From Candidatus Goldiibacteriota bacterium (lineage in GTDB: Bacteria; Oederibacteriota; JAAXVQ01): DNA of 60,348 bases. Shown piece by piece: positions 1 through 60,348 of this stretch. The stretch is from NCBI GenBank assembly GCA_020052235.1, contig JAGVPM010000119.1, forward strand, positions 1 to 60,348. The letters are read 5' to 3'. The notes under the pieces are model-generated. The model made no database searches. It was not told the DNA's origin and saw only the letters and a program-made list of their open reading frames with translations. The position numbers and the translations under genes were made by a program. Numbering within the stretch: position 1 is the first letter of the stretch; the number at the start of each line of letters is the position of its first letter.

Positions 1-65
1 AGCAATCTGTTTTAAGCTCTAAACGCTCCGAAAAAGCGAGATTGCTTCGCTTTGCTCGCAATGAC
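1..65. repeat. REP-like palindromic repeat (AGATTGCTTCG..CTCGCAATGAC family); left part cut by the window edge
   Basis: 1-8 agcaatct is the reverse complement of 39-46 agattgct. 36-65 gcgagattgcttcgctttgctcgcaatgac recurs as agattgcttcgtcgctatcgctcctcgcaatgacg at 60307-60341. Confidence 0.45.
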
Positions 66-140
66 AAATGTAAAGCTATTTAAGAAACACTACACTAGAG
101 TGCCGTTAGTGTTATGTTCTGCTGCGAAGGTGCATGTTTA

Positions 141-156
141 GTGCCTGGCACCTTAA
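141..156 (+). promoter_or_regulatory. 16-nt palindrome-containing motif GTGCCTGGCACCTTAA, shared with the upstream region of the 5,660-aa ORF
   Basis: An identical 16-mer occurs on the minus strand at 49966-49981. In both places it lies in an AT-rich island and points toward the downstream ORF (about 290 nt and about 180 nt upstream of the starts). Confidence 0.35.
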
Positions 157-178
157 TAATTTTAAGTATTTTTACTTA

Positions 179-227
179 ATAAATTAAAAACAATATTCTT
201 ATAATAAGAATATTGTTTTTAATTTAT
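179..227. repeat. Perfect 49-nt AT-rich palindrome (24-bp arms, 1-nt centre at 203)
   Basis: Checked base by base: 179-202 pairs with 204-227 without mismatch (ataaattaaaaacaatattcttat a ataagaatattgtttttaatttat). Confidence 0.85.
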
Positions 228-363
228 GTTATTCAAGGCACAAAAAATAAAATTTTTAAAATATATATTTATTGCCGTTCTTATTTTAAGAAATAACTAA
301 TATGTAAAATATTTATCGTTTCTTAAATTAAGATAAATATAATTGCTTGCATTTTTTTAGTCT

Positions 364-392
364 GTGCTATATCTTATTATAAGATATAGCAC
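364..392. repeat. Perfect 29-nt palindrome (14-bp arms) about 30 nt upstream of a consensus TATAAT (421-426); possible operator
   Basis: gtgctatatcttat t ataagatatagcac, checked base by base. It lies just upstream of the -10-like hexamer and the RBS of the 449-1006 ORF. Confidence 0.8.
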
Positions 393-448
393 TAATTACT
401 CTCAAGCTATGTTATTTTAGTATAATCTTATAATACGAGGTGATTGCT

Positions 449-1006
449 ATGAATGAACATAAATTACCGGATTTGACTAAATTCAAAGATAGTCTTTCAA
501 GTAAAAATGAAATTATAGGCATTATCTTGTCTACCAGTTTAAATCAATCAGAACAATTCACTCCTAATATATTTATTATTGTTGATAAAAACGAATATAT
601 TGATTCCATAAAATACATAATTGACTCAAATTATTCAAATTTGTTTAATTATGTAATTAAATCAATTGATGATTTGAATAAAATAGAAAGTTCACTCCTT
701 CAAGATATATTTAAATCAGGAAAGATAATTTATTGGAGTGGAACAAGCGATATTTCTGCCAGCCAATTGTTCAAACTAAAACCTTATTCGCTTTTTACCT
801 TCGAATTATCCGGGATGCCGCATAATCAGAAGGTACAGTTCAATTACCAGCTATATGGAAAGAAAAATTCAGGGCAAATTAAAGAATGGGAAGGAAAACG
901 GCTTACTAAATCTTGTTTCTATGTTCCTCATGGGCATAAATTTAAAGTAACACGTTTTTTAAGTAAATTTAATATAAAAAGCGAAACCATCGACATTTGG
1001 ATATAA
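449..1006 (+). CDS. Hypothetical protein in a low-GC island; N-terminal half faintly resembles a degenerate minimal nucleotidyltransferase fold
   Basis: The ORF track gives 440-1006 (GTG). ATG at 449 is preceded by GAGG at 437-440, so 449 is the likelier start. Very AT-rich coding sequence relative to neighbours. No confident family recognised. Confidence 0.55.
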   Translation: MNEHKLPDLTKFKDSLSSKNEIIGIILSTSLNQSEQFTPNIFIIVDKNEYIDSIKYIIDSNYSNLFNYVIKSIDDLNKIESSLLQDIFKSGKIIYWSGTSDISASQLFKLKPYSLFTFELSGMPHNQKVQFNYQLYGKKNSGQIKEWEGKRLTKSCFYVPHGHKFKVTRFLSKFNIKSETIDIWI

Positions 1007-1011
1007 TTAAA

Positions 1012-1258
1012 CGGAACTATGCTGTTGGCAAAGAAGCGCATTAGTTTAAATTAAAGGCCTAGTCATAAGCTTTTTAAAACATCGAGTCAGGCCCTCCACA
1101 ATGTGTCCCCCTGAATTCATGCCGGGCGTTTAATTTGGTGCGCGTACTGTAACTATGCACGGAGCAAAATGTTGGGCTTCGGACCCGATGTTTTAAAAAG
1201 CTTATGACTAGGCCCATGAATTCTTTATATTTGCTGCTTTGCCAACAGCATAGTTCCG
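1012..1258. mobile_element. MITE-like non-autonomous element: perfect 22-bp terminal inverted repeats and an 8-bp direct target duplication
   Basis: TIRs are cggaactatgctgttggcaaag (1012-1033) and ctttgccaacagcatagttccg (1237-1258). TAATTAAA abuts both ends directly (1004-1011 and 1259-1266). There is no transposase ORF inside; the interior is the long-hairpin element listed next. Confidence 0.7.
1056..1214 (+). repeat. Long-hairpin element, copy A (33-bp arms with one mismatch, conserved arm-proximal core, variable centre)
   Basis: Arm 1056-1088 pairs with 1182-1214 at 32 of 33 positions. Core blocks gtcaggccctc..aatgtgtccccc and aaaatgttgggcttcggaccc are identical to the reverse complement of copy B at 18434-18594. 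Confidence 0.8.
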
Positions 1259-1305
1259 TAATTAAATCATTTATATATAAAAATCACGGTAATCGCTTCC
1301 AGGGC

Positions 1306-1335
1306 AAAAAAAAACGGCCCGCGAAGGCCGTTTTT
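1306..1335 (-). terminator. Rho-independent terminator downstream of cspA (potentially bidirectional)
   Basis: Hairpin acggcc/ggccgt (1314-1331) is flanked by A9 on the plus strand, which is a U-run on the minus strand, and by T5 on the other side. Confidence 0.75.
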
Positions 1336-1370
1336 CTCTGAATCAGACGATTTTCGCCCGATGTGATTGG

Positions 1371-1574
1371 TTAGGCTGTTTTTGTAACATTGGCCGCTTG
1401 CGGGCCTTTGGGACCATCGATGATCTCAAACTCAACCGAATCACCTTCGCTTAGGCTCTTGAAGCCTTCACCCTTGATGGCCGAAAAATGCACAAACACA
1501 TCTTTGCCACCTTCGTGTTCCAAGAAACCAAATCCCTTTGCGTCATTGAACCACTTAACTTTACCTTGAACCAT
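1371..1574 (-). CDS. cspA: Cold-shock protein, CspA family
   Basis: 67 aa with [14 protein letters not shown] and DVFVHFSAI, the RNP1/RNP2 motifs of cold-shock domains. RBS aggagg lies upstream. Confidence 0.95.
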
Positions 1575-1771
1575 TAATCACGTTCCTCCTAAATTGGTGT
1601 TACTGCCAGATTCTGCCAATTCCTGGCTAATCCTTATATGAACCATAATCTTTATTCTTAACTCTGTCAAACATTGTTTTTCAATTTTTTGATTTTTTTT
1701 GCAGACACCTTGATTGTAGTGGTAGGAAGTTTTAGGGGATTTATCCAAAAAACAGGCAGAGCCGGTGCGGA

Positions 1772-2128
1772 TTATGCATCCGCCAATTGATGCAGGGTCG
1801 ATTTCAAAATTTCCAGGTCAAAAGGTTTGCCAAAACATGCGGCCACACCCATTTGCATAGCCTCAGCCCGCAATTGTTCGTCCATGGCCGAGGAAATTAA
1901 AACAATAATGGGTTTATGCGAAAAGTGCGCCAAGGTTTTGACCAATTCCAAGCCGTTATGCCCCTGCAGCTTAAAATCTGCGAGAATCACTCGGGGTTGA
2001 AACCCGGCGGCAATACTCATGCACTCTTCCGCGCTCAAGGCCGTGCAAACTTCAAAATCCGAGCTCAAGGCTATTTCCAAAGCCGTCAACATTCCTGGTT
2101 GATCTTCTACAATAAGCAAGCGTTGCAT
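1772..2128 (-). CDS. Stand-alone response-regulator receiver (CheY-like) protein
   Basis: 118 aa: LLIVEDQP, ILADFKLQGHNG (phospho-acceptor Asp context), and the GKPFD C-terminal motif. Confidence 0.85.
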   Translation of the reverse strand: MQRLLIVEDQPGMLTALEIALSSDFEVCTALSAEECMSIAAGFQPRVILADFKLQGHNGLELVKTLAHFSHKPIIVLISSAMDEQLRAEAMQMGVAACFGKPFDLEILKSTLHQLADA

Positions 2129-2175
2129 ATTATCCTCACTTAAACATCCGAAAGTTCAAGAAACACCAAACGCTC

Positions 2176-2526
2176 CTACCTAATCCAATCATTAAATCCC
2201 GATTCGGCAATGGTCTGCCGTATACCCTGCAAATCATCGGGATTGATATCAATGAGCTCAAATCCGGTGTCATAAAAATCGGTGTTAACGCTGCGTTCGC
2301 ACCATTTACTGACTGCCTGAAATTCCAAAAATTTTTCACCTTGCGGTCCTGCGTCGGTCAATAGCTTTAAATGAAACGTTTTTCCTATTTCCGTGGGAAA
2401 CTCGCTCATCATCATAATCCCCTGGGTGGTGATATCCACTAAAAACCCAAGCACTGCGTTACTCTCGCGCTCTATAACCCTGAGGTAAAAAATCAAATGC
2501 CGACGCTTAAATTTGCGTTTTTCCAT
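2176..2526 (-). CDS. PilZ-domain (c-di-GMP binding) protein
   Basis: KRKFKRRHL (RxxxR-type) followed by VDITTQG (DxSxxG-type) in a 116-aa protein. Confidence 0.75.
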   Translation of the reverse strand: MEKRKFKRRHLIFYLRVIERESNAVLGFLVDITTQGIMMMSEFPTEIGKTFHLKLLTDAGPQGEKFLEFQAVSKWCERSVNTDFYDTGFELIDINPDDLQGIRQTIAESGFNDWIR

Positions 2527-2602
2527 ACGCCAACCTCCTTCGCCTGCACTTAATCACCCGATTTCGGGATTTATTTTATGGATATAACCGTGCTCAAACA
2601 GG

Positions 2603-3229
2603 TTATCCCAATTTTTCGGCAATCTCTTCCATGCTGCTGAATACGTCAATGTGTGCGTGAGCCCTAAGTGCTTCAATACTGGTATACCCCCAGGGCACTC
2701 CCCCGAAAGCAATATGTTCTTTAACGGCAGCATCAATATCGCGCACTTCATCGCCGATGCAAATCGCCTCGCAGGGACGAACGCGGGCTTTTTTTATCAG
2801 CATTCGAAGCTTGGGACGTTTGCCGAACATGGAAACACCGCATTCCATATATTTTATATACGCCGTATTTTCCAGCCCTAAAACTTTCAATACATTATCC
2901 TTAGTATTGGAAGTTACCAAAGCCAGAATCACCCCTTGATCCGACAAGTGTTTCAACATGGCCGGCACACCCGCATAAAGGGGGACTTTTTGAATATCCC
3001 TGGCCATTCGCCGCCGTAAATCTCTGCCGATCATCGGCAAGCGCCACATCGACACGCCCAAATGCTTCATGGCTTTACGTGCATGGCAACAACGCAACAT
3101 CTCCACTTCATGGTCTTCAATATGCTTAAACCCATGTTTGTCCGCGAGCGAATTAATCACGCTCATAAACCAAGGAAATGTCGCTGCCAAGGTTCCGTCG
3201 AAGTCGAAGATTACAAGTTTATATTTCAT
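2603..3229 (-). CDS. HAD-superfamily hydrolase (phosphoglycolate-phosphatase-like, subfamily IA)
   Basis: VIFDFDGTL motif I, LVTSN motif II and IGDEVRDIDAA motif III/IV. Confidence 0.85.
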   Translation of the reverse strand: MKYKLVIFDFDGTLAATFPWFMSVINSLADKHGFKHIEDHEVEMLRCCHARKAMKHLGVSMWRLPMIGRDLRRRMARDIQKVPLYAGVPAMLKHLSDQGVILALVTSNTKDNVLKVLGLENTAYIKYMECGVSMFGKRPKLRMLIKKARVRPCEAICIGDEVRDIDAAVKEHIAFGGVPWGYTSIEALRAHAHIDVFSSMEEIAEKLG

Positions 3230-3424
3230 TTCGTTCTCAACATCCTTTATTTTTGCCGCTGCTTAATTTTTTTTTACTCCCCGGTATGCGCCTGCCGTCA
3301 CGCTCCCAGGGCCCAGCGAAAAATCTAAATGCCGCTTTATAATTGTAACTCAGCCGTGCCTATTATACTGATTCAAATATAGAAAAACCAAGGACTATTT
3401 ATAAAGTTATTTTTATATACACCA

Positions 3425-3441
3425 TTCCCGCGAAGCGGGAA
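3425..3441. repeat. Short REP-like hairpin ttcccgc-gaa-gcgggaa
   Basis: Perfect 7-bp stem in a 335-nt intergenic region. Confidence 0.4.
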
Positions 3442-3564
3442 CGGAACCTAAATTCCGGACTATTAATTATATGTGTTTTACGTTATGATTTAATCATTCT
3501 GTTTCCAAACGTTTTGTTTCAGCCTAACAGAGTGATCCGCTTCTATCCTTGAGGATTATTTATT

Positions 3565-4509
3565 TTGAAAGATCAACGGCTCATGAAAAATTTGCTGAAA
3601 TTGTTTATCCTGCTTTTGGCCGGATGGCTGAATTTTGTTCCCTGGGTTCATGCCGATGGAGCCTATCGGGTTGAAATTACCAAAAATGAAGCCGGAACCA
3701 CCACAGTCATTACCGAACCCGTAGGCGGACAATCCGGTTCGGATCTTTCGCAAACGACTTCCGTTACGCAAACCACCACTGCCACCAGTACCCAAACCAT
3801 TACTCAATCCAATACCTGGAGCCCGACGGGTACCTACTACACATCCCAAGGAACTAAGTATGATTCCGGAGGCGGATTTCTCAATGCCTTGATTCAAATT
3901 CTTTCCATGGTGGGAGACATCGGAATTTACGGCGGCTATGGATATTGGCACGCGCCTCTGCCTACGCGTTTTGCCTATCAAGGCAATGAATTGTGGAATT
4001 CCCAGCCGGGTATCGCGGTGACCCATTTGGGATTAAGCATCAATGTCCCTATGTTTACTTTTTTAGAATTCGAACCCTACCTCGGATTGATGTTTGGCGA
4101 GACCGGCCGTGAAAAGACATTACCGGCAGGATATGTTAAAGAACGGCTGCTGTTAAACGAAACACAATACGGGTTGACTTGCATTGTCCCTGCGGCAGCA
4201 CCCTTTTTCTTCGAGCTGGGAATCGGCGGCACTTCAACGACCACAACCTGTGAATTGGAAACCACCCTGCCTACGTTTAATTATGACGGCTTTATTTTGG
4301 ACCACACCAGCACATTTCAACTCACGTACGGCGCAGGGCTGAGCACGCCTTCGGATTGGAACGTACGCCTGCGCGGCGGACTGCAAGCCTATCAGCAATT
4401 TACTGATTTTGGGACCAGTTGGGGAATGCGCGCCTATGTCACTTTTATGTTTTCCAACAGGCGGCAAGAATATTTTTCCGGTTTTACTTCCCCGCCACCG
4501 GAAGATTAA
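3565..4509 (+). CDS. Secreted hypothetical protein with a Thr/Gln-rich low-complexity segment; C-terminal half possibly beta-rich
   Basis: TTG start in the track; the internal MKNLLKLFILLLAGWLNFVPWVHA looks like a signal peptide, so the true start may be near 3583. No family recognised. Confidence 0.6.
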   Translation: MKDQRLMKNLLKLFILLLAGWLNFVPWVHADGAYRVEITKNEAGTTTVITEPVGGQSGSDLSQTTSVTQTTTATSTQTITQSNTWSPTGTYYTSQGTKYDSGGGFLNALIQILSMVGDIGIYGGYGYWHAPLPTRFAYQGNELWNSQPGIAVTHLGLSINVPMFTFLEFEPYLGLMFGETGREKTLPAGYVKERLLLNETQYGLTCIVPAAAPFFFELGIGGTSTTTTCELETTLPTFNYDGFILDHTSTFQLTYGAGLSTPSDWNVRLRGGLQAYQQFTDFGTSWGMRAYVTFMFSNRRQEYFSGFTSPPPED

Positions 4510-4578
4510 CTATTTTCTAATTCCTAAACCACGCGCCATTTATCCGCCGGTTAAGACAGCCTGCAGGCGTTTAAAAAT

Positions 4579-7500
4579 TTAAGCTGCGTCATCAATCCCG
4601 CGGTGGAAAATACCCGGAACCAGTTGTTGCTGCGCAGGTGCAACCCGGAATTGCAGTTGATTCAGCACATCCAGCACAATTCCCCTTTCATGTCCCCTTC
4701 GCAATACGCCTGCCGGCAATATCAAAGTTTGGAGTTGGCCGCCGATAAGCAACGCTCCTTGATATTGAATTTTAATTCGAACCACTTGTCCGGCGGCCAT
4801 CTGTCCGGCCGACTGGGAGAAACTCATCAATTGCGCCAATTTGTCCGCTTCCGTGGCTGCCTGACTAACTGCCAGCTGCAACTGAGTTGCCCAGGAATCG
4901 CCCTTAGACTGGCGCTGCGTTTGGGTTGACCGCTCTTGCAACTGGCTTTCCAGCGAACGGTTAAATTCAAACTCGGCTTTTGGCTGCCGCGCAGCTTCTT
5001 CAGCCAAACGGAGTTCCAAATCCGTGGCAAACTCTCCAATCCTAAGCAAGGCAGGTGTGCTGAGGAACCGAACCTTTACCTCGCTCTGCAAGGCCCGTCC
5101 TTCATCATACAAACGTTGCAGCCAAGTGCGCTGCTCGGGCTGCTGCAAATGTTCCAGTTCGTGAGCCACGATTGCCAACCGGCGGATCTCCGGCAACGCA
5201 TTTATATTTTCATGAAAATATAATTCCCGGCCGCGCACATACGCACTGCTGCCTCCCAACCATAAAAGCCGCCAAAAAGAGGGGCGAATAAAGTTCAGGC
5301 GATTCTCCAAAGAGGCCGGCACATTCTGAGTCAACCCCTCCAGCCAAGATTTCCAATCCGCCGGTACGTCCACGAGCCCTTGCACCTTGCGTACGTCTTG
5401 CCTGAAATCCTCATAATCGTACGCCTTGGCCGGGCGGCCATAAAGAGAACGCAAATCCAAAACCCGCAGCGCAAAATATGGCGCGAGCAGCAAGGACAAA
5501 CCTGTACCCCAGCCCATTTGCATATTCCAGCCCGACAAGGATATCAGCACATCCATCACCATGCCGGCGGCGACCAAAACCACCCCCGGAGTAAACATGG
5601 ATTTTTTATGCGTATAGGGATTAACCCGTCCGGTGGTTTGCGGCTGGTATGTGGTGGTCAGGGCAACTTCGCCGAATACCGCCAGCAAGGTTTCATCGGC
5701 CATGGCTTTCAAGTCCGTTTCAGGTGCCGCGCGCAACGGCAAGAGAGCATCGCGAATCGTATCCACGGCTGCGATAGTACCCAAGGCTTTGATAGCCTCA
5801 AATGCCGCTTCCCGGTTGGCATTGGGCACGCGCAACATATTGGCCAGCGCATTAAAAATCAATTCCTTTTCGAGCGTACTTTGTTTAAATTCCGCCAAAG
5901 CTGCTGTGCGGGATTCGCGATTAAGCAATCGTTCCAACAATTGCATTTCAGGTGACGGCTGGTAGGCTCTCTGTTTTTCAGCCAATTGCTCTTCCGGTTG
6001 TTTTTCTTTTCCTTTATATTCCTGCTTTAGCTTGGGGCTTTCAGGCCCGATATTGGGTGCCGGGGATACGGGTTTAATGGCCATCCGGAATTGATCCGCG
6101 GTGGCCGTGCCGTGTTTGCGTAAAACCAAAATCTGAGTCCAACGCACTGTAAACGCCACTACCGGTGCCCCAGCAGCATTCCAGAGGGCGTGGACTAATG
6201 TGCTCCGGGTCAAACCTGCCAACAAGGCCACCAGCGGCGCAGTCAGCAAGGTAATAGCCCCTGCATTCGGCAGCAGGCCTGCCAACACTGTGACTGCCGC
6301 CCCTATGGACAACACGTTAAACAAACCCGTGACCAGGCTGCGTATAACCAACTGTCCGATGGTTTGGCCGGCTCCATGCGCCAGCACAAATTGCTTTTGA
6401 TAACGGAAATTAATCAACCCGGCCAGGACAATGGCCAAGGGCACCAGCAGGCGCAAATCCAGGCTGAAAAAAATCCCGGGCAGAGCTACCAACAAACCGG
6501 TTATGACAGGTAATGTCCTCCCCTGCCGAAACGCCTCCCAAACCCCGCGCAGTTTGCCCTGATTGGCACTGGAAATATTTTTCACCCGCGTGCCGATCCC
6601 GAATTCCTCCACCAGGGGAATACCTAAAAACGAAATTCGCGCCAGGCGCGCGGCCAGTCCCGATACCCCGGGTAATCGTAAAAGCCGCGAGGCCGGTAAA
6701 GCTGCCTGAAACGAACCGTCAAGTTTGACCTCAGGCGCTTCTTGGCGGATTATAGTTTCCGCTTGGTGCTGTAAGGTATAAATTCTCCGTAACACCGCGC
6801 CCGGATTACCGGATTCCGGAACATAATATAAACCCTGTTGCATTTCTGTATATAAAGAGGTTAATTTTTTATATTGCCCGCTGAGCGCCAACTGCATAAA
6901 TACCCGGCGAACCGGCAGGAACGAGTCCATGGCTTCCACATATTCCATAAACGTCGGCTCATTATTCTGCATGAGCCTCAAGGCATAATCAATCGTTATG
7001 TGTCCCATTCCTTTCCAATATTGCGCCAATTGCATGAAATTTTCAGGTTCGTGCGTGCGCCAATACGCATGGGTTGACTTATCCAGACCAGGCTCTGCCG
7101 CAGGCGCCAGCAAGGTTTGGTACTCCGGGCGCAGGGCAACTTGCGCCTGTTGCTCGGCTTGACGAATGCGGGCATTGGCTTCCTGTTGGCGCATACTACG
7201 CGCCAGGGCAACGGAAGAAAACCATATTTGCCAACCCGGATGATCCCAAGCCGACAAATCCCAATTTTGTTTCACATAGTACCTGGTTCCGGCAATCCAG
7301 CGGTCGCGAACCAGGCGCGAAAAAACCGGCAGCTCGGGAGTAATAAAATCCGGTTCCAATTCACCGGGTTTAGTCTGCGCTTGCAAACGCGCGGGACTTT
7401 GATATATTTGAGGAAACACCGTGCCCACCAAGCGGGCCACCAGGGCTATTGCGCGGGCTTCCCGGCTCTGTGCAGACCCCTTCAGAACACCCATGGCGGC

Positions 7501-10500
7501 TAAAACACCATCATACCCCAGGATATCTATGCCTGAATACACCACCGGTGCCGCCGAATGCGCAAACAAACGCCCGTGTATTTTTTTAGGCGCATTCGGC
7601 AGTTGGCGCAAAGTATCGGCCACGACTTGCAGCGTGCTGCTTTCAGAACCAATGTCCACCACGACCAGTTCTTTAAACTGATCCAATCCCGCCTGCTGCA
7701 GGAAAGATTTCAATGCCGCCGGGTCCTGTGCCATATCGGGGGTGATGTACAGTCCTTTCACCGCTTGCGTGTTACGCCCGGAGCTGTCGAGAATCTGAAG
7801 CGCTTGCGAATACATCCAGCCGCTTCCGTAAAGCAAATACACGACTCCAACGTCATTGCGGCCTGAAACTTCGTGACTTAAAAAACCATCCAACAAAGAA
7901 CGATTAAACATGAACAGCTGCTGCATGGCGTTTGATTCGAACAGGCGATCCACAAACATTTCCAGCAAACGTTTGGCTTTGCCCGCGCGTTCGGAATTTT
8001 CCGTGTCTTCGGCCAAGATGGCCAGCCGGTCCATGAGGATCGGCGCGGCCATGGGTTGCTCGGCAGCCATCCCCATTTCTTCCAAGGCCGCCACATAGCG
8101 GGAGATCTGAAGATGAAATTCCAAGTTCGCGGTCATTTCCAATGTAAACGCATCCACCAATTCCACCAACGATTTGGTGCCGCCGGACATTGGCACTTGC
8201 CGCCTTTGTGCCTCAAAAATCAAGCGGCCGGTCAATTGGGACGTTACCTTCTGATCCACGAATGCGGGATGATTCCGGCTTAAAAAATTCAGGGCTTCTT
8301 CCGCCCAGGTTTCATTCAGGGTATCCAACCGCGCTCCCAAACGCTGCATGCGATTGACCCAGGCCAAAACCACAGGCCCTGAGAGGCCTTCCAATTCCAG
8401 CGCGCCGGGGTCGTCACGGAGTTGGCGTTTGACCTGTTCAATCCCCGATGCATCCAATCCCCCCAATTGAATCACTTGTGAAATAAACCGTACCCCGGCA
8501 TCAATGCGGCGTTGTTCCTCCAAAGGCAACACATGTAAAACCGCATCACTTAAATTCGGTTTGCTTGCCGTGGGTAATACCGGCATGGTAGTAGGCTTGG
8601 ACGCGAACCAAGTTCCCGGTTGTAAAATCCGGCCGGAGGTTGCACCCATCATCCAGCCTGCGCCAGGCACCAGCAAGACCCCGGCCGGCAATGCGGCTTG
8701 CACTAGTTGCAAGCGCAGCCAATCCTGCGAAATCCCGACCTGTCCCTGAGCCGTAAGCGTTTGTATTGTCCGCTCCCAGGACGCTTGTTGAAAATAGGCA
8801 ATCCGAACATCATTAAGATCCGCTGAATACAAAACGCCTTCCAGCTCACTGGCGTTTACCGGCGCTGCATGCAGCACGGCAAAAAAAGGCGCGTTTTTCA
8901 TGGGTACGGCCCAGCCCAGCGGTGTTGCCACACTGTGCGCCAGATCCGGCTTAACGGTCTGGGTATTGGCCTCGTACCTGGCCAACAGAGCTTCAAACTG
9001 GGCCAGCAATGCTTCCAATCCCTTTACGCCCTGTTGCTGCAAATAATGCAGTGCATCCAATTTAAGGGTTAATTCCAGCCAAGCATAGGCCGTGCGCACA
9101 TCTGCCGTTAATTCGGTTTGTTCGTTTAAAATCCGGGTAGTTTGTTCCGAGAGCGCAAAAAACGGTTCCAAGGCCACGGTCTTTTGGGTTTGCGCCAACA
9201 ATTTTTCCAAAGGCGTCCTGCGTTTTTTCAATAATGAAAAATAAGGATTCAACAGGTCTTGATGCGTCACATTCGGTTTGACTTCCAGATACGAAACGCC
9301 GCGCATCCGCAACTGTTCCAAAATTTTCGGTGAATGAAATCCACCGGTAATCAACACGAATACCTGCGCACGCTGAGTTTTGATTTGCCGCAGCGCAGCT
9401 TCCGCAAAATCCCCGCTGCGGATATCGGCATTGACATAAAACGCAGCAGCTTTCTGTAAATACTCGTCGAGTTGAAAAATTTCCGTTTCCAGCGTTTGGC
9501 CATCCTGGGCATCGTACGTTTGGAGAAACTCGGCAATGTGTTTGATTTGAAATGCATCCGGATTATTTTGATAAACTTTAATTTCCGCGGGCGACGCGGC
9601 GACATTAAGCATTTTCTCCATAATGTCCACGCGGTGGCCGATCTCATCCAACAATCGGTCCTCATCCCTAGCATACAAAGGCCGGCGGACTTCCTTGTCC
9701 AACAGTTCCGCTTCGGCATACAACCGGTCGGAATCAACACTTTCCGGAATCACCGCAGACGCATTTTCCAAATAACCGCGCACATTCGGAAAACGATCCA
9801 AAGCCACGGCATTTTCCCTGGCAAAATTCTCCAAATAACGCAAATATTTATAGAGCGACATGGTTCCGGAGTGAAACGCTTGTTTTTGCTGATCCAGCTT
9901 CAACAAACGCGGATTAAAGAGATTTTTTTTGGCCTCATTGAGGCGTTCGCGCAGATCAGCGACGTAGCCTTCGCATTCGTCGGTTAAAAACGCCAACACC
10001 ATTTGGCGTGCAGCCCGGTAATGCTCGGGATTTTCAATTCCCAATAAGTTAACTTTCCGTTTGCCCGTGGCCGCATAATATTCCGCGCCGGAAATCTTGC
10101 CTTGCCGGATGAAATATTCCCCAACGCGCTCCCTTACCACAGGAATGGGAAATGTGGATAATTTGGTCACATTAACGGGTTTATCCGCGCCTTCGATCGC
10201 CACCCATTGCAATCCGTGTTTCTCAGCCAAATAATCCAAAAGATTGGCGATATTTTTCTGCACTTCATAATTGCAATGCAGATCTTGAATGTGAATGACG
10301 CAAGGGCCAGTGCCTTGCCATTGCTCGAGCACACGGCCATAGGCTTTGGGAATTTCAATGAACTCTGCGGACTTGTCCCCGGGCGCCTGAAATGCCCAAG
10401 CCAGGTGAGGAAGGAGCATGGCAATACAGATTAACCATGCCAACAAACTTCGAATCAGTTTATATTTTGGTTTGGCCCATTGGCCTATTGAAAAAAAATC

Positions 10501-10515
10501 TCGGAATAAACTCAT
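4579..10515 (-). CDS. Giant membrane-anchored multidomain protein (1,978 aa), paralogue of the 5,660-aa ORF
   Basis: Uninterrupted 5.9-kb ORF with RBS gagggggg 6 nt before the ATG. It has an N-terminal signal-anchor, a shared ~380-aa module, HEAT-like repeats, a CPBP-like membrane module and a C-terminal HELEH zincin motif. Confidence 0.9.
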   Translation of the reverse strand: MSLFRDFFSIGQWAKPKYKLIRSLLAWLICIAMLLPHLAWAFQAPGDKSAEFIEIPKAYGRVLEQWQGTGPCVIHIQDLHCNYEVQKNIANLLDYLAEKHGLQWVAIEGADKPVNVTKLSTFPIPVVRERVGEYFIRQGKISGAEYYAATGKRKVNLLGIENPEHYRAARQMVLAFLTDECEGYVADLRERLNEAKKNLFNPRLLKLDQQKQAFHSGTMSLYKYLRYLENFARENAVALDRFPNVRGYLENASAVIPESVDSDRLYAEAELLDKEVRRPLYARDEDRLLDEIGHRVDIMEKMLNVAASPAEIKVYQNNPDAFQIKHIAEFLQTYDAQDGQTLETEIFQLDEYLQKAAAFYVNADIRSGDFAEAALRQIKTQRAQVFVLITGGFHSPKILEQLRMRGVSYLEVKPNVTHQDLLNPYFSLLKKRRTPLEKLLAQTQKTVALEPFFALSEQTTRILNEQTELTADVRTAYAWLELTLKLDALHYLQQQGVKGLEALLAQFEALLARYEANTQTVKPDLAHSVATPLGWAVPMKNAPFFAVLHAAPVNASELEGVLYSADLNDVRIAYFQQASWERTIQTLTAQGQVGISQDWLRLQLVQAALPAGVLLVPGAGWMMGATSGRILQPGTWFASKPTTMPVLPTASKPNLSDAVLHVLPLEEQRRIDAGVRFISQVIQLGGLDASGIEQVKRQLRDDPGALELEGLSGPVVLAWVNRMQRLGARLDTLNETWAEEALNFLSRNHPAFVDQKVTSQLTGRLIFEAQRRQVPMSGGTKSLVELVDAFTLEMTANLEFHLQISRYVAALEEMGMAAEQPMAAPILMDRLAILAEDTENSERAGKAKRLLEMFVDRLFESNAMQQLFMFNRSLLDGFLSHEVSGRNDVGVVYLLYGSGWMYSQALQILDSSGRNTQAVKGLYITPDMAQDPAALKSFLQQAGLDQFKELVVVDIGSESSTLQVVADTLRQLPNAPKKIHGRLFAHSAAPVVYSGIDILGYDGVLAAMGVLKGSAQSREARAIALVARLVGTVFPQIYQSPARLQAQTKPGELEPDFITPELPVFSRLVRDRWIAGTRYYVKQNWDLSAWDHPGWQIWFSSVALARSMRQQEANARIRQAEQQAQVALRPEYQTLLAPAAEPGLDKSTHAYWRTHEPENFMQLAQYWKGMGHITIDYALRLMQNNEPTFMEYVEAMDSFLPVRRVFMQLALSGQYKKLTSLYTEMQQGLYYVPESGNPGAVLRRIYTLQHQAETIIRQEAPEVKLDGSFQAALPASRLLRLPGVSGLAARLARISFLGIPLVEEFGIGTRVKNISSANQGKLRGVWEAFRQGRTLPVITGLLVALPGIFFSLDLRLLVPLAIVLAGLINFRYQKQFVLAHGAGQTIGQLVIRSLVTGLFNVLSIGAAVTVLAGLLPNAGAITLLTAPLVALLAGLTRSTLVHALWNAAGAPVVAFTVRWTQILVLRKHGTATADQFRMAIKPVSPAPNIGPESPKLKQEYKGKEKQPEEQLAEKQRAYQPSPEMQLLERLLNRESRTAALAEFKQSTLEKELIFNALANMLRVPNANREAAFEAIKALGTIAAVDTIRDALLPLRAAPETDLKAMADETLLAVFGEVALTTTYQPQTTGRVNPYTHKKSMFTPGVVLVAAGMVMDVLISLSGWNMQMGWGTGLSLLLAPYFALRVLDLRSLYGRPAKAYDYEDFRQDVRKVQGLVDVPADWKSWLEGLTQNVPASLENRLNFIRPSFWRLLWLGGSSAYVRGRELYFHENINALPEIRRLAIVAHELEHLQQPEQRTWLQRLYDEGRALQSEVKVRFLSTPALLRIGEFATDLELRLAEEAARQPKAEFEFNRSLESQLQERSTQTQRQSKGDSWATQLQLAVSQAATEADKLAQLMSFSQSAGQMAAGQVVRIKIQYQGALLIGGQLQTLILPAGVLRRGHERGIVLDVLNQLQFRVAPAQQQLVPGIFHRGIDDAA
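5116..5268 (-). other. Zincin-like HExxH segment resembling the DUF4157 motif (aa ~1750-1800)
   Basis: SSAYVRGRELYFHENINALPEIRRLAIVAHELEHLQQ. The HELEH codons are at 5149-5163, checked against the DNA. Confidence 0.5.
6136..6648 (-). other. Multi-pass membrane module with a CPBP/Abi-like HxxxN motif (aa ~1290-1460)
   Basis: PLVEEFG, FVLAHGAGQTIGQLVI and STLVHALWN. Homologous to two to three modules in the 5,660-aa protein (IHTLWN). Confidence 0.45.
9151..10308 (-). other. Shared N-terminal module of the giant proteins (aa ~70-455); possibly Tiki/TraB/ChaN-like
   Basis: IQDLHCNYEVQ, IEG, GAEYYAATGK, ITGGFH and NPYFSLLKKRRTPLEKLLAQ align colinearly with aa ~90-470 of the 5,660-aa protein. The family assignment is from motif memory only. 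Confidence 0.4.
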
Positions 10516-10885
10516 AAACTACCCCCCTCGAGTTCTTATTAAAAAAATCCCCCCCTGCAATCAAACCGCATTTGTAATTATTTCACTCAGTCAAACCAAA
10601 GTGCTTCATTTCAAAACGCGCGTTAAAAAACATCTGTATTAAAACATTTTTTCGGAAGGAAACAAACTTCAGCCATTTCATTCTACCTATTTATCTTATA
10701 TTAAACAACCCCATTTTCAATTATTTTACTTTGACGCCCACCTACTTGGCTTTCATTCCCAGGATAATAGCATTCCCAACCGTAAAGTTTTATTCCCTCT
10801 TCCCGATCCTATATTGACAGCTCATTAAATTCACCCCGCGCGCCTGTATTAAACGCGGGTAATAACTCAGTAAAGGATTTATCCG

Positions 10886-11395
10886 ATGTTCAAGGAGCTG
10901 CATTCACACATGATGAAAATTTGTGTCAGTCTCTCGGAAATGCGCCTTTCTAAGAAAAACAACGATGTGCTTTTTACATCCGACTTAGGGAGCGATATGG
11001 GAATTTCCATTTTCGACCCAGTCGCCAAGTTGGGCGGCGTATTCCACGGCATGCTGCCCGAAGCCAAAGTGTACCCGGATATGGCAAAAAAGAACCCTTT
11101 TATTTTCGTGGACACCGGCCTGCCCCTGATGCTGGAAGAAGCGTATTCACAAGGAGCCTTTAAGGGCCGCTTAATTGCTTATGTCGCAGGCGGAGCCGAT
11201 CTCATTGAAAAAGGTGCCGGCTTTTTTTCAATCGGCAAGCAAAATATAAAAATAACCTTTGAAATTCTTTCCGCGTACAAAGTAAACGTTTCCCGGCAAG
11301 CGGTCGGCGGGAATCAAATGCGCAGTTTGTATCTGACCATTGCGGATGGAAAAAGCTGGATTAACCAACAACGCCAGGGGAACGAACCGTGCTAG
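10886..11395 (+). CDS. cheD: CheD-family protein (chemoreceptor glutamine deamidase-like) with an Asp in place of the nucleophilic Cys
   Basis: TSDLGSDMGISIFD..GGVFHGMLP..VAGGADL..IGKQN..VGGN aligns to the CheD pattern TxGLGSC..H.MLP..GGA. The GAT codon at 10994-10996 occupies the Cys position. Confidence 0.75.
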   Translation: MFKELHSHMMKICVSLSEMRLSKKNNDVLFTSDLGSDMGISIFDPVAKLGGVFHGMLPEAKVYPDMAKKNPFIFVDTGLPLMLEEAYSQGAFKGRLIAYVAGGADLIEKGAGFFSIGKQNIKITFEILSAYKVNVSRQAVGGNQMRSLYLTIADGKSWINQQRQGNEPC

Positions 11396-12237
11396 GCCCC
11401 GTGGATTTATCAGAAATCAAAAATTTAAAACCGCTCCCTTTGTCAGTTATTCGTTTGGCGGAATTGGCCGCCAACGGCAATGCGGAAATCGGCGAATTTA
11501 CCCGGGTAATAAAATTCGACCAGGCTGTGACTGCGCAAGTATTGCGCTGGGCCAACTCCGCCTGGAGCCAGTCACAAAACTCCATCACCGATCTGCAGAC
11601 CGCCATTGTCCGTATCGGCATTAATGCTTTGGCCAAATTGGTTATGAGCCACCATTTAAATGACCCATTAAGCAAACCCTGTCCCGGTTATCAACTGCTC
11701 GAAAACGAACTCTGGCAGCACAGCGTGGGCGCGGCTTTGGTGATAGAACATTTGCCTCAATTTTTGAAGATTCCTGTTCCCCCGGCCGCGTTTGCCGCCG
11801 CGCTGATGCACGACTTGGGCAAATTGGTCCTCGGCCGGCATTTAGGACATGAAGAAATGCGCACCCGGCTCACGCATAAAATGTTAAATGAAAACATTCC
11901 CTACATTGCAGCCGAACGTCAAATTTTGGGCACTGATCACGCCGAAGTGGGCGCGGCCATTGCCGAGACCTGGAAATTACCCAAGGTATTGGTTACCGCC
12001 ATTGCCAATCATCATAACCCGGATGCACAGCCTGATACGGTTTCGGATATCGTGCACATTGCCAATGCCATTTCCAAGCTCATCGGCTTGGGCCTGGGCA
12101 TCGAGGGCATGAATATGGAAGTCAGCTCCAAAGCTGCGCAGCGCATCGGATTGGCTTCAGACCAAGTACAAGCACTATGCGCCCTGGTGCGCTTCGATCT
12201 TGAAACCACACAAAATCTTTTCTTGCCTTCCCATTGA
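11389..12237 (+). CDS. HDOD-domain signalling protein
   Basis: LPLSVIRL..FDQAVTAQVLRWANSA..ITDLQTAIVRIG and AALMHDLGKLVL. Non-ATG start in the track, overlapping the cheD stop by 7 nt. Confidence 0.8.
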   Translation: MLGPVDLSEIKNLKPLPLSVIRLAELAANGNAEIGEFTRVIKFDQAVTAQVLRWANSAWSQSQNSITDLQTAIVRIGINALAKLVMSHHLNDPLSKPCPGYQLLENELWQHSVGAALVIEHLPQFLKIPVPPAAFAAALMHDLGKLVLGRHLGHEEMRTRLTHKMLNENIPYIAAERQILGTDHAEVGAAIAETWKLPKVLVTAIANHHNPDAQPDTVSDIVHIANAISKLIGLGLGIEGMNMEVSSKAAQRIGLASDQVQALCALVRFDLETTQNLFLPSH

Positions 12238-12349
12238 TTTTCGCGCTCCACAATGCACCTGCCGTCATTATTTTTTTCACTCGCTGCTTGAAGATGCGCC
12301 GTCCCCCCTTTATAATCCTGTTAGTGTCATTCAAATCAGGAGGGGACCT

Positions 12350-14443
12350 ATGCTGAAGGATTACAGGACTGAAAAGATCCACAATGTCCTTCTGGCCGGT
12401 CACGGCCAGGTAGGCAAAACCACCTTAAACGAGTCTCTGCTGGCCGCCGCCGGCGCCATTTCCGAGCCCGGCCAAGTGGAGCGCGGTACTACGGTTTCGG
12501 ATTTTGACGAAGAAGAAATTTTCCGCAAAATGTCCCTGCATACCTCATTGTCTTTTGTGGAATACCAAGAACATAAAATTAATTTCCTCGACGCTCCCGG
12601 ATCCCCTGATTTTATCGGAGATGTTTTAGCCGCATTACATGTGGTGGACTCGGCCTTGGTCTTAGTGGACGCCGAGGCTGGTCCCGAAATCGAATCCATC
12701 AAACACTCCCGGCACGCCCACGACTTCGGAGTGCCGCGCGCTGTGTTCATCAATAAAATGGACAAAGAACGCGCCAACTTTGATGCTGCCGTGGAAGCTT
12801 GCACCCAAAAATTTCACAAACCCAAACTTCCCATTTGGCTGCCGATCGGGTCCGGCGCGGATTTTAAAGGCGTGGTGGATCTGCTTAAAATGAAAGCCTT
12901 GTTGTTCCCGGCCGGAGCTAAAACACCGACCGTTACGGAAATCCCGGCGGATATGCAAGCCGCGGCCCAAGCCGCCCGCGACGCGCTGATTGAAGCCGCG
13001 GCCGAAGGCGACGACCAGTTAACCGAAGAATTCCTGGAAGGCAAACCCCTCACCACGGAAGAAATCGACCGGGGCTTGAATGAAGATATGATGGCCGGAA
13101 AATTCATACCGGTTTTGTGCGGTTGCGGCAACCGCGTTTCCTGCGCCGTGGCTTTGCTGGATTTCATCATTGAAGTCATGCCGAATGCCGGTGAAAAATC
13201 CGCGGCCCAAGGATTCGAAGTCGGCTCGCCGGATAAGCCCTTAACCCGCGAACCCAAAGCCGAGGCCCCTTTCTCGGCATACATTTTCAAAACCATGATT
13301 GATCAGTACTCGGGCAAATTCACGCTCTTCCGCATCCAATCCGGTTCCGTGACTTCGGAAACCGATGTTTTCAATACCAACTTGAACCGGCGCGAACGGC
13401 TCTCACATCTCTATGCCCTGCAAGGCAAAAAGACCATCGAAGTCCCCCGCGGAGTCGCCGGGGATATTTTAGCCGTAACCAAATTGGACACGGTCCACAC
13501 CGGGCAAACATTTGCCGACCCCAATGCTTTGATCGAATATCCGGCCTTGCGGCTGCCGCAGGCGGTCTATTCCATTGCCATAGCCCCGGTAAAAAAAGCC
13601 GACGAAGGAAAAATGGCCACGGTTTTAGGAAAATTATGCGAGGAAGATCCAACGCTTATTTTCCGGTTCGAACCCGAAACGCATCAATCCCTGCTTTCGG
13701 CCATGGGTGATCTGCAACTGGAAATTGCCCTGACCAAATTGAAAAAGAAATTTAATGTCGACGTGGAACGCGGCTTACCCCGCGTGCTTTACAAAGAAAC
13801 CATTCAAAAAGGCGCGAATGGGCATCACAAGCACAAGAAACAAACCGGCGGACACGGGCAATACGGCGATGTGTACCTGGACATCGAGCCTGTTGCCCGG
13901 GGCGAAGGCTACCGTTTTGAAGATCACATTGTCGGAGGCGTCATACCCAAAGGCTATCTCCCGGGCATAGAAAAGGGCGTAAAGCAAGCCCTGGAGCGCG
14001 GCGTGCTGGCAGGATATCCGGTGATTGACGTCCTGGTCAAAGTGGTGGACGGTTCCTATCACGACGTGGATTCCTCGGAAATGTCCTTTAAAATCGCCGG
14101 ACGCACGGCGTTTAAAGATGCCATGGCCAAAGCCTCGCCCATTCTCTTGGAACCGGTCATGGAAGTTTCCATTTATGCCGATGACACCCACATGGGCGGC
14201 ATTACCAGTGATTTGAACTCACGGCGCGGACGCATTTTATCCATGGGCACGGGTGAAATCAAAGCCAATGTCCCGCAAGCGGAATTGTTGAATTATTCCA
14301 AGGATTTAAAAGCCATCACTTCGGGAACCGCTGCTTTTGAAATGGCATTTTCGCATTATCAACCCATCAGCGGTCGCATTGCCGAGAACGTGATCAAGGA
14401 AGCGGCCGTGCTGCACGGGGACCGCAAGGAAGAGGAAGATTAA
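12350..14443 (+). CDS. Elongation factor G-like GTPase paralogue (697 aa)
   Basis: AGHGQVGKTT (G1), DAPGSPDF (G3, Ser where translational GTPases have His), NKMD (G4), and EF-G domains II-V are recognisable. ATG at 12350 follows aggagggg. The track extension back to 12200 is unlikely to be translated. Confidence 0.85.
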   Translation: MLKDYRTEKIHNVLLAGHGQVGKTTLNESLLAAAGAISEPGQVERGTTVSDFDEEEIFRKMSLHTSLSFVEYQEHKINFLDAPGSPDFIGDVLAALHVVDSALVLVDAEAGPEIESIKHSRHAHDFGVPRAVFINKMDKERANFDAAVEACTQKFHKPKLPIWLPIGSGADFKGVVDLLKMKALLFPAGAKTPTVTEIPADMQAAAQAARDALIEAAAEGDDQLTEEFLEGKPLTTEEIDRGLNEDMMAGKFIPVLCGCGNRVSCAVALLDFIIEVMPNAGEKSAAQGFEVGSPDKPLTREPKAEAPFSAYIFKTMIDQYSGKFTLFRIQSGSVTSETDVFNTNLNRRERLSHLYALQGKKTIEVPRGVAGDILAVTKLDTVHTGQTFADPNALIEYPALRLPQAVYSIAIAPVKKADEGKMATVLGKLCEEDPTLIFRFEPETHQSLLSAMGDLQLEIALTKLKKKFNVDVERGLPRVLYKETIQKGANGHHKHKKQTGGHGQYGDVYLDIEPVARGEGYRFEDHIVGGVIPKGYLPGIEKGVKQALERGVLAGYPVIDVLVKVVDGSYHDVDSSEMSFKIAGRTAFKDAMAKASPILLEPVMEVSIYADDTHMGGITSDLNSRRGRILSMGTGEIKANVPQAELLNYSKDLKAITSGTAAFEMAFSHYQPISGRIAENVIKEAAVLHGDRKEEED

Positions 14444-14499
14444 CCGCAGAGGCGCAGAGGTCGGGGGTTCTCTGCGACCTCTGCGCCTCCGCGGTGAAA
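14444..14499. repeat. CCGCAGAG-type inverted-repeat element (short-loop copy); likely also terminates the EF-G-like gene
   Basis: ccgcagaggcgcagaggtcg pairs with cgacctctgcgcctccgcgg (one mismatch) across an 11-nt loop, followed by tgaaa. A second copy is at 53162-53254. Confidence 0.7.
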
Positions 14500-14523
14500 G
14501 CCTTGCTTAATACCGAAATCGCC

Positions 14524-15945
14524 TCACGATTTTAAAAACGCCGCATAACACCGGAACGCGGAATAGAGGTCAATTTTGCTCGACAGCTCCTGGGGCGAGT
14601 GCATGGATAACAGGGGCGGGCCTGCATCAATGGCATCCATTCCATACCGGGAAAAAAACTTGGCGATGGTCCCTCCGCCGCCCAGGTCCAGGCGCCCCAG
14701 CTCTCCGGTTTGCCAAGGTATTTTTTCCTCCTCCAACAAATGCACCAACCAGGACATAAATTCACCGGAAGCTTCGTTGGTGTCATACTTGCCGCCACCG
14801 CCGCCGTATTTTTCCACCGACACCCCGCCGCCCAAAACCGAAGAATTGCGGGCATCGCTGATGTCCTTAAAATTCGGATTCAACGCTTCCGTAACATCCG
14901 CGCTGATGGCCGCCGCTTTTTCCAAAACTTCTCCGGCCGTCAAGGACGCTCCCATTTTCCGCAAAACTTCGGCTGTAAAATTTTCCAGCAATCGCCCTTG
15001 TGCGCCCGTATCGCCGTCTGAGCCAATCTCTTCTTTGTCCACAAACAGCGCCATAGCCACACCCTGGGGGCGCTCCGTGGCCACAATGGCTTCCAGGGCC
15101 GCAAAAACGCAAGAACGGTCATCCTGGCCGTATCCCGCGACTAATGCGCGGTCAAAACCGACATCCACGGGTTTCCCCGCCGGGACAAACGATATATCGG
15201 CCGAGAGTAAATCGCGCTCCACCAAACCGTATTCGCGATGCAAATAGTCCAAAACCGCGGCTTTAACTTTTTCGGTTTCCGCTCCTTGAGCTATGGGCCG
15301 ATTGGCCAAAAGCACGCGCAGATTTTCGCCTTCCACTGCCTTGCGCGCGGTTTTATCCATTTGATCGCGCGCCAAATGCGGCGGCATATCCGGAATCATA
15401 AATTGGGGTTCTCCGGCTTTTTCACCTATGACAAATTGCTTGACTCCCTGGCGGGTATGCACCACCGCATGCATGCTCAACGGCACATTGACCCACTGAT
15501 ATTTTTTTATCCCGCCGTAATAATGCGTCTGAAACAGAGCCAGCGCGCTATCCTCGAACAAAGGATTGGGCTTTAAATCCAAGCGCGGGCTGTCCACATG
15601 CGCCCCAACCAAACGCCAAGAACGCTGCGCCTGGCCGATCACCGCGGCCACCAAAGCACGCCCCTTGATATTTTTATAAACCCGCTGCCCGGTTTTCAAT
15701 CCGGCATGCTCGTCCAAGGATTTAAATCCCTGATGACGGAGTTCCTTTTCTATCCAGAGCACGCACTCGCGTTCGGTCTTGGCTTGGCTTAAAAACCGTT
15801 TGTACCTTTCCCCGTATTCCATGAGCGCGGCTTCATCTGTTTTTTTTAATCGTTCCCAAGCTGACGCTGGTTTAAACGCCAGCCCTTTCATTTTATTGCC
15901 CGTTTTTTTATTTTTAGATTTATTTTTTTTTAACATAAAACCCAT
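14524..15945 (-). CDS. M18-family aminopeptidase
   Basis: GAHVDSPRLDLKPNP, YYGGIKKYQW, DKEEIGSDG and SMHSP are typical of M18 (aspartyl) aminopeptidases. The start may be the internal MKGLAF. Confidence 0.85.
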   Translation of the reverse strand: MGFMLKKNKSKNKKTGNKMKGLAFKPASAWERLKKTDEAALMEYGERYKRFLSQAKTERECVLWIEKELRHQGFKSLDEHAGLKTGQRVYKNIKGRALVAAVIGQAQRSWRLVGAHVDSPRLDLKPNPLFEDSALALFQTHYYGGIKKYQWVNVPLSMHAVVHTRQGVKQFVIGEKAGEPQFMIPDMPPHLARDQMDKTARKAVEGENLRVLLANRPIAQGAETEKVKAAVLDYLHREYGLVERDLLSADISFVPAGKPVDVGFDRALVAGYGQDDRSCVFAALEAIVATERPQGVAMALFVDKEEIGSDGDTGAQGRLLENFTAEVLRKMGASLTAGEVLEKAAAISADVTEALNPNFKDISDARNSSVLGGGVSVEKYGGGGGKYDTNEASGEFMSWLVHLLEEEKIPWQTGELGRLDLGGGGTIAKFFSRYGMDAIDAGPPLLSMHSPQELSSKIDLYSAFRCYAAFLKS

Positions 15946-16083
15946 GCCTCCTAAACAACATTAACCCCCGGCACCTAACGGAATCCAACCGCCCAGCGTA
16001 CCAGGAATTAAAACCGTTATTTTACTTTATTTCAGGAATTTTATAATGACGTTCCTATACCCTGCGGTTTGCCGCAGGGAGCT

Positions 16084-17169
16084 TCATTTTTCTTTTTTAG
16101 GTTCGCTTTTACTGCCGCGGGCGCAATTGCGTCCGGCCTTTTTGGCACGATACAAGGCTTGATCACTGGCTTCAATCAACTCTTCGGCGGAATTACCATC
16201 CGTGGGAAAGGTGGCCACCCCAATGGACGCGGTAATTAAAGGGTGCTGATTGGATTCCCGCTTCCCGCCTAAATTCCGGTTTTCAATGGTTTTGACCAGG
16301 CGTTTGGCGTACAACAGGGCTTCGGCGGCATTGGTTTCGGGCAGGATAATGGTAAATTCATCCCCGCCGTACCGGGCTACCGTATCGGACTCGCGTTTGT
16401 TTTCCATAAACAGGGCCGATACCGCTTGGAGCAGCCGATCCCCTTGCCGGTGCCCCATCCGGTCGTTATAAGTTTTAAAACCATCCAAATCCAAGAGCAG
16501 CAAGCTTACAACGCGGTTATAGCGGCGGGTGCGGGCCAATTCATGCCGAAGTTGTTCCTGGAAAAAACGGTGATTGTATAAACCGGTTAAGCCGTCTTCA
16601 TTGACAAACAACAACAGGCAATTCAAATCTTTTTCCGGCAGCATGCGTAAATCACGCGCATACCCTTTATAATTGTCAAAAAAATCCAACACCGCCACGC
16701 GCACCCCGACATTGCGCCCTAATTTCTCGGACAGTAAATATTTATGGGTTAAAATCTCTTTCCAAAGAGTTTGCGCTTCGGCCGCAGCTACATATTTATG
16801 CGTCAAAGCCATCAGCAAATCCGCATAAATTTCTTCACCGCGGTTTGCGCGCAAGCGTTCCAAATGATCCCATAAATTGCGCGGAACGCGTTCTACATCA
16901 CCGGCAAAATAGTCCAATACCTCTATATCTTTGGAGAGCCATCCTGAAACGCTCTCATTGCCTTGTAATAGGATATGAATATCCATACATTCTTTGTCGT
17001 CTAGTGAGACATGGCGTTGTTGAGCGCGCAGGCTCTCAGGTAATTCCATGACCAAACTCCTCGGGAAATAGCGGTCCGTTTCTATTGTCAACCCGCCAAG
17101 GTTTTCTGTCAAGACGGAACACCCAAACCGCAATCCCGCCACATTGACGGTTGTTGCGGCATTACGCAC
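16084..17169 (-). CDS. Diguanylate cyclase (GGDEF) with an uncharacterised N-terminal sensor region
   Basis: DGLTGLYNHRFF, LLLDLDGFKTYNDRMGHRQGD and RYGGDEFTIIL. Confidence 0.9.
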   Translation of the reverse strand: MRNAATTVNVAGLRFGCSVLTENLGGLTIETDRYFPRSLVMELPESLRAQQRHVSLDDKECMDIHILLQGNESVSGWLSKDIEVLDYFAGDVERVPRNLWDHLERLRANRGEEIYADLLMALTHKYVAAAEAQTLWKEILTHKYLLSEKLGRNVGVRVAVLDFFDNYKGYARDLRMLPEKDLNCLLLFVNEDGLTGLYNHRFFQEQLRHELARTRRYNRVVSLLLLDLDGFKTYNDRMGHRQGDRLLQAVSALFMENKRESDTVARYGGDEFTIILPETNAAEALLYAKRLVKTIENRNLGGKRESNQHPLITASIGVATFPTDGNSAEELIEASDQALYRAKKAGRNCARGSKSEPKKEK

Positions 17170-17185
17170 ACTCTAAAATGCGGAG

Positions 17186-18394
17186 CTAAGGAATAACGTT
17201 TTTCGAATTTTCCGTTATTTTTTGCGCTAAAACTTTACCTAAATCGCGGGCCGCTTCCAGATCCTCGGGACGTGCTTTGAATTTAACCCGCAAACCCGGC
17301 ATGGCTATCTTCAGTTTTAATGATTTCAACCGGTCTTCCAACATGGGTACGGCTTCTCCGCTCCAGCCGTAGGATCCGAACGCCACCGCCCATTTGCCTT
17401 TGAGTTTCACGGTTGCCAAGGAAGACAACAAATCCCATACTGGTTTCACCGCGTCGCCGTTAATGGTACAAGAGCCAATGGCGAAGCCTTCGGCCGCTTC
17501 CACCACCGGCACCAAAGTATTAATTTCCGTGCCTTCCAGGTCAAATAACGCCGAATGAACCCCCATGCTTTGAATACCCTCAGCCACGGCCTGCGCCAAT
17601 TGACCTGTCATGCCATAGGCCGAGACATAAAAAACCGGCAAACTTTTTTCAGCAACAACCGGTGTCGCCCAGGCCCGGTATTTCGCCAAATATCCGGCAA
17701 TATCATGCCTTAATACCGGGCCATGGCTCGTGGCCACAAAATGCAGCGGTTTATCGGCAATCGCGTCCAAACCCTTCAACACATATTCTTTAAACGGCCC
17801 CATGATGGTATGAAAATAGTGCTCGAACGCAAAAGAAAAATCACCGGCCAAATCGGAAAAAACATCTTCATGACTGTAATGACAACCCAAAAAATCGCAG
17901 GAAAAAAGGCCCGCATCCTCGGGTATATAGGTGAACATTGTGTCGGGCCAATGCAGAAATGGCGCCGTGATGAATTCCAATGTTTTCCCGCCCAAATCCA
18001 AGCGGTCTCCGGTGCCGACCGCCATGGGCTGCAAATCGCGGTTGGTTAATTCTTTGATAAAGCCGGCACCGTTTTTTGAGACCACCAATTTTGCTTTGGG
18101 CATGCGTTCCAGGGTTTCCAAAACCGAACCCGAATGATCCGGCTCCAGGTGATTGCAAATCAAATAATCAATCTCCGCCATGGGCATGAGGGACTCAATG
18201 GTTTTAAAAAACTCATCTTTGAACCGGTGTTTCACGGTCTCAATCAAGGCGGTTTTTTCCCGGCCCCGGACTAAATAGGCGTTGTACGAGGTGCCGTTTT
18301 CGGTTTTCATAATGATATCAAAGACACGCAAATCCGGATTTAGAACTCCAACCCAATGTATACCGGGTACAATTTCAACGGGTGCATGTTGCAT
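17186..18394 (-). CDS. Flavodiiron protein (metallo-beta-lactamase-like plus flavodoxin-like domains)
   Basis: CNHLEPDHSGS di-iron motif and a C-terminal flavodoxin-like SAYGMTG..FGSYGWSGEA. Confidence 0.9.
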   Translation of the reverse strand: MQHAPVEIVPGIHWVGVLNPDLRVFDIIMKTENGTSYNAYLVRGREKTALIETVKHRFKDEFFKTIESLMPMAEIDYLICNHLEPDHSGSVLETLERMPKAKLVVSKNGAGFIKELTNRDLQPMAVGTGDRLDLGGKTLEFITAPFLHWPDTMFTYIPEDAGLFSCDFLGCHYSHEDVFSDLAGDFSFAFEHYFHTIMGPFKEYVLKGLDAIADKPLHFVATSHGPVLRHDIAGYLAKYRAWATPVVAEKSLPVFYVSAYGMTGQLAQAVAEGIQSMGVHSALFDLEGTEINTLVPVVEAAEGFAIGSCTINGDAVKPVWDLLSSLATVKLKGKWAVAFGSYGWSGEAVPMLEDRLKSLKLKIAMPGLRVKFKARPEDLEAARDLGKVLAQKITENSKNVIP

Positions 18395-18433
18395 GATTAG
18401 TCTCCTTGAATCTGTCCTTTAATTTTATTGAAA

Positions 18434-18594
18434 GGCATGGTGTAAGGGTTTTTAAATCATCGGGTCCGAAGCCCAACATTTTAATCCTATGCCTCTCCAC
18501 AGCACAACTATACACTCACAGTACACACTTCGGTTGGCGGGGGACACATTAATGAGGGCCTGACCCGATGATTTAAAAACCCTTACACCATGCC
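18434..18594 (-). repeat. Long-hairpin element, copy B (perfect 33-bp arms), inverted relative to copy A
   Basis: Arm 18434-18466 pairs perfectly with 18562-18594. The core ends match copy A (11+12 nt and 25 nt identical blocks). It fills the oxidoreductase / flavodiiron intergenic space. Confidence 0.8.
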
Positions 18595-18602
18595 GCCCCA
18601 CC

Positions 18603-19843
18603 CTACTCTTTATACCCCGGAATTTGATTGAAGTCGAAACCATCCTGCAGCAGTTGTGATTCAAATCCCGACACATCCACGCCCCGGTCCATCAAACGTT
18701 TGAATGCAACCGATCCCGTGGTGCGACCGATTTGTATGGAACCGGCCACTTTATTTTCACGTAAAAACAATTTGGCCCAATACCCGGAATCGCGCCGGAT
18801 TAATACTTGCGCCTGTGGCGCCCGGATATCTCCCTGGGAACACAACTCCACACCCGCTACTTTCAACGTGGTGGAGGGAACCTGCCCCGGATAACGGGCA
18901 TCTCCTCCGGCAGCATTAATCCCGGCCACACGCCCCATGGCCTGGCTGGCCGACCACAATCCCGCTATGGTTCCCCGCCACTCCGCCACATCTCCGGCTG
19001 CATAGACATCGGGTAGGTTGGTATGCATGCGGTCATCTACCAAAATACCCTTATTCACCAAAATCTCCGTGCCCGTTACCAAATCCAGGCGCGGACTGAT
19101 ACCTGCCGAAAGAATCGCGAGATCAACCTCCAATACGGCTTGGCTGCCCAGCCGCAAGCAAACCCGTTCGCCCCGCGCTTCCATATTCGCTACCGTAGTT
19201 CCGGTGTAGAATTCAAATCCCAGGGGAATTAATTTTTCCTGCAGCAGCGCCGAGCCCTCCTCGTCCACTTGGCGCGGCAAAAGCCAGGGCGCGGCTTCAA
19301 CAACCACCACCCGCAAACCCAAACGCGTAAGCGCATACCCGGCTTCCAGGCCCAGCAATCCGCCGCCCACCAAGGCTGCCATTTTCTTTCCATTCGCGTA
19401 TCCCCGGATGTTCATGGCATCCTGCACGGTACGCAGCACATACACCCGTTCCAAAGGCAGGCAATGGGCGGTTGAACAGGCAGCGCTCCGGTGGCTATGA
19501 CCAGTTTGGTATAAAAAATAATTTCTCCGTTGGGTAATTCCAGCCTATGCCCGGCAGTATCCAATTTTACCGCATTTTGGCACAAAGACAATTTCATGCC
19601 CCGGCCGGCATACCATTCGTCGGGATGCAACCGGATAGCTTCGGGCGCCACTTTTCCCGAAACCACTTCCGGCAAACGCGGCCGCGAGTAACACGACAGC
19701 TCTTCCCCGGAGATGATGGTAATGGGCGTATGCGCATCCTGCTCGCGAAACGCATTGGCCGCGGCCGCACCGGCAGGGCCGTGGCCAATAACCACCACTC
19801 CCGGTCCGCTGCTCACCTTAATAATTCTCCGCGAAAAGCTCAA
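18603..19843 (-). pseudogene. NAD(P)H/FAD-dependent oxidoreductase (NADH:rubredoxin-oxidoreductase-like) split by a 1-nt frameshift
   Basis: The N-terminal ORF has VVVIGHGPAGAAAA..ATGALPVQPPIA. The other frame continues ..LPLERVYVLRTVQDA..LVGGGLLGLE. The junction near 19445-19470 restores a normal PPIxGL..V..LRT motif if one base is added. Confidence 0.7.
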
Positions 19844-20396
19844 AATATTTTTGGGGATGCCGGCACGCCGGACACGAGGCCGGAGCTTCCGGCCCCTCGT
19901 GAATCAAGCCGCAATTGCGGCATTTCCACTTAACCGCACCGTTTTTTTTAAACACCAAGCCTTTTTCAATATTATCCGCCAACTTGAGATAACGGGCTTC
20001 GTGGGCATTTTCAACTTTGGAAATGTTTTCAAACGCTTCGGCCACTTCCGGGAAACCCTCTTCCCTGGCAATTTTAGCCGCGCCCGGATACAACTTGGTC
20101 CACTCTTCATGTTCCCCGGCTGCCGCAGCTTTCAAGTTGTTGATCGTGTCGGCAATGATTCCCGCAGGGTATGTGGCCTGAATTTCTACCATCCCGCCCT
20201 CTAAAAATTTAAAATAACGTTTGGCATGTTCTTTTTCATTTTCGGCGGTTTCTTTAAACAATTCCGCAATTTGCAAGTATCCTTCCTTTTCCGCCGCACC
20301 GGCGAAATACGCATAGCGATTGCGCGCCTGGGATTCTCCTGCAAATGCAGCCAACAAATTTTTCTCGGTTTTTGTGCCTTTGATGCTTTTGCTCAT
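19818..20396 (-). CDS. rbr: Rubrerythrin
   Basis: GESQARNRY..EKEHA ferritin-like di-iron motifs plus a C-terminal CRNCG..CPAC rubredoxin-like centre. Confidence 0.95.
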   Translation of the reverse strand: MSKSIKGTKTEKNLLAAFAGESQARNRYAYFAGAAEKEGYLQIAELFKETAENEKEHAKRYFKFLEGGMVEIQATYPAGIIADTINNLKAAAAGEHEEWTKLYPGAAKIAREEGFPEVAEAFENISKVENAHEARYLKLADNIEKGLVFKKNGAVKWKCRNCGLIHEGPEAPASCPACRHPQKYFELFAENY

Positions 20397-20461
20397 GTGT
20401 TATCCTCCTTGAATTTCACGGCTACACCGCCATGCTCAAACTTCTTTATAAATGATTCTTG

Positions 20462-20489
20462 ATAATATACTGCCGGTTATTTTTGTCAA
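20462..20489 (-). promoter_or_regulatory. Sigma-70-type promoter for rbr (TTGACA-16 nt-TATTAT) bracketed by a 7-bp inverted repeat
   Basis: On the minus strand the -35 TTGACA is at 20484-20489 and the -10 TATTAT at 20462-20467. ctgccgg (20470-20476) and ccggcag (20501-20507) flank the -35. An AT-rich Fur/PerR-like half-site AATCATT overlaps the region just downstream of the -10. Confidence 0.5.
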
Positions 20490-20513
20490 ATATATTTTCT
20501 CCGGCAGATTTCC

Positions 20514-20548
20514 AAAAAAAAACCGGAGCCTTAAAAACAAGGCCCCGG
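20514..20548 (-). terminator. Rho-independent terminator downstream of hsp20
   Basis: On the minus strand: ccggggcc-ttgtttttaa-ggctccgg followed by T9. Confidence 0.75.
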
Positions 20549-20567
20549 CTTCTGAATCAGACAGAAG

Positions 20568-21011
20568 TTATTTAATTTCAATTTCCCGCGGCTTGCTGCT
20601 TTCAGCCTTGGGTACGGACAAGGTTAAAACCCCATCGCGGTATTCCGCATGCACCTTTTCACCGTCAATCGGCGCCGGTAATTTAAAACTCCGGCTAAAC
20701 ATTCCGTATGCGCGCTCGCTGCGGTGGACGTTTTCATCTTTCGTTTCTTTTTCAAATTTCTTTTCTCCCGAAATGGTAAGAACATCCTCGTTCAGAGTCA
20801 CCTTAACATCTTCTTTGACAACACCCGGCAATTCCGCCCTCACGGTATAAGCTTCTTTATTCTCAGTCAAGTCGACATCCGGAGCCCAGGTCACCCCGGC
20901 CTTTTCCTCAGCCGCCTGCCTGGTGGTCACACAAAAATCATCGAACAAATTCTCCAGCTCTTTGTTCATGGTTACCAAACCCCGATAAGGACTCCATCGT
21001 ATCATGCTCAT
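20568..21011 (-). CDS. Small heat-shock protein (Hsp20/alpha-crystallin family)
   Basis: Alpha-crystallin-domain pattern AELPGVVKEDVKVTL..LTISGEKK..ERAYGMFSRSFKLP..V.AEYRDGVLTLSVPK. The SD gagggag abuts the first ATG (21020), so the ATG at 21011 is the likelier start. Confidence 0.9.
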   Translation of the reverse strand: MSMIRWSPYRGLVTMNKELENLFDDFCVTTRQAAEEKAGVTWAPDVDLTENKEAYTVRAELPGVVKEDVKVTLNEDVLTISGEKKFEKETKDENVHRSERAYGMFSRSFKLPAPIDGEKVHAEYRDGVLTLSVPKAESSKPREIEIK

Positions 21012-21062
21012 AATCACCATCTCCCTCTAAAAGATTGTGGATTTTAAAATCCGTATCTTTAT

Positions 21063-21082
21063 ATATGCAGGGATCATGCCAA
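21063..21082 (-). promoter_or_regulatory. Candidate sigma-54 (-24/-12) promoter upstream of hsp20
   Basis: The minus strand reads TGGCATGATCCCTGCA, with GG and GC at the canonical spacing of TGGCAC-N5-TTGCA. It lies about 45-55 nt upstream of the hsp20 start. A sigma-54 activator is encoded in the window. Confidence 0.5.
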
Positions 21083-21244
21083 CCGGTTAAATATAAAATC
21101 TCAAAAAACGGCTTAAAAAATCATTAAATTTTAAGGTTTTTATTTTGAATGCTGCGTGCGGTGGGGATAAATTAAAAAATCAGTTCCGATAGTGTTGCAA
21201 CTCAAAACAGTCAAGTGTTTCATTTTGCCCAACTCTGAAACACT

Positions 21245-22102
21245 CTACAGTTCAAACTGCCAGCCTTCGCGGGCCAAACAGGTTTTGTGGAAAATTTTCT
21301 TGGCAGGCGCCAAAACTTGTTTTTCTAAAAATGAATCAGAATGCATTTGATCGTGATGGCACAAATGCAGGCGTTTAACGCCGGCGGCTTTGGCCAATTC
21401 AACGGCATTTTTCCAAGTGCTGTGCCCCCAGCCTTTGCGGCCCTTGGCATATTCTTCCGGCGTATACTGGGCGTCGTAAATGAGCACTTCCGCGCCTTGG
21501 GCATGCTTGAGCAAAATAGGATCAATCCCTTCGTTTAAATGCTCAACATCCGTCGCAAAGACCACACTCTTGCCGCCTTGGGTGAATTTATAAGTCAGTC
21601 CTCCGGCCGGATGATTCATACGGCAAGTGGACACCTGGACATCCTGTATATGCACGGTCTGATCCGGCTCCAGGGTTTCAAAAACATGCTGACTCGGCAT
21701 TTTGGCAAACTCAACCGGGAATGTAATGAACTCCTGCTGCCGCACCAAAATATCATGCGTCTGCGCCGGACCATAATGTTTGAATTTATTGCCGGGAATA
21801 AAATTGGGCACGAAGAAAGGGAATCCCATCAAGTGGTCCCAATGAAAATGCGTCCAAAAAAAAGTTGCTTGGCCTTTACCCTGGGCAAATTCTTTTTTCA
21901 TCAGGTCCAAACCCAACAATCTTAACCCTGAACCGCCGTCCACGATAAATTGATGTTCTTTAACCACCAGTGAAAGACACGTGGTATTGCCGCCGTACTT
22001 GATGGTGGTTTTTCCGGGCGTGGGCAATGAACCGCGGGCGCCGAAGTATTGAATCTGCAAGGGAATCCCTCCCCGTCGTGACGTTGAAACCAGCTGAACC
22101 AA
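21245..22102 (-). CDS. MBL-fold metallo-hydrolase
   Basis: THFHWDH metal-binding motif and N-terminal YFGARGSLPTPG. The exact start is uncertain. Confidence 0.8.
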   Translation of the reverse strand: MVQLVSTSRRGGIPLQIQYFGARGSLPTPGKTTIKYGGNTTCLSLVVKEHQFIVDGGSGLRLLGLDLMKKEFAQGKGQATFFWTHFHWDHLMGFPFFVPNFIPGNKFKHYGPAQTHDILVRQQEFITFPVEFAKMPSQHVFETLEPDQTVHIQDVQVSTCRMNHPAGGLTYKFTQGGKSVVFATDVEHLNEGIDPILLKHAQGAEVLIYDAQYTPEEYAKGRKGWGHSTWKNAVELAKAAGVKRLHLCHHDQMHSDSFLEKQVLAPAKKIFHKTCLAREGWQFEL

Positions 22103-22190
22103 TAAGGTCTTGTTAGTATACCCTCAAGCCCCCAAATCGCGCAATGTTAAAACTTAAGTCCATTTCATTTCTTTGGGCTTTTCTTTTCAC

Positions 22191-22409
22191 TCACACTGAT
22201 TCAACCCGGACCACGCCGGGCACCATTTGTTTCAACCGTACTTCCACACCTTGTTTCAAGGTCATCGTGGCCATGGGGCAAGAGCCGCAAGCGCCGCGCA
22301 AACGGACTTTGACCACTCCGTTTTCCACGCCCACCAGTTCAATATCACCGCCATCAGCCTGTAAAGCCGGCCGGATGGTGTCCAAAGCTTTTTCAATCTC
22401 CGCGTTCAT
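22191..22409 (-). CDS. NifU C-terminal-domain-like Fe-S cluster assembly protein
   Basis: 72 aa with IRPALQADGGDIELV and GACGSCPMATMTLK. Confidence 0.9.
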   Translation of the reverse strand: MNAEIEKALDTIRPALQADGGDIELVGVENGVVKVRLRGACGSCPMATMTLKQGVEVRLKQMVPGVVRVESV

Positions 22410-22441
22410 AAAAACCTCCTAATTCCCCATGGGGATATTAT

Positions 22442-22834
22442 TCATTCACTGACACGTATCCGGTATTCCACCATCACTGCGTTTTCCAATGCGCGTGGTG
22501 CAACCTGCAAATTCAACCGGTATTCGCCGCCGTGCGGAAGATATAAATCCGCCCGGAAATCCTTTCCCGCGCCGGGCTCCAGCTTCACCGGCGTCCGGGT
22601 TTGGCCTTCCGGATCCACCACCACCATTCGGACATCCGCCTGGGTGATAATGCGATAATCCCGGTCCTGAATTCTCAAAGCCACGCGTGCATCGCCGGCA
22701 TGCAGCGTCCGCGGCATCGTGTACAGGGTGAACAAATATCCCGCAACACGCTGCGTTTGGTCATGCACGCCGCAGGCCATACACCCCAGCCAAAATCCCG
22801 CCACTAAGCCGTATCCCAACCAACGATGCCGCAT
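22442..22834 (-). CDS. Hypothetical membrane-anchored or lipoprotein-like protein (FixH/YtkA-like beta-sandwich possible)
   Basis: N-terminal hydrophobic segment ending in GCMAC. No confident family. Confidence 0.55.
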   Translation of the reverse strand: MRHRWLGYGLVAGFWLGCMACGVHDQTQRVAGYLFTLYTMPRTLHAGDARVALRIQDRDYRIITQADVRMVVVDPEGQTRTPVKLEPGAGKDFRADLYLPHGGEYRLNLQVAPRALENAVMVEYRIRVSE

Positions 22835-22837
22835 GGT

Positions 22838-23467
22838 TCACCGCGCCCGTGAAATAACAAACAAGCCTTCATCCGCCCGCCAATTGGCGCCCCAATGGAT
22901 CAGACGGGTCCCGGCCGGGTACGAACCAGCCAAATCCAATTCATTTAAAACCTTAATGCTGCGTGCCCGGCAAAAATCAACAAAATCTCGAATGGTCAAT
23001 AAATGAATATTCGGCGTATTAAACCAATAAAACGGCAGTTTGTCGGTATGGGGCATGTTGCCCTGAACCAGCAACTGCCAACGAACCTTCCAGTGGCCGA
23101 AATTCGGGAATGAAACAATGGCTTTCTTACCCACGCGCAACATCTCCTCAACCACAAAATCGGGACGGCGGATCACTTGCAGGGTATGATTTAAGATCAC
23201 ATAATCATACGACGCATCTCCGTAATCGCTCAAGCCTTCGTCCAAATCGCCTTGAAAAACCGAGAGTCCCTTATGGATGCATTCGATGACCGCGTCTTCG
23301 TCAATTTCCACGCCCATGCCGTGGATATGCCTTTCCCGAGTAAGCCGTTCAAGCAATTCGCCGTGCCCGCAGCCCAAATCCAATACACGGCTCCCCTCAG
23401 AGATCAGCGGAGCGATGCGGTCGTAATCAGAGACCAAAATATTTTCATGCAGCCGGTTATTCAGCAT
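22838..23467 (-). CDS. metW: Methionine biosynthesis protein MetW
   Basis: VLDLGCGHGELL methyltransferase-like motif and NFGHW..R..L..G.MP, typical of MetW. Overlaps the metX stop. Confidence 0.9.
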   Translation of the reverse strand: MLNNRLHENILVSDYDRIAPLISEGSRVLDLGCGHGELLERLTRERHIHGMGVEIDEDAVIECIHKGLSVFQGDLDEGLSDYGDASYDYVILNHTLQVIRRPDFVVEEMLRVGKKAIVSFPNFGHWKVRWQLLVQGNMPHTDKLPFYWFNTPNIHLLTIRDFVDFCRARSIKVLNELDLAGSYPAGTRLIHWGANWRADEGLFVISRAR

Positions 23468-24644
23468 GATCCATCACCGATTCATATAAGTTATCCAAAA
23501 AACTGTCCATCACCCGCGTCAAGGTCTGCGTTTCCAACAAAAACGCATCGTGCCCGTAGGAGGATTTAATTTCTATATACGAGACATCCTTGTTGTTTTG
23601 ACGCAGGGCTTTGACCAATTCCCGTGATTGGTTCGACGGAAACAACCAGTCCGAGGTAAATGAAACCACCAACGTTTTGGCCAAAATCCGCCGGCACGCT
23701 TTTTCCAGTGAACCTTCTCCCCAATCGGCGGCCGCATTAAAATAATCCATGGCCTTGGTAATGTATAAATATGTATTCGCGTCGAAACGCTTTACAAACC
23801 GCGACCCTTGCGCGTGCAGATAGCTCTCCACTTCAAATTCCCGCGTGAACAAATAACTGTACTCGGCCTGATTTTGCAAACGGCGGCCAAATTTCTGGTT
23901 CATGGACTCTTCCGACAGGAACGTGATATGGCCTATCATCCTGGCAATGGCCAGACCTGTCTCGGGGCGCTTGTCCGATTGATAATAATCCCCGTTTTGC
24001 CAATTCGGATCGGAAATAATGGCATGGCGTCCAACTTCATTGAAACCGATGGACTGGGGCGACAAACGGGAAGTGGAGGCAATGATCATGGCCGAACGCA
24101 CGCTTTCCGGATATCGCAAAATCCATTCCAAAACCTGCATACCCCCCATGGAACCGCCTGCCATGGAAAACAGTTGCGTAATGCCCATTTTTTCCAGAAC
24201 CAATTTCTGAACTTTCACCATATCCGCGATGGTCACCATCGGGAACGTCAAGCCGTACGGTTTGCCTGTGGCGGGATTAATGGACGAGGGTCCGGTCGTG
24301 CCCTTGCATCCGCCGATCACGTTCATGCAAATGACATAATACCGGTTGGTATCAAACGCCTTCCCCGGACCCACCATAATGTCCCACCAGCCCGGTTTGG
24401 CATCATCCGGATGATGCCGCCCCGCCACATGGGCGTCACCGGTCCAGGCATGCTGGATTAAAATTGTGTTGTCGCGTTTGGCCGAGAGCGCACCGTAAGT
24501 CTCATACGCCACGGTAATGGGGCCTAAACTGCGTCCGCACTCCAATTGAAGCACATCCGGCGGATGGGCCACCGTGATGGTTTGCGTAGAGACAATGCCT
24601 ACGGAACCCGGTGTCTCGTTGCCTGCCTTTTTCTCGTCCGCCAT
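23457..24644 (-). CDS. metX: Homoserine O-acetyltransferase MetX
   Basis: AWTGDAHVAG, GGSMGGMQ nucleophile elbow, and the SDWLFP..GHDAFL C-terminal motifs. Confidence 0.95.
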   Translation of the reverse strand: MADEKKAGNETPGSVGIVSTQTITVAHPPDVLQLECGRSLGPITVAYETYGALSAKRDNTILIQHAWTGDAHVAGRHHPDDAKPGWWDIMVGPGKAFDTNRYYVICMNVIGGCKGTTGPSSINPATGKPYGLTFPMVTIADMVKVQKLVLEKMGITQLFSMAGGSMGGMQVLEWILRYPESVRSAMIIASTSRLSPQSIGFNEVGRHAIISDPNWQNGDYYQSDKRPETGLAIARMIGHITFLSEESMNQKFGRRLQNQAEYSYLFTREFEVESYLHAQGSRFVKRFDANTYLYITKAMDYFNAAADWGEGSLEKACRRILAKTLVVSFTSDWLFPSNQSRELVKALRQNNKDVSYIEIKSSYGHDAFLLETQTLTRVMDSFLDNLYESVMDHAE

Positions 24645-24700
24645 AACGCTCCACTCCCTTTGCGTTCAAATTCCCGCCTGCGGCACCAAACGAAGGGTAT

Positions 24701-24868
24701 AAAAAAAGCCTCTTCGGCCAGCGAAGAGGCTTGATGAACTTGCATACTCAACCTCTCCTTATCTTCCAGCCTATGCTGCAGAAATTGGCACCAGTGATTT
24801 TTACTTGGGGTAAAAACCGGTTGCCGTGGCGTCAAAGGGTCTGTCCCTCAGCCACTCTGGATAAGGAA
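24701..24868 (-). promoter_or_regulatory. SAM-I (S-box) riboswitch with an intrinsic terminator, leader of metX-metW
   Basis: The minus strand reads CUUAUCCAGAGUGGCUGAGGGACAGACCCUUUGACGCCACGGCAACC...GGUGCCAAUUUCUGCAG...GAAGAUAAGG, with P1 formed by 24860-24866 and 24757-24763. The terminator hairpin gcctcttcg..cgaagaggc (24708-24730) plus a U-run (24701-24707) follows. Confidence 0.85.
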
Positions 24869-24965
24869 AATACACCGTTAAAATTTCAACGGCCTAACGT
24901 AAGAAAGCATATCAAATGCCTCTGAGGTTGGCAACTCTTTTTTAAAAAGGAGGCATGAAGAAAAT

Positions 24966-25568
24966 TTAATTGACCGAAACATGCAAATTAAGCGTCTCTT
25001 CCAAACACCTTTTTTTATGCCAGCGGGGTTTGAAGCCCGCTAAAGGCCACCATGATTGATCCATGGACCCTTCCATTCCCAAATTATTAAAAGGATAAGA
25101 AAAATAGCGGATTTTCCCGTGAACCGGCGCCAGCTTCGTTGCCCAGGCTTCAATGGTTTCCGAATATACCAAAATCCGGTGCGCAGCTTGCAGGCATGCC
25201 CAGGATATGCACCTCCGCCCCCAGCGCTTCCACCCTGATTCGGCAGGTTGATAAATTTCATACAGGGACACAATGATGCGGTGCTTGCGAAACCAACCGG
25301 CTAAAAAAACCGCCAAGCCGGCCTTGGCGCACAATCCAAAATCAACCAGCACCACCGAGGGCGGCGCCAATAACAATTTCATAAAGTAAACCGCGTTGGC
25401 CAACAGTGGATGGTGTTGCGTCCAGGCCGGCAAGCGGTCGTCATAACACACTTGCACCGGAACATGCCGGTCATCCAAAAAAAACAGCATATCCAAATAA
25501 AGCTGTTGATCTTCACTTTTTGGATCTCCGGATTTTGCTAAAAAAGCCACATAATGATTAGCCACCAC
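24966..25568 (-). CDS. Hypothetical protein (weak resemblance to the N-terminal Rossmann half of a GT-B glycosyltransferase; possibly a remnant)
   Basis: 200-aa ORF with a non-ATG start in the track and no confident motif. Confidence 0.4.
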   Translation of the reverse strand: MVANHYVAFLAKSGDPKSEDQQLYLDMLFFLDDRHVPVQVCYDDRLPAWTQHHPLLANAVYFMKLLLAPPSVVLVDFGLCAKAGLAVFLAGWFRKHRIIVSLYEIYQPAESGWKRWGRRCISWACLQAAHRILVYSETIEAWATKLAPVHGKIRYFSYPFNNLGMEGSMDQSWWPLAGFKPRWHKKRCLEETLNLHVSVN

Positions 25569-25632
25569 GATAAATCACCGCCTGTTTATTCCCCCCAAAC
25601 TTACTATCGTCATTTTATTATTTTACTTAAAC

Positions 25633-25677
25633 CCGTTCGTTGAGCCTGTCGAAACGAACGGCGCACGGCCATGTGCG
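25633..25677. repeat. Tandem REP-like hairpins in the rhomboid upstream region
   Basis: ccgttcgtt-11 nt-aacgaacgg (25633-25661) is followed directly by cgcac-ggccat-gtgcg (25662-25677). Confidence 0.35.
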
Positions 25678-25815
25678 ACCCTTCGGCAAGCTCAGGGTCC
25701 GGGTGCTTGGTTACCCGCCACCTTGCGCATAAGGGCTTGAACCAGGCACATAAGTGGAGTATGATGTGCGCCTATTACATAACCCCAGTGAAATTCACAG
25801 AAAACAACTCAAGGA

Positions 25816-26691
25816 GTGCGTGCAATGCCTTCATATTATAATCAGTCCCGGCCCAACCCCGCCTATACTCAAACTACGTTTGGCCGCCCTTGGACACCGG
25901 CAATAAAATGGCTGATACTGTCCAATGTCGCCGTGTTTCTGGCACAGTGGATCTTCGCCAACACGGGCTGGTCCGTGCTTTGCAGTTTGCAATTGCCCGA
26001 ATTATTCACCGAGGGGCGCTATTGGCAACCTTTGACTTATTTGTTTCTGCATGCGGGTTTTTGGCATCTTTTTTTCAATATGTTTACCCTCTGGATGTTT
26101 GGCTGCGAGGTCGAGAGTGTTTTGGGCACTCCCAAATTTGTGTTTTATTATTTACTCACCGGGGTCGGAGCCGGATGGTGCGTGGCGGGATTGGGCCAAT
26201 GGTTTCACGAACACAGCCTTACCGTAGGGGCCTCCGGCGCCATTTTTGGAATCCTCATGGCTTATGGCCTGCTCTTTGCCGAGCGCTCTTTGACTTTATT
26301 AATTTTCTTTATTTTTCCGGTGCAAATGAAAGCCAAGACCATGGTCTGGTTTTTCGCAGCCATGGAATTCGTTGCCGGCGTGGGCAATGTATTCGGACAA
26401 GTATCGCACTTGGCGCATTTAAGCGGTTTGCTGGTAGGCTTTCTCTTTTTTCTGGTCACGCGCCCCGAACTGACTCCAAGTTTAAATCCGTGGAAGGAAT
26501 TCAAAATCCGGCAATTACGTAAAAAAGTCAAGACCATCACGCCGCGTGAAAACCCGGAATTGTATGTCGACGAAATTTTGGAAAAAATTTCCAAGCAAGG
26601 GATCGGCTCATTAACCGCACACGAGCGCCAAATTATGGCTGAAGCCGCACGCAGGCGCCGGGAAAATAACATCCGGCCCGGGAACAATTAA
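25816..26691 (+). CDS. Rhomboid-family intramembrane serine protease
   Basis: FLHAGFWHLFFNM and GASGAIFG catalytic-Ser motif, then AHLSG (catalytic His); multiple TM helices. Confidence 0.9.
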   Translation: MRAMPSYYNQSRPNPAYTQTTFGRPWTPAIKWLILSNVAVFLAQWIFANTGWSVLCSLQLPELFTEGRYWQPLTYLFLHAGFWHLFFNMFTLWMFGCEVESVLGTPKFVFYYLLTGVGAGWCVAGLGQWFHEHSLTVGASGAIFGILMAYGLLFAERSLTLLIFFIFPVQMKAKTMVWFFAAMEFVAGVGNVFGQVSHLAHLSGLLVGFLFFLVTRPELTPSLNPWKEFKIRQLRKKVKTITPRENPELYVDEILEKISKQGIGSLTAHERQIMAEAARRRRENNIRPGNN

Positions 26692-27578
26692 AAACGGCGG
26701 GTGGTGTTTTTTGACAACCGTATGGTTTTTACTGCCGGCCGCACCGCACGCAAGGCGGCTTTTTTTGTTTTTCGCGGTGTTCCGGTTTCAGTGCCTTTGG
26801 ACAAACCGGAGGTTTTTCTGCGCCGCGGTATTTTCGCCGCCTCCGGAACCCGGCCGGAATCATTGACTTTAGCCGCGTGGTGTTCCGGTACGGGGGCTGT
26901 GGCCTCATCGGCTCGGTCCATGGTCCGGTTTAGGGATAAACCATCCCCGCCTTTGGCCGATACGGACCGGGAATTTTCCGCGGTTTCGGAATGGCCGGAC
27001 GAAGTTGCCTTGGTCACACGCCGCTTTTCCTGCACCTGACGGATAAAATAAACAATACCGCCAAACAGAATAAATAAACCAACGCCCATGAATAAGCGCG
27101 TGATGCTCAATCCCGGCGTATTTTGCCCGGCTTGACGCTTCGCCTCACCCGAATTTTCCGCAAGCGGGTTTTCTGAAATCGGCGTCGGCGTCCAACTTAC
27201 AACCGCCGCTTCCGGCGAAATCGGATTTTCAGGCACGGGACCGGCATTGGCCGCCATCATGGCCGAAACGGACGCATTGGTTTCTTCTCCGGTCCTGGAC
27301 TGCGGGACATTCGCCGGGGCCGGTTTGGGGTGAACACGCGCACGGGTTGCCCCGCCCGGAATGCGTTTGGCCGGGACTGCGGGCAGGGGAGCTGCCGTAG
27401 GCAACACGGCCGGCGCAACTGTCGGTGTCGCGGTAATCGCCATACTCACAGACGGCGTAAGTTGGGGGGGCGGCGTTGCCATCCCCGGTTCAATTTTTAC
27501 AATTTGCCGTGTTGGTGCGCAAGCCAAAATCCCCATTGCCAAAACAACCAACGCCATTATCCCGAGTTGCTTGACCAT
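26688..27578 (-). CDS. Pro/Ala/Thr-rich lipoprotein-like membrane protein with a basic C-terminus, hypothetical
   Basis: Signal peptide with lipobox-like GILAC, low-complexity PTA-rich region, one further TM segment (GVGLFILFGGIVYFI). Confidence 0.6.
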   Translation of the reverse strand: MVKQLGIMALVVLAMGILACAPTRQIVKIEPGMATPPPQLTPSVSMAITATPTVAPAVLPTAAPLPAVPAKRIPGGATRARVHPKPAPANVPQSRTGEETNASVSAMMAANAGPVPENPISPEAAVVSWTPTPISENPLAENSGEAKRQAGQNTPGLSITRLFMGVGLFILFGGIVYFIRQVQEKRRVTKATSSGHSETAENSRSVSAKGGDGLSLNRTMDRADEATAPVPEHHAAKVNDSGRVPEAAKIPRRRKTSGLSKGTETGTPRKTKKAALRAVRPAVKTIRLSKNTTRRF

Positions 27579-27607
27579 GTTTCCCCCTTATGAAAAAAAA
27601 TGCCGAT

Positions 27608-29011
27608 TTAGCCTATTTGATATTCCTTCATTTTATTATAAAGCGTCTTGTAATCAATCTCGAGGCGCTTCGCGGTTAAGGAACGGTTCCAACGGGTCGC
27701 CTCCAAAGTCTGAAGAATAATTTGACGTTCCACCCGCACCGTTTCCTGCTTCACAATGTCTTTTAAAGCGAACCCTTCGATAGCCTCCAGCGGAATACTT
27801 TCCAGTCCGGCGGTTTCCGCCGGCGCCGCCTGGGCCAGGGGGCCTTCGGATAAATGAGTTTTCTCAATCCACTCATCGGCCAAAACCACGCCGCGCTTCA
27901 TGATATTTTTTAACTCCCTTACATTTCCGGGCCAGGCATAACTGGTGAATAGTGAAATAACTTCCGGTGATACGCCTAAAACTTTTTTATGAAACTGACG
28001 GTTGAACAAATCCAAAAAATGTTTCACCAATAAGGGAATATCGCCGCGGCGTTCGCGCAAGGGCGGAATGCGCAGCATAAATTCATTTAACCGGTAGTAA
28101 AGATCTTCGCGGAATTTTCCTTCTTTAATGCTTTTTTCCAGATCTACATTGGTGGCGCTCACCAAAGTGGCGTGAAACGGGATTTCCACTTTCCCGCCCA
28201 GCCGCCGCAGGCAACGTTCCTGCAATACACGCAACAATTTAACTTGGACCGTGGTCGGCAAATTCCCGATTTCATCCAAAAACAAAGTTCCTTTTCCCGC
28301 TTGTTCAAAACGCCCCGGTTTTTGCGCCACCGCACCCGTGAAGGCCCCGCGTTCGTATCCGAACAATTCACTCTCCACCAGGGTCTCAGGCAATGTGGCG
28401 CAATCGACGGAAACAAACGGCTCTTCAGCGCGCTGGCTCAGCGCATGCAGGGCGCGGGCCGTAAGCTCCTTGCCGGTTCCCGATTCCCCTCGGATCAACA
28501 CGGTTAAATTATGTTGGGCGATTTGTTCAATGGTGTGCAGCAATTCCTGCATGGAAGCCGATTCACCCAGCAGTTGATCGGGGCTTTGCTGGATTTCAAT
28601 TTGGTCGCGCAGAGTTTTAATTTCCTGCTGCAATTCGAGGGATTTCAAGGCATTGCCGACGGTGATCAGCAATTCGTCCATATTAATGGGTTTGGACAAA
28701 AAATCGTACGCCCCCAGTTTCATGCATTTGACGGCCGTGTCCACATCTCCGAAAGCCGACAAAATGATGGCCTTGGCTTCCGGTTGTTGATTGCGGATCT
28801 CCTGCAAAACCGCCAACCCGTCCATGGGCTGCATGCGGATGTCCAGCAGATAAAGATCAAATTTTTGTTCGCGGCTTAAGGTAATGGCTTTAGGGCCGTC
28901 GTTGGTCACGGAAGGCTGATACCCGGCAGCGGTTAGTGCTTGTGAAATATAAAGGCAATGCTCGGGTTCATCGTCGACGATTAAGATTCGTTTGGACCGA
29001 ACCGTCCCCAT
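27608..29011 (-). CDS. Sigma-54-dependent response regulator (NtrC family: REC, AAA+, Fis-type HTH)
   Basis: ILIVDDE..LLDIRMQPMDG, GESGTGKE, ERGAFTGA and a C-terminal HTH. ATG at 29009-29011 follows ggagg. The track extension to 29170 runs into tRNA-Cys and a terminator and is rejected. Confidence 0.9.
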   Translation of the reverse strand: MGTVRSKRILIVDDEPEHCLYISQALTAAGYQPSVTNDGPKAITLSREQKFDLYLLDIRMQPMDGLAVLQEIRNQQPEAKAIILSAFGDVDTAVKCMKLGAYDFLSKPINMDELLITVGNALKSLELQQEIKTLRDQIEIQQSPDQLLGESASMQELLHTIEQIAQHNLTVLIRGESGTGKELTARALHALSQRAEEPFVSVDCATLPETLVESELFGYERGAFTGAVAQKPGRFEQAGKGTLFLDEIGNLPTTVQVKLLRVLQERCLRRLGGKVEIPFHATLVSATNVDLEKSIKEGKFREDLYYRLNEFMLRIPPLRERRGDIPLLVKHFLDLFNRQFHKKVLGVSPEVISLFTSYAWPGNVRELKNIMKRGVVLADEWIEKTHLSEGPLAQAAPAETAGLESIPLEAIEGFALKDIVKQETVRVERQIILQTLEATRWNRSLTAKRLEIDYKTLYNKMKEYQIG

Positions 29012-29104
29012 ACTGCCTCCTTGGCAACTTACCGAATGCCGACACTGTATTGTATGCAGGACCCTCTTGGATGGCAAGTGGTTTTCACACTGAAACACTA
29101 CTGT

Positions 29105-29152
29105 AAAAAAAACACCAAAAAAAAGCCCGCAGGGCAAACCCTCCCTGCGGGC
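29105..29152 (-). terminator. Rho-independent terminator after the tRNA-Gly/tRNA-Cys unit
   Basis: Perfect 10-bp stem gcccgcaggg/ccctgcgggc (29125-29152) followed on the minus strand by a T-rich run (ttttttttggtgtttttttt). Confidence 0.8.
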
Positions 29153-29158
29153 AAACAT

Positions 29159-29232
29159 TGGAGGCGGCACTCGGAGTCGAACCGAGGATGAGGGTTTTGC
29201 AGACCCTAGCCTTACCGTTTGGCGATGCCGCC
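29159..29232 (-). tRNA. tRNA-Cys (GCA), CCA encoded
   Basis: Manual cloverleaf: acceptor GGCGGCA/UGCCGCC, anticodon loop CUGCAAA, T-arm CUCGG-UUCGACU-CCGAG, discriminator U, 3-prime CCA; 74 nt. Confidence 0.95.
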
Positions 29233-29333
29233 TTAACCCCCCTGGTTTTAACCGGCCAACTTGGCTGCGGCAGGGATGAAGGTGGTATTATGAAAATTGC
29301 CGACCCTGGGTTGAGCCGGCAATTCGAAAAGTC

Positions 29334-29408
29334 TGGAGCGGGAAATGGGACTTGAACCCACGACATCTACCTTGGCAAGGTAGCGCTCTACCACTGAGCT
29401 ATTCCCGC
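29334..29408 (-). tRNA. tRNA-Gly (GCC), CCA encoded
   Basis: Manual cloverleaf: acceptor GCGGGAA/UUCCCGC, D-arm GCUCAGUGGUAGAGC, anticodon loop UUGCCAA, T-loop UUCAAGU, discriminator U plus CCA; 75 nt. Confidence 0.95.
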
Positions 29409-29420
29409 AAAAACGGCGCT

Positions 29421-29449
29421 ATTCTATCTAGTCCGACCCTTGATGTCAA
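29421..29449 (-). promoter_or_regulatory. Sigma-70-type promoter for the tRNA-Gly/tRNA-Cys unit (TTGACA-17 nt-TAGAAT)
   Basis: On the minus strand the -35 is at 29444-29449 and the -10 at 29421-29426. The tRNA 5-prime end lies about 13 nt downstream of the -10. Confidence 0.6.
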
Positions 29450-29484
29450 GCGCAATATTTTCACGACAAGATACAAACTTTCTC

Positions 29485-29510
29485 AAGGAACGGTTTAAAA
29501 CCGTTGCCTA
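29485..29510. repeat. GTAG..CTAC hairpin-family element (imperfect copy) overlapping the stop codon of the ExeA-like gene
   Basis: aaggaacggtttaaaaccgttgcctac. The TAG stop (29508-29510) lies inside the element arm. Confidence 0.55.
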
Positions 29511-30326
29511 CTTTTTAAGCCCTAAATCGCCGCCAACCCCATCTACCATATCCTCATCCACAGCATCTTTTTTAATTAAAAAGCTTTCCAAGAGCGAATT
29601 ATCGCAAATGGTGTTGATCAAACGCGGAATCCCCTTGGAAAACTGATAAATTTTCTTGTAAGCGCTGGGCGAAAACAGCTCCCGGTCACACCCTACAATG
29701 TGCAAGCGATGCTTGATATATTCCGAGACCGACGCTTCCTGCAGGCTCTGCAAGGTAAACTTCAGGGCAATGCGCTGCTGCAACGGCGGATCCAAAGCAA
29801 TGTTTTGCTCCAAGTCCGATAAACCGATCAAGGTAATGGATAACAATTTTTGCCCCGGGGCTTCCAAATTCAAGAGTCCGCGGAATTCTTCGAAAATTTC
29901 ACGGGTCACGAGCATGTTGGCTTCGTCAATAATGACCGCCGCTTTTTTCCCTTGCTCGTAAATTTCCATGAGCCGCTCGTAAAGCGCCGGCAAAATCGTG
30001 GATTTTTTTTCGCCCGGATCTTTAGCACCCAACTGCATGGCGATTTTCCTCAAAAGCCACTCAGCCGTCACCTCGGAATGCACAATCACCATCAAACCGG
30101 CTTCATAGGTTTTATCCGCCTCTAAATTTTCCAGCAGCTTTCTGGCCAGCAGTGTTTTGCCGCATCCGATGTCCCCCACCATGACCGCCAAACCCTTCAT
30201 GGTGCTGATGCAATGCATGAGCCGGACCAAAGCCTCCGAATGCTGGCGGCTTTCAAAAAAGAATCGGGATTCCGGCGCATTGGAAAAAGGCTGTTGGGAA
30301 AACCCAAAAAAAGATTCGTAACTCAC
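29508..30326 (-). CDS. ExeA/MshM-like AAA ATPase (AAA_22-type)
   Basis: N-terminal FGF..PF pattern (FFGFSQQPFSNAPESRFFF), Walker A GDIGCGKT, Walker B AVIIDEAN. Confidence 0.8.
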   Translation of the reverse strand: MSYESFFGFSQQPFSNAPESRFFFESRQHSEALVRLMHCISTMKGLAVMVGDIGCGKTLLARKLLENLEADKTYEAGLMVIVHSEVTAEWLLRKIAMQLGAKDPGEKKSTILPALYERLMEIYEQGKKAAVIIDEANMLVTREIFEEFRGLLNLEAPGQKLLSITLIGLSDLEQNIALDPPLQQRIALKFTLQSLQEASVSEYIKHRLHIVGCDRELFSPSAYKKIYQFSKGIPRLINTICDNSLLESFLIKKDAVDEDMVDGVGGDLGLKK

Positions 30327-30344
30327 TCCGGCACACTCCCTCGT

Positions 30345-32612
30345 TTAAACGTACGAAACCCGGCCCCGGCGTCCACGCCCGGACGGCGGTTCTTGATTGT
30401 CGTCTTTTGACTTTGGTTCCTCGGATTTTAAATCCGCATCTGGAACTTTATCATCACGGGATTTATCAGCCGCCTGTTCCGCCGCTTTGGCTTCGGCCGC
30501 CAAGCGTGCCGCTTCTGCGGCTTTGGCTTCGGCTGCCAAACGCGCTGCTTCGGCAATCCTGGCTTCCTCGGCCAAGCGCGCATCTTCCACGGCTTTGGCT
30601 TCGGCCGCCAAACGTGCTGCTTCAGCGGCTTTTTCTTCCTCGATTTTTTTCCGGGCTGCTTCCTCGGACTGCTTGCGCAACCGTTCCTGTTCGGCCATGG
30701 TGGATTCCAATTCCTGCTTCTTCATCTGGGCTTCCATGTTGCCGGGTTCGATTTCCAAAATCTTTTGATAAATTTTCAAGGCTTCATTCAACAAACCCTG
30801 CTTGGTATAAATCTCCGCCACGGTGACGGTCATAAATTCATCCTGATGATCCCCGGCAATCTCGTCTTCCTTGGGTCCCATGTTTTGCATAAAATCATTT
30901 ACCGCAGCCACCGGCTTTGGCGCCGTGGCCTGAGCCGATTCCGGCGGTGTGACCATACTGCGCTGAGCACGCAGTTGGGCTTCCTTCTGCGCCCGTTCGC
31001 GGGCTTCGCGCTGTAACCGTTGTTCATCCTCGTTGACTTTTCCCGCGGGTTTCGCGGCCGGGCTCGATTTTTTAGCTACCGCCGTTTCCGGATTTACCCC
31101 TGCAAACATGGCATACGCACGGGTCAACGCGGTCTTTACTTCCTCGTTGTCGGGAGCCTTCTTGGCAATTTGCTGGTAAATTTCAATGGCCTCATCAAAC
31201 GATCCCTGCCGGATATACGTTGAAGCAATATTCAGCATAACCTTGATTTCATCGGCAGGCGAAATACTCTTGACGGCCGCCGGTGTAGACGCAGTTTCTT
31301 CCCTGGCCGGAGACGGAGCCTGCACAGGGGTTGAAGCCGGCGCTGCCGGACTTCCTTCACCCAGCAATTCCCGGGATTTGGCGCGCATCTGATTGGCTTC
31401 ATCGGCTCTGCCCAAAGTGTCGTACATCTCCGCCAAAGCCATGCACGCTTCTGCGGCTTGCTGCTCCAACCCGGCATTGTACGAGGCATCGGCCAATTTC
31501 AAATACAATTCGGGATTGCGCGGTGCGATTTTAACCGCTTGGCTTGCGCACAATGCGGCGCGCTCCCATTGTTCGTCGGCGGCAAAAATTTCCATGGCCT
31601 GCGTGAATTTCTCCAAAGCCGTGTCATTTTTCCCTTGTTTAAGTGCAAGCTGCGCCATGTTTTCCCAAGCATCGCCGTTCTTAGCATCCGCTTTAACCAG
31701 ACGCTCATAAACCGCCCAAGCTTCATCCCATTGTTCCGACTGGGTTAAAATTTGCGCTAAATGGGTTAAAGCGCCTTGGTGATTGAGTTTAAACTTCAAT
31801 AGGGTTTCAAATTCCGTGCGCGCTTCATTGGTCTGATTTTTTTGGTAATACACCATCCCCAGGTAATAATGCGCTTCAATGCTTTTTAATTGAATGGCCT
31901 TTTGGGCGAATAATTGGCCGCGCTCCAAGTTGCCTTGCCGGATTAAATGCTCGGCCACATACAAGAATTCCTTTTTAGCTTCGGAATCCGAACCATCCTT
32001 GCTAAAAATTTCGCCCAAAGCAATATGGGCCTGCAAATTGGCCGGATCCAGCTGTACAATCTGCTGAAAAATCGGCTCAGCTTTTTTGAATAATCGGTTG
32101 TTGTACAACGCGTTTGCGATGACCAAAAACTGCTCAGCCGCTTCATGGTTGCGCCCGGCCTTGGCCAAAGTCTCCGCTAATTTCTGATATAATTCGAGAT
32201 TCTTTGGGTCCGCGGCTATGCGCGTCTTTAAAGTCTCGATCGCATCTTTGATTCCCGCAGGCTCGGACGCAACTGCGGCCGCTTTAGGTTCGGATTCGGA
32301 AAATTCTTCTTCCACGCTGTTGGGATCCAACTTGCTCATCTTACGCTTGATCATTTCCGCTTTATCTTTAATATTTTGCAGGATCAGCAATTGAACCGCT
32401 TGCTTGTAATACTGCAAAGCTTCGGTAACATGCCCCTGATGGGCATAGATATCCCCAAGCATATTCAGCGCCAGCACGTCCGTTGAATCCAATTCAAGCA
32501 ATTTAAAATATTGCTCGCGTGCCTGATCCAACTGCCCGTCGCGAAAATGTAAATAAGCTGTTTTTATAAGCGTTTTCTTATCCATGGTCATCGATGGATA
32601 GTAACCCCCCAC
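30345..32612 (-). CDS. TPR-repeat protein with a C-terminal Ala/Glu/Lys coiled-coil repeat region
   Basis: Many 34-aa TPR-like units (A..Y..A......A...Y..AL). The C-terminus has (AARLAAEAKAAE)n. GTG start in the track; the ATG at 32591 (MTMDKK) is an alternative. Confidence 0.8.
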   Translation of the reverse strand: MGGYYPSMTMDKKTLIKTAYLHFRDGQLDQAREQYFKLLELDSTDVLALNMLGDIYAHQGHVTEALQYYKQAVQLLILQNIKDKAEMIKRKMSKLDPNSVEEEFSESEPKAAAVASEPAGIKDAIETLKTRIAADPKNLELYQKLAETLAKAGRNHEAAEQFLVIANALYNNRLFKKAEPIFQQIVQLDPANLQAHIALGEIFSKDGSDSEAKKEFLYVAEHLIRQGNLERGQLFAQKAIQLKSIEAHYYLGMVYYQKNQTNEARTEFETLLKFKLNHQGALTHLAQILTQSEQWDEAWAVYERLVKADAKNGDAWENMAQLALKQGKNDTALEKFTQAMEIFAADEQWERAALCASQAVKIAPRNPELYLKLADASYNAGLEQQAAEACMALAEMYDTLGRADEANQMRAKSRELLGEGSPAAPASTPVQAPSPAREETASTPAAVKSISPADEIKVMLNIASTYIRQGSFDEAIEIYQQIAKKAPDNEEVKTALTRAYAMFAGVNPETAVAKKSSPAAKPAGKVNEDEQRLQREARERAQKEAQLRAQRSMVTPPESAQATAPKPVAAVNDFMQNMGPKEDEIAGDHQDEFMTVTVAEIYTKQGLLNEALKIYQKILEIEPGNMEAQMKKQELESTMAEQERLRKQSEEAARKKIEEEKAAEAARLAAEAKAVEDARLAEEARIAEAARLAAEAKAAEAARLAAEAKAAEQAADKSRDDKVPDADLKSEEPKSKDDNQEPPSGRGRRGRVSYV
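30483..30626. repeat. Four tandem 36-bp coding repeats (12-aa AEAARLAAEAKA-type units) inside the TPR gene
   Basis: Units start at 30483, 30519, 30555 and 30591 and share gctttggcttcggc.gccaa.cg.gc.gcttc.gcg. Confidence 0.8.
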
Positions 32613-32635
32613 CCTGGCACAATCTAAGATTTTTT

Positions 32636-32664
32636 ATACTATCCCGGGAGCCCTTGAGTGTCAA
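32636..32664 (-). promoter_or_regulatory. Candidate internal sigma-70 promoter for the TPR / ExeA-like genes (TTGACA-17 nt-TAGTAT)
   Basis: On the minus strand the -35 is at 32659-32664 and the -10 at 32636-32641. The -35 is embedded in the small palindrome cccttga-cac-tcaaggg, as at the tRNA promoter. Confidence 0.45.
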
Positions 32665-32758
32665 GGGTAAAAAAGCCTTAAAAGACAAGGTAAAAAAAGG
32701 CAGGCCTCTTTTGGTATGAAATACCCTGCGGCAAGCACGGGATCAATATCCTGCCCCA

Positions 32759-32787
32759 GTAGGGAACGGTTTGAAACCGTTCCCTAC
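32759..32787. repeat. GTAG..CTAC hairpin-family element (perfect copy) 18 nt downstream of the giant ORF stop
   Basis: gtagggaacggttt-g-aaaccgttccctac, a perfect 14-bp palindrome. Confidence 0.75.
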
Positions 32788-32804
32788 TAAAAAACGGGTA
32801 GCGC

Positions 32805-35800
32805 CTACGCTGCCTGATCCATTTTTAAAGACGGACGCTGCATGCCGGGCAATTTCCTGCGGTCAATCCATATGGGCATGGGTGCCATCAATTCTGACAA
32901 CGCGCCTTGCAAGGCATTGGTCTGCGGCATTAGCAATAGCCGCGGTAAAAGCAACTTTACGCGCTCCAAGGTACCATTAACCTGTACTTGTCTAACCCCG
33001 GCCACAAATCCCTGCCAAGCCGGAACCTTGGCTACCAAATCCAGCAATGTCCGAGTAGACTGTATCCGTTCGGCAGGTTGTTCCTGGGATTGAATAGCCG
33101 AAACCATGGCTCCCAGGAAGACCTTGGCATTGGCATCCGAAGGCCGGGCACTCCACTTCAAATACGCCTGATTAAGTTTGCCTTGACGCAAGTCCTGCGC
33201 CAAGCGGGATTCATCCTTGCCTAATTGTACCCTGAGATAATTAAGGGGCGCTACGCCCATCCAAATGCGATGAAGGGCATGCGTCATCCAACCCAAAGGA
33301 AGCGTATCCTGCAAAGACGTGGCTGCCCGGCGGCTCTCAGCGTTGATTTGACGCATATGATATTCCAAGGCAAGCCGCATTAAATATCCGGAAAATGCTC
33401 CCCGGTTCTGCATCATACCCGCCGGAAGATAAATGGTCGGCGTGCCTTGATCATTATATACCACCCGCCCAAAGGGCGCAGTCCATTGTCTGAGCCATCC
33501 GCCCGGAAGGCGATTCAGGGCCTGAAGGCCTACGGGCAGGTTGTAATCACCGGCGCCGTATTGGGCCATAATTTTCATGGCCGCGGCCTCGTATTGACTC
33601 TCGGTCAGCAGCTTGGCCCAAGCCTTGTTGCCTTCCGCCACCCGGATGCCTTTTTCAGTCTGCCCGGCCAAGTAGAAAAGCAAGGCGCCTTTCACCATAT
33701 ACAAAGCTCCTTGGAAAAATTGGATCATGCCGTCCACGGGCATTCGCAATCCCGGCTGCCCGGCTTGGCTGGGATCGGCGTTAAACAACACGCTGCGCAA
33801 CAAGTAACTCGTCAAACGCGACACCCAACTGCGTTCTCCAAAATAGGGCCGGTTGACTTCCCCGCTTGCGGCTGCCTGCGTTTCCGAAGGCTCTTTTTGT
33901 TCCTGAATTAAGACTTCGGCCGTACCTGCTGGGGTTGCTTGCAGGCGCGCCTCGGCGAATACATCGCGGCCCCAGGTCAGGGTTGCAACCAAGGCGCTGA
34001 ACCCATCCGTCAATGAGACCAGCAAATGATTCAAGGTATTCCCGATTTTCGGAATATGTTTAAACGGCAGCAGGCGTTCAAACCGCTCGTGCCAGCGAAG
34101 CCATGTGCTGGTAAATGCACCGGCGTACTCCGCATATTCCGGGCGCACGCCGCGGGTGCCGGGCGTGGCCATGACTCCGCCGCGCGAAGCAATAAACCAG
34201 GACCAGAAATTTTGCTTCCGGCCGACTGGCTGAGCGGCATTAAAACGCCGCCACAGGGATAACAGCATGGCTTCTTGAATTCCAAAAAGCAACGCACTAA
34301 TCACGGGCACGAACCATACTCCCGACAAGACAGCCAACGACGTAAACACCACGCCGGATAAAACCACATTGGCCACGGACATGGCCGGCGTTTTTTCCTT
34401 TTCCATTTCCTGGACCTCGGATCCGAAAACCGCAAAATGATTCTCCTCAATCTGACGCTGTCCGATCATATTTAAAGCCGCATGCCATCGAATGTCATAC
34501 CGTGGCGTCTTTGTCCGCGAAAGCTCGCCCAATTCCTTGAGAATACTTAAAATATCCTTATAATAAGTAACATAGTGACGGTTGCTTAAAACCGCTTCAT
34601 ACGCATCGGCAATGGTCACGGCGCGGCTGATGTCCGAAACCTGGTTGCCAACCAGCTGATCGGGATATCCTTTTCCATCCAGCCATTCATGATGCCGGGT
34701 TCCATCCACAATCTCAGCCGGAAATCCCAAAGCAGTCAGTAGTTTCGTACCCAACCTCGGATGCGTTTGCAGCAACGCCCGCTCCGGTTCCGTAAGTTCC
34801 TGAGTTTTATGCAACAGACTCAAGGGAAGCAGGATTTTTCCTGTGTCATGCAGCAAGCCGGCGTAAAGAAAACTTTCCACCTGTTCCCGGGTGAAGCCTT
34901 CTGTGGCATTGGCTTTCCCGAATACCGCCGCCATTTCCGCCGTGATCTGACCAACCCACCAGGAATGCGCAAAGGAATAATCCGGATCAAATCGGTACAA
35001 CAAAGTCAGCAACAACCAAATCGTAAATTCCTTACGCTTGGCCTCACTGGCTCCTTTGAAATCCGCAGCCAAAACCTCTTGAATCCATTGATTCAACTCC
35101 TCACCGACGGCGGACACTTTTCGTTCCAACTCGGGGGACCAGCGTTCCCGCACCTGCTCTGCGAGTTCCAAATCCGTCATGAAAACACGATACCGATTTA
35201 AAATATCTTCCGCGCCTTGTAATACGGCTTTACGCCGCTCAGGCGTCAAAGCTCCATACTCTTGCATAATCCGCCGGAAGGAAAATGACCGGGCATTCAC
35301 TGAAAATGCCCGGGCAAATTGACGTTCCGCCTTAAACACAGAACTGGTCTGCAGTTGCTTGCTGCGCACCTGGCGTATGGTTTCCTTGAGTTGAGTTAAA
35401 TAACCGGCCGTTTGCAAATCAAACGGTCCAGCAGGCGCCATATTGCCATTGGCGCGCATTTGATAATTATGCAAATACCCTGGAATGGAATTTGCTCTGG
35501 TTTCGAGATCTGAAACCGGCACCACCACGGGGCCGTAGATCCGGTCATCCAACCGCAATACCTTTCCTCCTGTCCCTTCCAGGTAAAACTTAACCCCCGC
35601 CACTTTGGTTTCAATGACAAACACTTGATCAAATTTCCATGCAATGGCCTCAAACCCGGATTGCTGCAACCGCTGGGCGATCAACCAGGCTGCAGGGGCG
35701 CTTAAATTGGGATACCGAATGTCATCGGCCAAATCCTCCAAATCGGATTTGAGCGATCCCAGAACTTGATGGAACCGGGCCACTTCCGGTGCATCCGCAG

Positions 35801-38800
35801 CAGCAACCGGCATTTTTTTCTCTGCCAACACGCGCTGCAACAAAGCATCAAATTTCCCGGCCGTCGTATTCGCATATTGGGTTAACTTGCCATTTTGATC
35901 CATTTCCGCAAACTGGGCCGTTACCATGTCCACGGCATAATGCATAGCCGCCTGCTCGGCTGCTGGCAAAAATGCCAGCATGTACCCGTTTACAGGCTCG
36001 GCCAAGCCGGCCAATTCGCTGATTAAAAATTTACGGGCCTCTGTAGTCTGCAAATCCACTTCAGCCAAATCCAGGAGCGCTTGAATAATAACCCCAGGTT
36101 GGGGATGCGCGCCGCGCATGTGCCCGAGAATAATTTTCACGGCATGGATTTCCTGGACAGCTGTCACAAGCTCCCCAGCTGGTGTTTTCACCGACAATGT
36201 AAAAACCTCGGCTTGGCCCGGTAAGACAGTTGGGAGCTGAAGGCGGCGAAAAACCCTTTCGAATTTGTGGCCATTTTGTTCCACGGGAACCACAGTTTTA
36301 TAATAGCCACATCCTGCAATTTCGTGTCCTAGACTATCCTTGACAACGACCGCACCGCGTAAATTTTCCGGTGAATGACCTTCTTGTTCAAGTTTGGCAA
36401 GCGTTCCCGCAATCTCGGCCGGCAAATCAATCCACATTTCTTTTTCTTTATGGTCTTCAAAAGACGCAACCAAGATACGCTGAACTTGGCCGCGGAATGA
36501 ACCGGCGGTATAAAAATAATCGCGTCGACTGTTATCCAATACTTCGCCTACAAAGCCGAGTTCTTTAAATGCCTTGAAAACATCATCTGCATTAAACCGA
36601 TGCCTGGCCGTATAATCGTGATCCTCGGACAGCGGCATGCGCATTTCCCAATATGACTGGCCGTTGCGCAATTCTTTTACCGTCTGCGGGTCACCCCAGC
36701 GATCGCCAAAAGTAAACCCGATAAAACGCGCCGTATCCCCGGGGAAATTTGCCGGATTTGCATAATAAGCGAGCGCTTTGATTAAATCATTTCGCGTGGG
36801 ATATTTGCGCGGATCGTCATGGGTACTCATGCGCTGCCAGTCAAAATCAGTAGCCGTAATGCCATGGCGCGCGATTGAAGGTGCGCGGTTTTCGAATGCT
36901 TCACCCATTAAAAAAGCGTTATTTTGTGAAAATACACGGGAAAGTTTTTCAATAAAGTCATCCTCAGGTTCATCGCCATGTCCGAACTGACCATAAAACT
37001 TATATGCAAAATGCAGCGCGTCGCCTCGGGCACCGTCGAATCCGGCATCCAGCCAATATTTCGCCGGATCCAAAATGTAAGCATAATCGTCCGCTTTTAA
37101 TGCTGTCCAATTCCATAACGCAAGATCCCCCCAGCGTTCGTTAAGACCATCTTTCACAACTCCAGGATGAAGATGCGGAGCGCCTAAATAACGTTTTTCT
37201 TTATCACCCCAGAGCAATGGATTTAACTTTGCCCTGAAGAACGGCAGATCAAATAAAACCTTGCCTCCGGCTTTGTGTACCTCGTCGATGGCCGCTTTCA
37301 GCTGATTATATCCCAACCACTGGGCGTGTGCATGGCGCCGCATCTCGTCATTGAAAGCCGGTTCTTTTTCAGCGGCTGCGATATCGTCTTGAGTCCAGGT
37401 ATCAATCGGCTTTTTAATGGTATCAATTAAAGCGGCTATCCGGCAATACCGTGGCAGCCAGCTTGCTCTTTCCGTTTCAAATGCTTCGAATTCCAGGGCG
37501 CGTTTATTTGATTTCGCTAAATCTCCCGCTTTAAATGCCTGCCAAGCTCCGCGCGAAATTCCCAGAACCCGCTTGCGAAGATTATCATAATCTACCTTGG
37601 TTTGTTTTTCAGGCGGTGCATGAATAAGTGCCATTAGATTGAGATCGGCCTGAACCTCGGTTACCTTCGACCAGTCAATGTCAAGTTCACTTACTGACCG
37701 CGGATCAATGGCCGCGTAGGGACTTTGGTCAGCAACGGCCATATGCGGCAAAAGCAGCATAATACCGATACCCAAAGGCTTTAAATATTTTTTGTAATAA
37801 TCAGCCAATCTGGAAAAAACCCCAATACCAGAATCTTTCGATCCGTCTTCCGAGCGCAAGGAGTATACTGGGATTGTTTCAGCAAAAAATTGATTTGTGT
37901 TGCTTCTCCACCAATTGCTTTTTTCATATTGCAGTCGCGCCCTGTCTAAGCAAGCTTGGGCGGAATCGAAACCATCGCTGCCGTCCGAGGGCATAAGATA
38001 CTCGGCCACCACGCGGTTAAATTCAGCTACGCTCCAAGTTTGTGAATAAGTACCGCCGGGAGTCTGGCGCATCGGAGCATGGGCCGGGTTACCACCGTCA
38101 AACACTTCCGGAAGAGTGAGCCTGAATGGTTCGGCGCCCCGCGGCCAACCGGAATATGTAGGCCAAGTGTCAGGATGAGTGGTATTTTCATACCATCCGC
38201 TCAGAAAATCAGCCAACCCCGTCAACCGCTGGCGAGCTGCTGTACGTACCTGATTTTCAGGAACATTGGCACCGCGCAGAACATTGATGAGCGCATCCGT
38301 TCCGATTCCTGAAAGCCATGGCCATACGGTTCCCTGGTGATATGCATGATCCTTATCTTGCGGTTCCCGATTGGTCTCATAAATCGAATGATATTGCGAA
38401 TCCCGTGGTGACAGTGTCCGGAATCCGAAGTGTGTCAGTAAATCTGCTTCTGCCGCTACCAACACCGCAGCTTGCCGGTCCCAACTCAAGAGATCCCCCG
38501 CCGCCGCGACCGCAAACAGCATATTCGGACGGATTGCATCGCCATGCGGATCGCCTTCGACCACGTCTCGCAGGACGCCACCCACAGAGGCGCGCAGTTC
38601 CTGCGCTTTATCTTCAGGGAGGTTATTTTCAGCTATAAATTTATCGGCGGTTCCTTGCCACGCCCGAGTATTTTCTTCGTTTTTAAACCAAAACTTATCG
38701 TTGAACGATTGTTTAACGCGCCCCGCAAGACGGGCGTAGTTTTCGGACTCCTTACTAGTTCCGCTCTTCTCTTCTGCAAATTCCATAAACTTAAGCGCCG

Positions 38801-41800
38801 CGTACCAAAGCGCGTTAATCTCCACGGGTTTGCCATTCCGTGGCGTGACCGGGTCCTTGCCGTGAATTGCCGCATCCATCCAGGTCGACTGCGCCGGTAC
38901 TGCAATCAACGCATCCGCCGGATCCATTTTTATCGGGTTAAACCGATCGTTGCGATAATATCCAGTTCCTTCGCTGTAATTTCGTATAATCTCCCGCATG
39001 ACCGGCATCATGTCCGACAAGAATTTTTTATCATTGGTATATTCATAGGTTTTTTTAACCGCTTGAAAAAATAAAAGCGATCCGTCGGAAGTGTTATATT
39101 CATTTTTATCCGATTCAGCGGGGCTCCAAATACGGTTTGGAATCACGCCATTTTTAACGCGGCGGGCAAAATTGCGCAGCAAAGTTTCGGCATCATCAAA
39201 CCGGCCTTCCACCAGCAATGTGCCCGGCAGCGAAATAAACGTGTCGCGGCCCCACTCCTCCTGAAACCATGGGTGCCCTGCCCAGATCTGCGGAATGCCG
39301 TTCCAACTTTTTACAAACGTACGCACGGCATTTGAACCCAGGAATAAAAGCCTGCCTGTATCCCGCCATACATTCGGCATGGTTTTCGTATCATCTGTGA
39401 TACGCCCAATTAATGGTTGGACGGAACTTGATTTCGGCCTGATAATTATTCCAGATGCCAGTCCGGGAATCCAGCGCACCAGGACTGTATTCCATAAAGT
39501 GTGGATTACCAGAGCAACCGCAAATCCGAGCACCGCCCCTGCCGTGATTCCCCAGACCGCAGCCAAGCCAAGCATTCCGAGAAGGCCCAGCGCAGCTCCG
39601 GCAAAAACCGCGGCAGCCATCAGCCCGGTTAGAATAACCAATTGCCCAATATGGGCTGCGGTTATAGGAACCGACTGATAATTTTCCGTTTCCTTGTTAT
39701 AAACCAGAACAGTCCTGCCATGGAGCAAAGTCATGGCTAGGGAGGGAATGCCCAGCGAAAGCAGACCGGTCAATGTGGGGTTGGCCAGAAAATCCGGTGA
39801 AAGCTGGAATACCCCCACGACTCCTAAAGCCAAGGCAGTGGTTTCCAACACCAGGGCAATCATTGCCCGGCCCCAATGGATTTGGCCGGTGGTTTTATCC
39901 AAAACCCAATTTTGAAACAGACCAATCACACCAAGCGTAATCCTGCGTGATTCAGAAGTGTTTTCGGTAATCCTTAAAGCAGGCGCGGATATTTTTTGAA
40001 TTCGCAGTAATTGTGCAACGAAATAGTCCAAAGATTTTTTAAGCGAACCAATTTTATCTCCAACCGGGATAGTCAAATCACTCACGTGAATACTTTCTTG
40101 GAGTGAGTCGATCATCCGAAGATAGGCTTGCGCGCGTTCATTATTTGTATCATTTTTATTCAACGTGCGCAGGAACTCAAACAACCAGCCTGCCTTGATA
40201 TGCTGCGCGATTTCCATGCCTGATCCACCGGATTTGTTTTCATGCAACACGCGCAGTGAATGTACGAGCAATCTTTTAAAATCCGTCAGCCCTTTTTTAT
40301 CGCCATTGCGGTAACCATTGAGTCTGTATGGAGTTGCGATAGCGTCGCCATCTAAAAGAGTCATGATCATACGGGTTGTGTCCGGATTATTTTCCAACGT
40401 TCGGATAAAATCATCGATTTCGGATTTGAGCGGAATTTCCTGCGGCTCATATTTCTGAGAGAGTGATTTATCATAATCAGCGTTAATAACTGTTTCCAAT
40501 TGATTAAGCAAACCCGCGAATAAATCGAACTTTTCCCGCAAACTAAAAACTTTATTATCCGCCTCCAATTCCTTCAACCACTCGGCAATCGGTTGGAAGC
40601 GCTCCTCGCCGATTAATGTGGATAAATAAACCCGGAAACTGCCGTTGCTGACATGCTCAAAGAGTGCATTAATTTGGCCGGTGAAATGAATATTATCGTA
40701 AATCCCTCCGAAAGAAATGGCTCTGAACAGCTTTATAAAATCCCTCAGGCCGCGTTTGGCCTGATGGGTTGAATACCCGCTAAATCCCGTCCTGGGGCTA
40801 ATATTGAACAGATACGGGGCTATTTTTTCATTTCCCGTCAGGAGTTCGGAAATATAATCTAGCTCCGCCTGATTGCCGGGAAAATCAGTTCTAAATTTTT
40901 GCGCAAATTCTCCTACCAAATTCCGAATCTGGGCTTGAGCCTGTTTATACGTGGTGATCTTAGCATTGTAATAAATCAACGACTCGGCTGCGGTATTCCA
41001 GGCGGTATAAACCACTGTCCCAGCAAGATGGTCGCGGCAAGCCCGGACCCAAGGCAAGTTCACAAAAGATATCGCGGCATCATCGTAATTACGGCTTTGG
41101 TCCTCTTTTTCAGCACGCATGGCAGCTATGCCGGTATCGAGCAGCATAGCCGGATCTTCTTGACCATTTGGAGAGAAAACGACATCGAATGATCTGGATG
41201 AGCCAACAGGTTCAATTTTACCCGTGGCAGGATTATAAATGCCCTCGTTAGCGCCATCGCCTAAATTGCCTTCGCCATGAAGTTCATAAATCGATACTGG
41301 TTTGCCATTTAAAAAGCCATACGCTGTATTTATCACTTGATAACTAATATTGGGGCCCAAAGCACCCGAGGCTTCCCTGACCTCGCTGGTTCCCGTGGCT
41401 TTCCAAGAGGGCGTCATAGCGCCGGTTGCGCCGATAAAACCGGCTTCTTTTAATGCTGGCTCGTAAGCAGGAACAAACAGAACCTGGTCCGGCGCGTCCT
41501 GGACACTTTTAATAACTTGCTTAAATTTTCCTTCCAGGGATTTATGATGGGGTTGCACGCGAGCCAATCCGACGAATTGGTATCCTTGCTGCGCAACGCG
41601 TTCCAATTCCCCGATGATGCGGGCATCAAATTTTTCCGGCACTAATCGGCCCGGGTACATAACATACGGGTGAGTGGGATTTAAATAAAACCCCATGGGT
41701 TTTAATAATTTTTTTCTTTCTAAAAGAGACAAAGAATTGCAGAAACTGTCCGCGATATTGGCCGCCGTCATGGAAAAAGCACTGGAATCGCCGGGAATAT

Positions 41801-44800
41801 GCGCCCGTAAGTTTTCTTTTATTTCCCGGATAAGCTTATCCCGCAATGGCTGGTCGGGTATTAATTCCTGCAAAACGATTTGTAATGAATTGCTCCACCC
41901 GTCCAAGTCCGCGGGCATTTGAAATCCCATTCCTTCAAATTGCGCATATAATTCGTTTCCAATTCGTTTTATGCCTTCTTGGTCCAAAGCCTCGGAAAAC
42001 TGAAACCGTCCAAATTCTTTAATCAAAATAAGTTCTTGCCAAGTTACGGTTTCAGGATTCCGGGGATTTAATTCTGACTTGGTAATGTACGTTTGAAAAA
42101 CATGATTGACTTTTTCCAGCATTTGGAGAACTATCGCCACCCGGACATCGATCGCTTCACCATAATAGAACGAAACGGCTAAATCCATAACCTCGTCCGA
42201 GCTGGTTTCCTTTTTTTCGGCCAAAGCTTGCAATCGCTGGATTTGCTTTTCCCTAGCTTCGGCGGGGAGTTCATTTAAAAATTCGTTCAACTGATTTTGG
42301 ATAAAATCAGCTCGTTGATCCGCATTGGGCAACCGTTGCGCTTCATTCACCCAAGTTTGCCACTGAAAACCCATCTGTTTCACTGCCTGATATTCCACAA
42401 ACCTCGTTTTTTCAGAGGCATAACCTGCGCTTTTTAATTGTTGAATGATTTCGCGGCCGTCTTTATCCTGGTTTAACTCATTTTTTATCTCAATAAGGGT
42501 TCCATAAGCTTTTTTCACAGGCTCCAAAGTATGGTCCACATCATCGCCATTCGCAATGGAAACTGGCAAAGCTTCATGATCGCCAATTTTACTTATAATT
42601 TCACGCATCTCATTTGTGACAACATTACCGGTAATTTGAACAAGGTCAGCATAATGCATAATAAAATTTCTTTGATTTTGGCTCACATACCGGCCGCCAT
42701 GGGGTTCGCCGTCATTGCCCGCGGATAAACCAAACCCGCTAATATCGACTCTTTCATTCGCGTAACTTGCCTGGGCGGCAATACGCAGCGGAATGCCGGC
42801 GTCTTCGCAATAAATTTTAAAATCCTCGAAATTCCAAAAAAATTGCCGGTTGCCATACGTGTGGGAATCCATCACGGAAAGACCGGTTTCAAACCCAGGA
42901 TACGCGGCGACTAAAGCGGTTTGGCCGTCATTGGCGATGATATTATTTTTTTGGTAGGACGAACCTAATTTTTTCTTAAGTTCTTGATTGCGCCGCTCAA
43001 TCGCAGTGGTAAATGCTTTGTATAAGAAAAAATTCGTTTCCATTTCCCCGTGAGGATTGTGTTGGCTGCCATAAGCGTATAAAACCGGCAAAAATTCAGG
43101 TTGTTCTATAAAACTAACCCGGACACCGTTTTGCTTATAATAGCCTTCCTTTACTTTCACTTCATATTCTTCATATTCAACCACCGGTTTGTTATCCTGG
43201 TATTCTTTGAAAGGCCTGCCGTTAAAGCATTTGGGCATTTTAATCTTAAAGGTATCAACTACTCGGGGCTCATCCACCCATTGGTACGCACCGTCTTTTC
43301 CGCTTACTTGCGAAACGCCTTTCAACCCCAGCGATCCTAAATCAATCGGTTCTTTATGCCCCGCTGAATTAACCTGATGGGGATAGGAAACAGTCCAGAC
43401 GGTTTGCTGGGAACCAAAAGGATCGCGGGGATCTCGAATCTTCGCATTCCAGTCTATTCTCGTAGCAAATAAATTTTCAAATCCGTCCATAATGGTCTTG
43501 ATCACATGGGACAAACCGCCACCGGTCGGAAAAATTTCCGCACTAATCAAATCCAAGGGACGGCCCTGCAATTCCCGCAAAGTCTGAAACCAACTACTGG
43601 GAACTTTCTGGTACATGAGCAGGGTCTTGAGCGCCAGGGTGTTGTTGTGGAAATCGCTAAAATGATTTTGCATGGTATTCAGCAGCAAATCATGGAGCTG
43701 CGGGCCGGTTCCCGGGATGAATCTCAACCGCACCACAGCATGTAAAAAGGGATAGTATGGTTCGATCATATCAAGCGGAAACACATTTCTTAACTGTTCA
43801 CCCATCTGATCTAAAAAGGTGATTAATTCTTGCTCCGCCGAGGTTTTTTCAAGCAAGCCGGCGTTATTTAATTTATTTAACCGTTCTTCCAATTGCTCGC
43901 GGTATTTGGTCCAATCTTTTGATTTTATGAGGTCAAGATAAAATTCTTTTTGTGAGTCCGTTAGTGCTCCGGATTGTGGCTGGGGGCCAAACCCAGGAAG
44001 CCAGCTTTCCTTTTCGCCCACCATAGCGGCGGCCAAACGTCCGCTGCTGTTCGGGACCAGCAGTAAATTCCAGAGGGTGTGGATAGCAAGCGCGGCCAGG
44101 AAACCGAAGGCCGTACCGAGGGCAAGGCTGGCGGCCAAAGGCAAACCAGCAATTCCCGAGATTCCAGCCAGAATGCCGGCGGTGATCACACCCGACATGC
44201 CCACGTGAACAGCCAGCAGGGACAAATAATGATACCATTTCGAGGTAACTTTTACATACCGGCCACCCATATATATAACCGATTCCCGGCCATGAAAAGC
44301 CGCCATCAAAGCAGCCGGGGCCGCTATTGCCGTAAATTTGGACAGTAAGTTTACTTGAATCCATGGAGTTCCGCCAGAGCCCACCAACGCCAGTGCCGCA
44401 AACACCAATCCCGTAAGCAACAACCCTTCCAACACAAGCGCCACCGCAGCCCGGCTCCCATGCAACTGGCCGGTGGTCTGATCAATCACCCATTCGCGAA
44501 GACTGGGGATAATGGCAGGCACGGCGTTTTGCCGGAGCGCAGTAACGGCCAAGCCCCACAGTCCGCTTGCCAAAGCGAGCATTTCGGCCCAGGTGGCCCA
44601 AAACTCCGAAAACCGGCCCGGGCGCTCCTCGTGGGTGCGTTCGTGCATCTGCACGGCGTTGCGCAATACATTGACCAGCGGGCTCTTGGAATCCTTGGCT
44701 AAACTTTCATATAAAAATTTCGTGGGTGACGCATCCAGGGGAGTGATTGCCAATTGCACGGAATTTTTCATCCAGGACCAGACGGTCTTCAAACGCGATC

Positions 44801-47800
44801 CGTCGATCAGCTCCGATTTCTCCACGGCGAAAATATACAAAAAGTCCAGCAACCCGCCCGTCAGCAACATATTAAAAGTTACTATCCCCGGGACAAACGT
44901 GGGTAATGAAAGAATTGCGCCGTTGGTTAACCAGGTCACGAACGTTGTTACCAGCGTGACCACGGCGCTGGCCAACCCCGAAATACCCAAAACCACGGGC
45001 ACCGAATGCACGGTTTTTGCCAACCCGCGGTTTAAAATCTCCTCGACCAGTGCATCCACCATGCTGCTGACCAATTCCTTGGGTTCGTGTCCCATGAGCA
45101 CCACGGCCCCCTCGGGCGGCCTGGCCAACGCCGCTCCGATCTTGCCTTCAGCCACAATGGGCCCCTGTACCGGATTGATCCAAAACTTCACATCCGCATT
45201 GGGCAACCACTGACTAGCTGCCTGCCCCACCAGAATGACCCGCTTGCCCGACATGTTCGAACGGATAAGGCGCTCAACATACATCTGCGCTTTGGCATTC
45301 CGGGCAATATAACTCAGCAAATTCTTCGCATCCATATTCTCCAGATAGGGCCGAATATCTTTGCCTTGGTAAAAAATCTGCTCGCCTTTAAAACTTAATT
45401 TCAAGGAACCTAAAAATTTCGCAAGCTTGGTCTCGTCCGTAACCTGAATGCCTTCGGATTGGGCCACCCAGGCCAGTGCGCGGAAGATCATGCCCAAATC
45501 CAGAATCCGGTAATTCAAATGAGCGCCTAGTAAACGGGCCGCATCGTATTTTTCGCGTCCCTGGGATCCATCGACGGTAATCAGCCACGCCAATTCCTGC
45601 AGTTTATTCTGCTTTTTCACCACATATTTGGGACGGGTCAAGGCATCATAGAGGATACCCAACTCGGAGGTGAAAATTTGCACTTCACCGCCAAACTCCA
45701 AGTTCGCACTGGCCCCCAACCGGATCTTTAAATCCATATATTGGTCTTGGGAACCCAAGGTTACTTTATAAACACCTGGTTGTACTTCCAAAACCTTGGC
45801 ATTTTTCCCATACACGCCGTTAAACTCCGATTCCTTGCCTTCGGGAACATTCGATACATTTTCCAACACCACATAACCGGATGCGCGTAAATAAACCACC
45901 AACTGCGTCAACAACTGTCCAAAATCCACATCCCCCCGGACGCGCAACGACACGCCCACTACATCCTGAACAATCCGCATGATGGTCTCGTTATTGAAAT
46001 CACCGAGGGTAAACTGGTCCGGTTGTTTGGATGGATAGTAGCGATGCCAGTTGGCGCGCATATTCTCATAAATGGAGTACAAAGTCTTCGTACGTGCCCG
46101 GAGGCTTTCCGCTCCCACAAATTCACCCGGAACCACGGCCGCCGTTCCTTTTAATTGAAAGCTTAAAAGTTGGTCCTCTAAAAGACGACGTTCCTTCTCC
46201 CGGCGATCCGGCTGGATCAGGGAGCGCAAATGCCTGACCAAACTCCCTTGTGACTCATAAAACTTTTTCTCGCGTTCATCGGCAAAACGATTGCCCCATT
46301 CCTTGATCACACCGGCAAACAAACGCTGCAGAAGGCCGCTCTCCGGGCGCTGCTCCACCCGGCCACGGATGCGCTTAACGACCTCAGCCAAGGTCTTCAG
46401 GTCTAATTTCTCAAAAGTGCCGGGCTCCAGACGGTAGCGCCGCATGATCTCAAACGCCGCTGCGTTGGCCTCATCTTCATCCTGCGCCTCCAACTGTACG
46501 GTCAAGGTCATGAGCTGCCGGTGCCGAATTGATTCCAGCAGGGCTTGATATTGAGCAAACGCGTCCTGAGCCGCGGCCAGCCACTGGTTCAGGTCTTGAA
46601 TGACACGCAAACTAACTTCCTGGTCCGAGCCGCGGGTCCACTCTACATCAGGATGCTCCTGTACCAAGGTGCTGCCCTCTGGTTTAGCCACTTGTTCCAA
46701 GTTACTCACGGCCCAGCCGATCAGTTCTGTTTCCAAATCCCGGGCACTCAAACCTTTTTTCTCGGGATGCGCCTGCAGGTAACGTTGCTTGGCATATTTA
46801 CTGCTTGCAACAGCCAGGGAAAATGTCATCGGGAACATAAACCCATGGTTAAAATCGCTCCAGCGGTTCGGCGCGAACGCGGTGGTTCTTAAATCCTTTT
46901 CTTCAATCCCGGCCTTGGAAATTTCTTTTTCATATGCCAAACGCGTCCGGCTGGGCATAACCAACAGAGTCTGGCCCCCAGGCGCATTGAAATCGAGCAT
47001 GCCGCCTTGCCGCTGCACGGCTTCAATCAATATTTGGCGGCGCTCTATGGGCCAGGCGCGCACATCAGCCTGTATGTTTTCCACGTAGTAATAACGGGCA
47101 AAATACACTGCCACATATTCTTGGGCGGCTTTCAACATACTCATCAAACGTTCTTCGCCCTGTTTACCGCCCAAGGATTCGCCGGCCATAATGAAAAAGT
47201 TGTCCGGATCACCCAAGAAAACTTTAAACTGATTACCCAGCTGTTTTTGCAACAACAACAACGCTTGCTCTTTAACAAACTGAGTGATTGCAGGTCCGTA
47301 GATGGTGCGCATTTGAGCAATACCGTCAATAGTCCCGGCCGTAAGCACCACGTCCTTATTATCGCCAAGCAGTTTACGCAGGGCCCTCTGCCCTGTGGAT
47401 CGTTGCGGTATCTTTTGGCGTTTCTCAATGGGCTGGTCGGAAAAAGAAAGCACGGGCCAAGCCAGGCCGGGGAAACGATCCGCCACCCAGTTATTCAGGT
47501 TGTGCAGCAACGTGGCGGTGATGAAGGCCAGCACGCCCTTGCCCACCACCACGCCCGGCGTCAAATACAGAACCGTGGCCATGGAAGCCGCGGGAATACC
47601 CCAAAGCGCAATACTGAAAAACACTCCGGAAATTGCCAAGGTAACCGCCAAGGCAGCCAGCCACTGTCCGGAGCTCCACTGTTTACCGCGGTGCAAATAA
47701 ATAAATCCAAGTCCAAACACCGTAGGAATGGCCAGCAGGAGCGGCAAAGAGGCCGCACCCAGGCCAAACATCAATACCAAAGGCGCAACGCGGAATAAAA

Positions 47801-49787
47801 GTTCTTCCACCCCCGGACGCAAAGCGCGCAAAGGATTAATCATTCGGACCGATATTTCATTTTTAAATTTCTGCATGATGCTTGGTGCCACAACCGCCGC
47901 GCTTCCCACTGTCAGCATAAACGCGTACAGTCCCGCCGGGAGCGCTCCCTGAACCGCCAGCCCGCTCAGCTCCAACCTTGCTCCGCCCAGCAGCGTCTTG
48001 ACATTCGCTTCCGCCGCCCCCCGCGTCAGCACCGCCACCTCATAGCCTTCATTCATCCGCAAGGTCTCGACCGCCAGGCTTCCCGCATTATTTTCGCTGC
48101 GCGGTCTTACCACCGCCACCAACCCGCTGTTTTTCAACGGCAACAGATATGTTCGGGTGCGCTCATTCCCCTGCGCCCGTTCCCAATCAATCTCCTGCTT
48201 TTCACCACGGTATCCCTTCAAAGCGGCCTCATACGCAGCCTTCAATTCCGCCACGCCCTTCGTGCCCTGTTCCACCAACCTTGCCGCCAAGTCATACTTG
48301 ATCGCCACGTCCAGCAATTTTCCAAATGTTGTCACTGCTTCGCCCGCTGCAACCCCGCGCTGCCGGAACTTCGTCTCCAGCGCCAGGATCGTTTGATTCT
48401 GCGCCAGCAACTTTTCCAACGGCGTCCTTTTTTCCTTCAACAGCGAAAAATACGGATTCACCAAATCCACATGCGTGATCCTCGGCTTCACGCTCACATA
48501 TCCGATCCCGCGTTGTTCCAATTCCGCCAATACATCCTGCGTATGATACCCGCCCGTGATCATCACGCCCACGTTCGCTTGCGCTGCCTTCATCCGGTTT
48601 TCAATCTGAGTCACAAACGTCCGGCTGCGCTCATCCGCCACGCGGTAAAAAGTCTCCGTTTCCTTCACAAATTCGTCCAGTCCTTGAATTTCCGCATCTA
48701 GGCCAAATTCCCCTGCCGTGTCCTGCGCTTGGATGTAATTTATAAACTCGTTTACACGGTAGCGTTCCGGATTTTTTCTATAGGCACCCAACTCTTCCGG
48801 TGAAGCCGAGATGTTCACCAGCTTCTCGATGACATCCAACCGGTTTTCCAGCTCATCCAGTTTCCGTTCCGCTTCCTTTTGGTACCATCCCTCTCTCAGT
48901 GCCGCGTCCGCGCGGTCCATTTCACGGTACAGTTCATCCGCATCCACCTTTGCTTCGAACACGTCCATCCCCGTTGATACGTAGGCTTCCAACTGCGGGT
49001 ATTCTTCCATGCCCTGCCCGTTTTTTTTCAGCGCCCCGGACAAGTACAACCCGTACCTCAGCACGGATTCTTTGCCTTCACGAAACCGCGTCCGATGCCG
49101 GTCGTGAGTGCTCAAGGTTTCCCCGTACACCTGCGGCTTCAAATTCTCCAGACTCTCCCGCAAATCGTATACGTACCCTTGGCTTTCATCGGACAAGAAT
49201 TTTTTCACGCTCGCGCGGTTGGACTCGTACTGTTTGACGTCTTCGATGCCTTCCAGCCGGACAGGATACTTGCCCGTGGCCGCATAGTATTCCGCCCCAG
49301 TGATTTTGCCGGCCTTTAAAAAATACTGCCCCACATCATTCTTCACTTGTGCCACAGGGCATTGGCTTAATACACCCACATCCACTTGGCTCCAGGCCCC
49401 TTCTACTCCCACCACGCCCACACCGTTATTTTTTGCCAAATATCCCAAAATTTCCGCGATATTATTCTGAACTTCCGCATTGCAATGCAAATCCTGGATA
49501 TAGACCACCGCACGCCCTTGGCCGGCTGACCTCTTTACGACCGTCCCCAGGCTTTCGGGTATCTCAATGGCTCGGCCATTAACAACGACTGCACTTTTTG
49601 GACTTGAGAAATTTTGGATATCAAAGGCAAAGGAAAGGTACGGCAGGATAAACGTTAGGCTCACAAACAAGGAAACCAATCGTGTGATTTGTTTAAACCG
49701 GCGATTGTGCCAAATCATCAACCATTGGCCTTGAACCAACGTTTTATTTAAAAAGAAGCGTTGAAACAAATCCATCATGGACATCAC
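32805..49787 (-). CDS. Giant multidomain membrane protein (5,660 aa): scaffold shared with the 1,978-aa paralogue plus alpha-glucan enzyme modules, HD-GYP and pseudo-enzyme modules
   Basis: Single uninterrupted 16,983-nt ORF with RBS gaggtg at the tandem ATGs. My residue count of the translation sums exactly to 5,660, and motif positions were checked against the DNA at EELLFR (47790-47807) and HDTGK (34836-34850). Confidence 0.9.
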   Translation of the reverse strand: MMSMMDLFQRFFLNKTLVQGQWLMIWHNRRFKQITRLVSLFVSLTFILPYLSFAFDIQNFSSPKSAVVVNGRAIEIPESLGTVVKRSAGQGRAVVYIQDLHCNAEVQNNIAEILGYLAKNNGVGVVGVEGAWSQVDVGVLSQCPVAQVKNDVGQYFLKAGKITGAEYYAATGKYPVRLEGIEDVKQYESNRASVKKFLSDESQGYVYDLRESLENLKPQVYGETLSTHDRHRTRFREGKESVLRYGLYLSGALKKNGQGMEEYPQLEAYVSTGMDVFEAKVDADELYREMDRADAALREGWYQKEAERKLDELENRLDVIEKLVNISASPEELGAYRKNPERYRVNEFINYIQAQDTAGEFGLDAEIQGLDEFVKETETFYRVADERSRTFVTQIENRMKAAQANVGVMITGGYHTQDVLAELEQRGIGYVSVKPRITHVDLVNPYFSLLKEKRTPLEKLLAQNQTILALETKFRQRGVAAGEAVTTFGKLLDVAIKYDLAARLVEQGTKGVAELKAAYEAALKGYRGEKQEIDWERAQGNERTRTYLLPLKNSGLVAVVRPRSENNAGSLAVETLRMNEGYEVAVLTRGAAEANVKTLLGGARLELSGLAVQGALPAGLYAFMLTVGSAAVVAPSIMQKFKNEISVRMINPLRALRPGVEELLFRVAPLVLMFGLGAASLPLLLAIPTVFGLGFIYLHRGKQWSSGQWLAALAVTLAISGVFFSIALWGIPAASMATVLYLTPGVVVGKGVLAFITATLLHNLNNWVADRFPGLAWPVLSFSDQPIEKRQKIPQRSTGQRALRKLLGDNKDVVLTAGTIDGIAQMRTIYGPAITQFVKEQALLLLQKQLGNQFKVFLGDPDNFFIMAGESLGGKQGEERLMSMLKAAQEYVAVYFARYYYVENIQADVRAWPIERRQILIEAVQRQGGMLDFNAPGGQTLLVMPSRTRLAYEKEISKAGIEEKDLRTTAFAPNRWSDFNHGFMFPMTFSLAVASSKYAKQRYLQAHPEKKGLSARDLETELIGWAVSNLEQVAKPEGSTLVQEHPDVEWTRGSDQEVSLRVIQDLNQWLAAAQDAFAQYQALLESIRHRQLMTLTVQLEAQDEDEANAAAFEIMRRYRLEPGTFEKLDLKTLAEVVKRIRGRVEQRPESGLLQRLFAGVIKEWGNRFADEREKKFYESQGSLVRHLRSLIQPDRREKERRLLEDQLLSFQLKGTAAVVPGEFVGAESLRARTKTLYSIYENMRANWHRYYPSKQPDQFTLGDFNNETIMRIVQDVVGVSLRVRGDVDFGQLLTQLVVYLRASGYVVLENVSNVPEGKESEFNGVYGKNAKVLEVQPGVYKVTLGSQDQYMDLKIRLGASANLEFGGEVQIFTSELGILYDALTRPKYVVKKQNKLQELAWLITVDGSQGREKYDAARLLGAHLNYRILDLGMIFRALAWVAQSEGIQVTDETKLAKFLGSLKLSFKGEQIFYQGKDIRPYLENMDAKNLLSYIARNAKAQMYVERLIRSNMSGKRVILVGQAASQWLPNADVKFWINPVQGPIVAEGKIGAALARPPEGAVVLMGHEPKELVSSMVDALVEEILNRGLAKTVHSVPVVLGISGLASAVVTLVTTFVTWLTNGAILSLPTFVPGIVTFNMLLTGGLLDFLYIFAVEKSELIDGSRLKTVWSWMKNSVQLAITPLDASPTKFLYESLAKDSKSPLVNVLRNAVQMHERTHEERPGRFSEFWATWAEMLALASGLWGLAVTALRQNAVPAIIPSLREWVIDQTTGQLHGSRAAVALVLEGLLLTGLVFAALALVGSGGTPWIQVNLLSKFTAIAAPAALMAAFHGRESVIYMGGRYVKVTSKWYHYLSLLAVHVGMSGVITAGILAGISGIAGLPLAASLALGTAFGFLAALAIHTLWNLLLVPNSSGRLAAAMVGEKESWLPGFGPQPQSGALTDSQKEFYLDLIKSKDWTKYREQLEERLNKLNNAGLLEKTSAEQELITFLDQMGEQLRNVFPLDMIEPYYPFLHAVVRLRFIPGTGPQLHDLLLNTMQNHFSDFHNNTLALKTLLMYQKVPSSWFQTLRELQGRPLDLISAEIFPTGGGLSHVIKTIMDGFENLFATRIDWNAKIRDPRDPFGSQQTVWTVSYPHQVNSAGHKEPIDLGSLGLKGVSQVSGKDGAYQWVDEPRVVDTFKIKMPKCFNGRPFKEYQDNKPVVEYEEYEVKVKEGYYKQNGVRVSFIEQPEFLPVLYAYGSQHNPHGEMETNFFLYKAFTTAIERRNQELKKKLGSSYQKNNIIANDGQTALVAAYPGFETGLSVMDSHTYGNRQFFWNFEDFKIYCEDAGIPLRIAAQASYANERVDISGFGLSAGNDGEPHGGRYVSQNQRNFIMHYADLVQITGNVVTNEMREIISKIGDHEALPVSIANGDDVDHTLEPVKKAYGTLIEIKNELNQDKDGREIIQQLKSAGYASEKTRFVEYQAVKQMGFQWQTWVNEAQRLPNADQRADFIQNQLNEFLNELPAEAREKQIQRLQALAEKKETSSDEVMDLAVSFYYGEAIDVRVAIVLQMLEKVNHVFQTYITKSELNPRNPETVTWQELILIKEFGRFQFSEALDQEGIKRIGNELYAQFEGMGFQMPADLDGWSNSLQIVLQELIPDQPLRDKLIREIKENLRAHIPGDSSAFSMTAANIADSFCNSLSLLERKKLLKPMGFYLNPTHPYVMYPGRLVPEKFDARIIGELERVAQQGYQFVGLARVQPHHKSLEGKFKQVIKSVQDAPDQVLFVPAYEPALKEAGFIGATGAMTPSWKATGTSEVREASGALGPNISYQVINTAYGFLNGKPVSIYELHGEGNLGDGANEGIYNPATGKIEPVGSSRSFDVVFSPNGQEDPAMLLDTGIAAMRAEKEDQSRNYDDAAISFVNLPWVRACRDHLAGTVVYTAWNTAAESLIYYNAKITTYKQAQAQIRNLVGEFAQKFRTDFPGNQAELDYISELLTGNEKIAPYLFNISPRTGFSGYSTHQAKRGLRDFIKLFRAISFGGIYDNIHFTGQINALFEHVSNGSFRVYLSTLIGEERFQPIAEWLKELEADNKVFSLREKFDLFAGLLNQLETVINADYDKSLSQKYEPQEIPLKSEIDDFIRTLENNPDTTRMIMTLLDGDAIATPYRLNGYRNGDKKGLTDFKRLLVHSLRVLHENKSGGSGMEIAQHIKAGWLFEFLRTLNKNDTNNERAQAYLRMIDSLQESIHVSDLTIPVGDKIGSLKKSLDYFVAQLLRIQKISAPALRITENTSESRRITLGVIGLFQNWVLDKTTGQIHWGRAMIALVLETTALALGVVGVFQLSPDFLANPTLTGLLSLGIPSLAMTLLHGRTVLVYNKETENYQSVPITAAHIGQLVILTGLMAAAVFAGAALGLLGMLGLAAVWGITAGAVLGFAVALVIHTLWNTVLVRWIPGLASGIIIRPKSSSVQPLIGRITDDTKTMPNVWRDTGRLLFLGSNAVRTFVKSWNGIPQIWAGHPWFQEEWGRDTFISLPGTLLVEGRFDDAETLLRNFARRVKNGVIPNRIWSPAESDKNEYNTSDGSLLFFQAVKKTYEYTNDKKFLSDMMPVMREIIRNYSEGTGYYRNDRFNPIKMDPADALIAVPAQSTWMDAAIHGKDPVTPRNGKPVEINALWYAALKFMEFAEEKSGTSKESENYARLAGRVKQSFNDKFWFKNEENTRAWQGTADKFIAENNLPEDKAQELRASVGGVLRDVVEGDPHGDAIRPNMLFAVAAAGDLLSWDRQAAVLVAAEADLLTHFGFRTLSPRDSQYHSIYETNREPQDKDHAYHQGTVWPWLSGIGTDALINVLRGANVPENQVRTAARQRLTGLADFLSGWYENTTHPDTWPTYSGWPRGAEPFRLTLPEVFDGGNPAHAPMRQTPGGTYSQTWSVAEFNRVVAEYLMPSDGSDGFDSAQACLDRARLQYEKSNWWRSNTNQFFAETIPVYSLRSEDGSKDSGIGVFSRLADYYKKYLKPLGIGIMLLLPHMAVADQSPYAAIDPRSVSELDIDWSKVTEVQADLNLMALIHAPPEKQTKVDYDNLRKRVLGISRGAWQAFKAGDLAKSNKRALEFEAFETERASWLPRYCRIAALIDTIKKPIDTWTQDDIAAAEKEPAFNDEMRRHAHAQWLGYNQLKAAIDEVHKAGGKVLFDLPFFRAKLNPLLWGDKEKRYLGAPHLHPGVVKDGLNERWGDLALWNWTALKADDYAYILDPAKYWLDAGFDGARGDALHFAYKFYGQFGHGDEPEDDFIEKLSRVFSQNNAFLMGEAFENRAPSIARHGITATDFDWQRMSTHDDPRKYPTRNDLIKALAYYANPANFPGDTARFIGFTFGDRWGDPQTVKELRNGQSYWEMRMPLSEDHDYTARHRFNADDVFKAFKELGFVGEVLDNSRRDYFYTAGSFRGQVQRILVASFEDHKEKEMWIDLPAEIAGTLAKLEQEGHSPENLRGAVVVKDSLGHEIAGCGYYKTVVPVEQNGHKFERVFRRLQLPTVLPGQAEVFTLSVKTPAGELVTAVQEIHAVKIILGHMRGAHPQPGVIIQALLDLAEVDLQTTEARKFLISELAGLAEPVNGYMLAFLPAAEQAAMHYAVDMVTAQFAEMDQNGKLTQYANTTAGKFDALLQRVLAEKKMPVAAADAPEVARFHQVLGSLKSDLEDLADDIRYPNLSAPAAWLIAQRLQQSGFEAIAWKFDQVFVIETKVAGVKFYLEGTGGKVLRLDDRIYGPVVVPVSDLETRANSIPGYLHNYQMRANGNMAPAGPFDLQTAGYLTQLKETIRQVRSKQLQTSSVFKAERQFARAFSVNARSFSFRRIMQEYGALTPERRKAVLQGAEDILNRYRVFMTDLELAEQVRERWSPELERKVSAVGEELNQWIQEVLAADFKGASEAKRKEFTIWLLLTLLYRFDPDYSFAHSWWVGQITAEMAAVFGKANATEGFTREQVESFLYAGLLHDTGKILLPLSLLHKTQELTEPERALLQTHPRLGTKLLTALGFPAEIVDGTRHHEWLDGKGYPDQLVGNQVSDISRAVTIADAYEAVLSNRHYVTYYKDILSILKELGELSRTKTPRYDIRWHAALNMIGQRQIEENHFAVFGSEVQEMEKEKTPAMSVANVVLSGVVFTSLAVLSGVWFVPVISALLFGIQEAMLLSLWRRFNAAQPVGRKQNFWSWFIASRGGVMATPGTRGVRPEYAEYAGAFTSTWLRWHERFERLLPFKHIPKIGNTLNHLLVSLTDGFSALVATLTWGRDVFAEARLQATPAGTAEVLIQEQKEPSETQAAASGEVNRPYFGERSWVSRLTSYLLRSVLFNADPSQAGQPGLRMPVDGMIQFFQGALYMVKGALLFYLAGQTEKGIRVAEGNKAWAKLLTESQYEAAAMKIMAQYGAGDYNLPVGLQALNRLPGGWLRQWTAPFGRVVYNDQGTPTIYLPAGMMQNRGAFSGYLMRLALEYHMRQINAESRRAATSLQDTLPLGWMTHALHRIWMGVAPLNYLRVQLGKDESRLAQDLRQGKLNQAYLKWSARPSDANAKVFLGAMVSAIQSQEQPAERIQSTRTLLDLVAKVPAWQGFVAGVRQVQVNGTLERVKLLLPRLLLMPQTNALQGALSELMAPMPIWIDRRKLPGMQRPSLKMDQAA
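32808..34385 (-). other. C-terminal membrane-anchored tail (aa ~5135-5660) related to the smaller giant ORF tail; zincin motif degenerate
   Basis: Two hydrophobic helices come first. YLPAGMMQNRGAFSGYLMRLALEYHMRQ then occupies the position of ELYFHEN..LAIVAHELEHLQQ in the paralogue, with the first His lost. Both proteins end in ..AA. Confidence 0.4.
34563..34985 (-). other. HD-GYP c-di-GMP phosphodiesterase-type domain (aa ~4935-5075)
   Basis: HSWWV, AGLLHDTGKILLP, HPRLG, RHHEWLDGKGYP and IADAYEA. Confidence 0.85.
36588..37895 (-). other. GH77 4-alpha-glucanotransferase (amylomaltase)-like domain (aa ~3965-4400)
   Basis: IPVYSLRS..SGIGVF, IMLLLPH..DQSPYAA.D, LFDLPFF, FDGARGDALHF, MGEAFEN and MSTHDD (compare TGTHDN). 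Confidence 0.6.
38298..39290 (-). other. Amylo-alpha-1,6-glucosidase (GDE_C, archaeal-type glycogen debranching) domain (aa ~3500-3830)
   Basis: AGHPWFQEEWGRDTFISLPG, GVIPNR, YNTSDGSLLFF, STWMDA, TPRNGKPVEINALWY, RPNMLFA and YHQGTVWPWL. Confidence 0.7.
39453..39935 (-). other. Membrane module 3 (aa ~3285-3445), internal repeat of module 2
   Basis: WVLDKTTGQIHWGRAMIALVLE, TLLHGRTVLVY, ITAAHIGQLVI and ALVIHTLWN. Confidence 0.5.
41298..43550 (-). other. GT-B glycosyltransferase, glycogen/starch-synthase-like, with a ~400-aa insert between the lobes (aa ~2080-2830)
   Basis: FPTGGGLSHV (compare KTGGLGDV), IIANDGQTALVAAY (compare HDWHTALVP), YPGRLVPEKF (compare VGRLxxQKG) and MTPSWKATGTSE (compare MPSRFEPCGLxQ). 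Confidence 0.45.
44043..45005 (-). other. Membrane module 2 (aa ~1595-1915) with HERTH and IHTLWN motifs
   Basis: NAVQMHERTHEE (HERTH at 44631-44645), WVIDQTTGQLHGSRAAVALVLE, AAFHGRESVIY and ALAIHTLWN. Internally repeated as module 3. Confidence 0.45.
45138..45590 (-). other. Cytidylate-kinase-like fold with a destroyed P-loop (aa ~1400-1550)
   Basis: ITVDGSQGREKYDAARLLGAHLNYRILDLGMIFRA..GKRVILVGQAA..ADVKFWI parallels Cmk IAIDGPxGSGKST..LG..YLDTGAMYRA..G.V.EGRD..A..KIFL. GxxGxGK[ST] is replaced by GSQGREKY. Confidence 0.5.
47088..47354 (-). other. Degenerate GGDEF-like (nucleotide-cyclase-fold) segment (aa ~812-900)
   Basis: TIDGIAQMRTIYGPAIT..LLLLQKQLGNQFKVFLGDPDNFFIMAGE parallels DIDHFKxxNDxxGHxxGD..RxGGDEFxxx, but the signature residues are replaced. 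Confidence 0.3.
47463..47975 (-). other. Membrane module 1 with the full CPBP/Abi-type motif set (aa ~605-775)
   Basis: EELLFR (aa 661-666), YLHR (aa ~697-700) and LLHNLNN (aa 760-766) lie within consecutive hydrophobic helices. Confidence 0.5.
48378..49520 (-). other. Shared N-terminal module (aa ~90-470); possibly Tiki/TraB/ChaN-like
   Basis: YIQDLHCNAEVQ, VEG, GAEYYAATGK, ITGGYH and NPYFSLLKEKRTPLEKLLAQ are colinear with 9151-10308 of the smaller giant ORF. Confidence 0.4.
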
Positions 49788-49965
49788 CTCAAAGATTGAT
49801 GCTATTATGTACTACAACTATATCACCCAAGATCAATTATTACAAATCTATGAAAAAAAAATAAAAACAATACTTTTCAAGTCGAGGTTTCGTTTTGAAA
49901 CGTTTATTCTAAGTAACATTTTTTTATTTCAAAAAACAATATTCCGAGTAAATTTATTTAGGTGT

Positions 49966-49981
49966 TTAAGGTGCCAGGCAC
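49966..49981 (-). promoter_or_regulatory. Second copy of the GTGCCTGGCACCTTAA motif, about 180 nt upstream of the 5,660-aa ORF
   Basis: The plus strand reads ttaaggtgccaggcac; GGTGCCAGGCACC is a perfect 13-nt palindrome. It is identical to 141-156 over 16 nt. Confidence 0.35.
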
Positions 49982-50011
49982 CAATTTTATTTTAAAAAAA
50001 ATATATTAAAT

Positions 50012-50042
50012 AATATCTAACATTTTATGTGCATAATTATAG
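50012..50042. repeat. AT-rich inverted repeat attttatgtgc-9 nt-gcacataaaat in the AT-rich island upstream of the giant ORF
   Basis: Perfect 11-bp arms (50012-50022 and 50032-50042). It has the same GTGC..AT-rich..GCAC style as the palindrome at 364-392. Confidence 0.75.
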
Positions 50043-50181
50043 CACATAAAATATAACAATTCAATTTTATGTATTTTTGTATTTATTAAAAAATAGCATC
50101 GAAATAATACTGCGGATATTTTGAAGTAATTTTGGTTGATATTTTTTAGTTTAAATGGCAGTCAAGGAAAAATAATGATTT

Positions 50182-51288
50182 TTAAATTTTTTGAATAAAA
50201 GACTGAAATTGTTCTTCGGTAAGACTGGCATGATCCAAGGCTTGTTCACCCACGCTGGGGTGTGTAATTTCGTCAAATACCGTGCGCTTAGGTATAACCA
50301 ACATGCCTGACATTTCCACATAACCGGCTTTTAAGGTATCGTTGAGGATAGTTTCCGGGCCGCGCGGGAAAAAAACCTCAACCCAGCGCTCTCCATTATG
50401 ATGCCAGCTCAAACTATTGAAGGTAAGTTCCGTTGCATGCAAAGCTTGTAATACCGCCTGTTTGGCTTCCAATAATAATTCCAACGACGCCGCTTCCAAC
50501 ATGACACCGCGCGCAGCATATTGCTGTGTGGTGAGCGAAACTTTAACTTGCGGAAAGCGATCCAAACAAGCCGGGCAATTTGTCCCGGTAAAATCCCCGG
50601 ATTCATAGGCATGCACCAAAGGCAAATAGTTCTTAGGCACCGCCTGGGTATGGAAATGATCCACCGAAGCCCCGGCCTTACGCCCGTTATATCCCATGGC
50701 ATATCCCAACGCACCCAGCTTTACCTGCAAGTCCTGCATATCACGCAAATGTTCTAATTGCATGAACTGATCAAAATGCTCCCCGGTGATCGGGTTATGA
50801 TCCAAGGATGCAACAATGAGATGGTTGGGCACAATCGGAACCGGCTGTACCAAAACGCCGTAACGCGGCCCTGCCGGAGAAGTCCAGACTAAAAAATGTT
50901 CATTTTCCGGGAAAGTTTCCCAGGCTAAAAAATCGGTCTTTTGCCCCGGCACCGGCGCCGGACGCTGCCCGCCCGCCTGCCGGTTGGCCGGATCGCGGTA
51001 AGGGTTGTACTGATAAACCACGCGCGATGCGGGAAACGATTTAATGACAATAGTCGGTTCCAACGGATCAAATTTAATAAACCGATTTTCATGGGAAAAC
51101 AGCAGCAGCGGTGCTATTAGGGAATCAACATCCAAGCCGACATTTTGCACCTCGGGATGAGAAATAGCCAATTCACGGTTTTGTCGGATTAATTCCAGCG
51201 CGGTTTGAAAAGCCGGAGTCGGCTGATCCTTGAAAAAATGCAGCGTATTGAATGCTTCGGAATATTGTTGAATGGTTTGGATCAGCAT
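50182..51288 (-). CDS. HIT-superfamily nucleotidyltransferase/phosphorylase (GalT / GDP-glucose phosphorylase / Ap4A-phosphorylase branch)
   Basis: YNGRKAGASVDHFHTQAVP carries the HxHxQ signature of the GalT branch. No closer assignment is possible by eye. Confidence 0.6.
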   Translation of the reverse strand: MLIQTIQQYSEAFNTLHFFKDQPTPAFQTALELIRQNRELAISHPEVQNVGLDVDSLIAPLLLFSHENRFIKFDPLEPTIVIKSFPASRVVYQYNPYRDPANRQAGGQRPAPVPGQKTDFLAWETFPENEHFLVWTSPAGPRYGVLVQPVPIVPNHLIVASLDHNPITGEHFDQFMQLEHLRDMQDLQVKLGALGYAMGYNGRKAGASVDHFHTQAVPKNYLPLVHAYESGDFTGTNCPACLDRFPQVKVSLTTQQYAARGVMLEAASLELLLEAKQAVLQALHATELTFNSLSWHHNGERWVEVFFPRGPETILNDTLKAGYVEMSGMLVIPKRTVFDEITHPSVGEQALDHASLTEEQFQSFIQKI

Positions 51289-51324
51289 GGTGCCATCTTA
51301 ACAGACTTCCGGCCGCCATGCAAA

Positions 51325-52104
51325 TTATTCTTGGCCGCCGGTCAGCAACCCCCGGGTTTTCCGGCCGAAGCGGATTGTTTCCAAATATAAACCTTCGGCC
51401 GGCGCGGTCGGCCCGGCGAGCGCACGCCGGCGCGAGGCCAGCACGCGCTTAACATGTTCAGCTGTCATTTTTCCCAGCCCCACATGCACCAAGGTGCCTA
51501 CGATATTCCTCACCATGTGATACAAAAACGCATCAGCCGTGATGCGCACGGTAATGGCAGGTCCGCGGCGCCGGACAAGCGTCAATTGTTTCACCGTGCG
51601 GATGGGATGCTTGGCCGTGCAACCCGAGGCGCGAAACGCGGAAAAATCATGTTTACCCACCAAATACCGGGCAGCGCGTTGCATAATTTTAATATCCAGC
51701 GGCGCCTGAATCTGCCAAGCACGGCCATGCTGCAAGGGGGAATAAATGGCCCGGTTAAAAATGATATACGCATAGGTTTTCTGAGTGGATTGCTGCCGCG
51801 GATCCCACCTCAAAGGCACTTGTTTGGCTTTCAGCACCCGAACCGTGGGGGGCAACGCACTGTTTAAAGCTGCGGGAATTTGCGCCACCGGAATAGGATG
51901 CGCCAAGTCAAACACCGCCACTTGCCCGCGCGCATGCACGCCGGTATCCGTGCGCGAAGCTCCGCCTGCCCGGCGTTTTTCATGGAAACGTTTCTCAACC
52001 GCCGCTTCCAACGCAGCTTGTACCGTAGGGGCATTCTCCTGAAGCTGCCAGCCGGAAAAGGCCGTGCCGTCGTACTCCAGGGTCACGGCGTAGCGTTTGA
52101 GCAA
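51325..52104 (-). CDS. truA: tRNA pseudouridine(38-40) synthase TruA
   Basis: LEYDGTAFSGWQLQ, GASRTDTGVHARGQV and FLYHMVRNIVG. Confidence 0.95.
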   Translation of the reverse strand: MLKRYAVTLEYDGTAFSGWQLQENAPTVQAALEAAVEKRFHEKRRAGGASRTDTGVHARGQVAVFDLAHPIPVAQIPAALNSALPPTVRVLKAKQVPLRWDPRQQSTQKTYAYIIFNRAIYSPLQHGRAWQIQAPLDIKIMQRAARYLVGKHDFSAFRASGCTAKHPIRTVKQLTLVRRRGPAITVRITADAFLYHMVRNIVGTLVHVGLGKMTAEHVKRVLASRRRALAGPTAPAEGLYLETIRFGRKTRGLLTGGQE

Positions 52105-52105
52105 T

Positions 52106-53119
52106 TTATTTTTTCCCGCGAATCAAAATCTCCGCGATTTGCACGGCATTGGTCGCCGCACCCTTGCGCAGCTGATCGCCGACTGCCCACAGGGCCAATC
52201 CATGAGGGTGCGAAACATCCTCGCGGATTCGTCCCACGTACACATCGTCTTGCCCCGAAGTGAATAATGGCATGGGATATTGTTTCTGCGCCGGATCGTC
52301 CAACACTTTTACCCCAGGGGCTTTGGCCAACAATTCGCGCGCCTGGGCCGGGGTCAATTTTTTCTCAGTCTCGATATGAATCGCTTCCGAGTGGCTGGTG
52401 AACACCGGTACGCGCACGGTGGTAGCCGAAACCATGATGTTGGGATCATGAAACATCTTGCGGGTCTCATTCACCATTTTCATTTCTTCCTTAGTGTAAC
52501 CGTTGTCCAAAAACACGTCAATTTGCGGCAGCACATTGAACGCGATCTGATAGGGATACACCTCATGGGTAATCTCCTCGCCTGCAACCCATTGCCGGGT
52601 TTGCTGTTCCAGTTCGGCAATGGCCTTGGCGCCGGTTCCGGAAACCGCCTGGTAAGTGGAGACCACAATGCGTTTGATTTTGGCCGCATCATGCAGGGGT
52701 TTCAACGGCACCAGCATAATAATGGTCGAGCAATTCGGATTGGCGATCACGCCCCGGTGAGTGAAAATATCCTCAGGATTCACCTCGGGCACCACCAACG
52801 GAACATCCGCGTCCATGCGGAACGCGCTGGTGTTGTCAATCATCACGGCACCCGACGCTTTCACGTCCTGCACAAACTGTTTCGAAACCGACGCGCCGGC
52901 CGAGGCCAGCACAATGTCCAAGCCCTTGAATGAATCAGCTTTCATTTCTTGCACCGGAATGGCTTCGCCCTGATAGGTCACGGTCTTGCCAATGGACCGC
53001 GCCGAAGCCAGGGGACGCAATTCCGAAATGGGAAATTTACGTTCTTGCAAAATGTCCAACATCACTGAGCCGACCGCGCCGGTCGCGCCCATGATTCCAA
53101 CCCGATACTGCTTGCTCAT
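52106..53119 (-). CDS. asd: Aspartate-semialdehyde dehydrogenase
   Basis: VGIMGATGAVG, NPNCSTI (active-site Cys) and a C-terminal GAA.NAVQIAE. ATG at 53117-53119. The track extension to 53203 runs through a repeat element and is rejected. Confidence 0.95.
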   Translation of the reverse strand: MSKQYRVGIMGATGAVGSVMLDILQERKFPISELRPLASARSIGKTVTYQGEAIPVQEMKADSFKGLDIVLASAGASVSKQFVQDVKASGAVMIDNTSAFRMDADVPLVVPEVNPEDIFTHRGVIANPNCSTIIMLVPLKPLHDAAKIKRIVVSTYQAVSGTGAKAIAELEQQTRQWVAGEEITHEVYPYQIAFNVLPQIDVFLDNGYTKEEMKMVNETRKMFHDPNIMVSATTVRVPVFTSHSEAIHIETEKKLTPAQARELLAKAPGVKVLDDPAQKQYPMPLFTSGQDDVYVGRIREDVSHPHGLALWAVGDQLRKGAATNAVQIAEILIRGKK

Positions 53120-53161
53120 GACAAACACCTCTTCCTGTAAATATAAAATCATACAGATATC

Positions 53162-53254
53162 CACCGCAGAGACGCAGAGTTCGCAGAAAAAACATTTTAG
53201 CAAACAACTTTCATTTCAGGAATATTTCTCTGCGTTCTCAGCGTCTCTGCGGTG
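53162..53254. repeat. CCGCAGAG-type inverted-repeat element (long-loop copy) between leuB and asd
   Basis: caccgcagagacgcagagttcgcagaaa ... tttctctgcgttctcagcgtctctgcggtg, followed by aaaa. The arm sequences match the 14444-14499 copy, but the loop is about 37 nt instead of 11 nt. Confidence 0.65.
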
Positions 53255-53289
53255 AAAACATTACTTAAAAATAATGCTTATGCAATTAA

Positions 53290-54351
53290 TTAAATCAACC
53301 CGGCAATATAATCGCCCATCTCTTCTGTGTTGAAACCCATGCGCCCTGCGGCCATGGATTTGATTTTACCGGATTTCAGCGCCGTGACCACCGCATTTTC
53401 AATGGCATCCGCGGCTTTGGCCTCGCCCAAGTGCGCCAACATCATGCCTGCGGCATTGATGGCGGCCAAGGGGTTAATTTTCTTAGTGCCCGTGTATTTC
53501 GGGGCGGACCCTCCGATTGGTTCGAACATTGAAAGACCATCGGGATTGATATTGCCCCCGGCGGCAATACCCATGCCGCCCTGAATCATGGCGCCCAAGT
53601 CCGTGATGATATCGCCGAATAAATTTTCCGTAACCACGGTTTCAAACCATTCGGGATTTTTCACCATCCACATGGTGGTCGCGTCCACGTGCGCATAATC
53701 ACGCTCCACTTGCGGAAATTCCTTTTCGCCCATCTCGTGAAAAGCGCGGAACCACAAATCGCCGGTCACGGTCAACACGTTCATCTTGTGCACTAACGTC
53801 AACTTTTTCTTTTCGCGCAACAATGCGCGTTTGAAGGCATAACGCAAGCAACGGTCCACTTCAGGCCGCGAGTACGTCATGACTTGCGTTGCCAGTTCCA
53901 GCGGCGTGCCCTTGTGCGCCACGCCGCCAATGCCCGTATAGATGCCGCCGCAGTTCTCGCGGATAATTTCAAAATTAATATGTTCCGGGCCCTTGTCCTT
54001 CAACGGTGTTTCGACATTGGGATACAGCTTCACCGGACGCAGGTTGATGTATTGGTCAAAATGAAACCGCAGCTTCAACAAAATTCCGTTTTCCAAAATA
54101 CCCGGCTTGACGTCCGGATGCCCGATGGCCCCAAGATAAATTGCGTCCGCTTTTCCCAACTCGGCCAGAACCGAATCCGGCACCAATTCTCCGGTGCGCA
54201 GATAACGCGCCCCGCCCAAGTCATAATGCGCATAATCAAACTTGAGATCGTACTTTGCAGACACAGCCTTCATGACTTTCAACCCTTCGGCAATCACTTC
54301 CGGTCCGGTGCCGTCTCCGGGAAGCACGGCAATTTTAAATGTTTTGCTCAT
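53290..54351 (-). CDS. leuB: 3-isopropylmalate dehydrogenase
   Basis: [22 protein letters not shown] and GSAPKY motifs. Confidence 0.95.
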
Positions 54352-54374
54352 GAATAATCTCCTTTATGATATCT

Positions 54375-54400
54375 GTAAGGCGACCGCCGGTCGCCCCTAC
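54375..54400. repeat. GTA(G)..CTAC hairpin-family element (different stem) overlapping the leuD stop codon
   Basis: gtaaggcgacc-gcc-ggtcgcccctac. The leuD TAG (54397-54399) lies in the CTAC end. Confidence 0.5.
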
Positions 54401-54888
54401 ATCAGTTTTTTCTTCACATACTCCATCAATCCGCCCGCAGCTACCAATTCCTGCATAAACGGCGGTATGGGAGCCGCCTGGTAAGTTTTTCCCTGCGTTT
54501 GGTTTACAATCACTCCGGTGCCCGCGTCAATGGCGAAAACATCGCCGGTCTTGGACTCAATCACAGCTTGCGGGCACTCTAAAATCGGCAATCCGATGTT
54601 AAACGCATTGCGGTAAAAAATCCGCGCAAAACTCTCGGCCACCACGCAGGACACACCCGCGGTCTTGATGGCCAGCGGCGCATGTTCGCGCGATGAACCG
54701 CAGCCGAAATTCTTGCCCGCCACAATGATGTCTCCGGGCTTGACTTTGGACGGAAACGTCGGATCAGCGTCTTCCATGACGTGCGCAGCCAAAGCTTTGG
54801 CATCGCTGGTGTTCAAATACCGCGCCGGAATGATTTCATCCGTATTGACATCGTCACGAAATTTATAAATGCTCCCTTGGAAGTTCAT
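54397..54888 (-). CDS. leuD: 3-isopropylmalate dehydratase small subunit
   Basis: VNTDEIIPARYL and GKNFGCGSSREHA. ATG at 54886-54888 overlaps the leuC TGA (ATGA). Confidence 0.92.
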   Translation of the reverse strand: MNFQGSIYKFRDDVNTDEIIPARYLNTSDAKALAAHVMEDADPTFPSKVKPGDIIVAGKNFGCGSSREHAPLAIKTAGVSCVVAESFARIFYRNAFNIGLPILECPQAVIESKTGDVFAIDAGTGVIVNQTQGKTYQAAPIPPFMQELVAAGGLMEYVKKKLM

Positions 54889-56183
54889 TTTTTTACCCCC
54901 CGCTGCCAACCGGCGCCCCGGACTTCTTGGGGATTCGCCAAGCGGCCTTTAATGGCTGACGCCATGGCCACGATTGGCGACGCCAAGTACACTTCGCTTT
55001 CAGTGGAGCCCATGCGTCCCACGAAATTACGATTGGTGGTGGCCACAGCGCGTTCGCCCTTGGCCAAGATGCCCATATGCCCGCCCAAACACGGGCCGCA
55101 AGTCGGCGGCGAGACAATGCACCCGCCGGCCGTGAAAATATCGAACAAGCCTTCCTTCATGGCCTGCCGCCAAATCAGCGGTGTGGCCGGAATGATGATG
55201 GTGCGCACGCGCGGGCTGACGCGCTTGCCTTTCAGCAACTTGGCCGCTTCGCGCAAATCTTCAATGCGCCCATTGGTGCAAGAACCAATGATGGCTTGAT
55301 CCAGCACAATGTTCTTGCACTTGGAAACCGGCGCGACATTGGACGGCAAATGCGGTTTGGCCACCACAGGCTCGGCTTTGGAAACATCGAACACTTCCGT
55401 GCGTTCATAGAGTGCATCTTTGTCCGATGTATAATAACGCGGCTTGCGCTGCGCGCGGCCTTCGGCGAATTTTTTCGTAATGCCATCCGGGGCGATCAAG
55501 CCCGCCTTGGCGCCGGCTTCAATGGCCATGTTGCTCATGGTCATGCGCCCTTCCATGGAAAGCGCCGAGATCACCGGGCCGGTAAATTCCAAAGCGCGGT
55601 AATTGGCGCCGTCCACGCCCAAACGACCGATGGCCAGTAAAATCAAGTCCTTGGCCGTGACATCTTTTGGCAATTTGCCGACAAACTCCAGTTTGATGGT
55701 ATGCGGCACTTTGAACCACGCTTGGCCGGTCAGCATGGCCGCGGCCAAGTCCGTCGAACCCACACCCGTGGCAAACGCACCCAAGGCACCGTACGTGCAC
55801 GTGTGTGAATCCGCGCCAATGACCAAGTCACCCGGCACCACCACACCCTGCTCGGGCAACAGCGCATGCTCCACGCCGCATTCGCCTTGATCCCAATAAT
55901 ACAACAACTTCTGCTCTTTCGCAAATTCACGCAAAATTTTAGCCTGCTCCGCGGACTGAACATCCTTGTTCGGCGTGAAATGGTCGGGAATCAGCGCCAC
56001 GCGCTTGCGGTCAAATACCGTCTTCCCTCCATTGGCATAAAACGCCTGGATCGCCAGCGGCGCGGTAATGTCATTGCCAAAACACAAATCCAGCTTGGCC
56101 ATGACCAAATCCCCGGGCGCAACAAAAGCCTTGCCCGCAGCCCGGGCCAAAATCTTTTCCCCTATTGTCATCGGTCTGGTCAT
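54885..56183 (-). CDS. leuC: 3-isopropylmalate dehydratase large subunit
   Basis: MTIGEKIL, GADSHTCTYGA and CGPCLG aconitase-family motifs. The likely start is the internal MTRPMT at 56183, since the track extension contains a REP hairpin. Confidence 0.92.
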   Translation of the reverse strand: MTRPMTIGEKILARAAGKAFVAPGDLVMAKLDLCFGNDITAPLAIQAFYANGGKTVFDRKRVALIPDHFTPNKDVQSAEQAKILREFAKEQKLLYYWDQGECGVEHALLPEQGVVVPGDLVIGADSHTCTYGALGAFATGVGSTDLAAAMLTGQAWFKVPHTIKLEFVGKLPKDVTAKDLILLAIGRLGVDGANYRALEFTGPVISALSMEGRMTMSNMAIEAGAKAGLIAPDGITKKFAEGRAQRKPRYYTSDKDALYERTEVFDVSKAEPVVAKPHLPSNVAPVSKCKNIVLDQAIIGSCTNGRIEDLREAAKLLKGKRVSPRVRTIIIPATPLIWRQAMKEGLFDIFTAGGCIVSPPTCGPCLGGHMGILAKGERAVATTNRNFVGRMGSTESEVYLASPIVAMASAIKGRLANPQEVRGAGWQRGVKK

Positions 56184-56201
56184 AACAATACCCCTTTCTA
56201 T

Positions 56202-56230
56202 GCAGGGAGCGGTTTCAAACCGTTCCCTAC
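56202..56230. repeat. GTAG..CTAC hairpin-family element between leuA and leuC
   Basis: gcagggagcggttt-c-aaaccgttccctac, with a stem nearly identical to 32759-32787. Confidence 0.7.
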
Positions 56231-56263
56231 TTTCTCCCCAACAAACGTTTCGGCGGTGCAAGA

Positions 56264-57820
56264 TTATTTTTTGGTTTTCTTGGGAACTGCCGGTTTGTGC
56301 CGACGCTGACGTTCCAAGGCGGCCAGGCGGTTCAGCGCATTGACATACGCCTTGGCGGATGCCAATACGATATCCGTATGCGCCCCGCGTCCCGTGAGGG
56401 TGCGTCCGCCTGAAACCAATTGCACCGTAACTTCGCCCTGCGCATCGGTGCCGCCGGTAATGGCTTTGCTGGCATAGCCCGTCAACTTGGGCTGTCGTCC
56501 CACCAAAGCGTCGATGGTTTTATACACCGCATCCACGGGTCCATCGCCGGTGCCCGAGCCTTGTACGAGCTTGCCGTCCACGCTCAAACGCACAGCCGCC
56601 GTGGGCACCATGCCTGATCCGGACGTGGCTTGCACATGGTCCAAGGCATACACTTCGCGGGGAGCGCCGGTGCGTTCTTCCATCAGCACCTGCAAATCCT
56701 CGTCGAACACTTCTTTTTTCTTATCCGCCAAATCCTTAAACCGTTCAAACACTTTCGGCAAATCCGCATCCGCCACGTCATACCCCAGCTCGTGCAACCG
56801 CCGCTTCAGTGCGTGCCGCCCCGAGTGTTTGCCCAGGACCAGCTGATTTTCCTGCAGGCCGATATCCTTGGCATCCATGATCTCGTAGGTCAGGCGCTGT
56901 TTCAAAATCCCGTCCTGATGAATGCCCGCCTCATGCGCAAACGCATTGGCCCCGACAATGGCCTTGTTGCGCTGCACGGCAATGCCCGTAGCTGCGGCCA
57001 CCAGGCGCGACGCGCGGGTGAGCTCACGCGTTTGAATATTTGTGGCCACGCCGAAGTAGGCGCGGCGCGTTTTCAGGGCCATCACCACTTCTTCCAGGGC
57101 CGCATTGCCTGCGCGCTCCCCCAAACCATTGATAGTGCATTCCACCTGGCGGGCGCCGGCGCGGATGGCCGCCAGCGAGTTGGCAGTGGCCAAACCCAAA
57201 TCATTGTGGCAATGCACCGAGAGTACGGCCTTGGTTCCCAAGGCCGGAACCTTCGCCTGGAGGTCTTTCAATAAACGCTCAAACTCATCGGGCGTAATAT
57301 ATCCCACGGTATCGGCAATGTTGATGGTGCGCGCGCCGGACTCAATCACGGCGTGGACCACCTTGGCTAGAAAATTCACATCACTGCGCGTGGCATCCTC
57401 GGCGGAGAACTCAATGTCCTTGCACAACGAGCGGGCATACTTGGTCATCTCGGCGGCGATTTTCAAAACTTCGGCCGGACTTTTTTTTAATTTATACTGC
57501 ATGTGCAGGGGCGAGGTGGATAAAAACACGTGAATGCGCGGAAACTGGGCCGGCTTCACGGCTTTCCAGGCAGCGTCAATATCCGCCGGAGAGCAACGCG
57601 CCAAGCCCGCGATCACGGGACGGCGCACAGCTTTGGCCACGGCTTGTACGGCCTCAAAATCACCGGGTGAAGAGATGGGAAACCCGGCTTCCAAAATATC
57701 CACGCCCAAAGCCTGCAAGGCGCGGGCCACCTCAACTTTTTGTTTAACATCCAGGCTGGCCCCCGGAGACTGTTCGCCGTCCCGCAGGGTGGTATCAAAT
57801 ACTTTTACCATGGCCGGCAT
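56264..57820 (-). CDS. leuA: 2-isopropylmalate synthase
   Basis: FDTTLRDGEQSPG, HCHNDLGLATAN and a C-terminal LeuA dimerisation/regulatory domain. Confidence 0.95.
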   Translation of the reverse strand: MPAMVKVFDTTLRDGEQSPGASLDVKQKVEVARALQALGVDILEAGFPISSPGDFEAVQAVAKAVRRPVIAGLARCSPADIDAAWKAVKPAQFPRIHVFLSTSPLHMQYKLKKSPAEVLKIAAEMTKYARSLCKDIEFSAEDATRSDVNFLAKVVHAVIESGARTINIADTVGYITPDEFERLLKDLQAKVPALGTKAVLSVHCHNDLGLATANSLAAIRAGARQVECTINGLGERAGNAALEEVVMALKTRRAYFGVATNIQTRELTRASRLVAAATGIAVQRNKAIVGANAFAHEAGIHQDGILKQRLTYEIMDAKDIGLQENQLVLGKHSGRHALKRRLHELGYDVADADLPKVFERFKDLADKKKEVFDEDLQVLMEERTGAPREVYALDHVQATSGSGMVPTAAVRLSVDGKLVQGSGTGDGPVDAVYKTIDALVGRQPKLTGYASKAITGGTDAQGEVTVQLVSGGRTLTGRGAHTDIVLASAKAYVNALNRLAALERQRRHKPAVPKKTKK

Positions 57821-57823
57821 TTC

Positions 57824-58600
57824 CTACCTCCTTTCCCTGGCGCTCAAGGGTGCCAGAATAATATACACTGCGCCGCTTAATAAGAGCGCGTAAATGGCCG
57901 GAAGCTGCACGGGGACTCCGTAAAAAATGGCACCTACTGCCAAAACCAACAACGATAAAATCCAGGGACTTTTTGCGGGATTGGGGTAACGGATGGTGCT
58001 CACGGTTAAAAACGACAAACCAATAACCGCCATTAAAAGGCCGAGGCGAAATACAGGTGATAAACTGCCGGTATCAAACAATTGGGCCAACAACGCAATA
58101 AATACCGCCGTAAGGGTACAGGGAATGCCGATAAACCCGACCCAGCCTTGCACGGGATTATTGTGGTTGTATATTTTGTACAAAGAAAGCCGCAATACAC
58201 CCGCGAAAATAATCACGAACAAACCGCCCAACCCCAACACGCCCCAATGCTCAAACGCCAGCCGGAACATTAAAAATCCCGGCACAACCGAAAACGTCAA
58301 TAAATCGGTAAACGCCGCAAATTCATCGGCACGGCTCATGGGCTCTTGCGCCGGGAGCATAACATTATACTCCAGGCCTGCAAACAGCATGGCCACGAGC
58401 AGCGCGCGTCCGGCCAAACGCAGTTCCCCTTTAATGACCAGCATTAAAGCGGCAAAGCCCAGCACAAAGACCATGCCGCAGGCGACATAAAACCAAAACC
58501 CGCGGTTGGCCGTGCGCTGGGCCGGAACCTCGTTGACAACGGGCGGTCTCACCGAGGCCGCCCGTCCCGTTTTACGCTTCTTTACTTCTTTGTGATCCAA
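57824..58600 (-). CDS. CDP-alcohol-phosphatidyltransferase-like membrane protein (PssA position) with a degenerate first half of the signature
   Basis: [19 protein letters not shown] matches the G..(E)LDS.AD.vtFgvaP half. The upstream DGxxAR is replaced by [10 protein letters not shown]. Multi-pass membrane protein. Confidence 0.55.
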
Positions 58601-59577
58601 CCCATCATGCTCCGCAATTTTTTGCCGACGATTTCAATCGGATGTTCCGCTTCACGCTTCAAAATGGCGTTGTACATCGGACGCCCGGCCTGATTTTCCA
58701 AGATCCACTCGCGGGCGAATTCGCCGCTCTGAATCTCAGCCAAAATTTTCTTCATTTCTTTACGGGTCTCGGCGGTGACAATGCGTTTGCCCCGGGTAAT
58801 GTCGCCGTACTTGGCGGTTTCCGAGATGCTGTAGCGCATGCCGGAAATGCCGTCTTCGTACATCAAATCGACAATCAATTTCAATTCATGCAGGCACTCA
58901 TAGTAAGCGTTCTCCGGCTGATATCCGGCTTCCACCAGCGTGTCAAACCCGGCGCGCACCAATTCGCTAACGCCGCCGCACAACACGGCCTGTTCGCCGA
59001 ACAAGTCGGTTTCGGTCTCATCGCGGAACGTGGTTTCCATCACGCCGCCGCGGGTGCACCCCACGCCCTTGGCATACGCCAAGGCGATTTCCATGGCATG
59101 GCCGGTAGCGTCCTGATACACTGCCACCAAGCCAGGAACACCGGCGTTCTCGGTGAACACGCGGCGCACCATGTGGCCCGGACCCTTCGGCGCGGTCATG
59201 AACACATCCACAAACGTCGGCGGAACAATCTGGCTGTAATGAATGTTGAAGCCGTGGGCAAAACCCAGCGCCATGCCCTTCTTCAGGTTCGGCTCTACCG
59301 CCTCACGGTAAACTTTCGGCTGCAATGGATCCGGCACCAACATCATAATCACGTCGGCTTCCTTGCACGCCGCTTCCGCACTCATGACTTTCAAGCCGCT
59401 TTTTTGGGCAACCAGCCAGGATTTCGAGTCTTTCAACTCGCCTACCACCACATTAAGCTTGGAATCTTTCAGGTTTAAAGCATGCGCATGCCCCTGGCTG
59501 CCGTAGCCCAAAATGGCGATGGTTTTGCCTTTTAAAATTTTCAAATCCGCATCTTTCTCAAAATACATTTTCGCCAT
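58582..59577 (-). CDS. ilvC: Ketol-acid reductoisomerase
   Basis: [19 protein letters not shown] and LCGG motifs. Confidence 0.95.
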
Positions 59578-59628
59578 GCCGGTATTCCCCCTCCGCTGGA
59601 TTATATGTTTGTAGCACCCAATACCCGT

Positions 59629-60117
59629 CTATTTCTTGCGCTTGCCTTCCCGGATCATGGCCACGGGACCCGTGCGCACCAGTTCCTTGATGCCGAACGT
59701 CCGCATCAAATCAATGAAGGCATCCACTTTTTCCGCGCTCCCGGTGATTTCCAGGATGAATGATTTTTCCGAAACATCCACGATCTTGGCCCGGAAAATT
59801 TCGGCCAACTGGGTTATTTCCGCGCGCTGGCCGGATTCGGCCTGGACCTTGATAAGCACCAATTCGTGTTCCACATGCGCTTCACCGGTAATATCGAGCA
59901 CCTTGATGGTGTCCACCAATTTGTTCAGCTGCTTGCTCACCTGTTCCAAAATGCCGTCATCCCCCGCCACCACAATGGTCATGCGGGATACGGTCGCATC
60001 CTCGGTCTCGCCCACGGTCAAACTCGTGATGTTAAACCCCCGGCCGGAAAAAAGCCCGGCCACCCGGGCCAAGACGCCCGGTTTATTTTCCACCAACACG
60101 GATAAAGTGTGCCGCAT
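59629..60117 (-). CDS. ilvN: Acetolactate synthase small (regulatory) subunit
   Basis: HTLSVLVENKPGVLARVAGLFSGRGFNI ACT domain; 162 aa. Confidence 0.93.
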   Translation of the reverse strand: MRHTLSVLVENKPGVLARVAGLFSGRGFNITSLTVGETEDATVSRMTIVVAGDDGILEQVSKQLNKLVDTIKVLDITGEAHVEHELVLIKVQAESGQRAEITQLAEIFRAKIVDVSEKSFILEITGSAEKVDAFIDLMRTFGIKELVRTGPVAMIREGKRKK

Positions 60118-60205
60118 ATTTTCACCTTATGATATTTCGTATTTAGTTTTTGTTGCGGAAAAACTCTTTTAGATTTTTTATAAATTCCCCTCCCCAGGAT
60201 TTGGT

Positions 60206-60228
60206 GGGAGGGGATGCAGGGGAGGGGG
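60206..60228 (+). other. G-quadruplex-type motif (GGG-GGGG-GGGG-GGGGG) with complementary C-tracts on both sides
   Basis: gggaggggatgcaggggaggggg. The flanking ttcccctcccc (60185-60195) and tcccctcacc (60253-60262) could alternatively pair with it. Confidence 0.5.
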
Positions 60229-60306
60229 TAAAAGCTTTGTATTTAAAAACTCGTCCCCTCACCTTCATCCTCTCCCACAGAGACTGTGTCGTAACGGTGA
60301 AATACA

Positions 60307-60341
60307 AGATTGCTTCGTCGCTATCGCTCCTCGCAATGACG
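60307..60341. repeat. REP-like repeat of the AGATTGCTTCG..CTCGCAATGAC family
   Basis: agattgcttcgtcgctatcgctcctcgcaatgacg; compare 39-65. Confidence 0.5.
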
Positions 60342-60348
60342 TGTTTAA

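Follow-up and report, generated by a model that had tools for sequence, protein, structure and literature searches.

Two giant genes of a Candidatus Goldiibacteriota contig share an N-terminal head and belong to a large protein family with variable cargo

Two giant genes and their shared head

The window analyzed here, a stretch of 60,348 nucleotides from contig JAGVPM010000119.1 of a Candidatus Goldiibacteriota assembly (GCA_020052235.1), contains two giant open reading frames. According to the ORF list and its translations, protein A (4579..10515) has 1,978 aa and is a short member of the family described below, and protein B (32805..49787) is a long member with 5,660 aa; both genes and all features located below are on the minus strand. 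A single colinear BLASTP segment joins A1-665 to B5-670 (34% identity, E 2e-107), and no region beyond this N-terminal ~665 aa is significant in the pairwise comparison. The segment extends beyond the colinear stretch (residues 70-455) described in a first-pass annotation of this DNA and covers the peptides quoted there (IQDLHCN.., GAEYYAATGK, and NPYFSLLK..TPLEKLLAQ), including the LPHLAWAF/LPYLSFAF pair on which the likeness of the two signal-anchors was based. This alignment supports the view that A and B are paralogues by way of a ~650-aa head. The same annotation had them sharing both ends and a membrane module; this stands for the head, with the tails proving only weakly similar and the membrane modules alike only at the motif level.

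The head begins with a signal-peptide-like region (A aa 1-43, 10387..10515; hydropathy peak 2.08), in which a basic n-region, a hydrophobic core, a Pro at -6, and A-W-A preceding F suggest a probable signal peptidase I site. Across the family, (F/L)P(Y/H)L(T/A/S)WAF(E/D) is a recurrent motif, and on reading the sequences the signal-peptide features are canonical in A, B, and the family. The domain that follows (A aa 50-455, 9151..10368) was retained in 120 of 120 database matches, and the family alignment has D78, H80, E108-G109, R366, and G391-G392-x-H394 (D-x-H, E-G, R, and GG-x-H) as invariants. Its AF2 model (pLDDT 87, pTM 0.86) retrieved Ere-family structures as the top four Foldseek matches (EreC 6xcs, the Ere-like 3b55, and 2rad chains B and A), with 2qgm further down at rank 10; a large helical insert in the head keeps the TM-scores to Ere low (~0.24). 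Three of 32 family members match Pfam PF04187 (ChaN), and the heads of A and B match neither this nor any other Pfam family at threshold. These matches support an erythromycin esterase/ChaN/Tiki-like fold, in agreement with the earlier Tiki/ChaN-like guess. The Ere/ChaN/Tiki/TraB-PrgY superfamily is characterized by paired GxxH motifs with a Glu and an Arg, which the His, Glu, Arg, and GxxH of the head resemble, although its first motif is Q-D-L-H-C-N rather than GxxH. The ChaN, Tiki, and PrgY domains are extracytoplasmic, in agreement with the signal peptide on the head. To our knowledge, no member of this superfamily heads a polytopic protein of several thousand residues.

The remainder of the shared head (A aa 456-665, 8521..9150), delimited by the end of the BLASTP segment at A665/B670, has NPYF..LL..TPLEKLLA as a conserved linear motif, besides a helical linker and a weakly hydrophobic segment (604-625, hydropathy 1.48). 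The corresponding head of B (aa 1-670, 47778..49787; head HMM E 9e-161) consists of a signal peptide, an Ere/ChaN-like domain (~70-470), a linker, and a TM helix at 615-638 predicted from hydropathy.

Membrane modules and cargo

All statements on topology derive from crude hydropathy and from nothing else. Protein A has no strong TM segment from residue 43 to 1334, the weak segment at 604-625 included. Hydropathy and alignment then identify a ~4-TM module at aa 1300-1460 (6136..6618) with PLVEEF..R, FVLAHG, and VHALWN, which is CPBP-like only at the motif level and is present in two copies in P0002, the closest paralogue of A. In B, a ~4-TM module at aa 650-775 (47463..47840) reads as a full CPBP triad (EELLFR, FIYLH, and HNLNN) and is homologous to P0021 650-773. 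Pairwise and HMM comparisons identified two further modules, m1 (aa 1759-1915, 44043..44513; ..FHGRE.. and IHTLWN) and m2 (aa 3283-3445, 39453..39941; ..LHGRT.., HIGQLVI, and IHTLWN), which are homologous to each other (30% identity, E 4e-16). The membrane module proposed to be common to A and B comes down to the H-x-L-W-N motif, around which hhalign aligns just 15 columns (P 0.0027, probability 11%); wider homology was not found, the pairwise comparison of A ~1300-1460 with m1 and m2 being non-significant (E 0.07-0.4). None of the A and B modules matches Pfam PF02517, or any solved CPBP structure by profile. Hydropathy also predicts a pair of TM helices (aa 5135-5178, 34254..34385) between the HD-GYP domain of B and its tail. 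From these predictions a role of the modules in anchoring the proteins is plausible. In P0010, P0063, P0064, and P0067, hydropathy indicates no TM segment past the signal peptide, so that their PGK, PGM, and SAT cargo would be exported. The same inside/outside paradox is described for the giant proteins of Omnitrophota in the accessible text of West-Roberts et al. 2023 (bioRxiv 10.1101/2023.11.21.568195).

Between head and membrane module, A carries a cargo block without known domain (aa 666-1290, 6646..8520). A search of 1.84 billion representatives recovered only 10 relatives, nine of which are segments at varied positions of other large proteins (1,085-6,361 aa) and one a 143-aa fragment; the block is missing from P0002. 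Protein A as a whole has zero Pfam or NCBIfam matches, and the HEAT-like repeats suggested for it at first reading are not supported, neither database giving a match.

The enzyme array attributed to B is borne out by Pfam. It includes a cytidylate-kinase-like domain with an atypical P-loop, GSQGREKY (aa 1403-1538, 45174..45581; PF02224, E 1e-17), an amylo-alpha-1,6-glucosidase (GDE_C; aa 3498-3862, 38202..39296; PF06202, E 4.9e-88), the N-terminal half of the GH77 4-alpha-glucanotransferase model (aa 3972-4238, 37074..37874; PF02446, E 1.4e-19), and an HD-GYP domain in which the HD and HHExxDGxGYP motifs read as intact (aa 4946-5077, 34557..34952; PF13487, E 2.2e-18). The block between m1 and m2 (aa 1920-3280, 39948..44030) has a weak GT5/starch-synthase match at 2200-2296 (PF08323, E 0.018). 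Its GC3 starts at 0.53-0.55 (first ~200 aa) and is 0.40-0.52 from ~aa 2100 on, compared with 0.58-0.70 in most of the head region; B is thus internally a GC3 mosaic, which we count in favor of cassette exchange.

C-terminal tails

The tail of B (aa 5315-5660, 32808..33845) is homologous to those of P0009, P0012, P0021, P0025, P0038, and others. Its final ~140-aa sub-module is always C-terminal (23 members), and inserts can separate the first sub-module from it; the AF2 model (pLDDT 77) has no fold match in the PDB. The tail of A (aa 1841-1978, 4582..4995) is homologous to that of P0002. HMM iteration from the tail of B did not recruit A. Hhalign matches the A and P0002 tails to the B-type tails over 98 columns (E 1.7e-4), and an HMM built from the final 70 aa of the 23 B-type tails, A excluded, scores the A tail at P 2.8e-4, suggesting that the two are weakly related over their last ~70-100 aa. 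B-type tails were not found in giants with other heads.

Both proteins end in Ala-Ala (..GIDDAA in A and ..KMDQAA in B), as had been noticed at first reading. This ending is enriched ~25-fold in the family, occurring in 51 of 121 members (42%) compared with 7 of 411 control ORFs (1.7%) and none of the 25 other genes in the window. The tail is specific to subfamilies, usually with an Ala-Ala end (42% of members counted). C-terminal degrons of the ssrA type are read by ClpX, FtsH, or Tsp. The non-polar Ala-Ala carboxy-terminus of this family, often following basic residues, is similar to these and by analogy with ClpX/ssrA biology may act as a degron, although the preceding residues are Q, G, S, or D rather than Leu.

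Upstream of its tail, A has a module (aa 1625-1800, 5116..5643) in which a strongly hydrophobic segment (1639-1663) and a weaker one (~1668-1690) are followed by FHEN..RRLAIVAHELEH. It is conserved with P0004 1608-1784, where the motif is AHELGH, and is also present in P0003 and P0017, suggesting a putative membrane-tethered zincin-like motif. The HExxH of A (VAHELEHLQQ) had been equated with LALEYHMRQ in the tail of B as one motif, intact in A only. This equivalence did not survive profile comparison, since the HExxH is in a separate module with no profile similarity to the tail of B (hhalign probability 0.1%). The B-type tails carry (E/K)YH..Y at this site, never HExxH, and a greedy alignment that brings the two sites together reaches only P 0.05.

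A large family with exchangeable middles

In GTDB species representatives from FCPU426, Firestonebacteria, Omnitrophota, and Elusimicrobia, the search for further members recovered at least 573 head loci, a single genome carrying as many as eight or more. The family to which the giant genes belong is large, little described, and drawn from uncultured bacteria. Members consist of the ~650-aa head, a string of unrelated blocks that in most members is interrupted by clusters of TM helices, and the tail. The cargo is highly variable: 158 database matches have only the head in common, and their precomputed Pfam cargo includes PPDK, SIS, SAT plus aminotransferase, SecA-DEAD, PGK, PGM, PFK, PGI, UDPGP, GH77, GH13, kinases, and methyltransferases. 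These are mostly housekeeping enzymes of normally cytoplasmic type.

Whole middles differ between paralogues and also at the same locus of near-identical genomes, with head and tail retained. P0009 and P0012 share flanking genes and occupy one locus in genomes ~95% identical. Their flanks are 94-97% identical in DNA. Within the gene, identity is ~94-95% over the initial 1.9 kb and the final 1.1 kb, and the middles (5,657 and 1,010 nt) are unrelated; at the protein level the heads are 95% and the tails 81% identical, and head homology stops at ~aa 640-645. A changed middle within the same head and tail is also found in P0020/P0022, P0006/P0008, and P0032/P0043. The B locus is syntenic with FCPU426 MAG080 (neighbors 45-83% identical), where the giant gene encodes 2,611 aa with a head only 32% identical and unrelated cargo. 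The proposed scaffold of constant ends with variable cargo thus holds in the sequences of the family, most clearly at the P0009/P0012 locus; between A and B themselves it does not extend beyond the head.

No gene of any kind is conserved beside family members, leaving no candidate immunity or secretion partner, and no toxin domains were seen in the cargo lists. The cargo is of housekeeping character, and the delivery role suggested at first reading finds no support in these data.

Proposed explanation and alternatives

The reading we favor, at slightly less than an even chance, is that A and B come from a large family of modular membrane proteins that evolves fast and in which cassette exchange reprograms the enzyme load of a membrane scaffold. 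The head would be exported by Sec and, in the periplasm, would bind a ligand or act as a metal-dependent hydrolase. With the chain passed through the membrane by the TM clusters, nucleotide-dependent cargo would remain tethered at the cytoplasmic face; in B this cargo would be glycogen-related (GT5-like, GDE, and GH77) plus an HD-GYP phosphodiesterase. The basic stretch and the Ala-Ala C-terminus would lie in the cytoplasm, where together they may be a tag for an AAA+ protease or another C-terminus reader controlling turnover or processing.

Alternatively, though this appears unlikely, the giant ORFs could be self-processing polyproteins, cut at the membrane modules by embedded protease-like modules that release single enzymes, with the Ala-Ala tail and the conserved linear motifs marking sites of processing or turnover. 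Cleavage might be due to the Tiki/TraB-like head, to the CPBP-like TM modules, or to the HExxH module of A. The Tiki/TraB branch of the superfamily of the head includes proteases, and the AHEL(E/G)H common to A and P0004 is conserved beside TM helices. As in CPBP/Rce1-like proteases, B 650-775 has EExxxR, FxxxH, and HxxxN in successive TM helices, and the H-x-L-W-N of A and B fits the last CPBP motif. A TM helix ends in H-x-x-W-N in A, B (twice), P0002 (twice), P0032, P0043, P0102, and P0113, and this region of P0102 matches PF02517 (E 7.9e-4), though at 20.1 bits, under the gathering score. Processing of Omnitrophota giants via C39 and S8 domains is also raised in the accessible text of West-Roberts et al. 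(10.1101/2023.11.21.568195). Against this, motif 1 is degenerate in m1 and m2, which lack the second Glu and Arg of EExxxR, and in A it is altered or interrupted. The family shows no enrichment of the CPBP motif grammar (15 proteins versus 9 in shuffled controls), and the A and B modules match neither PF02517 nor a solved CPBP structure, as noted above. Further, no conserved junction motif was identified, and the head and cytoplasmic cargo would lie on different sides of the membrane.

Export or delivery of the enzyme arrays, following MARTX-like or polymorphic-effector logic, is less probable still. Here head and tail would make up the apparatus for export or translocation, and the variable middle would end up in the periplasm, on the cell surface, or in a cell of a host or prey. 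The canonical signal peptide, the members in which all cargo would follow the head across the membrane, and the resemblance of strain-level cargo replacement to effector shuffling are consistent with this, as is the potential of GDE and GH77 to work on external alpha-glucans. In the accessible parts of the literature, some of the lineages that carry such proteins are predicted to be episymbionts or predators, and most domains of giant proteins are placed outside the cell by published TM predictions. However, most of the cargo consists of enzymes that depend on ATP, PLP, acetyl-CoA, or c-di-GMP and keep their motifs intact, the HD-GYP of B being an example; outside a cytoplasm they have no substrates. 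Neither toxin domains nor immunity, T1SS, or T2SS partners were seen, and the several polytopic TM clusters of A and B argue for membrane retention.

Comparably improbable is the absence of any scaffold, with an abundant periplasmic Ere/ChaN-like domain fused repeatedly to unrelated multidomain proteins, the likeness of A and B in tail and membrane module being convergence or composition and the cargo differences ordinary domain accretion and deletion. In support, A and B match significantly in the head alone, the membrane-module match is short and the tail match marginal, and giants with other heads lack B-type tails. Against this stand the C-terminal placement of the B-type tail modules in all 23 members, the Ala-Ala enrichment, and the retention of head and tail around a replaced middle at the P0009/P0012 locus and in the three further pairs. 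Finally, misassembly, fused gene calls, or a wrong genetic code, considered because a 17-kb ORF is unusual, are very improbable and found no supporting evidence: the frames are uninterrupted over 5.9 and 17 kb with code 11, neighboring genes are normal-sized with good Pfam matches, and independent assemblies by the hundred contain homologous giant ORFs, some of them on contigs >1 Mb or on complete chromosomes.

Comparison with known systems

The modular membrane protein reading can be set beside two well-known exchange systems. MARTX toxins are very large, with conserved N- and C-terminal regions, central modules that vary between strains by recombination, and an internal protease; they have glycine-rich repeats, type I secretion, a CPD protease, and toxin effectors. 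The A/B family is likewise very large with conserved ends and variable central modules, but lacks such repeats and conserved secretion genes nearby; its cargo is of housekeeping type and its TM modules are polytopic. Polymorphic toxin systems (Rhs and CDI) join a constant trafficking part to a variable part exchanged by recombination, with many paralogues per genome; in these it is the C-terminal tip that varies, and an immunity gene comes next. The A/B family similarly joins a constant to an exchangeable part in many paralogues; unlike these systems, it has a conserved C-terminus, a variable middle, no conserved neighbor gene, and cargo that is not toxin-like.

The closest known kind appears to be the multi-enzyme giant proteins of Omnitrophota, described as "Archaeovorins" (West-Roberts et al. 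2023, bioRxiv 10.1101/2023.11.21.568195) and as "multi-enzyme metabolic cluster" giants (Nielsen & Lui 2026, bioRxiv 10.64898/2026.06.07.730766). As far as the accessible portions of these preprints go, the published giants differ in size (at least 10,000-30,000 aa, against 2-5.7 kaa for A and B, whose closest relatives are in FCPU426 MAGs), their N-terminal regions generally have no identifiable domains (10.1101/2023.11.21.568195), and neither preprint mentions an Ere/ChaN-like head, an Ala-Ala tail module, or syntenic cassette replacement. Within the same portions, the likeness consists of a signal peptide with many TM helices, reported HEAT-like filler regions, and series of enzymes that are normally cytoplasmic (GT5/starch synthase, PGM, PPDK, glycolytic enzymes, methyltransferases, HD domains, and SecA-DEAD). 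Four Omnitrophota proteins with Archaeovorin-type cargo (P0063, P0064, P0067, and P0080) carry the A/B head.

Giant genes A and B and their surroundings

The two giant genes lie on the minus strand of the window, A (1,978 aa) at 4579-10515 and B (5,660 aa), the proposed paralogue of A, at 32805-49787. They are surrounded by genes of the size normal for a bacterial chromosome, encoding EF-G, CheD, an HDOD protein, an M18 peptidase, a GGDEF protein, MetW, a sigma-54 activator, and TruA. This neighborhood is rich in c-di-GMP and chemotaxis signaling genes. CheD, the HDOD protein, and a GGDEF cyclase are encoded near A (10886-12237 and 16084-17169), B itself contains an HD-GYP domain, and the locus of two related giant proteins, P0009 and P0012, likewise adjoins CheA and CheC.

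Immediately downstream of B, on the minus strand (29508-32612), are genes for a TPR protein of 755 aa and an AAA_22 ATPase of 272 aa; the sigma-54 activator gene comes next, and tRNA-Cys(gca) and tRNA-Gly(gcc) genes are located on the same strand between it and the AAA_22 gene (29159-29408). AAA_22 is the Pfam family to which ExeA/GspA-type ATPases belong. Type II secretion homologues are reported near giant genes of Omnitrophota (West-Roberts et al. 2023, bioRxiv 10.1101/2023.11.21.568195). The TPR and AAA_22 pairing beside a giant gene was not conserved across 80 related loci, and clustering of the flank ORFs of 80 loci revealed no conserved neighbor of family members, with no cluster present in more than 5 of them. 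At the start of the window (1-2000), GC content is 35%, compared with ~50% across most of the window, and there is a single ORF of 188 aa (440-1006); this segment may be foreign or non-coding DNA.

A shared head domain

Comparison of A and B by BLASTP produced a single alignment covering A aa 1-665 and B aa 5-670 (34% identity, E = 2e-107). The colinear similarity reported in the first-pass annotation is thereby confirmed; all of the peptides quoted there fall inside this alignment, which extends beyond the span originally described. Outside this N-terminal head, the remaining pairwise segments had E values of 0.35 or worse. A and B matched the profile built from the head alignment with E values of 1e-166 and 9e-161, and the window contains exactly two copies. 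The part of A that is common to all 120 listed database relatives is narrower, comprising only aa ~50-455. Invariant in 32 diverse heads (A numbering) are D78, H80, E108, G109, R366, G391, G392, H394, P414, and Y425, and the resulting D-x-H, E-G, R, and GG-x-H pattern is predicted to be a catalytic-type constellation. The head is preceded by a textbook signal peptide, in which a basic n-region leads into a hydrophobic core, Pro occupies position -6, and the predicted cut follows A-W-A or S-F-A; we infer from this that the head is exported.

An AlphaFold2 model of the head, constructed from the 32-head alignment (pLDDT 87, pTM 0.86), was compared with the PDB using Foldseek. The best four matches were all erythromycin-esterase (Ere) family structures, led by EreC (6xcs, E = 1.6e-4, probability 1.0) and followed by the Bacillus cereus Ere-like entries 3b55 and 2rad (chains B and A); another Ere-like entry, 2qgm, ranked tenth. 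The low TM-scores to these structures (~0.24) are attributable to a large helical insert in the head. PF04187 ("Haem-binding uptake, Tiki superfamily, ChaN") was matched by 3 of the 32 heads (best E = 2.8e-5), while A and B themselves had no Pfam match in this search and passed no curated threshold. The Ere-family and PF04187 matches thus support, at the superfamily level, the earlier guess of a Tiki/TraB/ChaN-like module.

Just past the head domain, the sequence NPYF.LL...(R/K)TPLEKLLA (A aa 425-445, window ~9181-9243; B aa 446-466, window ~48390-48452) is among the most conserved stretches of the closer subfamily, and A aa ~433-443 were modeled with pLDDT below 50. This motif may be a docking or processing site.

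Family extent and cargo diversity

At least 573 head-pattern loci were confirmed in bacterial assemblies (one genome per species), originating from candidate division FCPU426, Firestonebacteria, Omnitrophota, Elusimicrobia, and PVC-group MAGs; the nearest relatives of A and B are found in FCPU426 and Firestonebacteria MAGs. Among the best 45 of the at least 573 loci, single assemblies contain 8, 6, and 5 copies. Members are typically 1,200-3,500 aa long. Based on precomputed Pfam annotations, the cargo that follows the head is extremely diverse and consists mostly of enzymes of normally cytoplasmic work, including PPDK, SIS, serine acetyltransferase with aminotransferase, SecA-DEAD, PGK, PGM, PFK, PGI, UDPGP, GH77, GH13, protein kinases, histidine kinases, and methyltransferases. 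These cargo Pfams are metabolic or signaling, and toxin cargo with an immunity gene or dedicated secretion gene nearby was not encountered among them.

The enzyme array ascribed to B is real. Pfam identified a CMP-kinase-like domain (aa 1403-1538), a weak GT5 match (aa 2200-2296), GDE_C (E = 5e-88), GH77, and an HD-GYP domain in which the HD and HHExxDGxGYP motifs are retained, and hydropathy adds an estimated ~19 transmembrane (TM) helices in 6 clusters. In the cytidylate-kinase-like domain (45174-45581), the P-loop is atypical, reading GSQGREKY instead of the expected GxxGxGK[ST], and ATP binding may differ from the usual mode. A yielded TM clusters and unknown blocks only, and the HEAT repeats once proposed for it found no backing in Pfam. 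Among 1.84 billion representative proteins, the first cargo block of A has only 10 relatives, namely a 143-aa fragment and nine stretches within other large proteins (1,085-6,361 aa), where their position varies. A homologue search with A aa 660-1978 returned the query alone, its word prefilter missing even the A relative P0002, and was uninformative.

Replacement of cargo between constant ends

Cargo replacement is seen between P0009 (2,888 aa, SIS cargo) and P0012 (1,339 aa, GH130-like cargo), which come from assemblies of two sequencing runs and have the same flanking genes, with secretin, chorismate synthase, shikimate kinase, and PTA upstream and CheA, CheC/X, and PilM downstream. At the DNA level, identity is 94-97% in the flanks, 94.8% over the initial 1.9 kb of the gene, and 93.8% over the last ~1.1 kb together with the downstream region, whereas the middles, of 5,657 nt in P0009 and 1,010 nt in P0012, have nothing in common. 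The corresponding protein identities are 95% for the heads and 81% for the tails. Three more pairs retain head and tail and differ in the middle.

The B locus is syntenic with one in the FCPU426 genome MAG080, where four upstream neighbors are 45-83% identical and the giant gene encodes 2,611 aa with unrelated cargo and a head just 32% identical to that of B. Within B, GC3 is mosaic. Values are 0.58-0.70 over most of the head and the first cargo and 0.56-0.66 in the tail, and fall to 0.40-0.52 between ~aa 2100 and the point where the cargo separating its two repeated membrane modules ends (block 39948-44030, aa ~1920-3280); a second low-GC3 stretch covers aa ~3975-4575 (window 36000-37900). 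This pattern suggests that the central blocks of B are of different origin than the rest. Constant ends with exchangeable cargo are thus a real family property, as the first-pass annotation had supposed from A and B, although it is seen more clearly in other members than in that comparison.

Tails and Ala-Ala termini

HMM iteration from the tail of B recruited 22-23 other family members, in all of which the final ~140-aa sub-module is C-terminal. The tail of A was never recruited. However, hhalign of the A and P0002 tails against B-type tails gave E = 1.7e-4 over 98 columns, and an HMM built without A from the final 70 aa of 23 B-type tails detected the tail of A at P = 2.8e-4. The proposed relation between the two tails is therefore retained as a weak positive over the last ~70-100 residues, both ending in AA, without recruitment of A by HMM. 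The proposed equivalence between the zincin-like AHELEH of A and a site in the tail of B was rejected as unsupported. AHELEH belongs to a separate module (A aa 1625-1800) that is common to P0004, where it reads AHELGH, and hhalign of this HExxH module against the B tail gave a probability of 0.1%; HExxH never occurs at the corresponding site of B-type tails, which read (E/K)YH..Y there. When the final 270 aa were aligned greedily, the A and B sites did fall together, but at no better than P = 0.05. Foldseek comparison of an AlphaFold2 model of the B tail found no fold relative (best E = 0.9), a search with the tail profile returned one fragment and was uninformative, and HMMs of B-type tails had zero matches in giants with other heads.

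C-terminal Ala-Ala is present in 51 of 121 family sequences and a final Ala in 76, with many of the others truncated at contig ends; by comparison, 7 of 411 flank ORFs and 0 of 25 other window genes end in Ala-Ala. A basic stretch usually precedes this end. A search for tmRNA, whose tag endings were to be compared, found none in the window and 57 loci. The proteins P0121-P0129 (1,085-6,361 aa, with a non-Ere N-terminus) share the cargo block of A, and most end in ..A, ..SA, or ..AA. Since they lack the B-type tail module, the alanine terminus may be a wider convention among giant proteins. In each of two independent assemblies (locus L083, 6724-6805; locus L012, 12584-12665), ARAGORN reported a tRNA-Ser(gga) on the coding strand of the P0012 giant gene, within the region that encodes the tail; this is probably a false positive.

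Membrane topology and competing explanations

The explanation we favor, with somewhat less than even confidence, is that A and B are membrane-anchored scaffolds that tether exchangeable enzymes to the inner membrane face under a periplasmic hydrolase-like head. Domains of the ChaN/Tiki/PrgY type are usually extracytoplasmic, which together with the signal peptide would place the head in the periplasm. Blocks that need ATP, PLP, acetyl-CoA, or c-di-GMP would face the cytoplasm, with TM clusters carrying the chain repeatedly across the membrane; the cofactor dependence of the cargo and the intact HD-GYP motifs of B point to this side for at least such blocks. Because two TM helices separate the HD-GYP domain of B from its tail, the Ala-Ala end would be cytoplasmic as well. 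Non-polar Ala-Ala carboxy-termini preceded by basic residues resemble signals for ClpX, FtsH, and Lon, and by analogy the family terminus could be of this kind. The weakest point of this explanation is the topology, which is read from hydropathy; by this measure, A has no strong TM helix between residues 43 and 1334 and some members have none after the signal peptide. These TM-less members repeat the inside/outside paradox that West-Roberts et al. note for Omnitrophota giants.

Polyprotein processing, which we consider unlikely, would draw on several protease-like features. A complete CPBP motif triad (EExxxR, FxxxH, and HxxxN) is present at B 650-775, H-x-x-W-N recurs in the family, and the region of P0102 that holds it reached 20.1 bits with PF02517 (cutoff 22.4); A also has its HExxH module. 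Motif agreement is less complete elsewhere. A 1300-1460 has EE, LAH, and HALWN with altered spacing of motif 1, and motif 1 is degenerate in both repeated modules of B. These are copies of a ~155-aa module (aa 1759-1915 and 3283-3445; 30% identity, E = 4e-16 in a restricted comparison), and HMM iteration seeded with it recruited its own two copies and nothing else. Against processing, PF02517 matched none of the four A and B membrane modules at E up to 10, and a PDB profile search returned nothing relevant, its match of the H..WN helix to bestrophin being due to chance. A regular expression that required the full CPBP grammar showed no enrichment in the family relative to shuffled sequences, and CPBP modules were therefore dropped as a general family feature. 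The membrane module that the first-pass annotation considered shared by A and B is likewise confirmed only in part. The module of A (aa ~1300-1460) has no significant similarity to the two copies in B, and profile-profile comparison limited the match to H-x-L-W-N and its surroundings, 15 columns in all (P = 0.0027, probability 11%), so that a motif-level resemblance is retained while homology is not demonstrated.

Export or delivery of enzyme arrays would account for the signal peptide, the TM-less members, and the shuffling of cargo at the strain level, but is difficult to reconcile with cytoplasmic-type cargo and the lack of conserved partner genes, and appears quite improbable. We give equally little credence to a merely common N-terminal domain, which would suit A and B taken alone and is contradicted by the position of the tail, the Ala-Ala enrichment, and the syntenic swap. 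The giant frames are almost certainly no artefact of genetic code or assembly, given that their neighbors are ordinary and normal-sized.

Significance and relation to known giant proteins

Beyond the tethering scaffold, it is conceivable, if doubtful, that these proteins constitute an unrecognised bacterial system, in which modular proteins inserted by Sec would trade enzyme cassettes from strain to strain while keeping a fixed locus. Such a system would act as the metabolic counterpart to MARTX/polymorphic-toxin logic, with the head (periplasmic, Tiki/Ere-like) and the tail (cytoplasmic, basic, ending in Ala-Ala) as its constant parts for cargo insertion, sensing, or processing, and the same exchange principle could organise the far larger Omnitrophota giants. 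Multi-enzyme membrane giants are already described from Omnitrophota and related candidate phyla but are too large for experiments, whereas relatives of the A/B type, at 2-6 kaa, are tractable. The head domain could serve as an HMM for cataloguing all family members, the conserved Ala-Ala-ending tail suggests a testable recognition step, and near-identical genomes that differ in cargo alone offer a natural experiment. A heterologous host could address the side on which cargo resides, processing, and why housekeeping enzymes are tied to the membrane.

Among described proteins, the nearest kind is the giant membrane proteins with multiple enzymes known from Omnitrophota, namely the "Archaeovorins" (West-Roberts et al. 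2023, bioRxiv 10.1101/2023.11.21.568195) and the "multi-enzyme metabolic clusters" (Nielsen & Lui 2026, bioRxiv 10.64898/2026.06.07.730766). N-terminal regions of the Omnitrophota giants are described as generally without identifiable domains (West-Roberts et al., bioRxiv 10.1101/2023.11.21.568195), and the examined parts of the two preprints contain no Ere/ChaN-like head, Ala-Ala tail, or syntenic cassette replacement. Literature searches of partial coverage, in which absence is not proof, found no account of an erythromycin-esterase or PF04187/ChaN head domain in giant proteins. Archaeovorins, defined as Omnitrophota proteins of >30,000 aa, differ from A (1,978 aa) and B (5,660 aa) in size and phylum. 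B shares with them numerous TM helices and GT/GH-type enzyme domains, out of the GT, GH, methyltransferase, peptidase, and NUDIX-type domains that characterize them. The Omnitrophota giants further resemble this family in their signal peptide, many TM helices, and cargo of GT5, PGM, PPDK, and glycolytic enzymes, and the A/B-type head is found on Omnitrophota proteins with cargo of this sort.

Follow-up and report, generated by a model that had tools for sequence, protein, structure and literature searches.

A 5,660-residue bacterial protein with alpha-glucan enzyme domains, an HD-GYP domain and predicted membrane blocks, and its apparent membership of a large head-cargo-tail family

What kind of protein is encoded by a single bacterial reading frame of 16,983 nt, in which enzymes of alpha-glucan metabolism seem to be strung together with a signalling domain and membrane segments, and is such a gene genuine at all? 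The frame lies within a stretch of DNA of 60,348 nucleotides, analysed here as a whole and called the window, and a preliminary description made from the sequence had read it as one uninterrupted open reading frame (ORF). This was confirmed; the frame runs from 32805 to 49787 on the minus strand and encodes 5,660 aa from a GTG codon. An ATG three codons further in, at 49778, lies 8 nt after a GAGG and gives the 5,657 aa of the public gene call; it is the likely true start. The motif strings quoted in that description were all recovered by a motif scan of the translation, in the order and at the positions claimed, and the tiled Pfam/NCBIfam profile search that it had recommended placed the GDE_C, GH77, HD-GYP and cytidylate-kinase folds where it had put them. 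Together with the hydrophobic blocks, these profile matches bear out an alpha-glucan enzyme set and an HD-GYP domain on a multi-pass membrane scaffold and, as had been held, no characterised protein with the same string of domains was found. Searches for homologues returned no full-length orthologue; what they returned was a large family sharing the N-terminal head. We conclude that the giant gene is genuine and encodes a 5,660-residue bacterial protein, with the following features.

32805..49787, minus strand: whole ORF, 5,660 aa from the GTG
49614..49688, minus strand: signal peptide or signal anchor, aa 34-58 (sequence; cleavage putative)
48348..49613, minus strand: family-defining head, aa 59-480, TIKI/ChaN/erythromycin-esterase-like, predicted periplasmic (alignment, profile, AF2 model, Foldseek)
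47952..48347, minus strand: post-head linker, aa 481-612, conserved in closer relatives only
47478..47951, minus strand: membrane block A, aa 613-770, about 5 TM (hydropathy, CPBP-type motif triple)
45168..47438, minus strand: module of unassigned fold plus cytidylate-kinase-like fold with degenerate P-loop, aa 784-1540 (profiles, alignment)
44823..45014, minus strand: membrane block B1, aa 1592-1655, about 2 TM (hydropathy)
44046..44495, minus strand: membrane block B2, aa 1765-1914, about 4 TM, paralogue of block C
39888..44045, minus strand: GT5 (glycogen/starch-synthase)-like region with large insertions, aa 1915-3300 (a relative, P0071, and motifs)
39453..39920, minus strand: membrane block C, aa 3290-3445, about 4 TM, 34% identical to B2
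37971..39374, minus strand: amylo-alpha-1,6-glucosidase domain, GDE_C/GH133-type, aa 3472-3939 (profile, alignments)
36558..37970, minus strand: GH77-like/clan GH-H 4-alpha-glucanotransferase domain, aa 3940-4410 (profile, alignments)
34968..36557, minus strand: unannotated region, aa 4411-4940, from aa ~4533 common to the nearest relative, P0002 (alignment)
34557..34952, minus strand: HD-GYP domain, aa 4946-5077
34251..34388, minus strand: TM hairpin D, aa 5134-5179 (hydropathy; module repeated in P0002)
32808..34250, minus strand: family-typical C-terminal tail, aa 5180-5660 (tail HMM)
36018..44000, minus strand: low-GC3 island, codons ~1930-4590, with the GT5-like region, block C, GDE and GH77-like domains (change-point analysis)
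4579..10515, minus strand: second head-bearing paralogue, 1,978 aa, head 43% identical, ending -DDAA (head profile)

The N-terminus begins with basic residues, the hydrophobic segment at aa 34-58 and a signal-peptidase-like site (SFA↓FD), which is kept in close relatives as (T/S/A)(W/F)A↓F(E/D). The head that follows has the invariant residues D99-x-H101, E129, R387 and GG-x-H415, of which D99, H101, E129 and H415 do not vary in 19 head sequences. Its His-to-Glu spacing is 28 residues, as in the TIKI 2His/2Glu motif, a comparison of position and spacing rather than of superposed structures, and D99 stands where that motif has its first Glu; the same spacing occurs in Bcr135 and RRSP (PMC6254334). 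By position and spacing, then, the head motif is equivalent to the 2His/2Glu catalytic motif. The Pfam profiles PF04187 (ChaN/Tiki) and PF05139 (erythromycin esterase) match 3 of the 19 head homologues (best 4.5e-7) and one of them (1e-4) respectively, and neither matches the head of the giant protein itself. An AF2 model of the head (pLDDT 80) has its best Foldseek matches in Bcr135-type structures (3b55/2rad), with 2qgm, ChaN (2g5g) and HopBA1 (5t09) also found; for 3b55 the probability is 0.99 and E is 5e-3, with TM-scores of only ~0.2. The closest structural matches are members of the TIKI/TraB-PrgY/ChaN/erythromycin-esterase superfamily, very remote ones, with which the head shares the pattern [D/E]-x-H, 28 residues, E and a further H, but from which it differs by a helical insertion of ~200 aa and by its fusion to thousands of residues of cargo. 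In PrgY/TraB an extracytoplasmic TIKI-type domain is followed by TM helices, a layout that the giant protein resembles.

The head recurs far beyond this locus, and any idea of a one-off protein had to be given up. Its profile recovers 10,258 cluster representatives at E<=1e-3, always N-terminally and mostly in proteins of 2-8 kaa; all 119 of the other matches listed share only aa ~25-475 with the giant protein, again at their own N-termini. The closest head homologues belong to metagenome-assembled genomes (MAGs) labelled FCPU426 or Firestonebacteria, which carry 7-17 or more copies each, and more distant ones to proteins labelled Omnitrophota and Elusimicrobia. The host most closely resembles MAGs labelled candidate division FCPU426 or Candidatus Firestonebacteria. 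Behind the head, family members carry differing cytoplasmic-type enzymes, and many end in a C-terminal tail finishing with -AA. Judged by these shared ends, the giant protein belongs to a very large and little studied head-cargo-tail family.

How is the cargo held? Hydrophobic blocks occur at aa 34-58, 613-766, 1592-1655, 1777-1912, 3306-3440 and 5134-5179, making ~19 hydrophobic helices in six blocks, roughly one helix for every 300 aa. Blocks B1, B2, C and D have apparently even helix counts, and their flanks are rich in K/R on both sides, in keeping with hairpin or 4-TM insertions that bring the chain back to the cytoplasm; GT5, cytidylate-kinase-like and HD-GYP domains depend on cytoplasmic nucleotides. 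This predicted topology comes from hydropathy and a positive-inside count of our own rather than a trained predictor, and the tools used in published predictions for related giant proteins disagree. The CPBP/Abi motifs seen earlier hold for block A only, which has the full EExxxR/FxxxH/HxxxN triple as EELLFR(661), F..YLH(699) and HNLNN(762), at residues 661, 695-699 and 762-766; blocks B2 and C keep only the single E/H/H/N residues at matching positions (E1787, H1832, H1903 and N1907 in B2). Intramembrane-protease-like modules, as these blocks had been called, were not recovered in profile searches, PF02517 (CPBP) matching none of A, B2 and C even at E<=10; hhalign of block A against CPBP-motif regions of relatives gave a probability of 69% (E 4e-5).

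The module of unassigned fold and the cytidylate-kinase-like fold make up one cassette, which recurs near the C-terminus of the relatives P0013 and P0014. Cytidylate_kin (PF02224) matches aa ~1401-1540 at E 2e-18 over profile positions 1-137 of 211, and the module scores below the TIGR00017 cut-off. In the alignment with Yersinia CMK it reads GSQGREKY against GPSGAGKG and has no Walker A P-loop (GxxxxGK[ST]), in agreement with the earlier view of a cytidylate-kinase fold without its P-loop. A degenerate GGDEF-like stretch also proposed here was not borne out, PF00990 having no match in aa 790-1400 at E<=10. The description 'pseudo-enzymes' suits this cytidylate-kinase-like module only, as the GDE, GH77-like and HD-GYP domains retain their catalytic residues.

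The glycogen-synthase-like GT-B domain stands through a relative and not through its own scores. PF08323 reaches E 6e-3 (16.8 bits, where the cut-off is 22.7) and TIGR02095 E 3e-4 (19.4 bits, where it is 328); a fragment of P0071, which itself passes PF08323 at 2.4e-14, aligns at E 5e-8 with aa ~2076-2315, a stretch that contains the GGL and ANDGQ motifs, and at E 0.012 with the GRLVPEK segment. The three motifs lie at 2090, 2285 and 2713, and the N-domain core spans aa ~2076-2320 (window positions 42828-43562). A PDB sequence search with the region gave no match, and no homologue besides P0071 was detected. The lysine of KxGGL is a feature of the GT5 motif, and the region reads FPTGGGL without it; ANDGQ and GRLVPEK are 428 aa apart, much more than in P0071. 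With its missing lysine, its large insertion and the want of homologues besides P0071, the domain is very divergent and may not be an active synthase.

By comparison the debranching pair is clear, and both of its members had been placed correctly. GDE_C (PF06202) matches aa 3498-3839 with E 3.2e-89 (300 bits against a cut-off of 21), and the glucosidase domain aligns to residues 1067-1134 and 1250-1454 of the Candida glabrata GDE (CgGDE). D3638 (in TWMD) is conserved in 113 of 114 homologues and E3894 (in LPEVFDG) in all 114; these we take, from work on CgGDE, to be the catalytic pair. Glyco_hydro_77 (PF02446) matches aa 3972-4238 at E 1.9e-20 over only the first 262 of 465 profile positions, and the full domain (aa 3940-4410) is 35-45% identical to PF02446-annotated homologues. 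R4254, D4256, H4259, E4296, H4323 and D4324 are invariant in 59 of 59 sequences, and RGD4256A aligns with RLDA, and GE4296A with AEA, of regions II and III of GH13 enzymes, on which alignment the domain is assigned to clan GH-H. Debrancher and amylomaltase had been described as normally separate enzymes, but in ~60 stand-alone proteins of ~1,050 aa, most of them labelled Elusimicrobia, the two domains are fused with the transferase ahead of the glucosidase. Many of these have N-terminal hydrophobic segments, which makes a periplasmic site of action possible. The indirect GDE of eukaryotes (Candida glabrata, PDB 5d06/5d0f) likewise has transferase and glucosidase on one chain. There the transferase comes first; the giant protein reverses that order, as it does that of the mostly Elusimicrobial fusions, and it differs further from eukaryotic GDE in that its transferase is GH77-like with GH13-like regions II/III and its pair is embedded in a membrane scaffold. 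A branching enzyme, a phosphorylase and an NDP-glucose pyrophosphorylase were found neither on the protein nor within the window.

The HD-GYP domain was also correctly recognised. HD_5/HD (PF13487) matches aa 4946-5077 at E 2.4e-18, and HDTGK (aa 4980) and HHEWLDGKGYP (aa 5032) give a complete HD dyad and HHExxDGxGYP, intact in alignment with the phosphodiesterases V-cGAP3 (5z7c), PA4781 (4r8z) and PmGH (4mcw), which have the same motifs. Since the best solved match is a cGAMP-specific enzyme, the substrate may be c-di-GMP or a related dinucleotide. No receiver or recognised sensor lies upstream; the domain stands between the 530-aa unannotated region and the TM hairpin. In the tail (aa 5180-5660), for which no known fold was found, the tail HMM matches aa 5308-5650, and the chain finishes ...RRKLPGMQRPSLKMDQAA, a basic stretch followed by -QAA-COOH and so an end of the type -[AS]A-COOH. 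The tail stands at the very C-terminus in 42 of 232 relatives, and an -AA end is present in 92 of the 232 against 3 of 120 controls.

On balance we regard it as probable, judging by sequence, that this is a membrane-tethered single polypeptide which makes and trims a glycogen-like alpha-glucan, coupled to an HD-GYP domain, within the head-cargo-tail family. A Sec-type signal sequence would deliver the TIKI/erythromycin-esterase-like hydrolase head to the periplasm, and another ~18 TM helices, grouped in five blocks, would stitch the remaining chain to the cytoplasmic face. There the chain would hold a cytidylate-kinase-like, nucleotide-binding pseudo-kinase, then, in the island, a divergent GT5 alpha-1,4-glucan-synthase-like domain and a complete 'indirect' debranching pair of amylo-1,6-glucosidase and GH77-like 4-alpha-glucanotransferase with intact catalytic residues, and then an intact HD-GYP cyclic-dinucleotide phosphodiesterase and the family-specific tail ending -AA. 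Such a layout would most likely form one tethered unit that makes and trims glucan at the inner face of the membrane, and the HD-GYP domain could couple it locally to the turnover of c-di-GMP or a related dinucleotide. If these enzymes do work while tethered, bacterial glycogen-type metabolism would be organised differently here. A member of 5.7 kaa with coherent pathway cargo (glucan synthase-like, glucosidase, glucanotransferase, HD-GYP) and intact active sites is tractable.

Proteins of this kind are already described from metagenomes, as giant multi-TM chains along which enzymes of sugar metabolism and of signalling are strung; in those of Omnitrophota, GT5 is among the commonest domains, c-di-GMP parts recur and the N-terminal regions 'lack identifiable domains' (10.1101/2023.11.21.568195; 10.64898/2026.06.07.730766). 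Our best reading is that the giant protein is a smaller relative of these 'Archaeovorin' or multi-enzyme giants. They too combine many TM helices with tiled, divergent copies of sugar-metabolism and signalling enzymes that are otherwise soluble, and their SecA_DEAD, HEAT, PGM, PPDK, TIM and FBPase domains recur, with GT5, in head-bearing relatives of the giant protein (SecA_DEAD in P0027, P0072 and P0115). The differences are nevertheless considerable. Archaeovorin-type proteins measure 10-147 kaa (surveys begin at at least 10 kaa, and the type protein has ~40 kaa) against 5.7 kaa; the giant protein has no SecA_DEAD, HEAT, C39 or dockerin domains (SecA gave no match at E<=0.1 in the tiled profile search), and a divergent SecA DEAD helicase domain is found in most of them; their hosts are Omnitrophota, whereas its nearest relatives are labelled FCPU426/Firestonebacteria; their loci are reported with T2SS-like and PilZ genes, and its neighbours are housekeeping genes. 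Its N-terminal head, moreover, is recognisably TIKI-like and family-defining, where theirs had no identifiable domain.

Might the chain instead be cut up? The preliminary description had offered a polyprotein precursor, from which the TIKI-like head, the CPBP-like blocks or host proteases would free separate glucan enzymes and a phosphodiesterase; it found no direct support, and we consider it unlikely. Membrane blocks do fall exactly between cargo modules, the head has its catalytic-type 2His/2Glu-like motif in a superfamily that includes proteases, block A has the CPBP triple, and the E/H/H/N residues of B2 and C lie near the predicted cytoplasmic face; West-Roberts et al. considered such cleavage in Omnitrophota giants with regard to their C39 and S8 domains (10.1101/2023.11.21.568195). 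However, CPBP was recovered by no profile, and B2 and C, found in a single copy in only one other of 232 relatives, are no family-wide processing device; the head is predicted to lie across the membrane from the linkers that would need cleavage, cleavage-site repeats were not seen, and self-BLAST showed no repeated linker.

Export of most of the chain seems improbable to a similar degree. As proposed for the Archaeovorins, a surface or periplasmic effector would target prey or extracellular glycans, its glucan enzymes degrading host glycogen or cell-envelope glucans, which the N-terminal signal sequence, the cargo shared between Archaeovorins and relatives (SecA_DEAD, HEAT, GT5, PGM and PPDK), the hydrophobic N-termini frequent on stand-alone GH77-GDE proteins and the PEP-CTERM/EPS-type genes downstream all favour. 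The HD-GYP, cytidylate-kinase-like and GT5 domains use cytoplasmic nucleotides, however, and the doubly basic flanks of the internal TM blocks fit a return to the cytoplasm. The window, with complete leucine biosynthesis and other housekeeping genes, gives no sign of a reduced predatory genome, and housekeeping genes also surround the relative P0004.

Still less probable is a metabolite-sensing signalling protein whose enzyme-like modules are ligand sensors or scaffolds, HD-GYP being the sole real output. The degenerate P-loop of the cytidylate-kinase-like module and the divergence and missing motif lysine of the GT5-like one would suit it, as would relatives that join enzyme domains to HATPase_c, kinase, GGDEF and REC outputs, but the conservation of GDE and GH77-like catalytic residues across 59-114 homologues, the giant protein included, argues for retained catalysis. 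That the 17-kb ORF is an assembly artefact joining genes from different organisms is scarcely credible: GC3 falls from 0.62 to 0.47 at a change-point at codon 1930 and rises again to 0.58 at another at codon 4590 (LLR 55 against <=7.8 in shuffled sequences), and a full-length orthologue was not found, yet a 5,660-codon open frame is impossible by chance, and an artefact would need two in-frame mis-joins. Both termini are typical of one protein family, the island contains block C but not its paralogue B2, and many independent contigs carry relatives of 5-8 kaa that have this head and tail.

The island also speaks for the reading that we prefer. Homology with P0002 breaks off at aa 610 and returns only from aa 4533, and different cargo between the same ends, together with the cargo island, points to cassette exchange as a route by which head-cargo-tail proteins may diversify. 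MARTX toxins likewise have conserved ends around variable enzyme modules that differ between paralogues or strains, which we note as an analogy only; their cargo is toxins, where that of the giant protein is housekeeping-type metabolic enzymes, and in the giant chain there are internal TM blocks, while neither a cysteine protease domain nor repeat arms were detected. Among the MARTX effectors, RRSP is a TIKI-fold enzyme (PMC6254334). More tentatively, head-cargo-tail proteins may amount to a widespread, unrecognised system of several candidate phyla, in which exchangeable cassettes of central-carbon, glycan and signalling enzymes are wired to the inner membrane, flanked by a TIKI-type hydrolase head in the periplasm and a tail in the cytoplasm, with Archaeovorins as its extreme end. 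The conserved tail with its -AA terminus suggests a specific recognition step, and the basic -AA-COOH end could be a tag read by, say, an AAA+ unfoldase/protease or a PDZ protein, giving regulated turnover, extraction or docking. The giant enzyme-tiled membrane proteins of Omnitrophota had no unifying sequence feature, and the TIKI-like head, which is open to searching and modelling, may offer one.

Elsewhere in the window a GGDEF protein is encoded at 16084..17169, from which we infer that c-di-GMP is used in the host genome. The genes downstream of the giant ORF resemble PEP-CTERM/EPS-associated ATPase and TPR proteins.

A single open reading frame (32805..49787, minus strand) encodes a giant protein of 5,660 aa counted from its GTG codon, by both the ORF listing and its translation. 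An ATG three codons into the frame, with GAGG 8 nt before it, fits the 5,657 aa of the same protein in the public collection (P0001), and is preceded by a very AT-rich intergenic region of 394 nt, which separates the giant from a DUF4922/HIT-type gene. An open frame of 5,660 codons at approximately 50% GC cannot be attributed to chance, and the giant is a real feature. Tiled Pfam and NCBIfam searches placed the following domains along it.

Domains of the giant (amino-acid positions)
aa ~1401-1540: Cytidylate_kin, E 2e-18
aa ~2200-2296: Glyco_transf_5, E 6e-3, sub-threshold
aa 3498-3839: GDE_C, E 3e-89
aa 3972-4238: Glyco_hydro_77, E 2e-20, profile positions 1-262 of 465 only
aa 4946-5077: HD_5/HD, E 2e-18

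These domains, the six hydrophobic blocks of the hydropathy plot and the motif strings quoted in the preliminary description, all of them present and in the order stated, agree with that description, so that the anatomy is essentially as it was first given with three exceptions. CPBP modules had been read in the membrane regions, where PF02517 matches no block even at E<=10, and a degenerate GGDEF-like stretch had been proposed, where Pfam gives no GGDEF signal between aa 790 and 1400 (E<=10). Profiles for GDE_C, GH77 and HD-GYP were recovered in the expected places, while the GT-B domain was sub-threshold and draws its support from a fragment of the relative P0071.

Searching with aa 1-5000 of the giant recovered no full-length orthologue; the matches were some 130 further giant proteins, 2.8-8 kaa in length. 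In BLASTP against 119 listed relatives, all share only query aa ~25-475, and always at their own N-terminus. A profile of this shared N-terminal domain, the head (aa 59-480), matched 10,258 proteins among 1.84 billion cluster representatives at E<=1e-3, 7,023 of them at E<=1e-30; the best 150 listed matches begin within the first ~140 residues, the one exception being a partial best stretch, and head-bearing proteins among the listed matches are up to 7,768 aa long. The preliminary description was largely right on anatomy and too strong in framing the giant as a unique machine; the protein belongs to a very large family.

The head is probably a remote and catalytic TIKI-type hydrolase, because Pfam matches of its homologues, its predicted fold and a 2His/2Glu-like pattern point the same way. 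Pfam has no match to the giant's own head; among head homologues, ChaN/Tiki (PF04187) was found in three (best 4.5e-7) and erythromycin esterase in one. The AF2 model (mean pLDDT 80) has its best PDB matches in the Bcr135-type structures 3b55, 2rad and 2qgm (probability <=0.99, E 5e-3), with ChaN 2g5g and HopBA1 5t09 lower in the list, and the head profile against PDB sequences gave FliG matches only, at chance level. An alignment of 19 heads leaves D99, H101, Q107, E129, G130, R387, G412, G413 and H415 invariant (full-protein numbering of the giant). Structures 3b55, 2g5g and 5t09 are members of the TIKI superfamily, whose catalytic 2His/2Glu motif is E3900/H3902/E3930/H4030 in RRSP and includes H85/E113 in Bcr135 (PMC6254334). 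In the giant, D99-x-H101, E129 and H415 give a matching pattern with an identical His-to-Glu spacing of 28 residues, although the first Glu of the motif is replaced by Asp (D99). Furthermore, a hydrophobic segment (aa 34-58) precedes the head, with RRFKQITR before it and SFA|FD at its end, a site conserved in close relatives as (T/S/A)(W/F)A|F(E/D); because this conserved signal-type segment leads into the head, the head is predicted to be exported.

Topology was read from hydropathy and the positive-inside rule. With the head apparently outside, block A (aa 613-770), which has five helices and basic loops at 638-662 and after 766, would bring the chain inside. Blocks B1 (aa 1592-1655, two TM helices), B2 (1765-1914, four), C (3290-3445, four) and D (5134-5179, two) are flanked by basic residues on either side and hence would return to the same side; since block A leads inside, all enzyme modules would be cytoplasmic, which agrees with the nucleotide substrates of the GT5, CMK-like and HD-GYP domains. 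Block A carries the motifs EELLFR, F..YLH and HNLNN, and the alignment of its profile with relatives' CPBP-motif regions, among them those of the PF02517-positive P0077 and P0080, has a probability of 69%. Comparing the giant with itself by BLAST showed no internal repeats (E<=1e-3); in direct pairwise comparison only, B2 and C are paralogous (34% identity, pairwise E 2e-24). A role for B2/C as a family-wide spacer was rejected, the HMM matching the giant at two places and, among 232 relatives, just one further protein, in single copy.

Beyond the membrane blocks, the C-terminal tail (aa 5180-5660) is shared within the family. An HMM seeded with aa 5290-5660 and searched in 232 relatives placed the tail at the very C-terminus in 42. 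The relatives' extreme C-termini combine an R/K-rich stretch at -12 to -7, a hydrophobic residue at -5 and an [A/S]-A-COOH end; a C-terminal Ala is present in 144/232 relatives against 9/120 control proteins, and Ala-Ala in 92/232 against 3/120. The giant itself ends in ...IDRRKLPGMQRPSLKMDQAA, encoded as follows.

32808..32870, minus strand: extreme C-terminus of the giant, of a type conserved in the family (232 relatives compared)

Pfam has no family for the tail, and nothing in the PDB matches the fold of its AF2 model (pLDDT 71) at better than E 0.28. Its basic-plus-AA end may be akin to the C-terminal recognition tags of AAA+ proteases or of C-terminal processing proteases, and the extreme C-terminus of the family resembles a degron- or PDZ-type tag.

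Between these ends, the precomputed Pfam lists of relatives show that cargo varies protein by protein: enolase, TIM and PGK in P0007, and elsewhere PPDK parts, PGM/PMM, FBPase, ROK, SIS, SecA_DEAD, HEAT, M48 with ABC1, kinases, HATPase_c and methyltransferases. Cassettes also move, a pair of an unknown and a CMK-like module lying at aa 784-1538 in the giant and at aa 4833-5593 in the relative P0013. The nearest relative, P0002 (5,599 aa), has the head, HD-GYP, TM hairpin and tail in common with the giant, and carries DnaJ, CMK and glucosamine-6-P-isomerase-type domains between the shared ends. The part of the giant without similarity to P0002 is also distinct in composition. The head, block A, B1-B2 and the tail have a GC3 of approximately 0.62-0.65, similar to the 0.55-0.68 of housekeeping genes of the window, whereas the GT region stands at 0.46, GDE at 0.51 and the GH77-like module at 0.45. 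A fit with two change-points set boundaries at codons 1930 and 4590 (GC3 0.621 / 0.470 / 0.579); its log-likelihood gain was 55, and no shuffle exceeded 7.8.

36018..44000, minus strand: low-GC3 island, codons ~1930-4590, coinciding with the glucan-enzyme cargo

Block B2 ends at the first boundary, and similarity to P0002 restarts at aa 4533, near the second. The island fits cassette replacement between conserved ends. That the GC3 shift instead marks a chimeric assembly is very unlikely, because a family-typical start and a family-typical end lie on one frame, which argues strongly against it.

The cargo thus delimited includes a debrancher pair. With aa 3441-4420 as query, about 60 stand-alone proteins of ~1,050 aa were recovered (P0233-P0293), labelled mostly Elusimicrobia and some Omnitrophota, with E ~1e-200 or better and both Pfam domains. 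Their order is GH77-like then GDE_C, and in the giant GDE_C (3472-3939) precedes GH77-like (3940-4410), each domain being 35-51% identical across these homologues; the pair is thus a bifunctional unit that exists elsewhere, and the giant has it permuted and embedded. The stand-alone proteins look like the bacterial equivalent of the indirect debranching enzyme of eukaryotes. Many of them carry 1-2 N-terminal hydrophobic segments. The C-terminal half of the GH77-like domain aligns with GH13 regions II and III, its RGDA pairing with RLDA (nucleophile) and GEA with AEA (acid/base), followed by a region IV-type STHDD, and for the giant's glucosidase the alignment covers residues 1067-1134 and 1250-1454 of Candida glabrata GDE.

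Conserved residues of the debrancher pair
GH77-like R4254, D4256, H4259, E4296, H4323, D4324: conserved in 59/59 homologues
GDE D3638 (TWMD): conserved in 113/114 homologues
GDE E3894 (LPEVFDG): conserved in 114/114 homologues

Both modules look catalytically competent. Indirect debranching, as in eukaryotic GDE, requires a transferase and a glucosidase, and together the two modules would supply them.

The GT region (aa 1915-3300) is more divergent. PDB phmmer found nothing for the whole, N-half or C-half; scanning JGI metagenomes with aa 2600-3000 gave no relative; and a word-based homologue search of the region had no match, missing even the giant itself. The P0071 fragment, which passes PF08323 at 2.4e-14, aligns to giant aa ~2076-2315 (E 5e-8) across the GGL and ANDGQ motifs, and again over the GRLVPEK segment (E 0.012). 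The Lys of KxGGL is absent from both proteins, and the ANDGQ-to-GRLVPEK spacing (428 aa, much longer than in P0071) shows a large insertion in the giant. On this evidence we accept the region as GT5-like and as a candidate synthase.

Of the remaining modules, the HD-GYP domain has intact HDTGK and HHEWLDGKGYP motifs that align with V-cGAP3, PA4781 and PmGH, and its substrate could be c-di-GMP or cGAMP. The organism makes c-di-GMP, given the following gene.

16084..17169, minus strand: stand-alone GGDEF diguanylate cyclase (PF00990, 2.3e-47)

The fold of the CMK-like module was recovered; because its P-loop reads GSQGREKY, it is probably a nucleotide-binding pseudo-kinase. Taken together, the giant is best read as a chain stitched to the inner membrane with its hydrolase head in the periplasm and its cargo in the cytoplasm, where the GT5-like domain would build alpha-glucan and the GH133 and GH77-like domains would trim or debranch it, adjoined by HD-GYP. 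Less likely rival readings make the giant a sensor or scaffold, an exported effector or a polyprotein, and a further one, an artefact, sits poorly with so long a frame.

A genome scan (one genome per GTDB species, 6-sequence head alignment) found 161 head-encoding stretches, the best 80 of which sit in about a dozen MAGs. Among these best 80 of 161 loci, CSMAG_1987 has at least 17 copies, SRR22302359_metabat2_40 at least 12, CSMAG_228 at least 10, and two Firestonebacteria MAGs at least 9 and at least 7. Heads also occur in tandem, three about 7 kb apart on JAUVAV010000026.1 (loci L017, L026, L031) and three 9-22 kb apart on CBDUZI010000001.1 (L007, L015, L021) among the matches listed, these contigs coming from two MAGs, of which one is labelled FCPU426 and the other just 'uncultured bacterium'. 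More distant head-bearing proteins are labelled Omnitrophota, Elusimicrobia, Auribacterota and Endomicrobiales. The window has a paralogue of its own.

4579..10515, minus strand: second head-bearing gene, 1,978 aa, with 43% identity to the giant in the head

This paralogue has no Pfam or NCBIfam match, TM-like segments at aa 18-43, 1334-1441 and 1639-1663, and the C-terminus ...HRGIDDAA.

Giant multi-TM proteins tiled with enzymes are of a known kind, as two studies describe them. The 'Archaeovorins' of Omnitrophota combine numerous TM regions with glycolytic enzymes, PPDK and GGDEF domains, and GT5 ranks second among their domains by frequency; PilZ genes lie downstream of them, and their N-terminal regions 'lack identifiable domains' (West-Roberts et al. 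2023). In a catalogue of 916 proteins >=10 kaa, 94% with TM or signal-peptide content, one class is termed 'multi-enzyme metabolic cluster', PF08323 occurs in 153 proteins, and a signalling module contains HD-domain regulators (Nielsen & Lui 2026). We found no paper on giant proteins of FCPU426. New here are the recognition of a head and a tail common to thousands of proteins of 2-8 kaa from several candidate phyla, the expansion of head-bearing genes to many copies in MAGs labelled FCPU426 or Firestonebacteria, the combination of GT5-like, GH133, GH77-like and HD-GYP domains in one protein, and the evidence for glucan cargo as an exchangeable island.

The window is otherwise ordinary bacterial chromosome. 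Upstream of the giant are leuA, an aconitase-family protein (LeuC-type), leuB, asd, truA and the DUF4922/HIT-like gene; downstream are a TPR protein, an AAA_22 ATPase, tRNA-Gly, tRNA-Cys and a sigma-54 response regulator; and farther off lie EF-G, an M18 peptidase, the GGDEF protein, a flavodiiron-type protein (metallo-beta-lactamase-like and flavodoxin domains) and a rhomboid.

Genes flanking the giant
29508..30326, minus strand: AAA_22 gene, with resemblance to a PEP-CTERM-system ATPase
30345..32612, minus strand: TPR gene, with resemblance to PrsT
50182..51288, minus strand: DUF4922 / Ap4A-phosphorylase-N-like (HIT-type) gene, no NCBIfam name

The AAA_22 gene resembles the XrtA/PEP-CTERM-system ATPase (TIGR03015, 6.7e-58, below cut-off) and the TPR gene resembles PrsT (3.8e-26). 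The two families are known from exopolysaccharide loci, and the genes give a weak hint of a link to such a locus. A conserved gene neighbourhood was rejected, since the relative P0004 adjoins type IV pilus and housekeeping genes, unlike the neighbours of the giant. The DUF4922/HIT-type protein could act on nucleotide sugars. Positions 1..2000 of the window have a GC of only 0.35, against ~0.50-0.55 elsewhere in it. The sigma-54 response-regulator ORF (27608..29170, minus strand), with its start set mechanically at a GTG, overlaps tRNA-Cys (29159..29232, minus strand) by 12 nt, and its real start is probably farther downstream.
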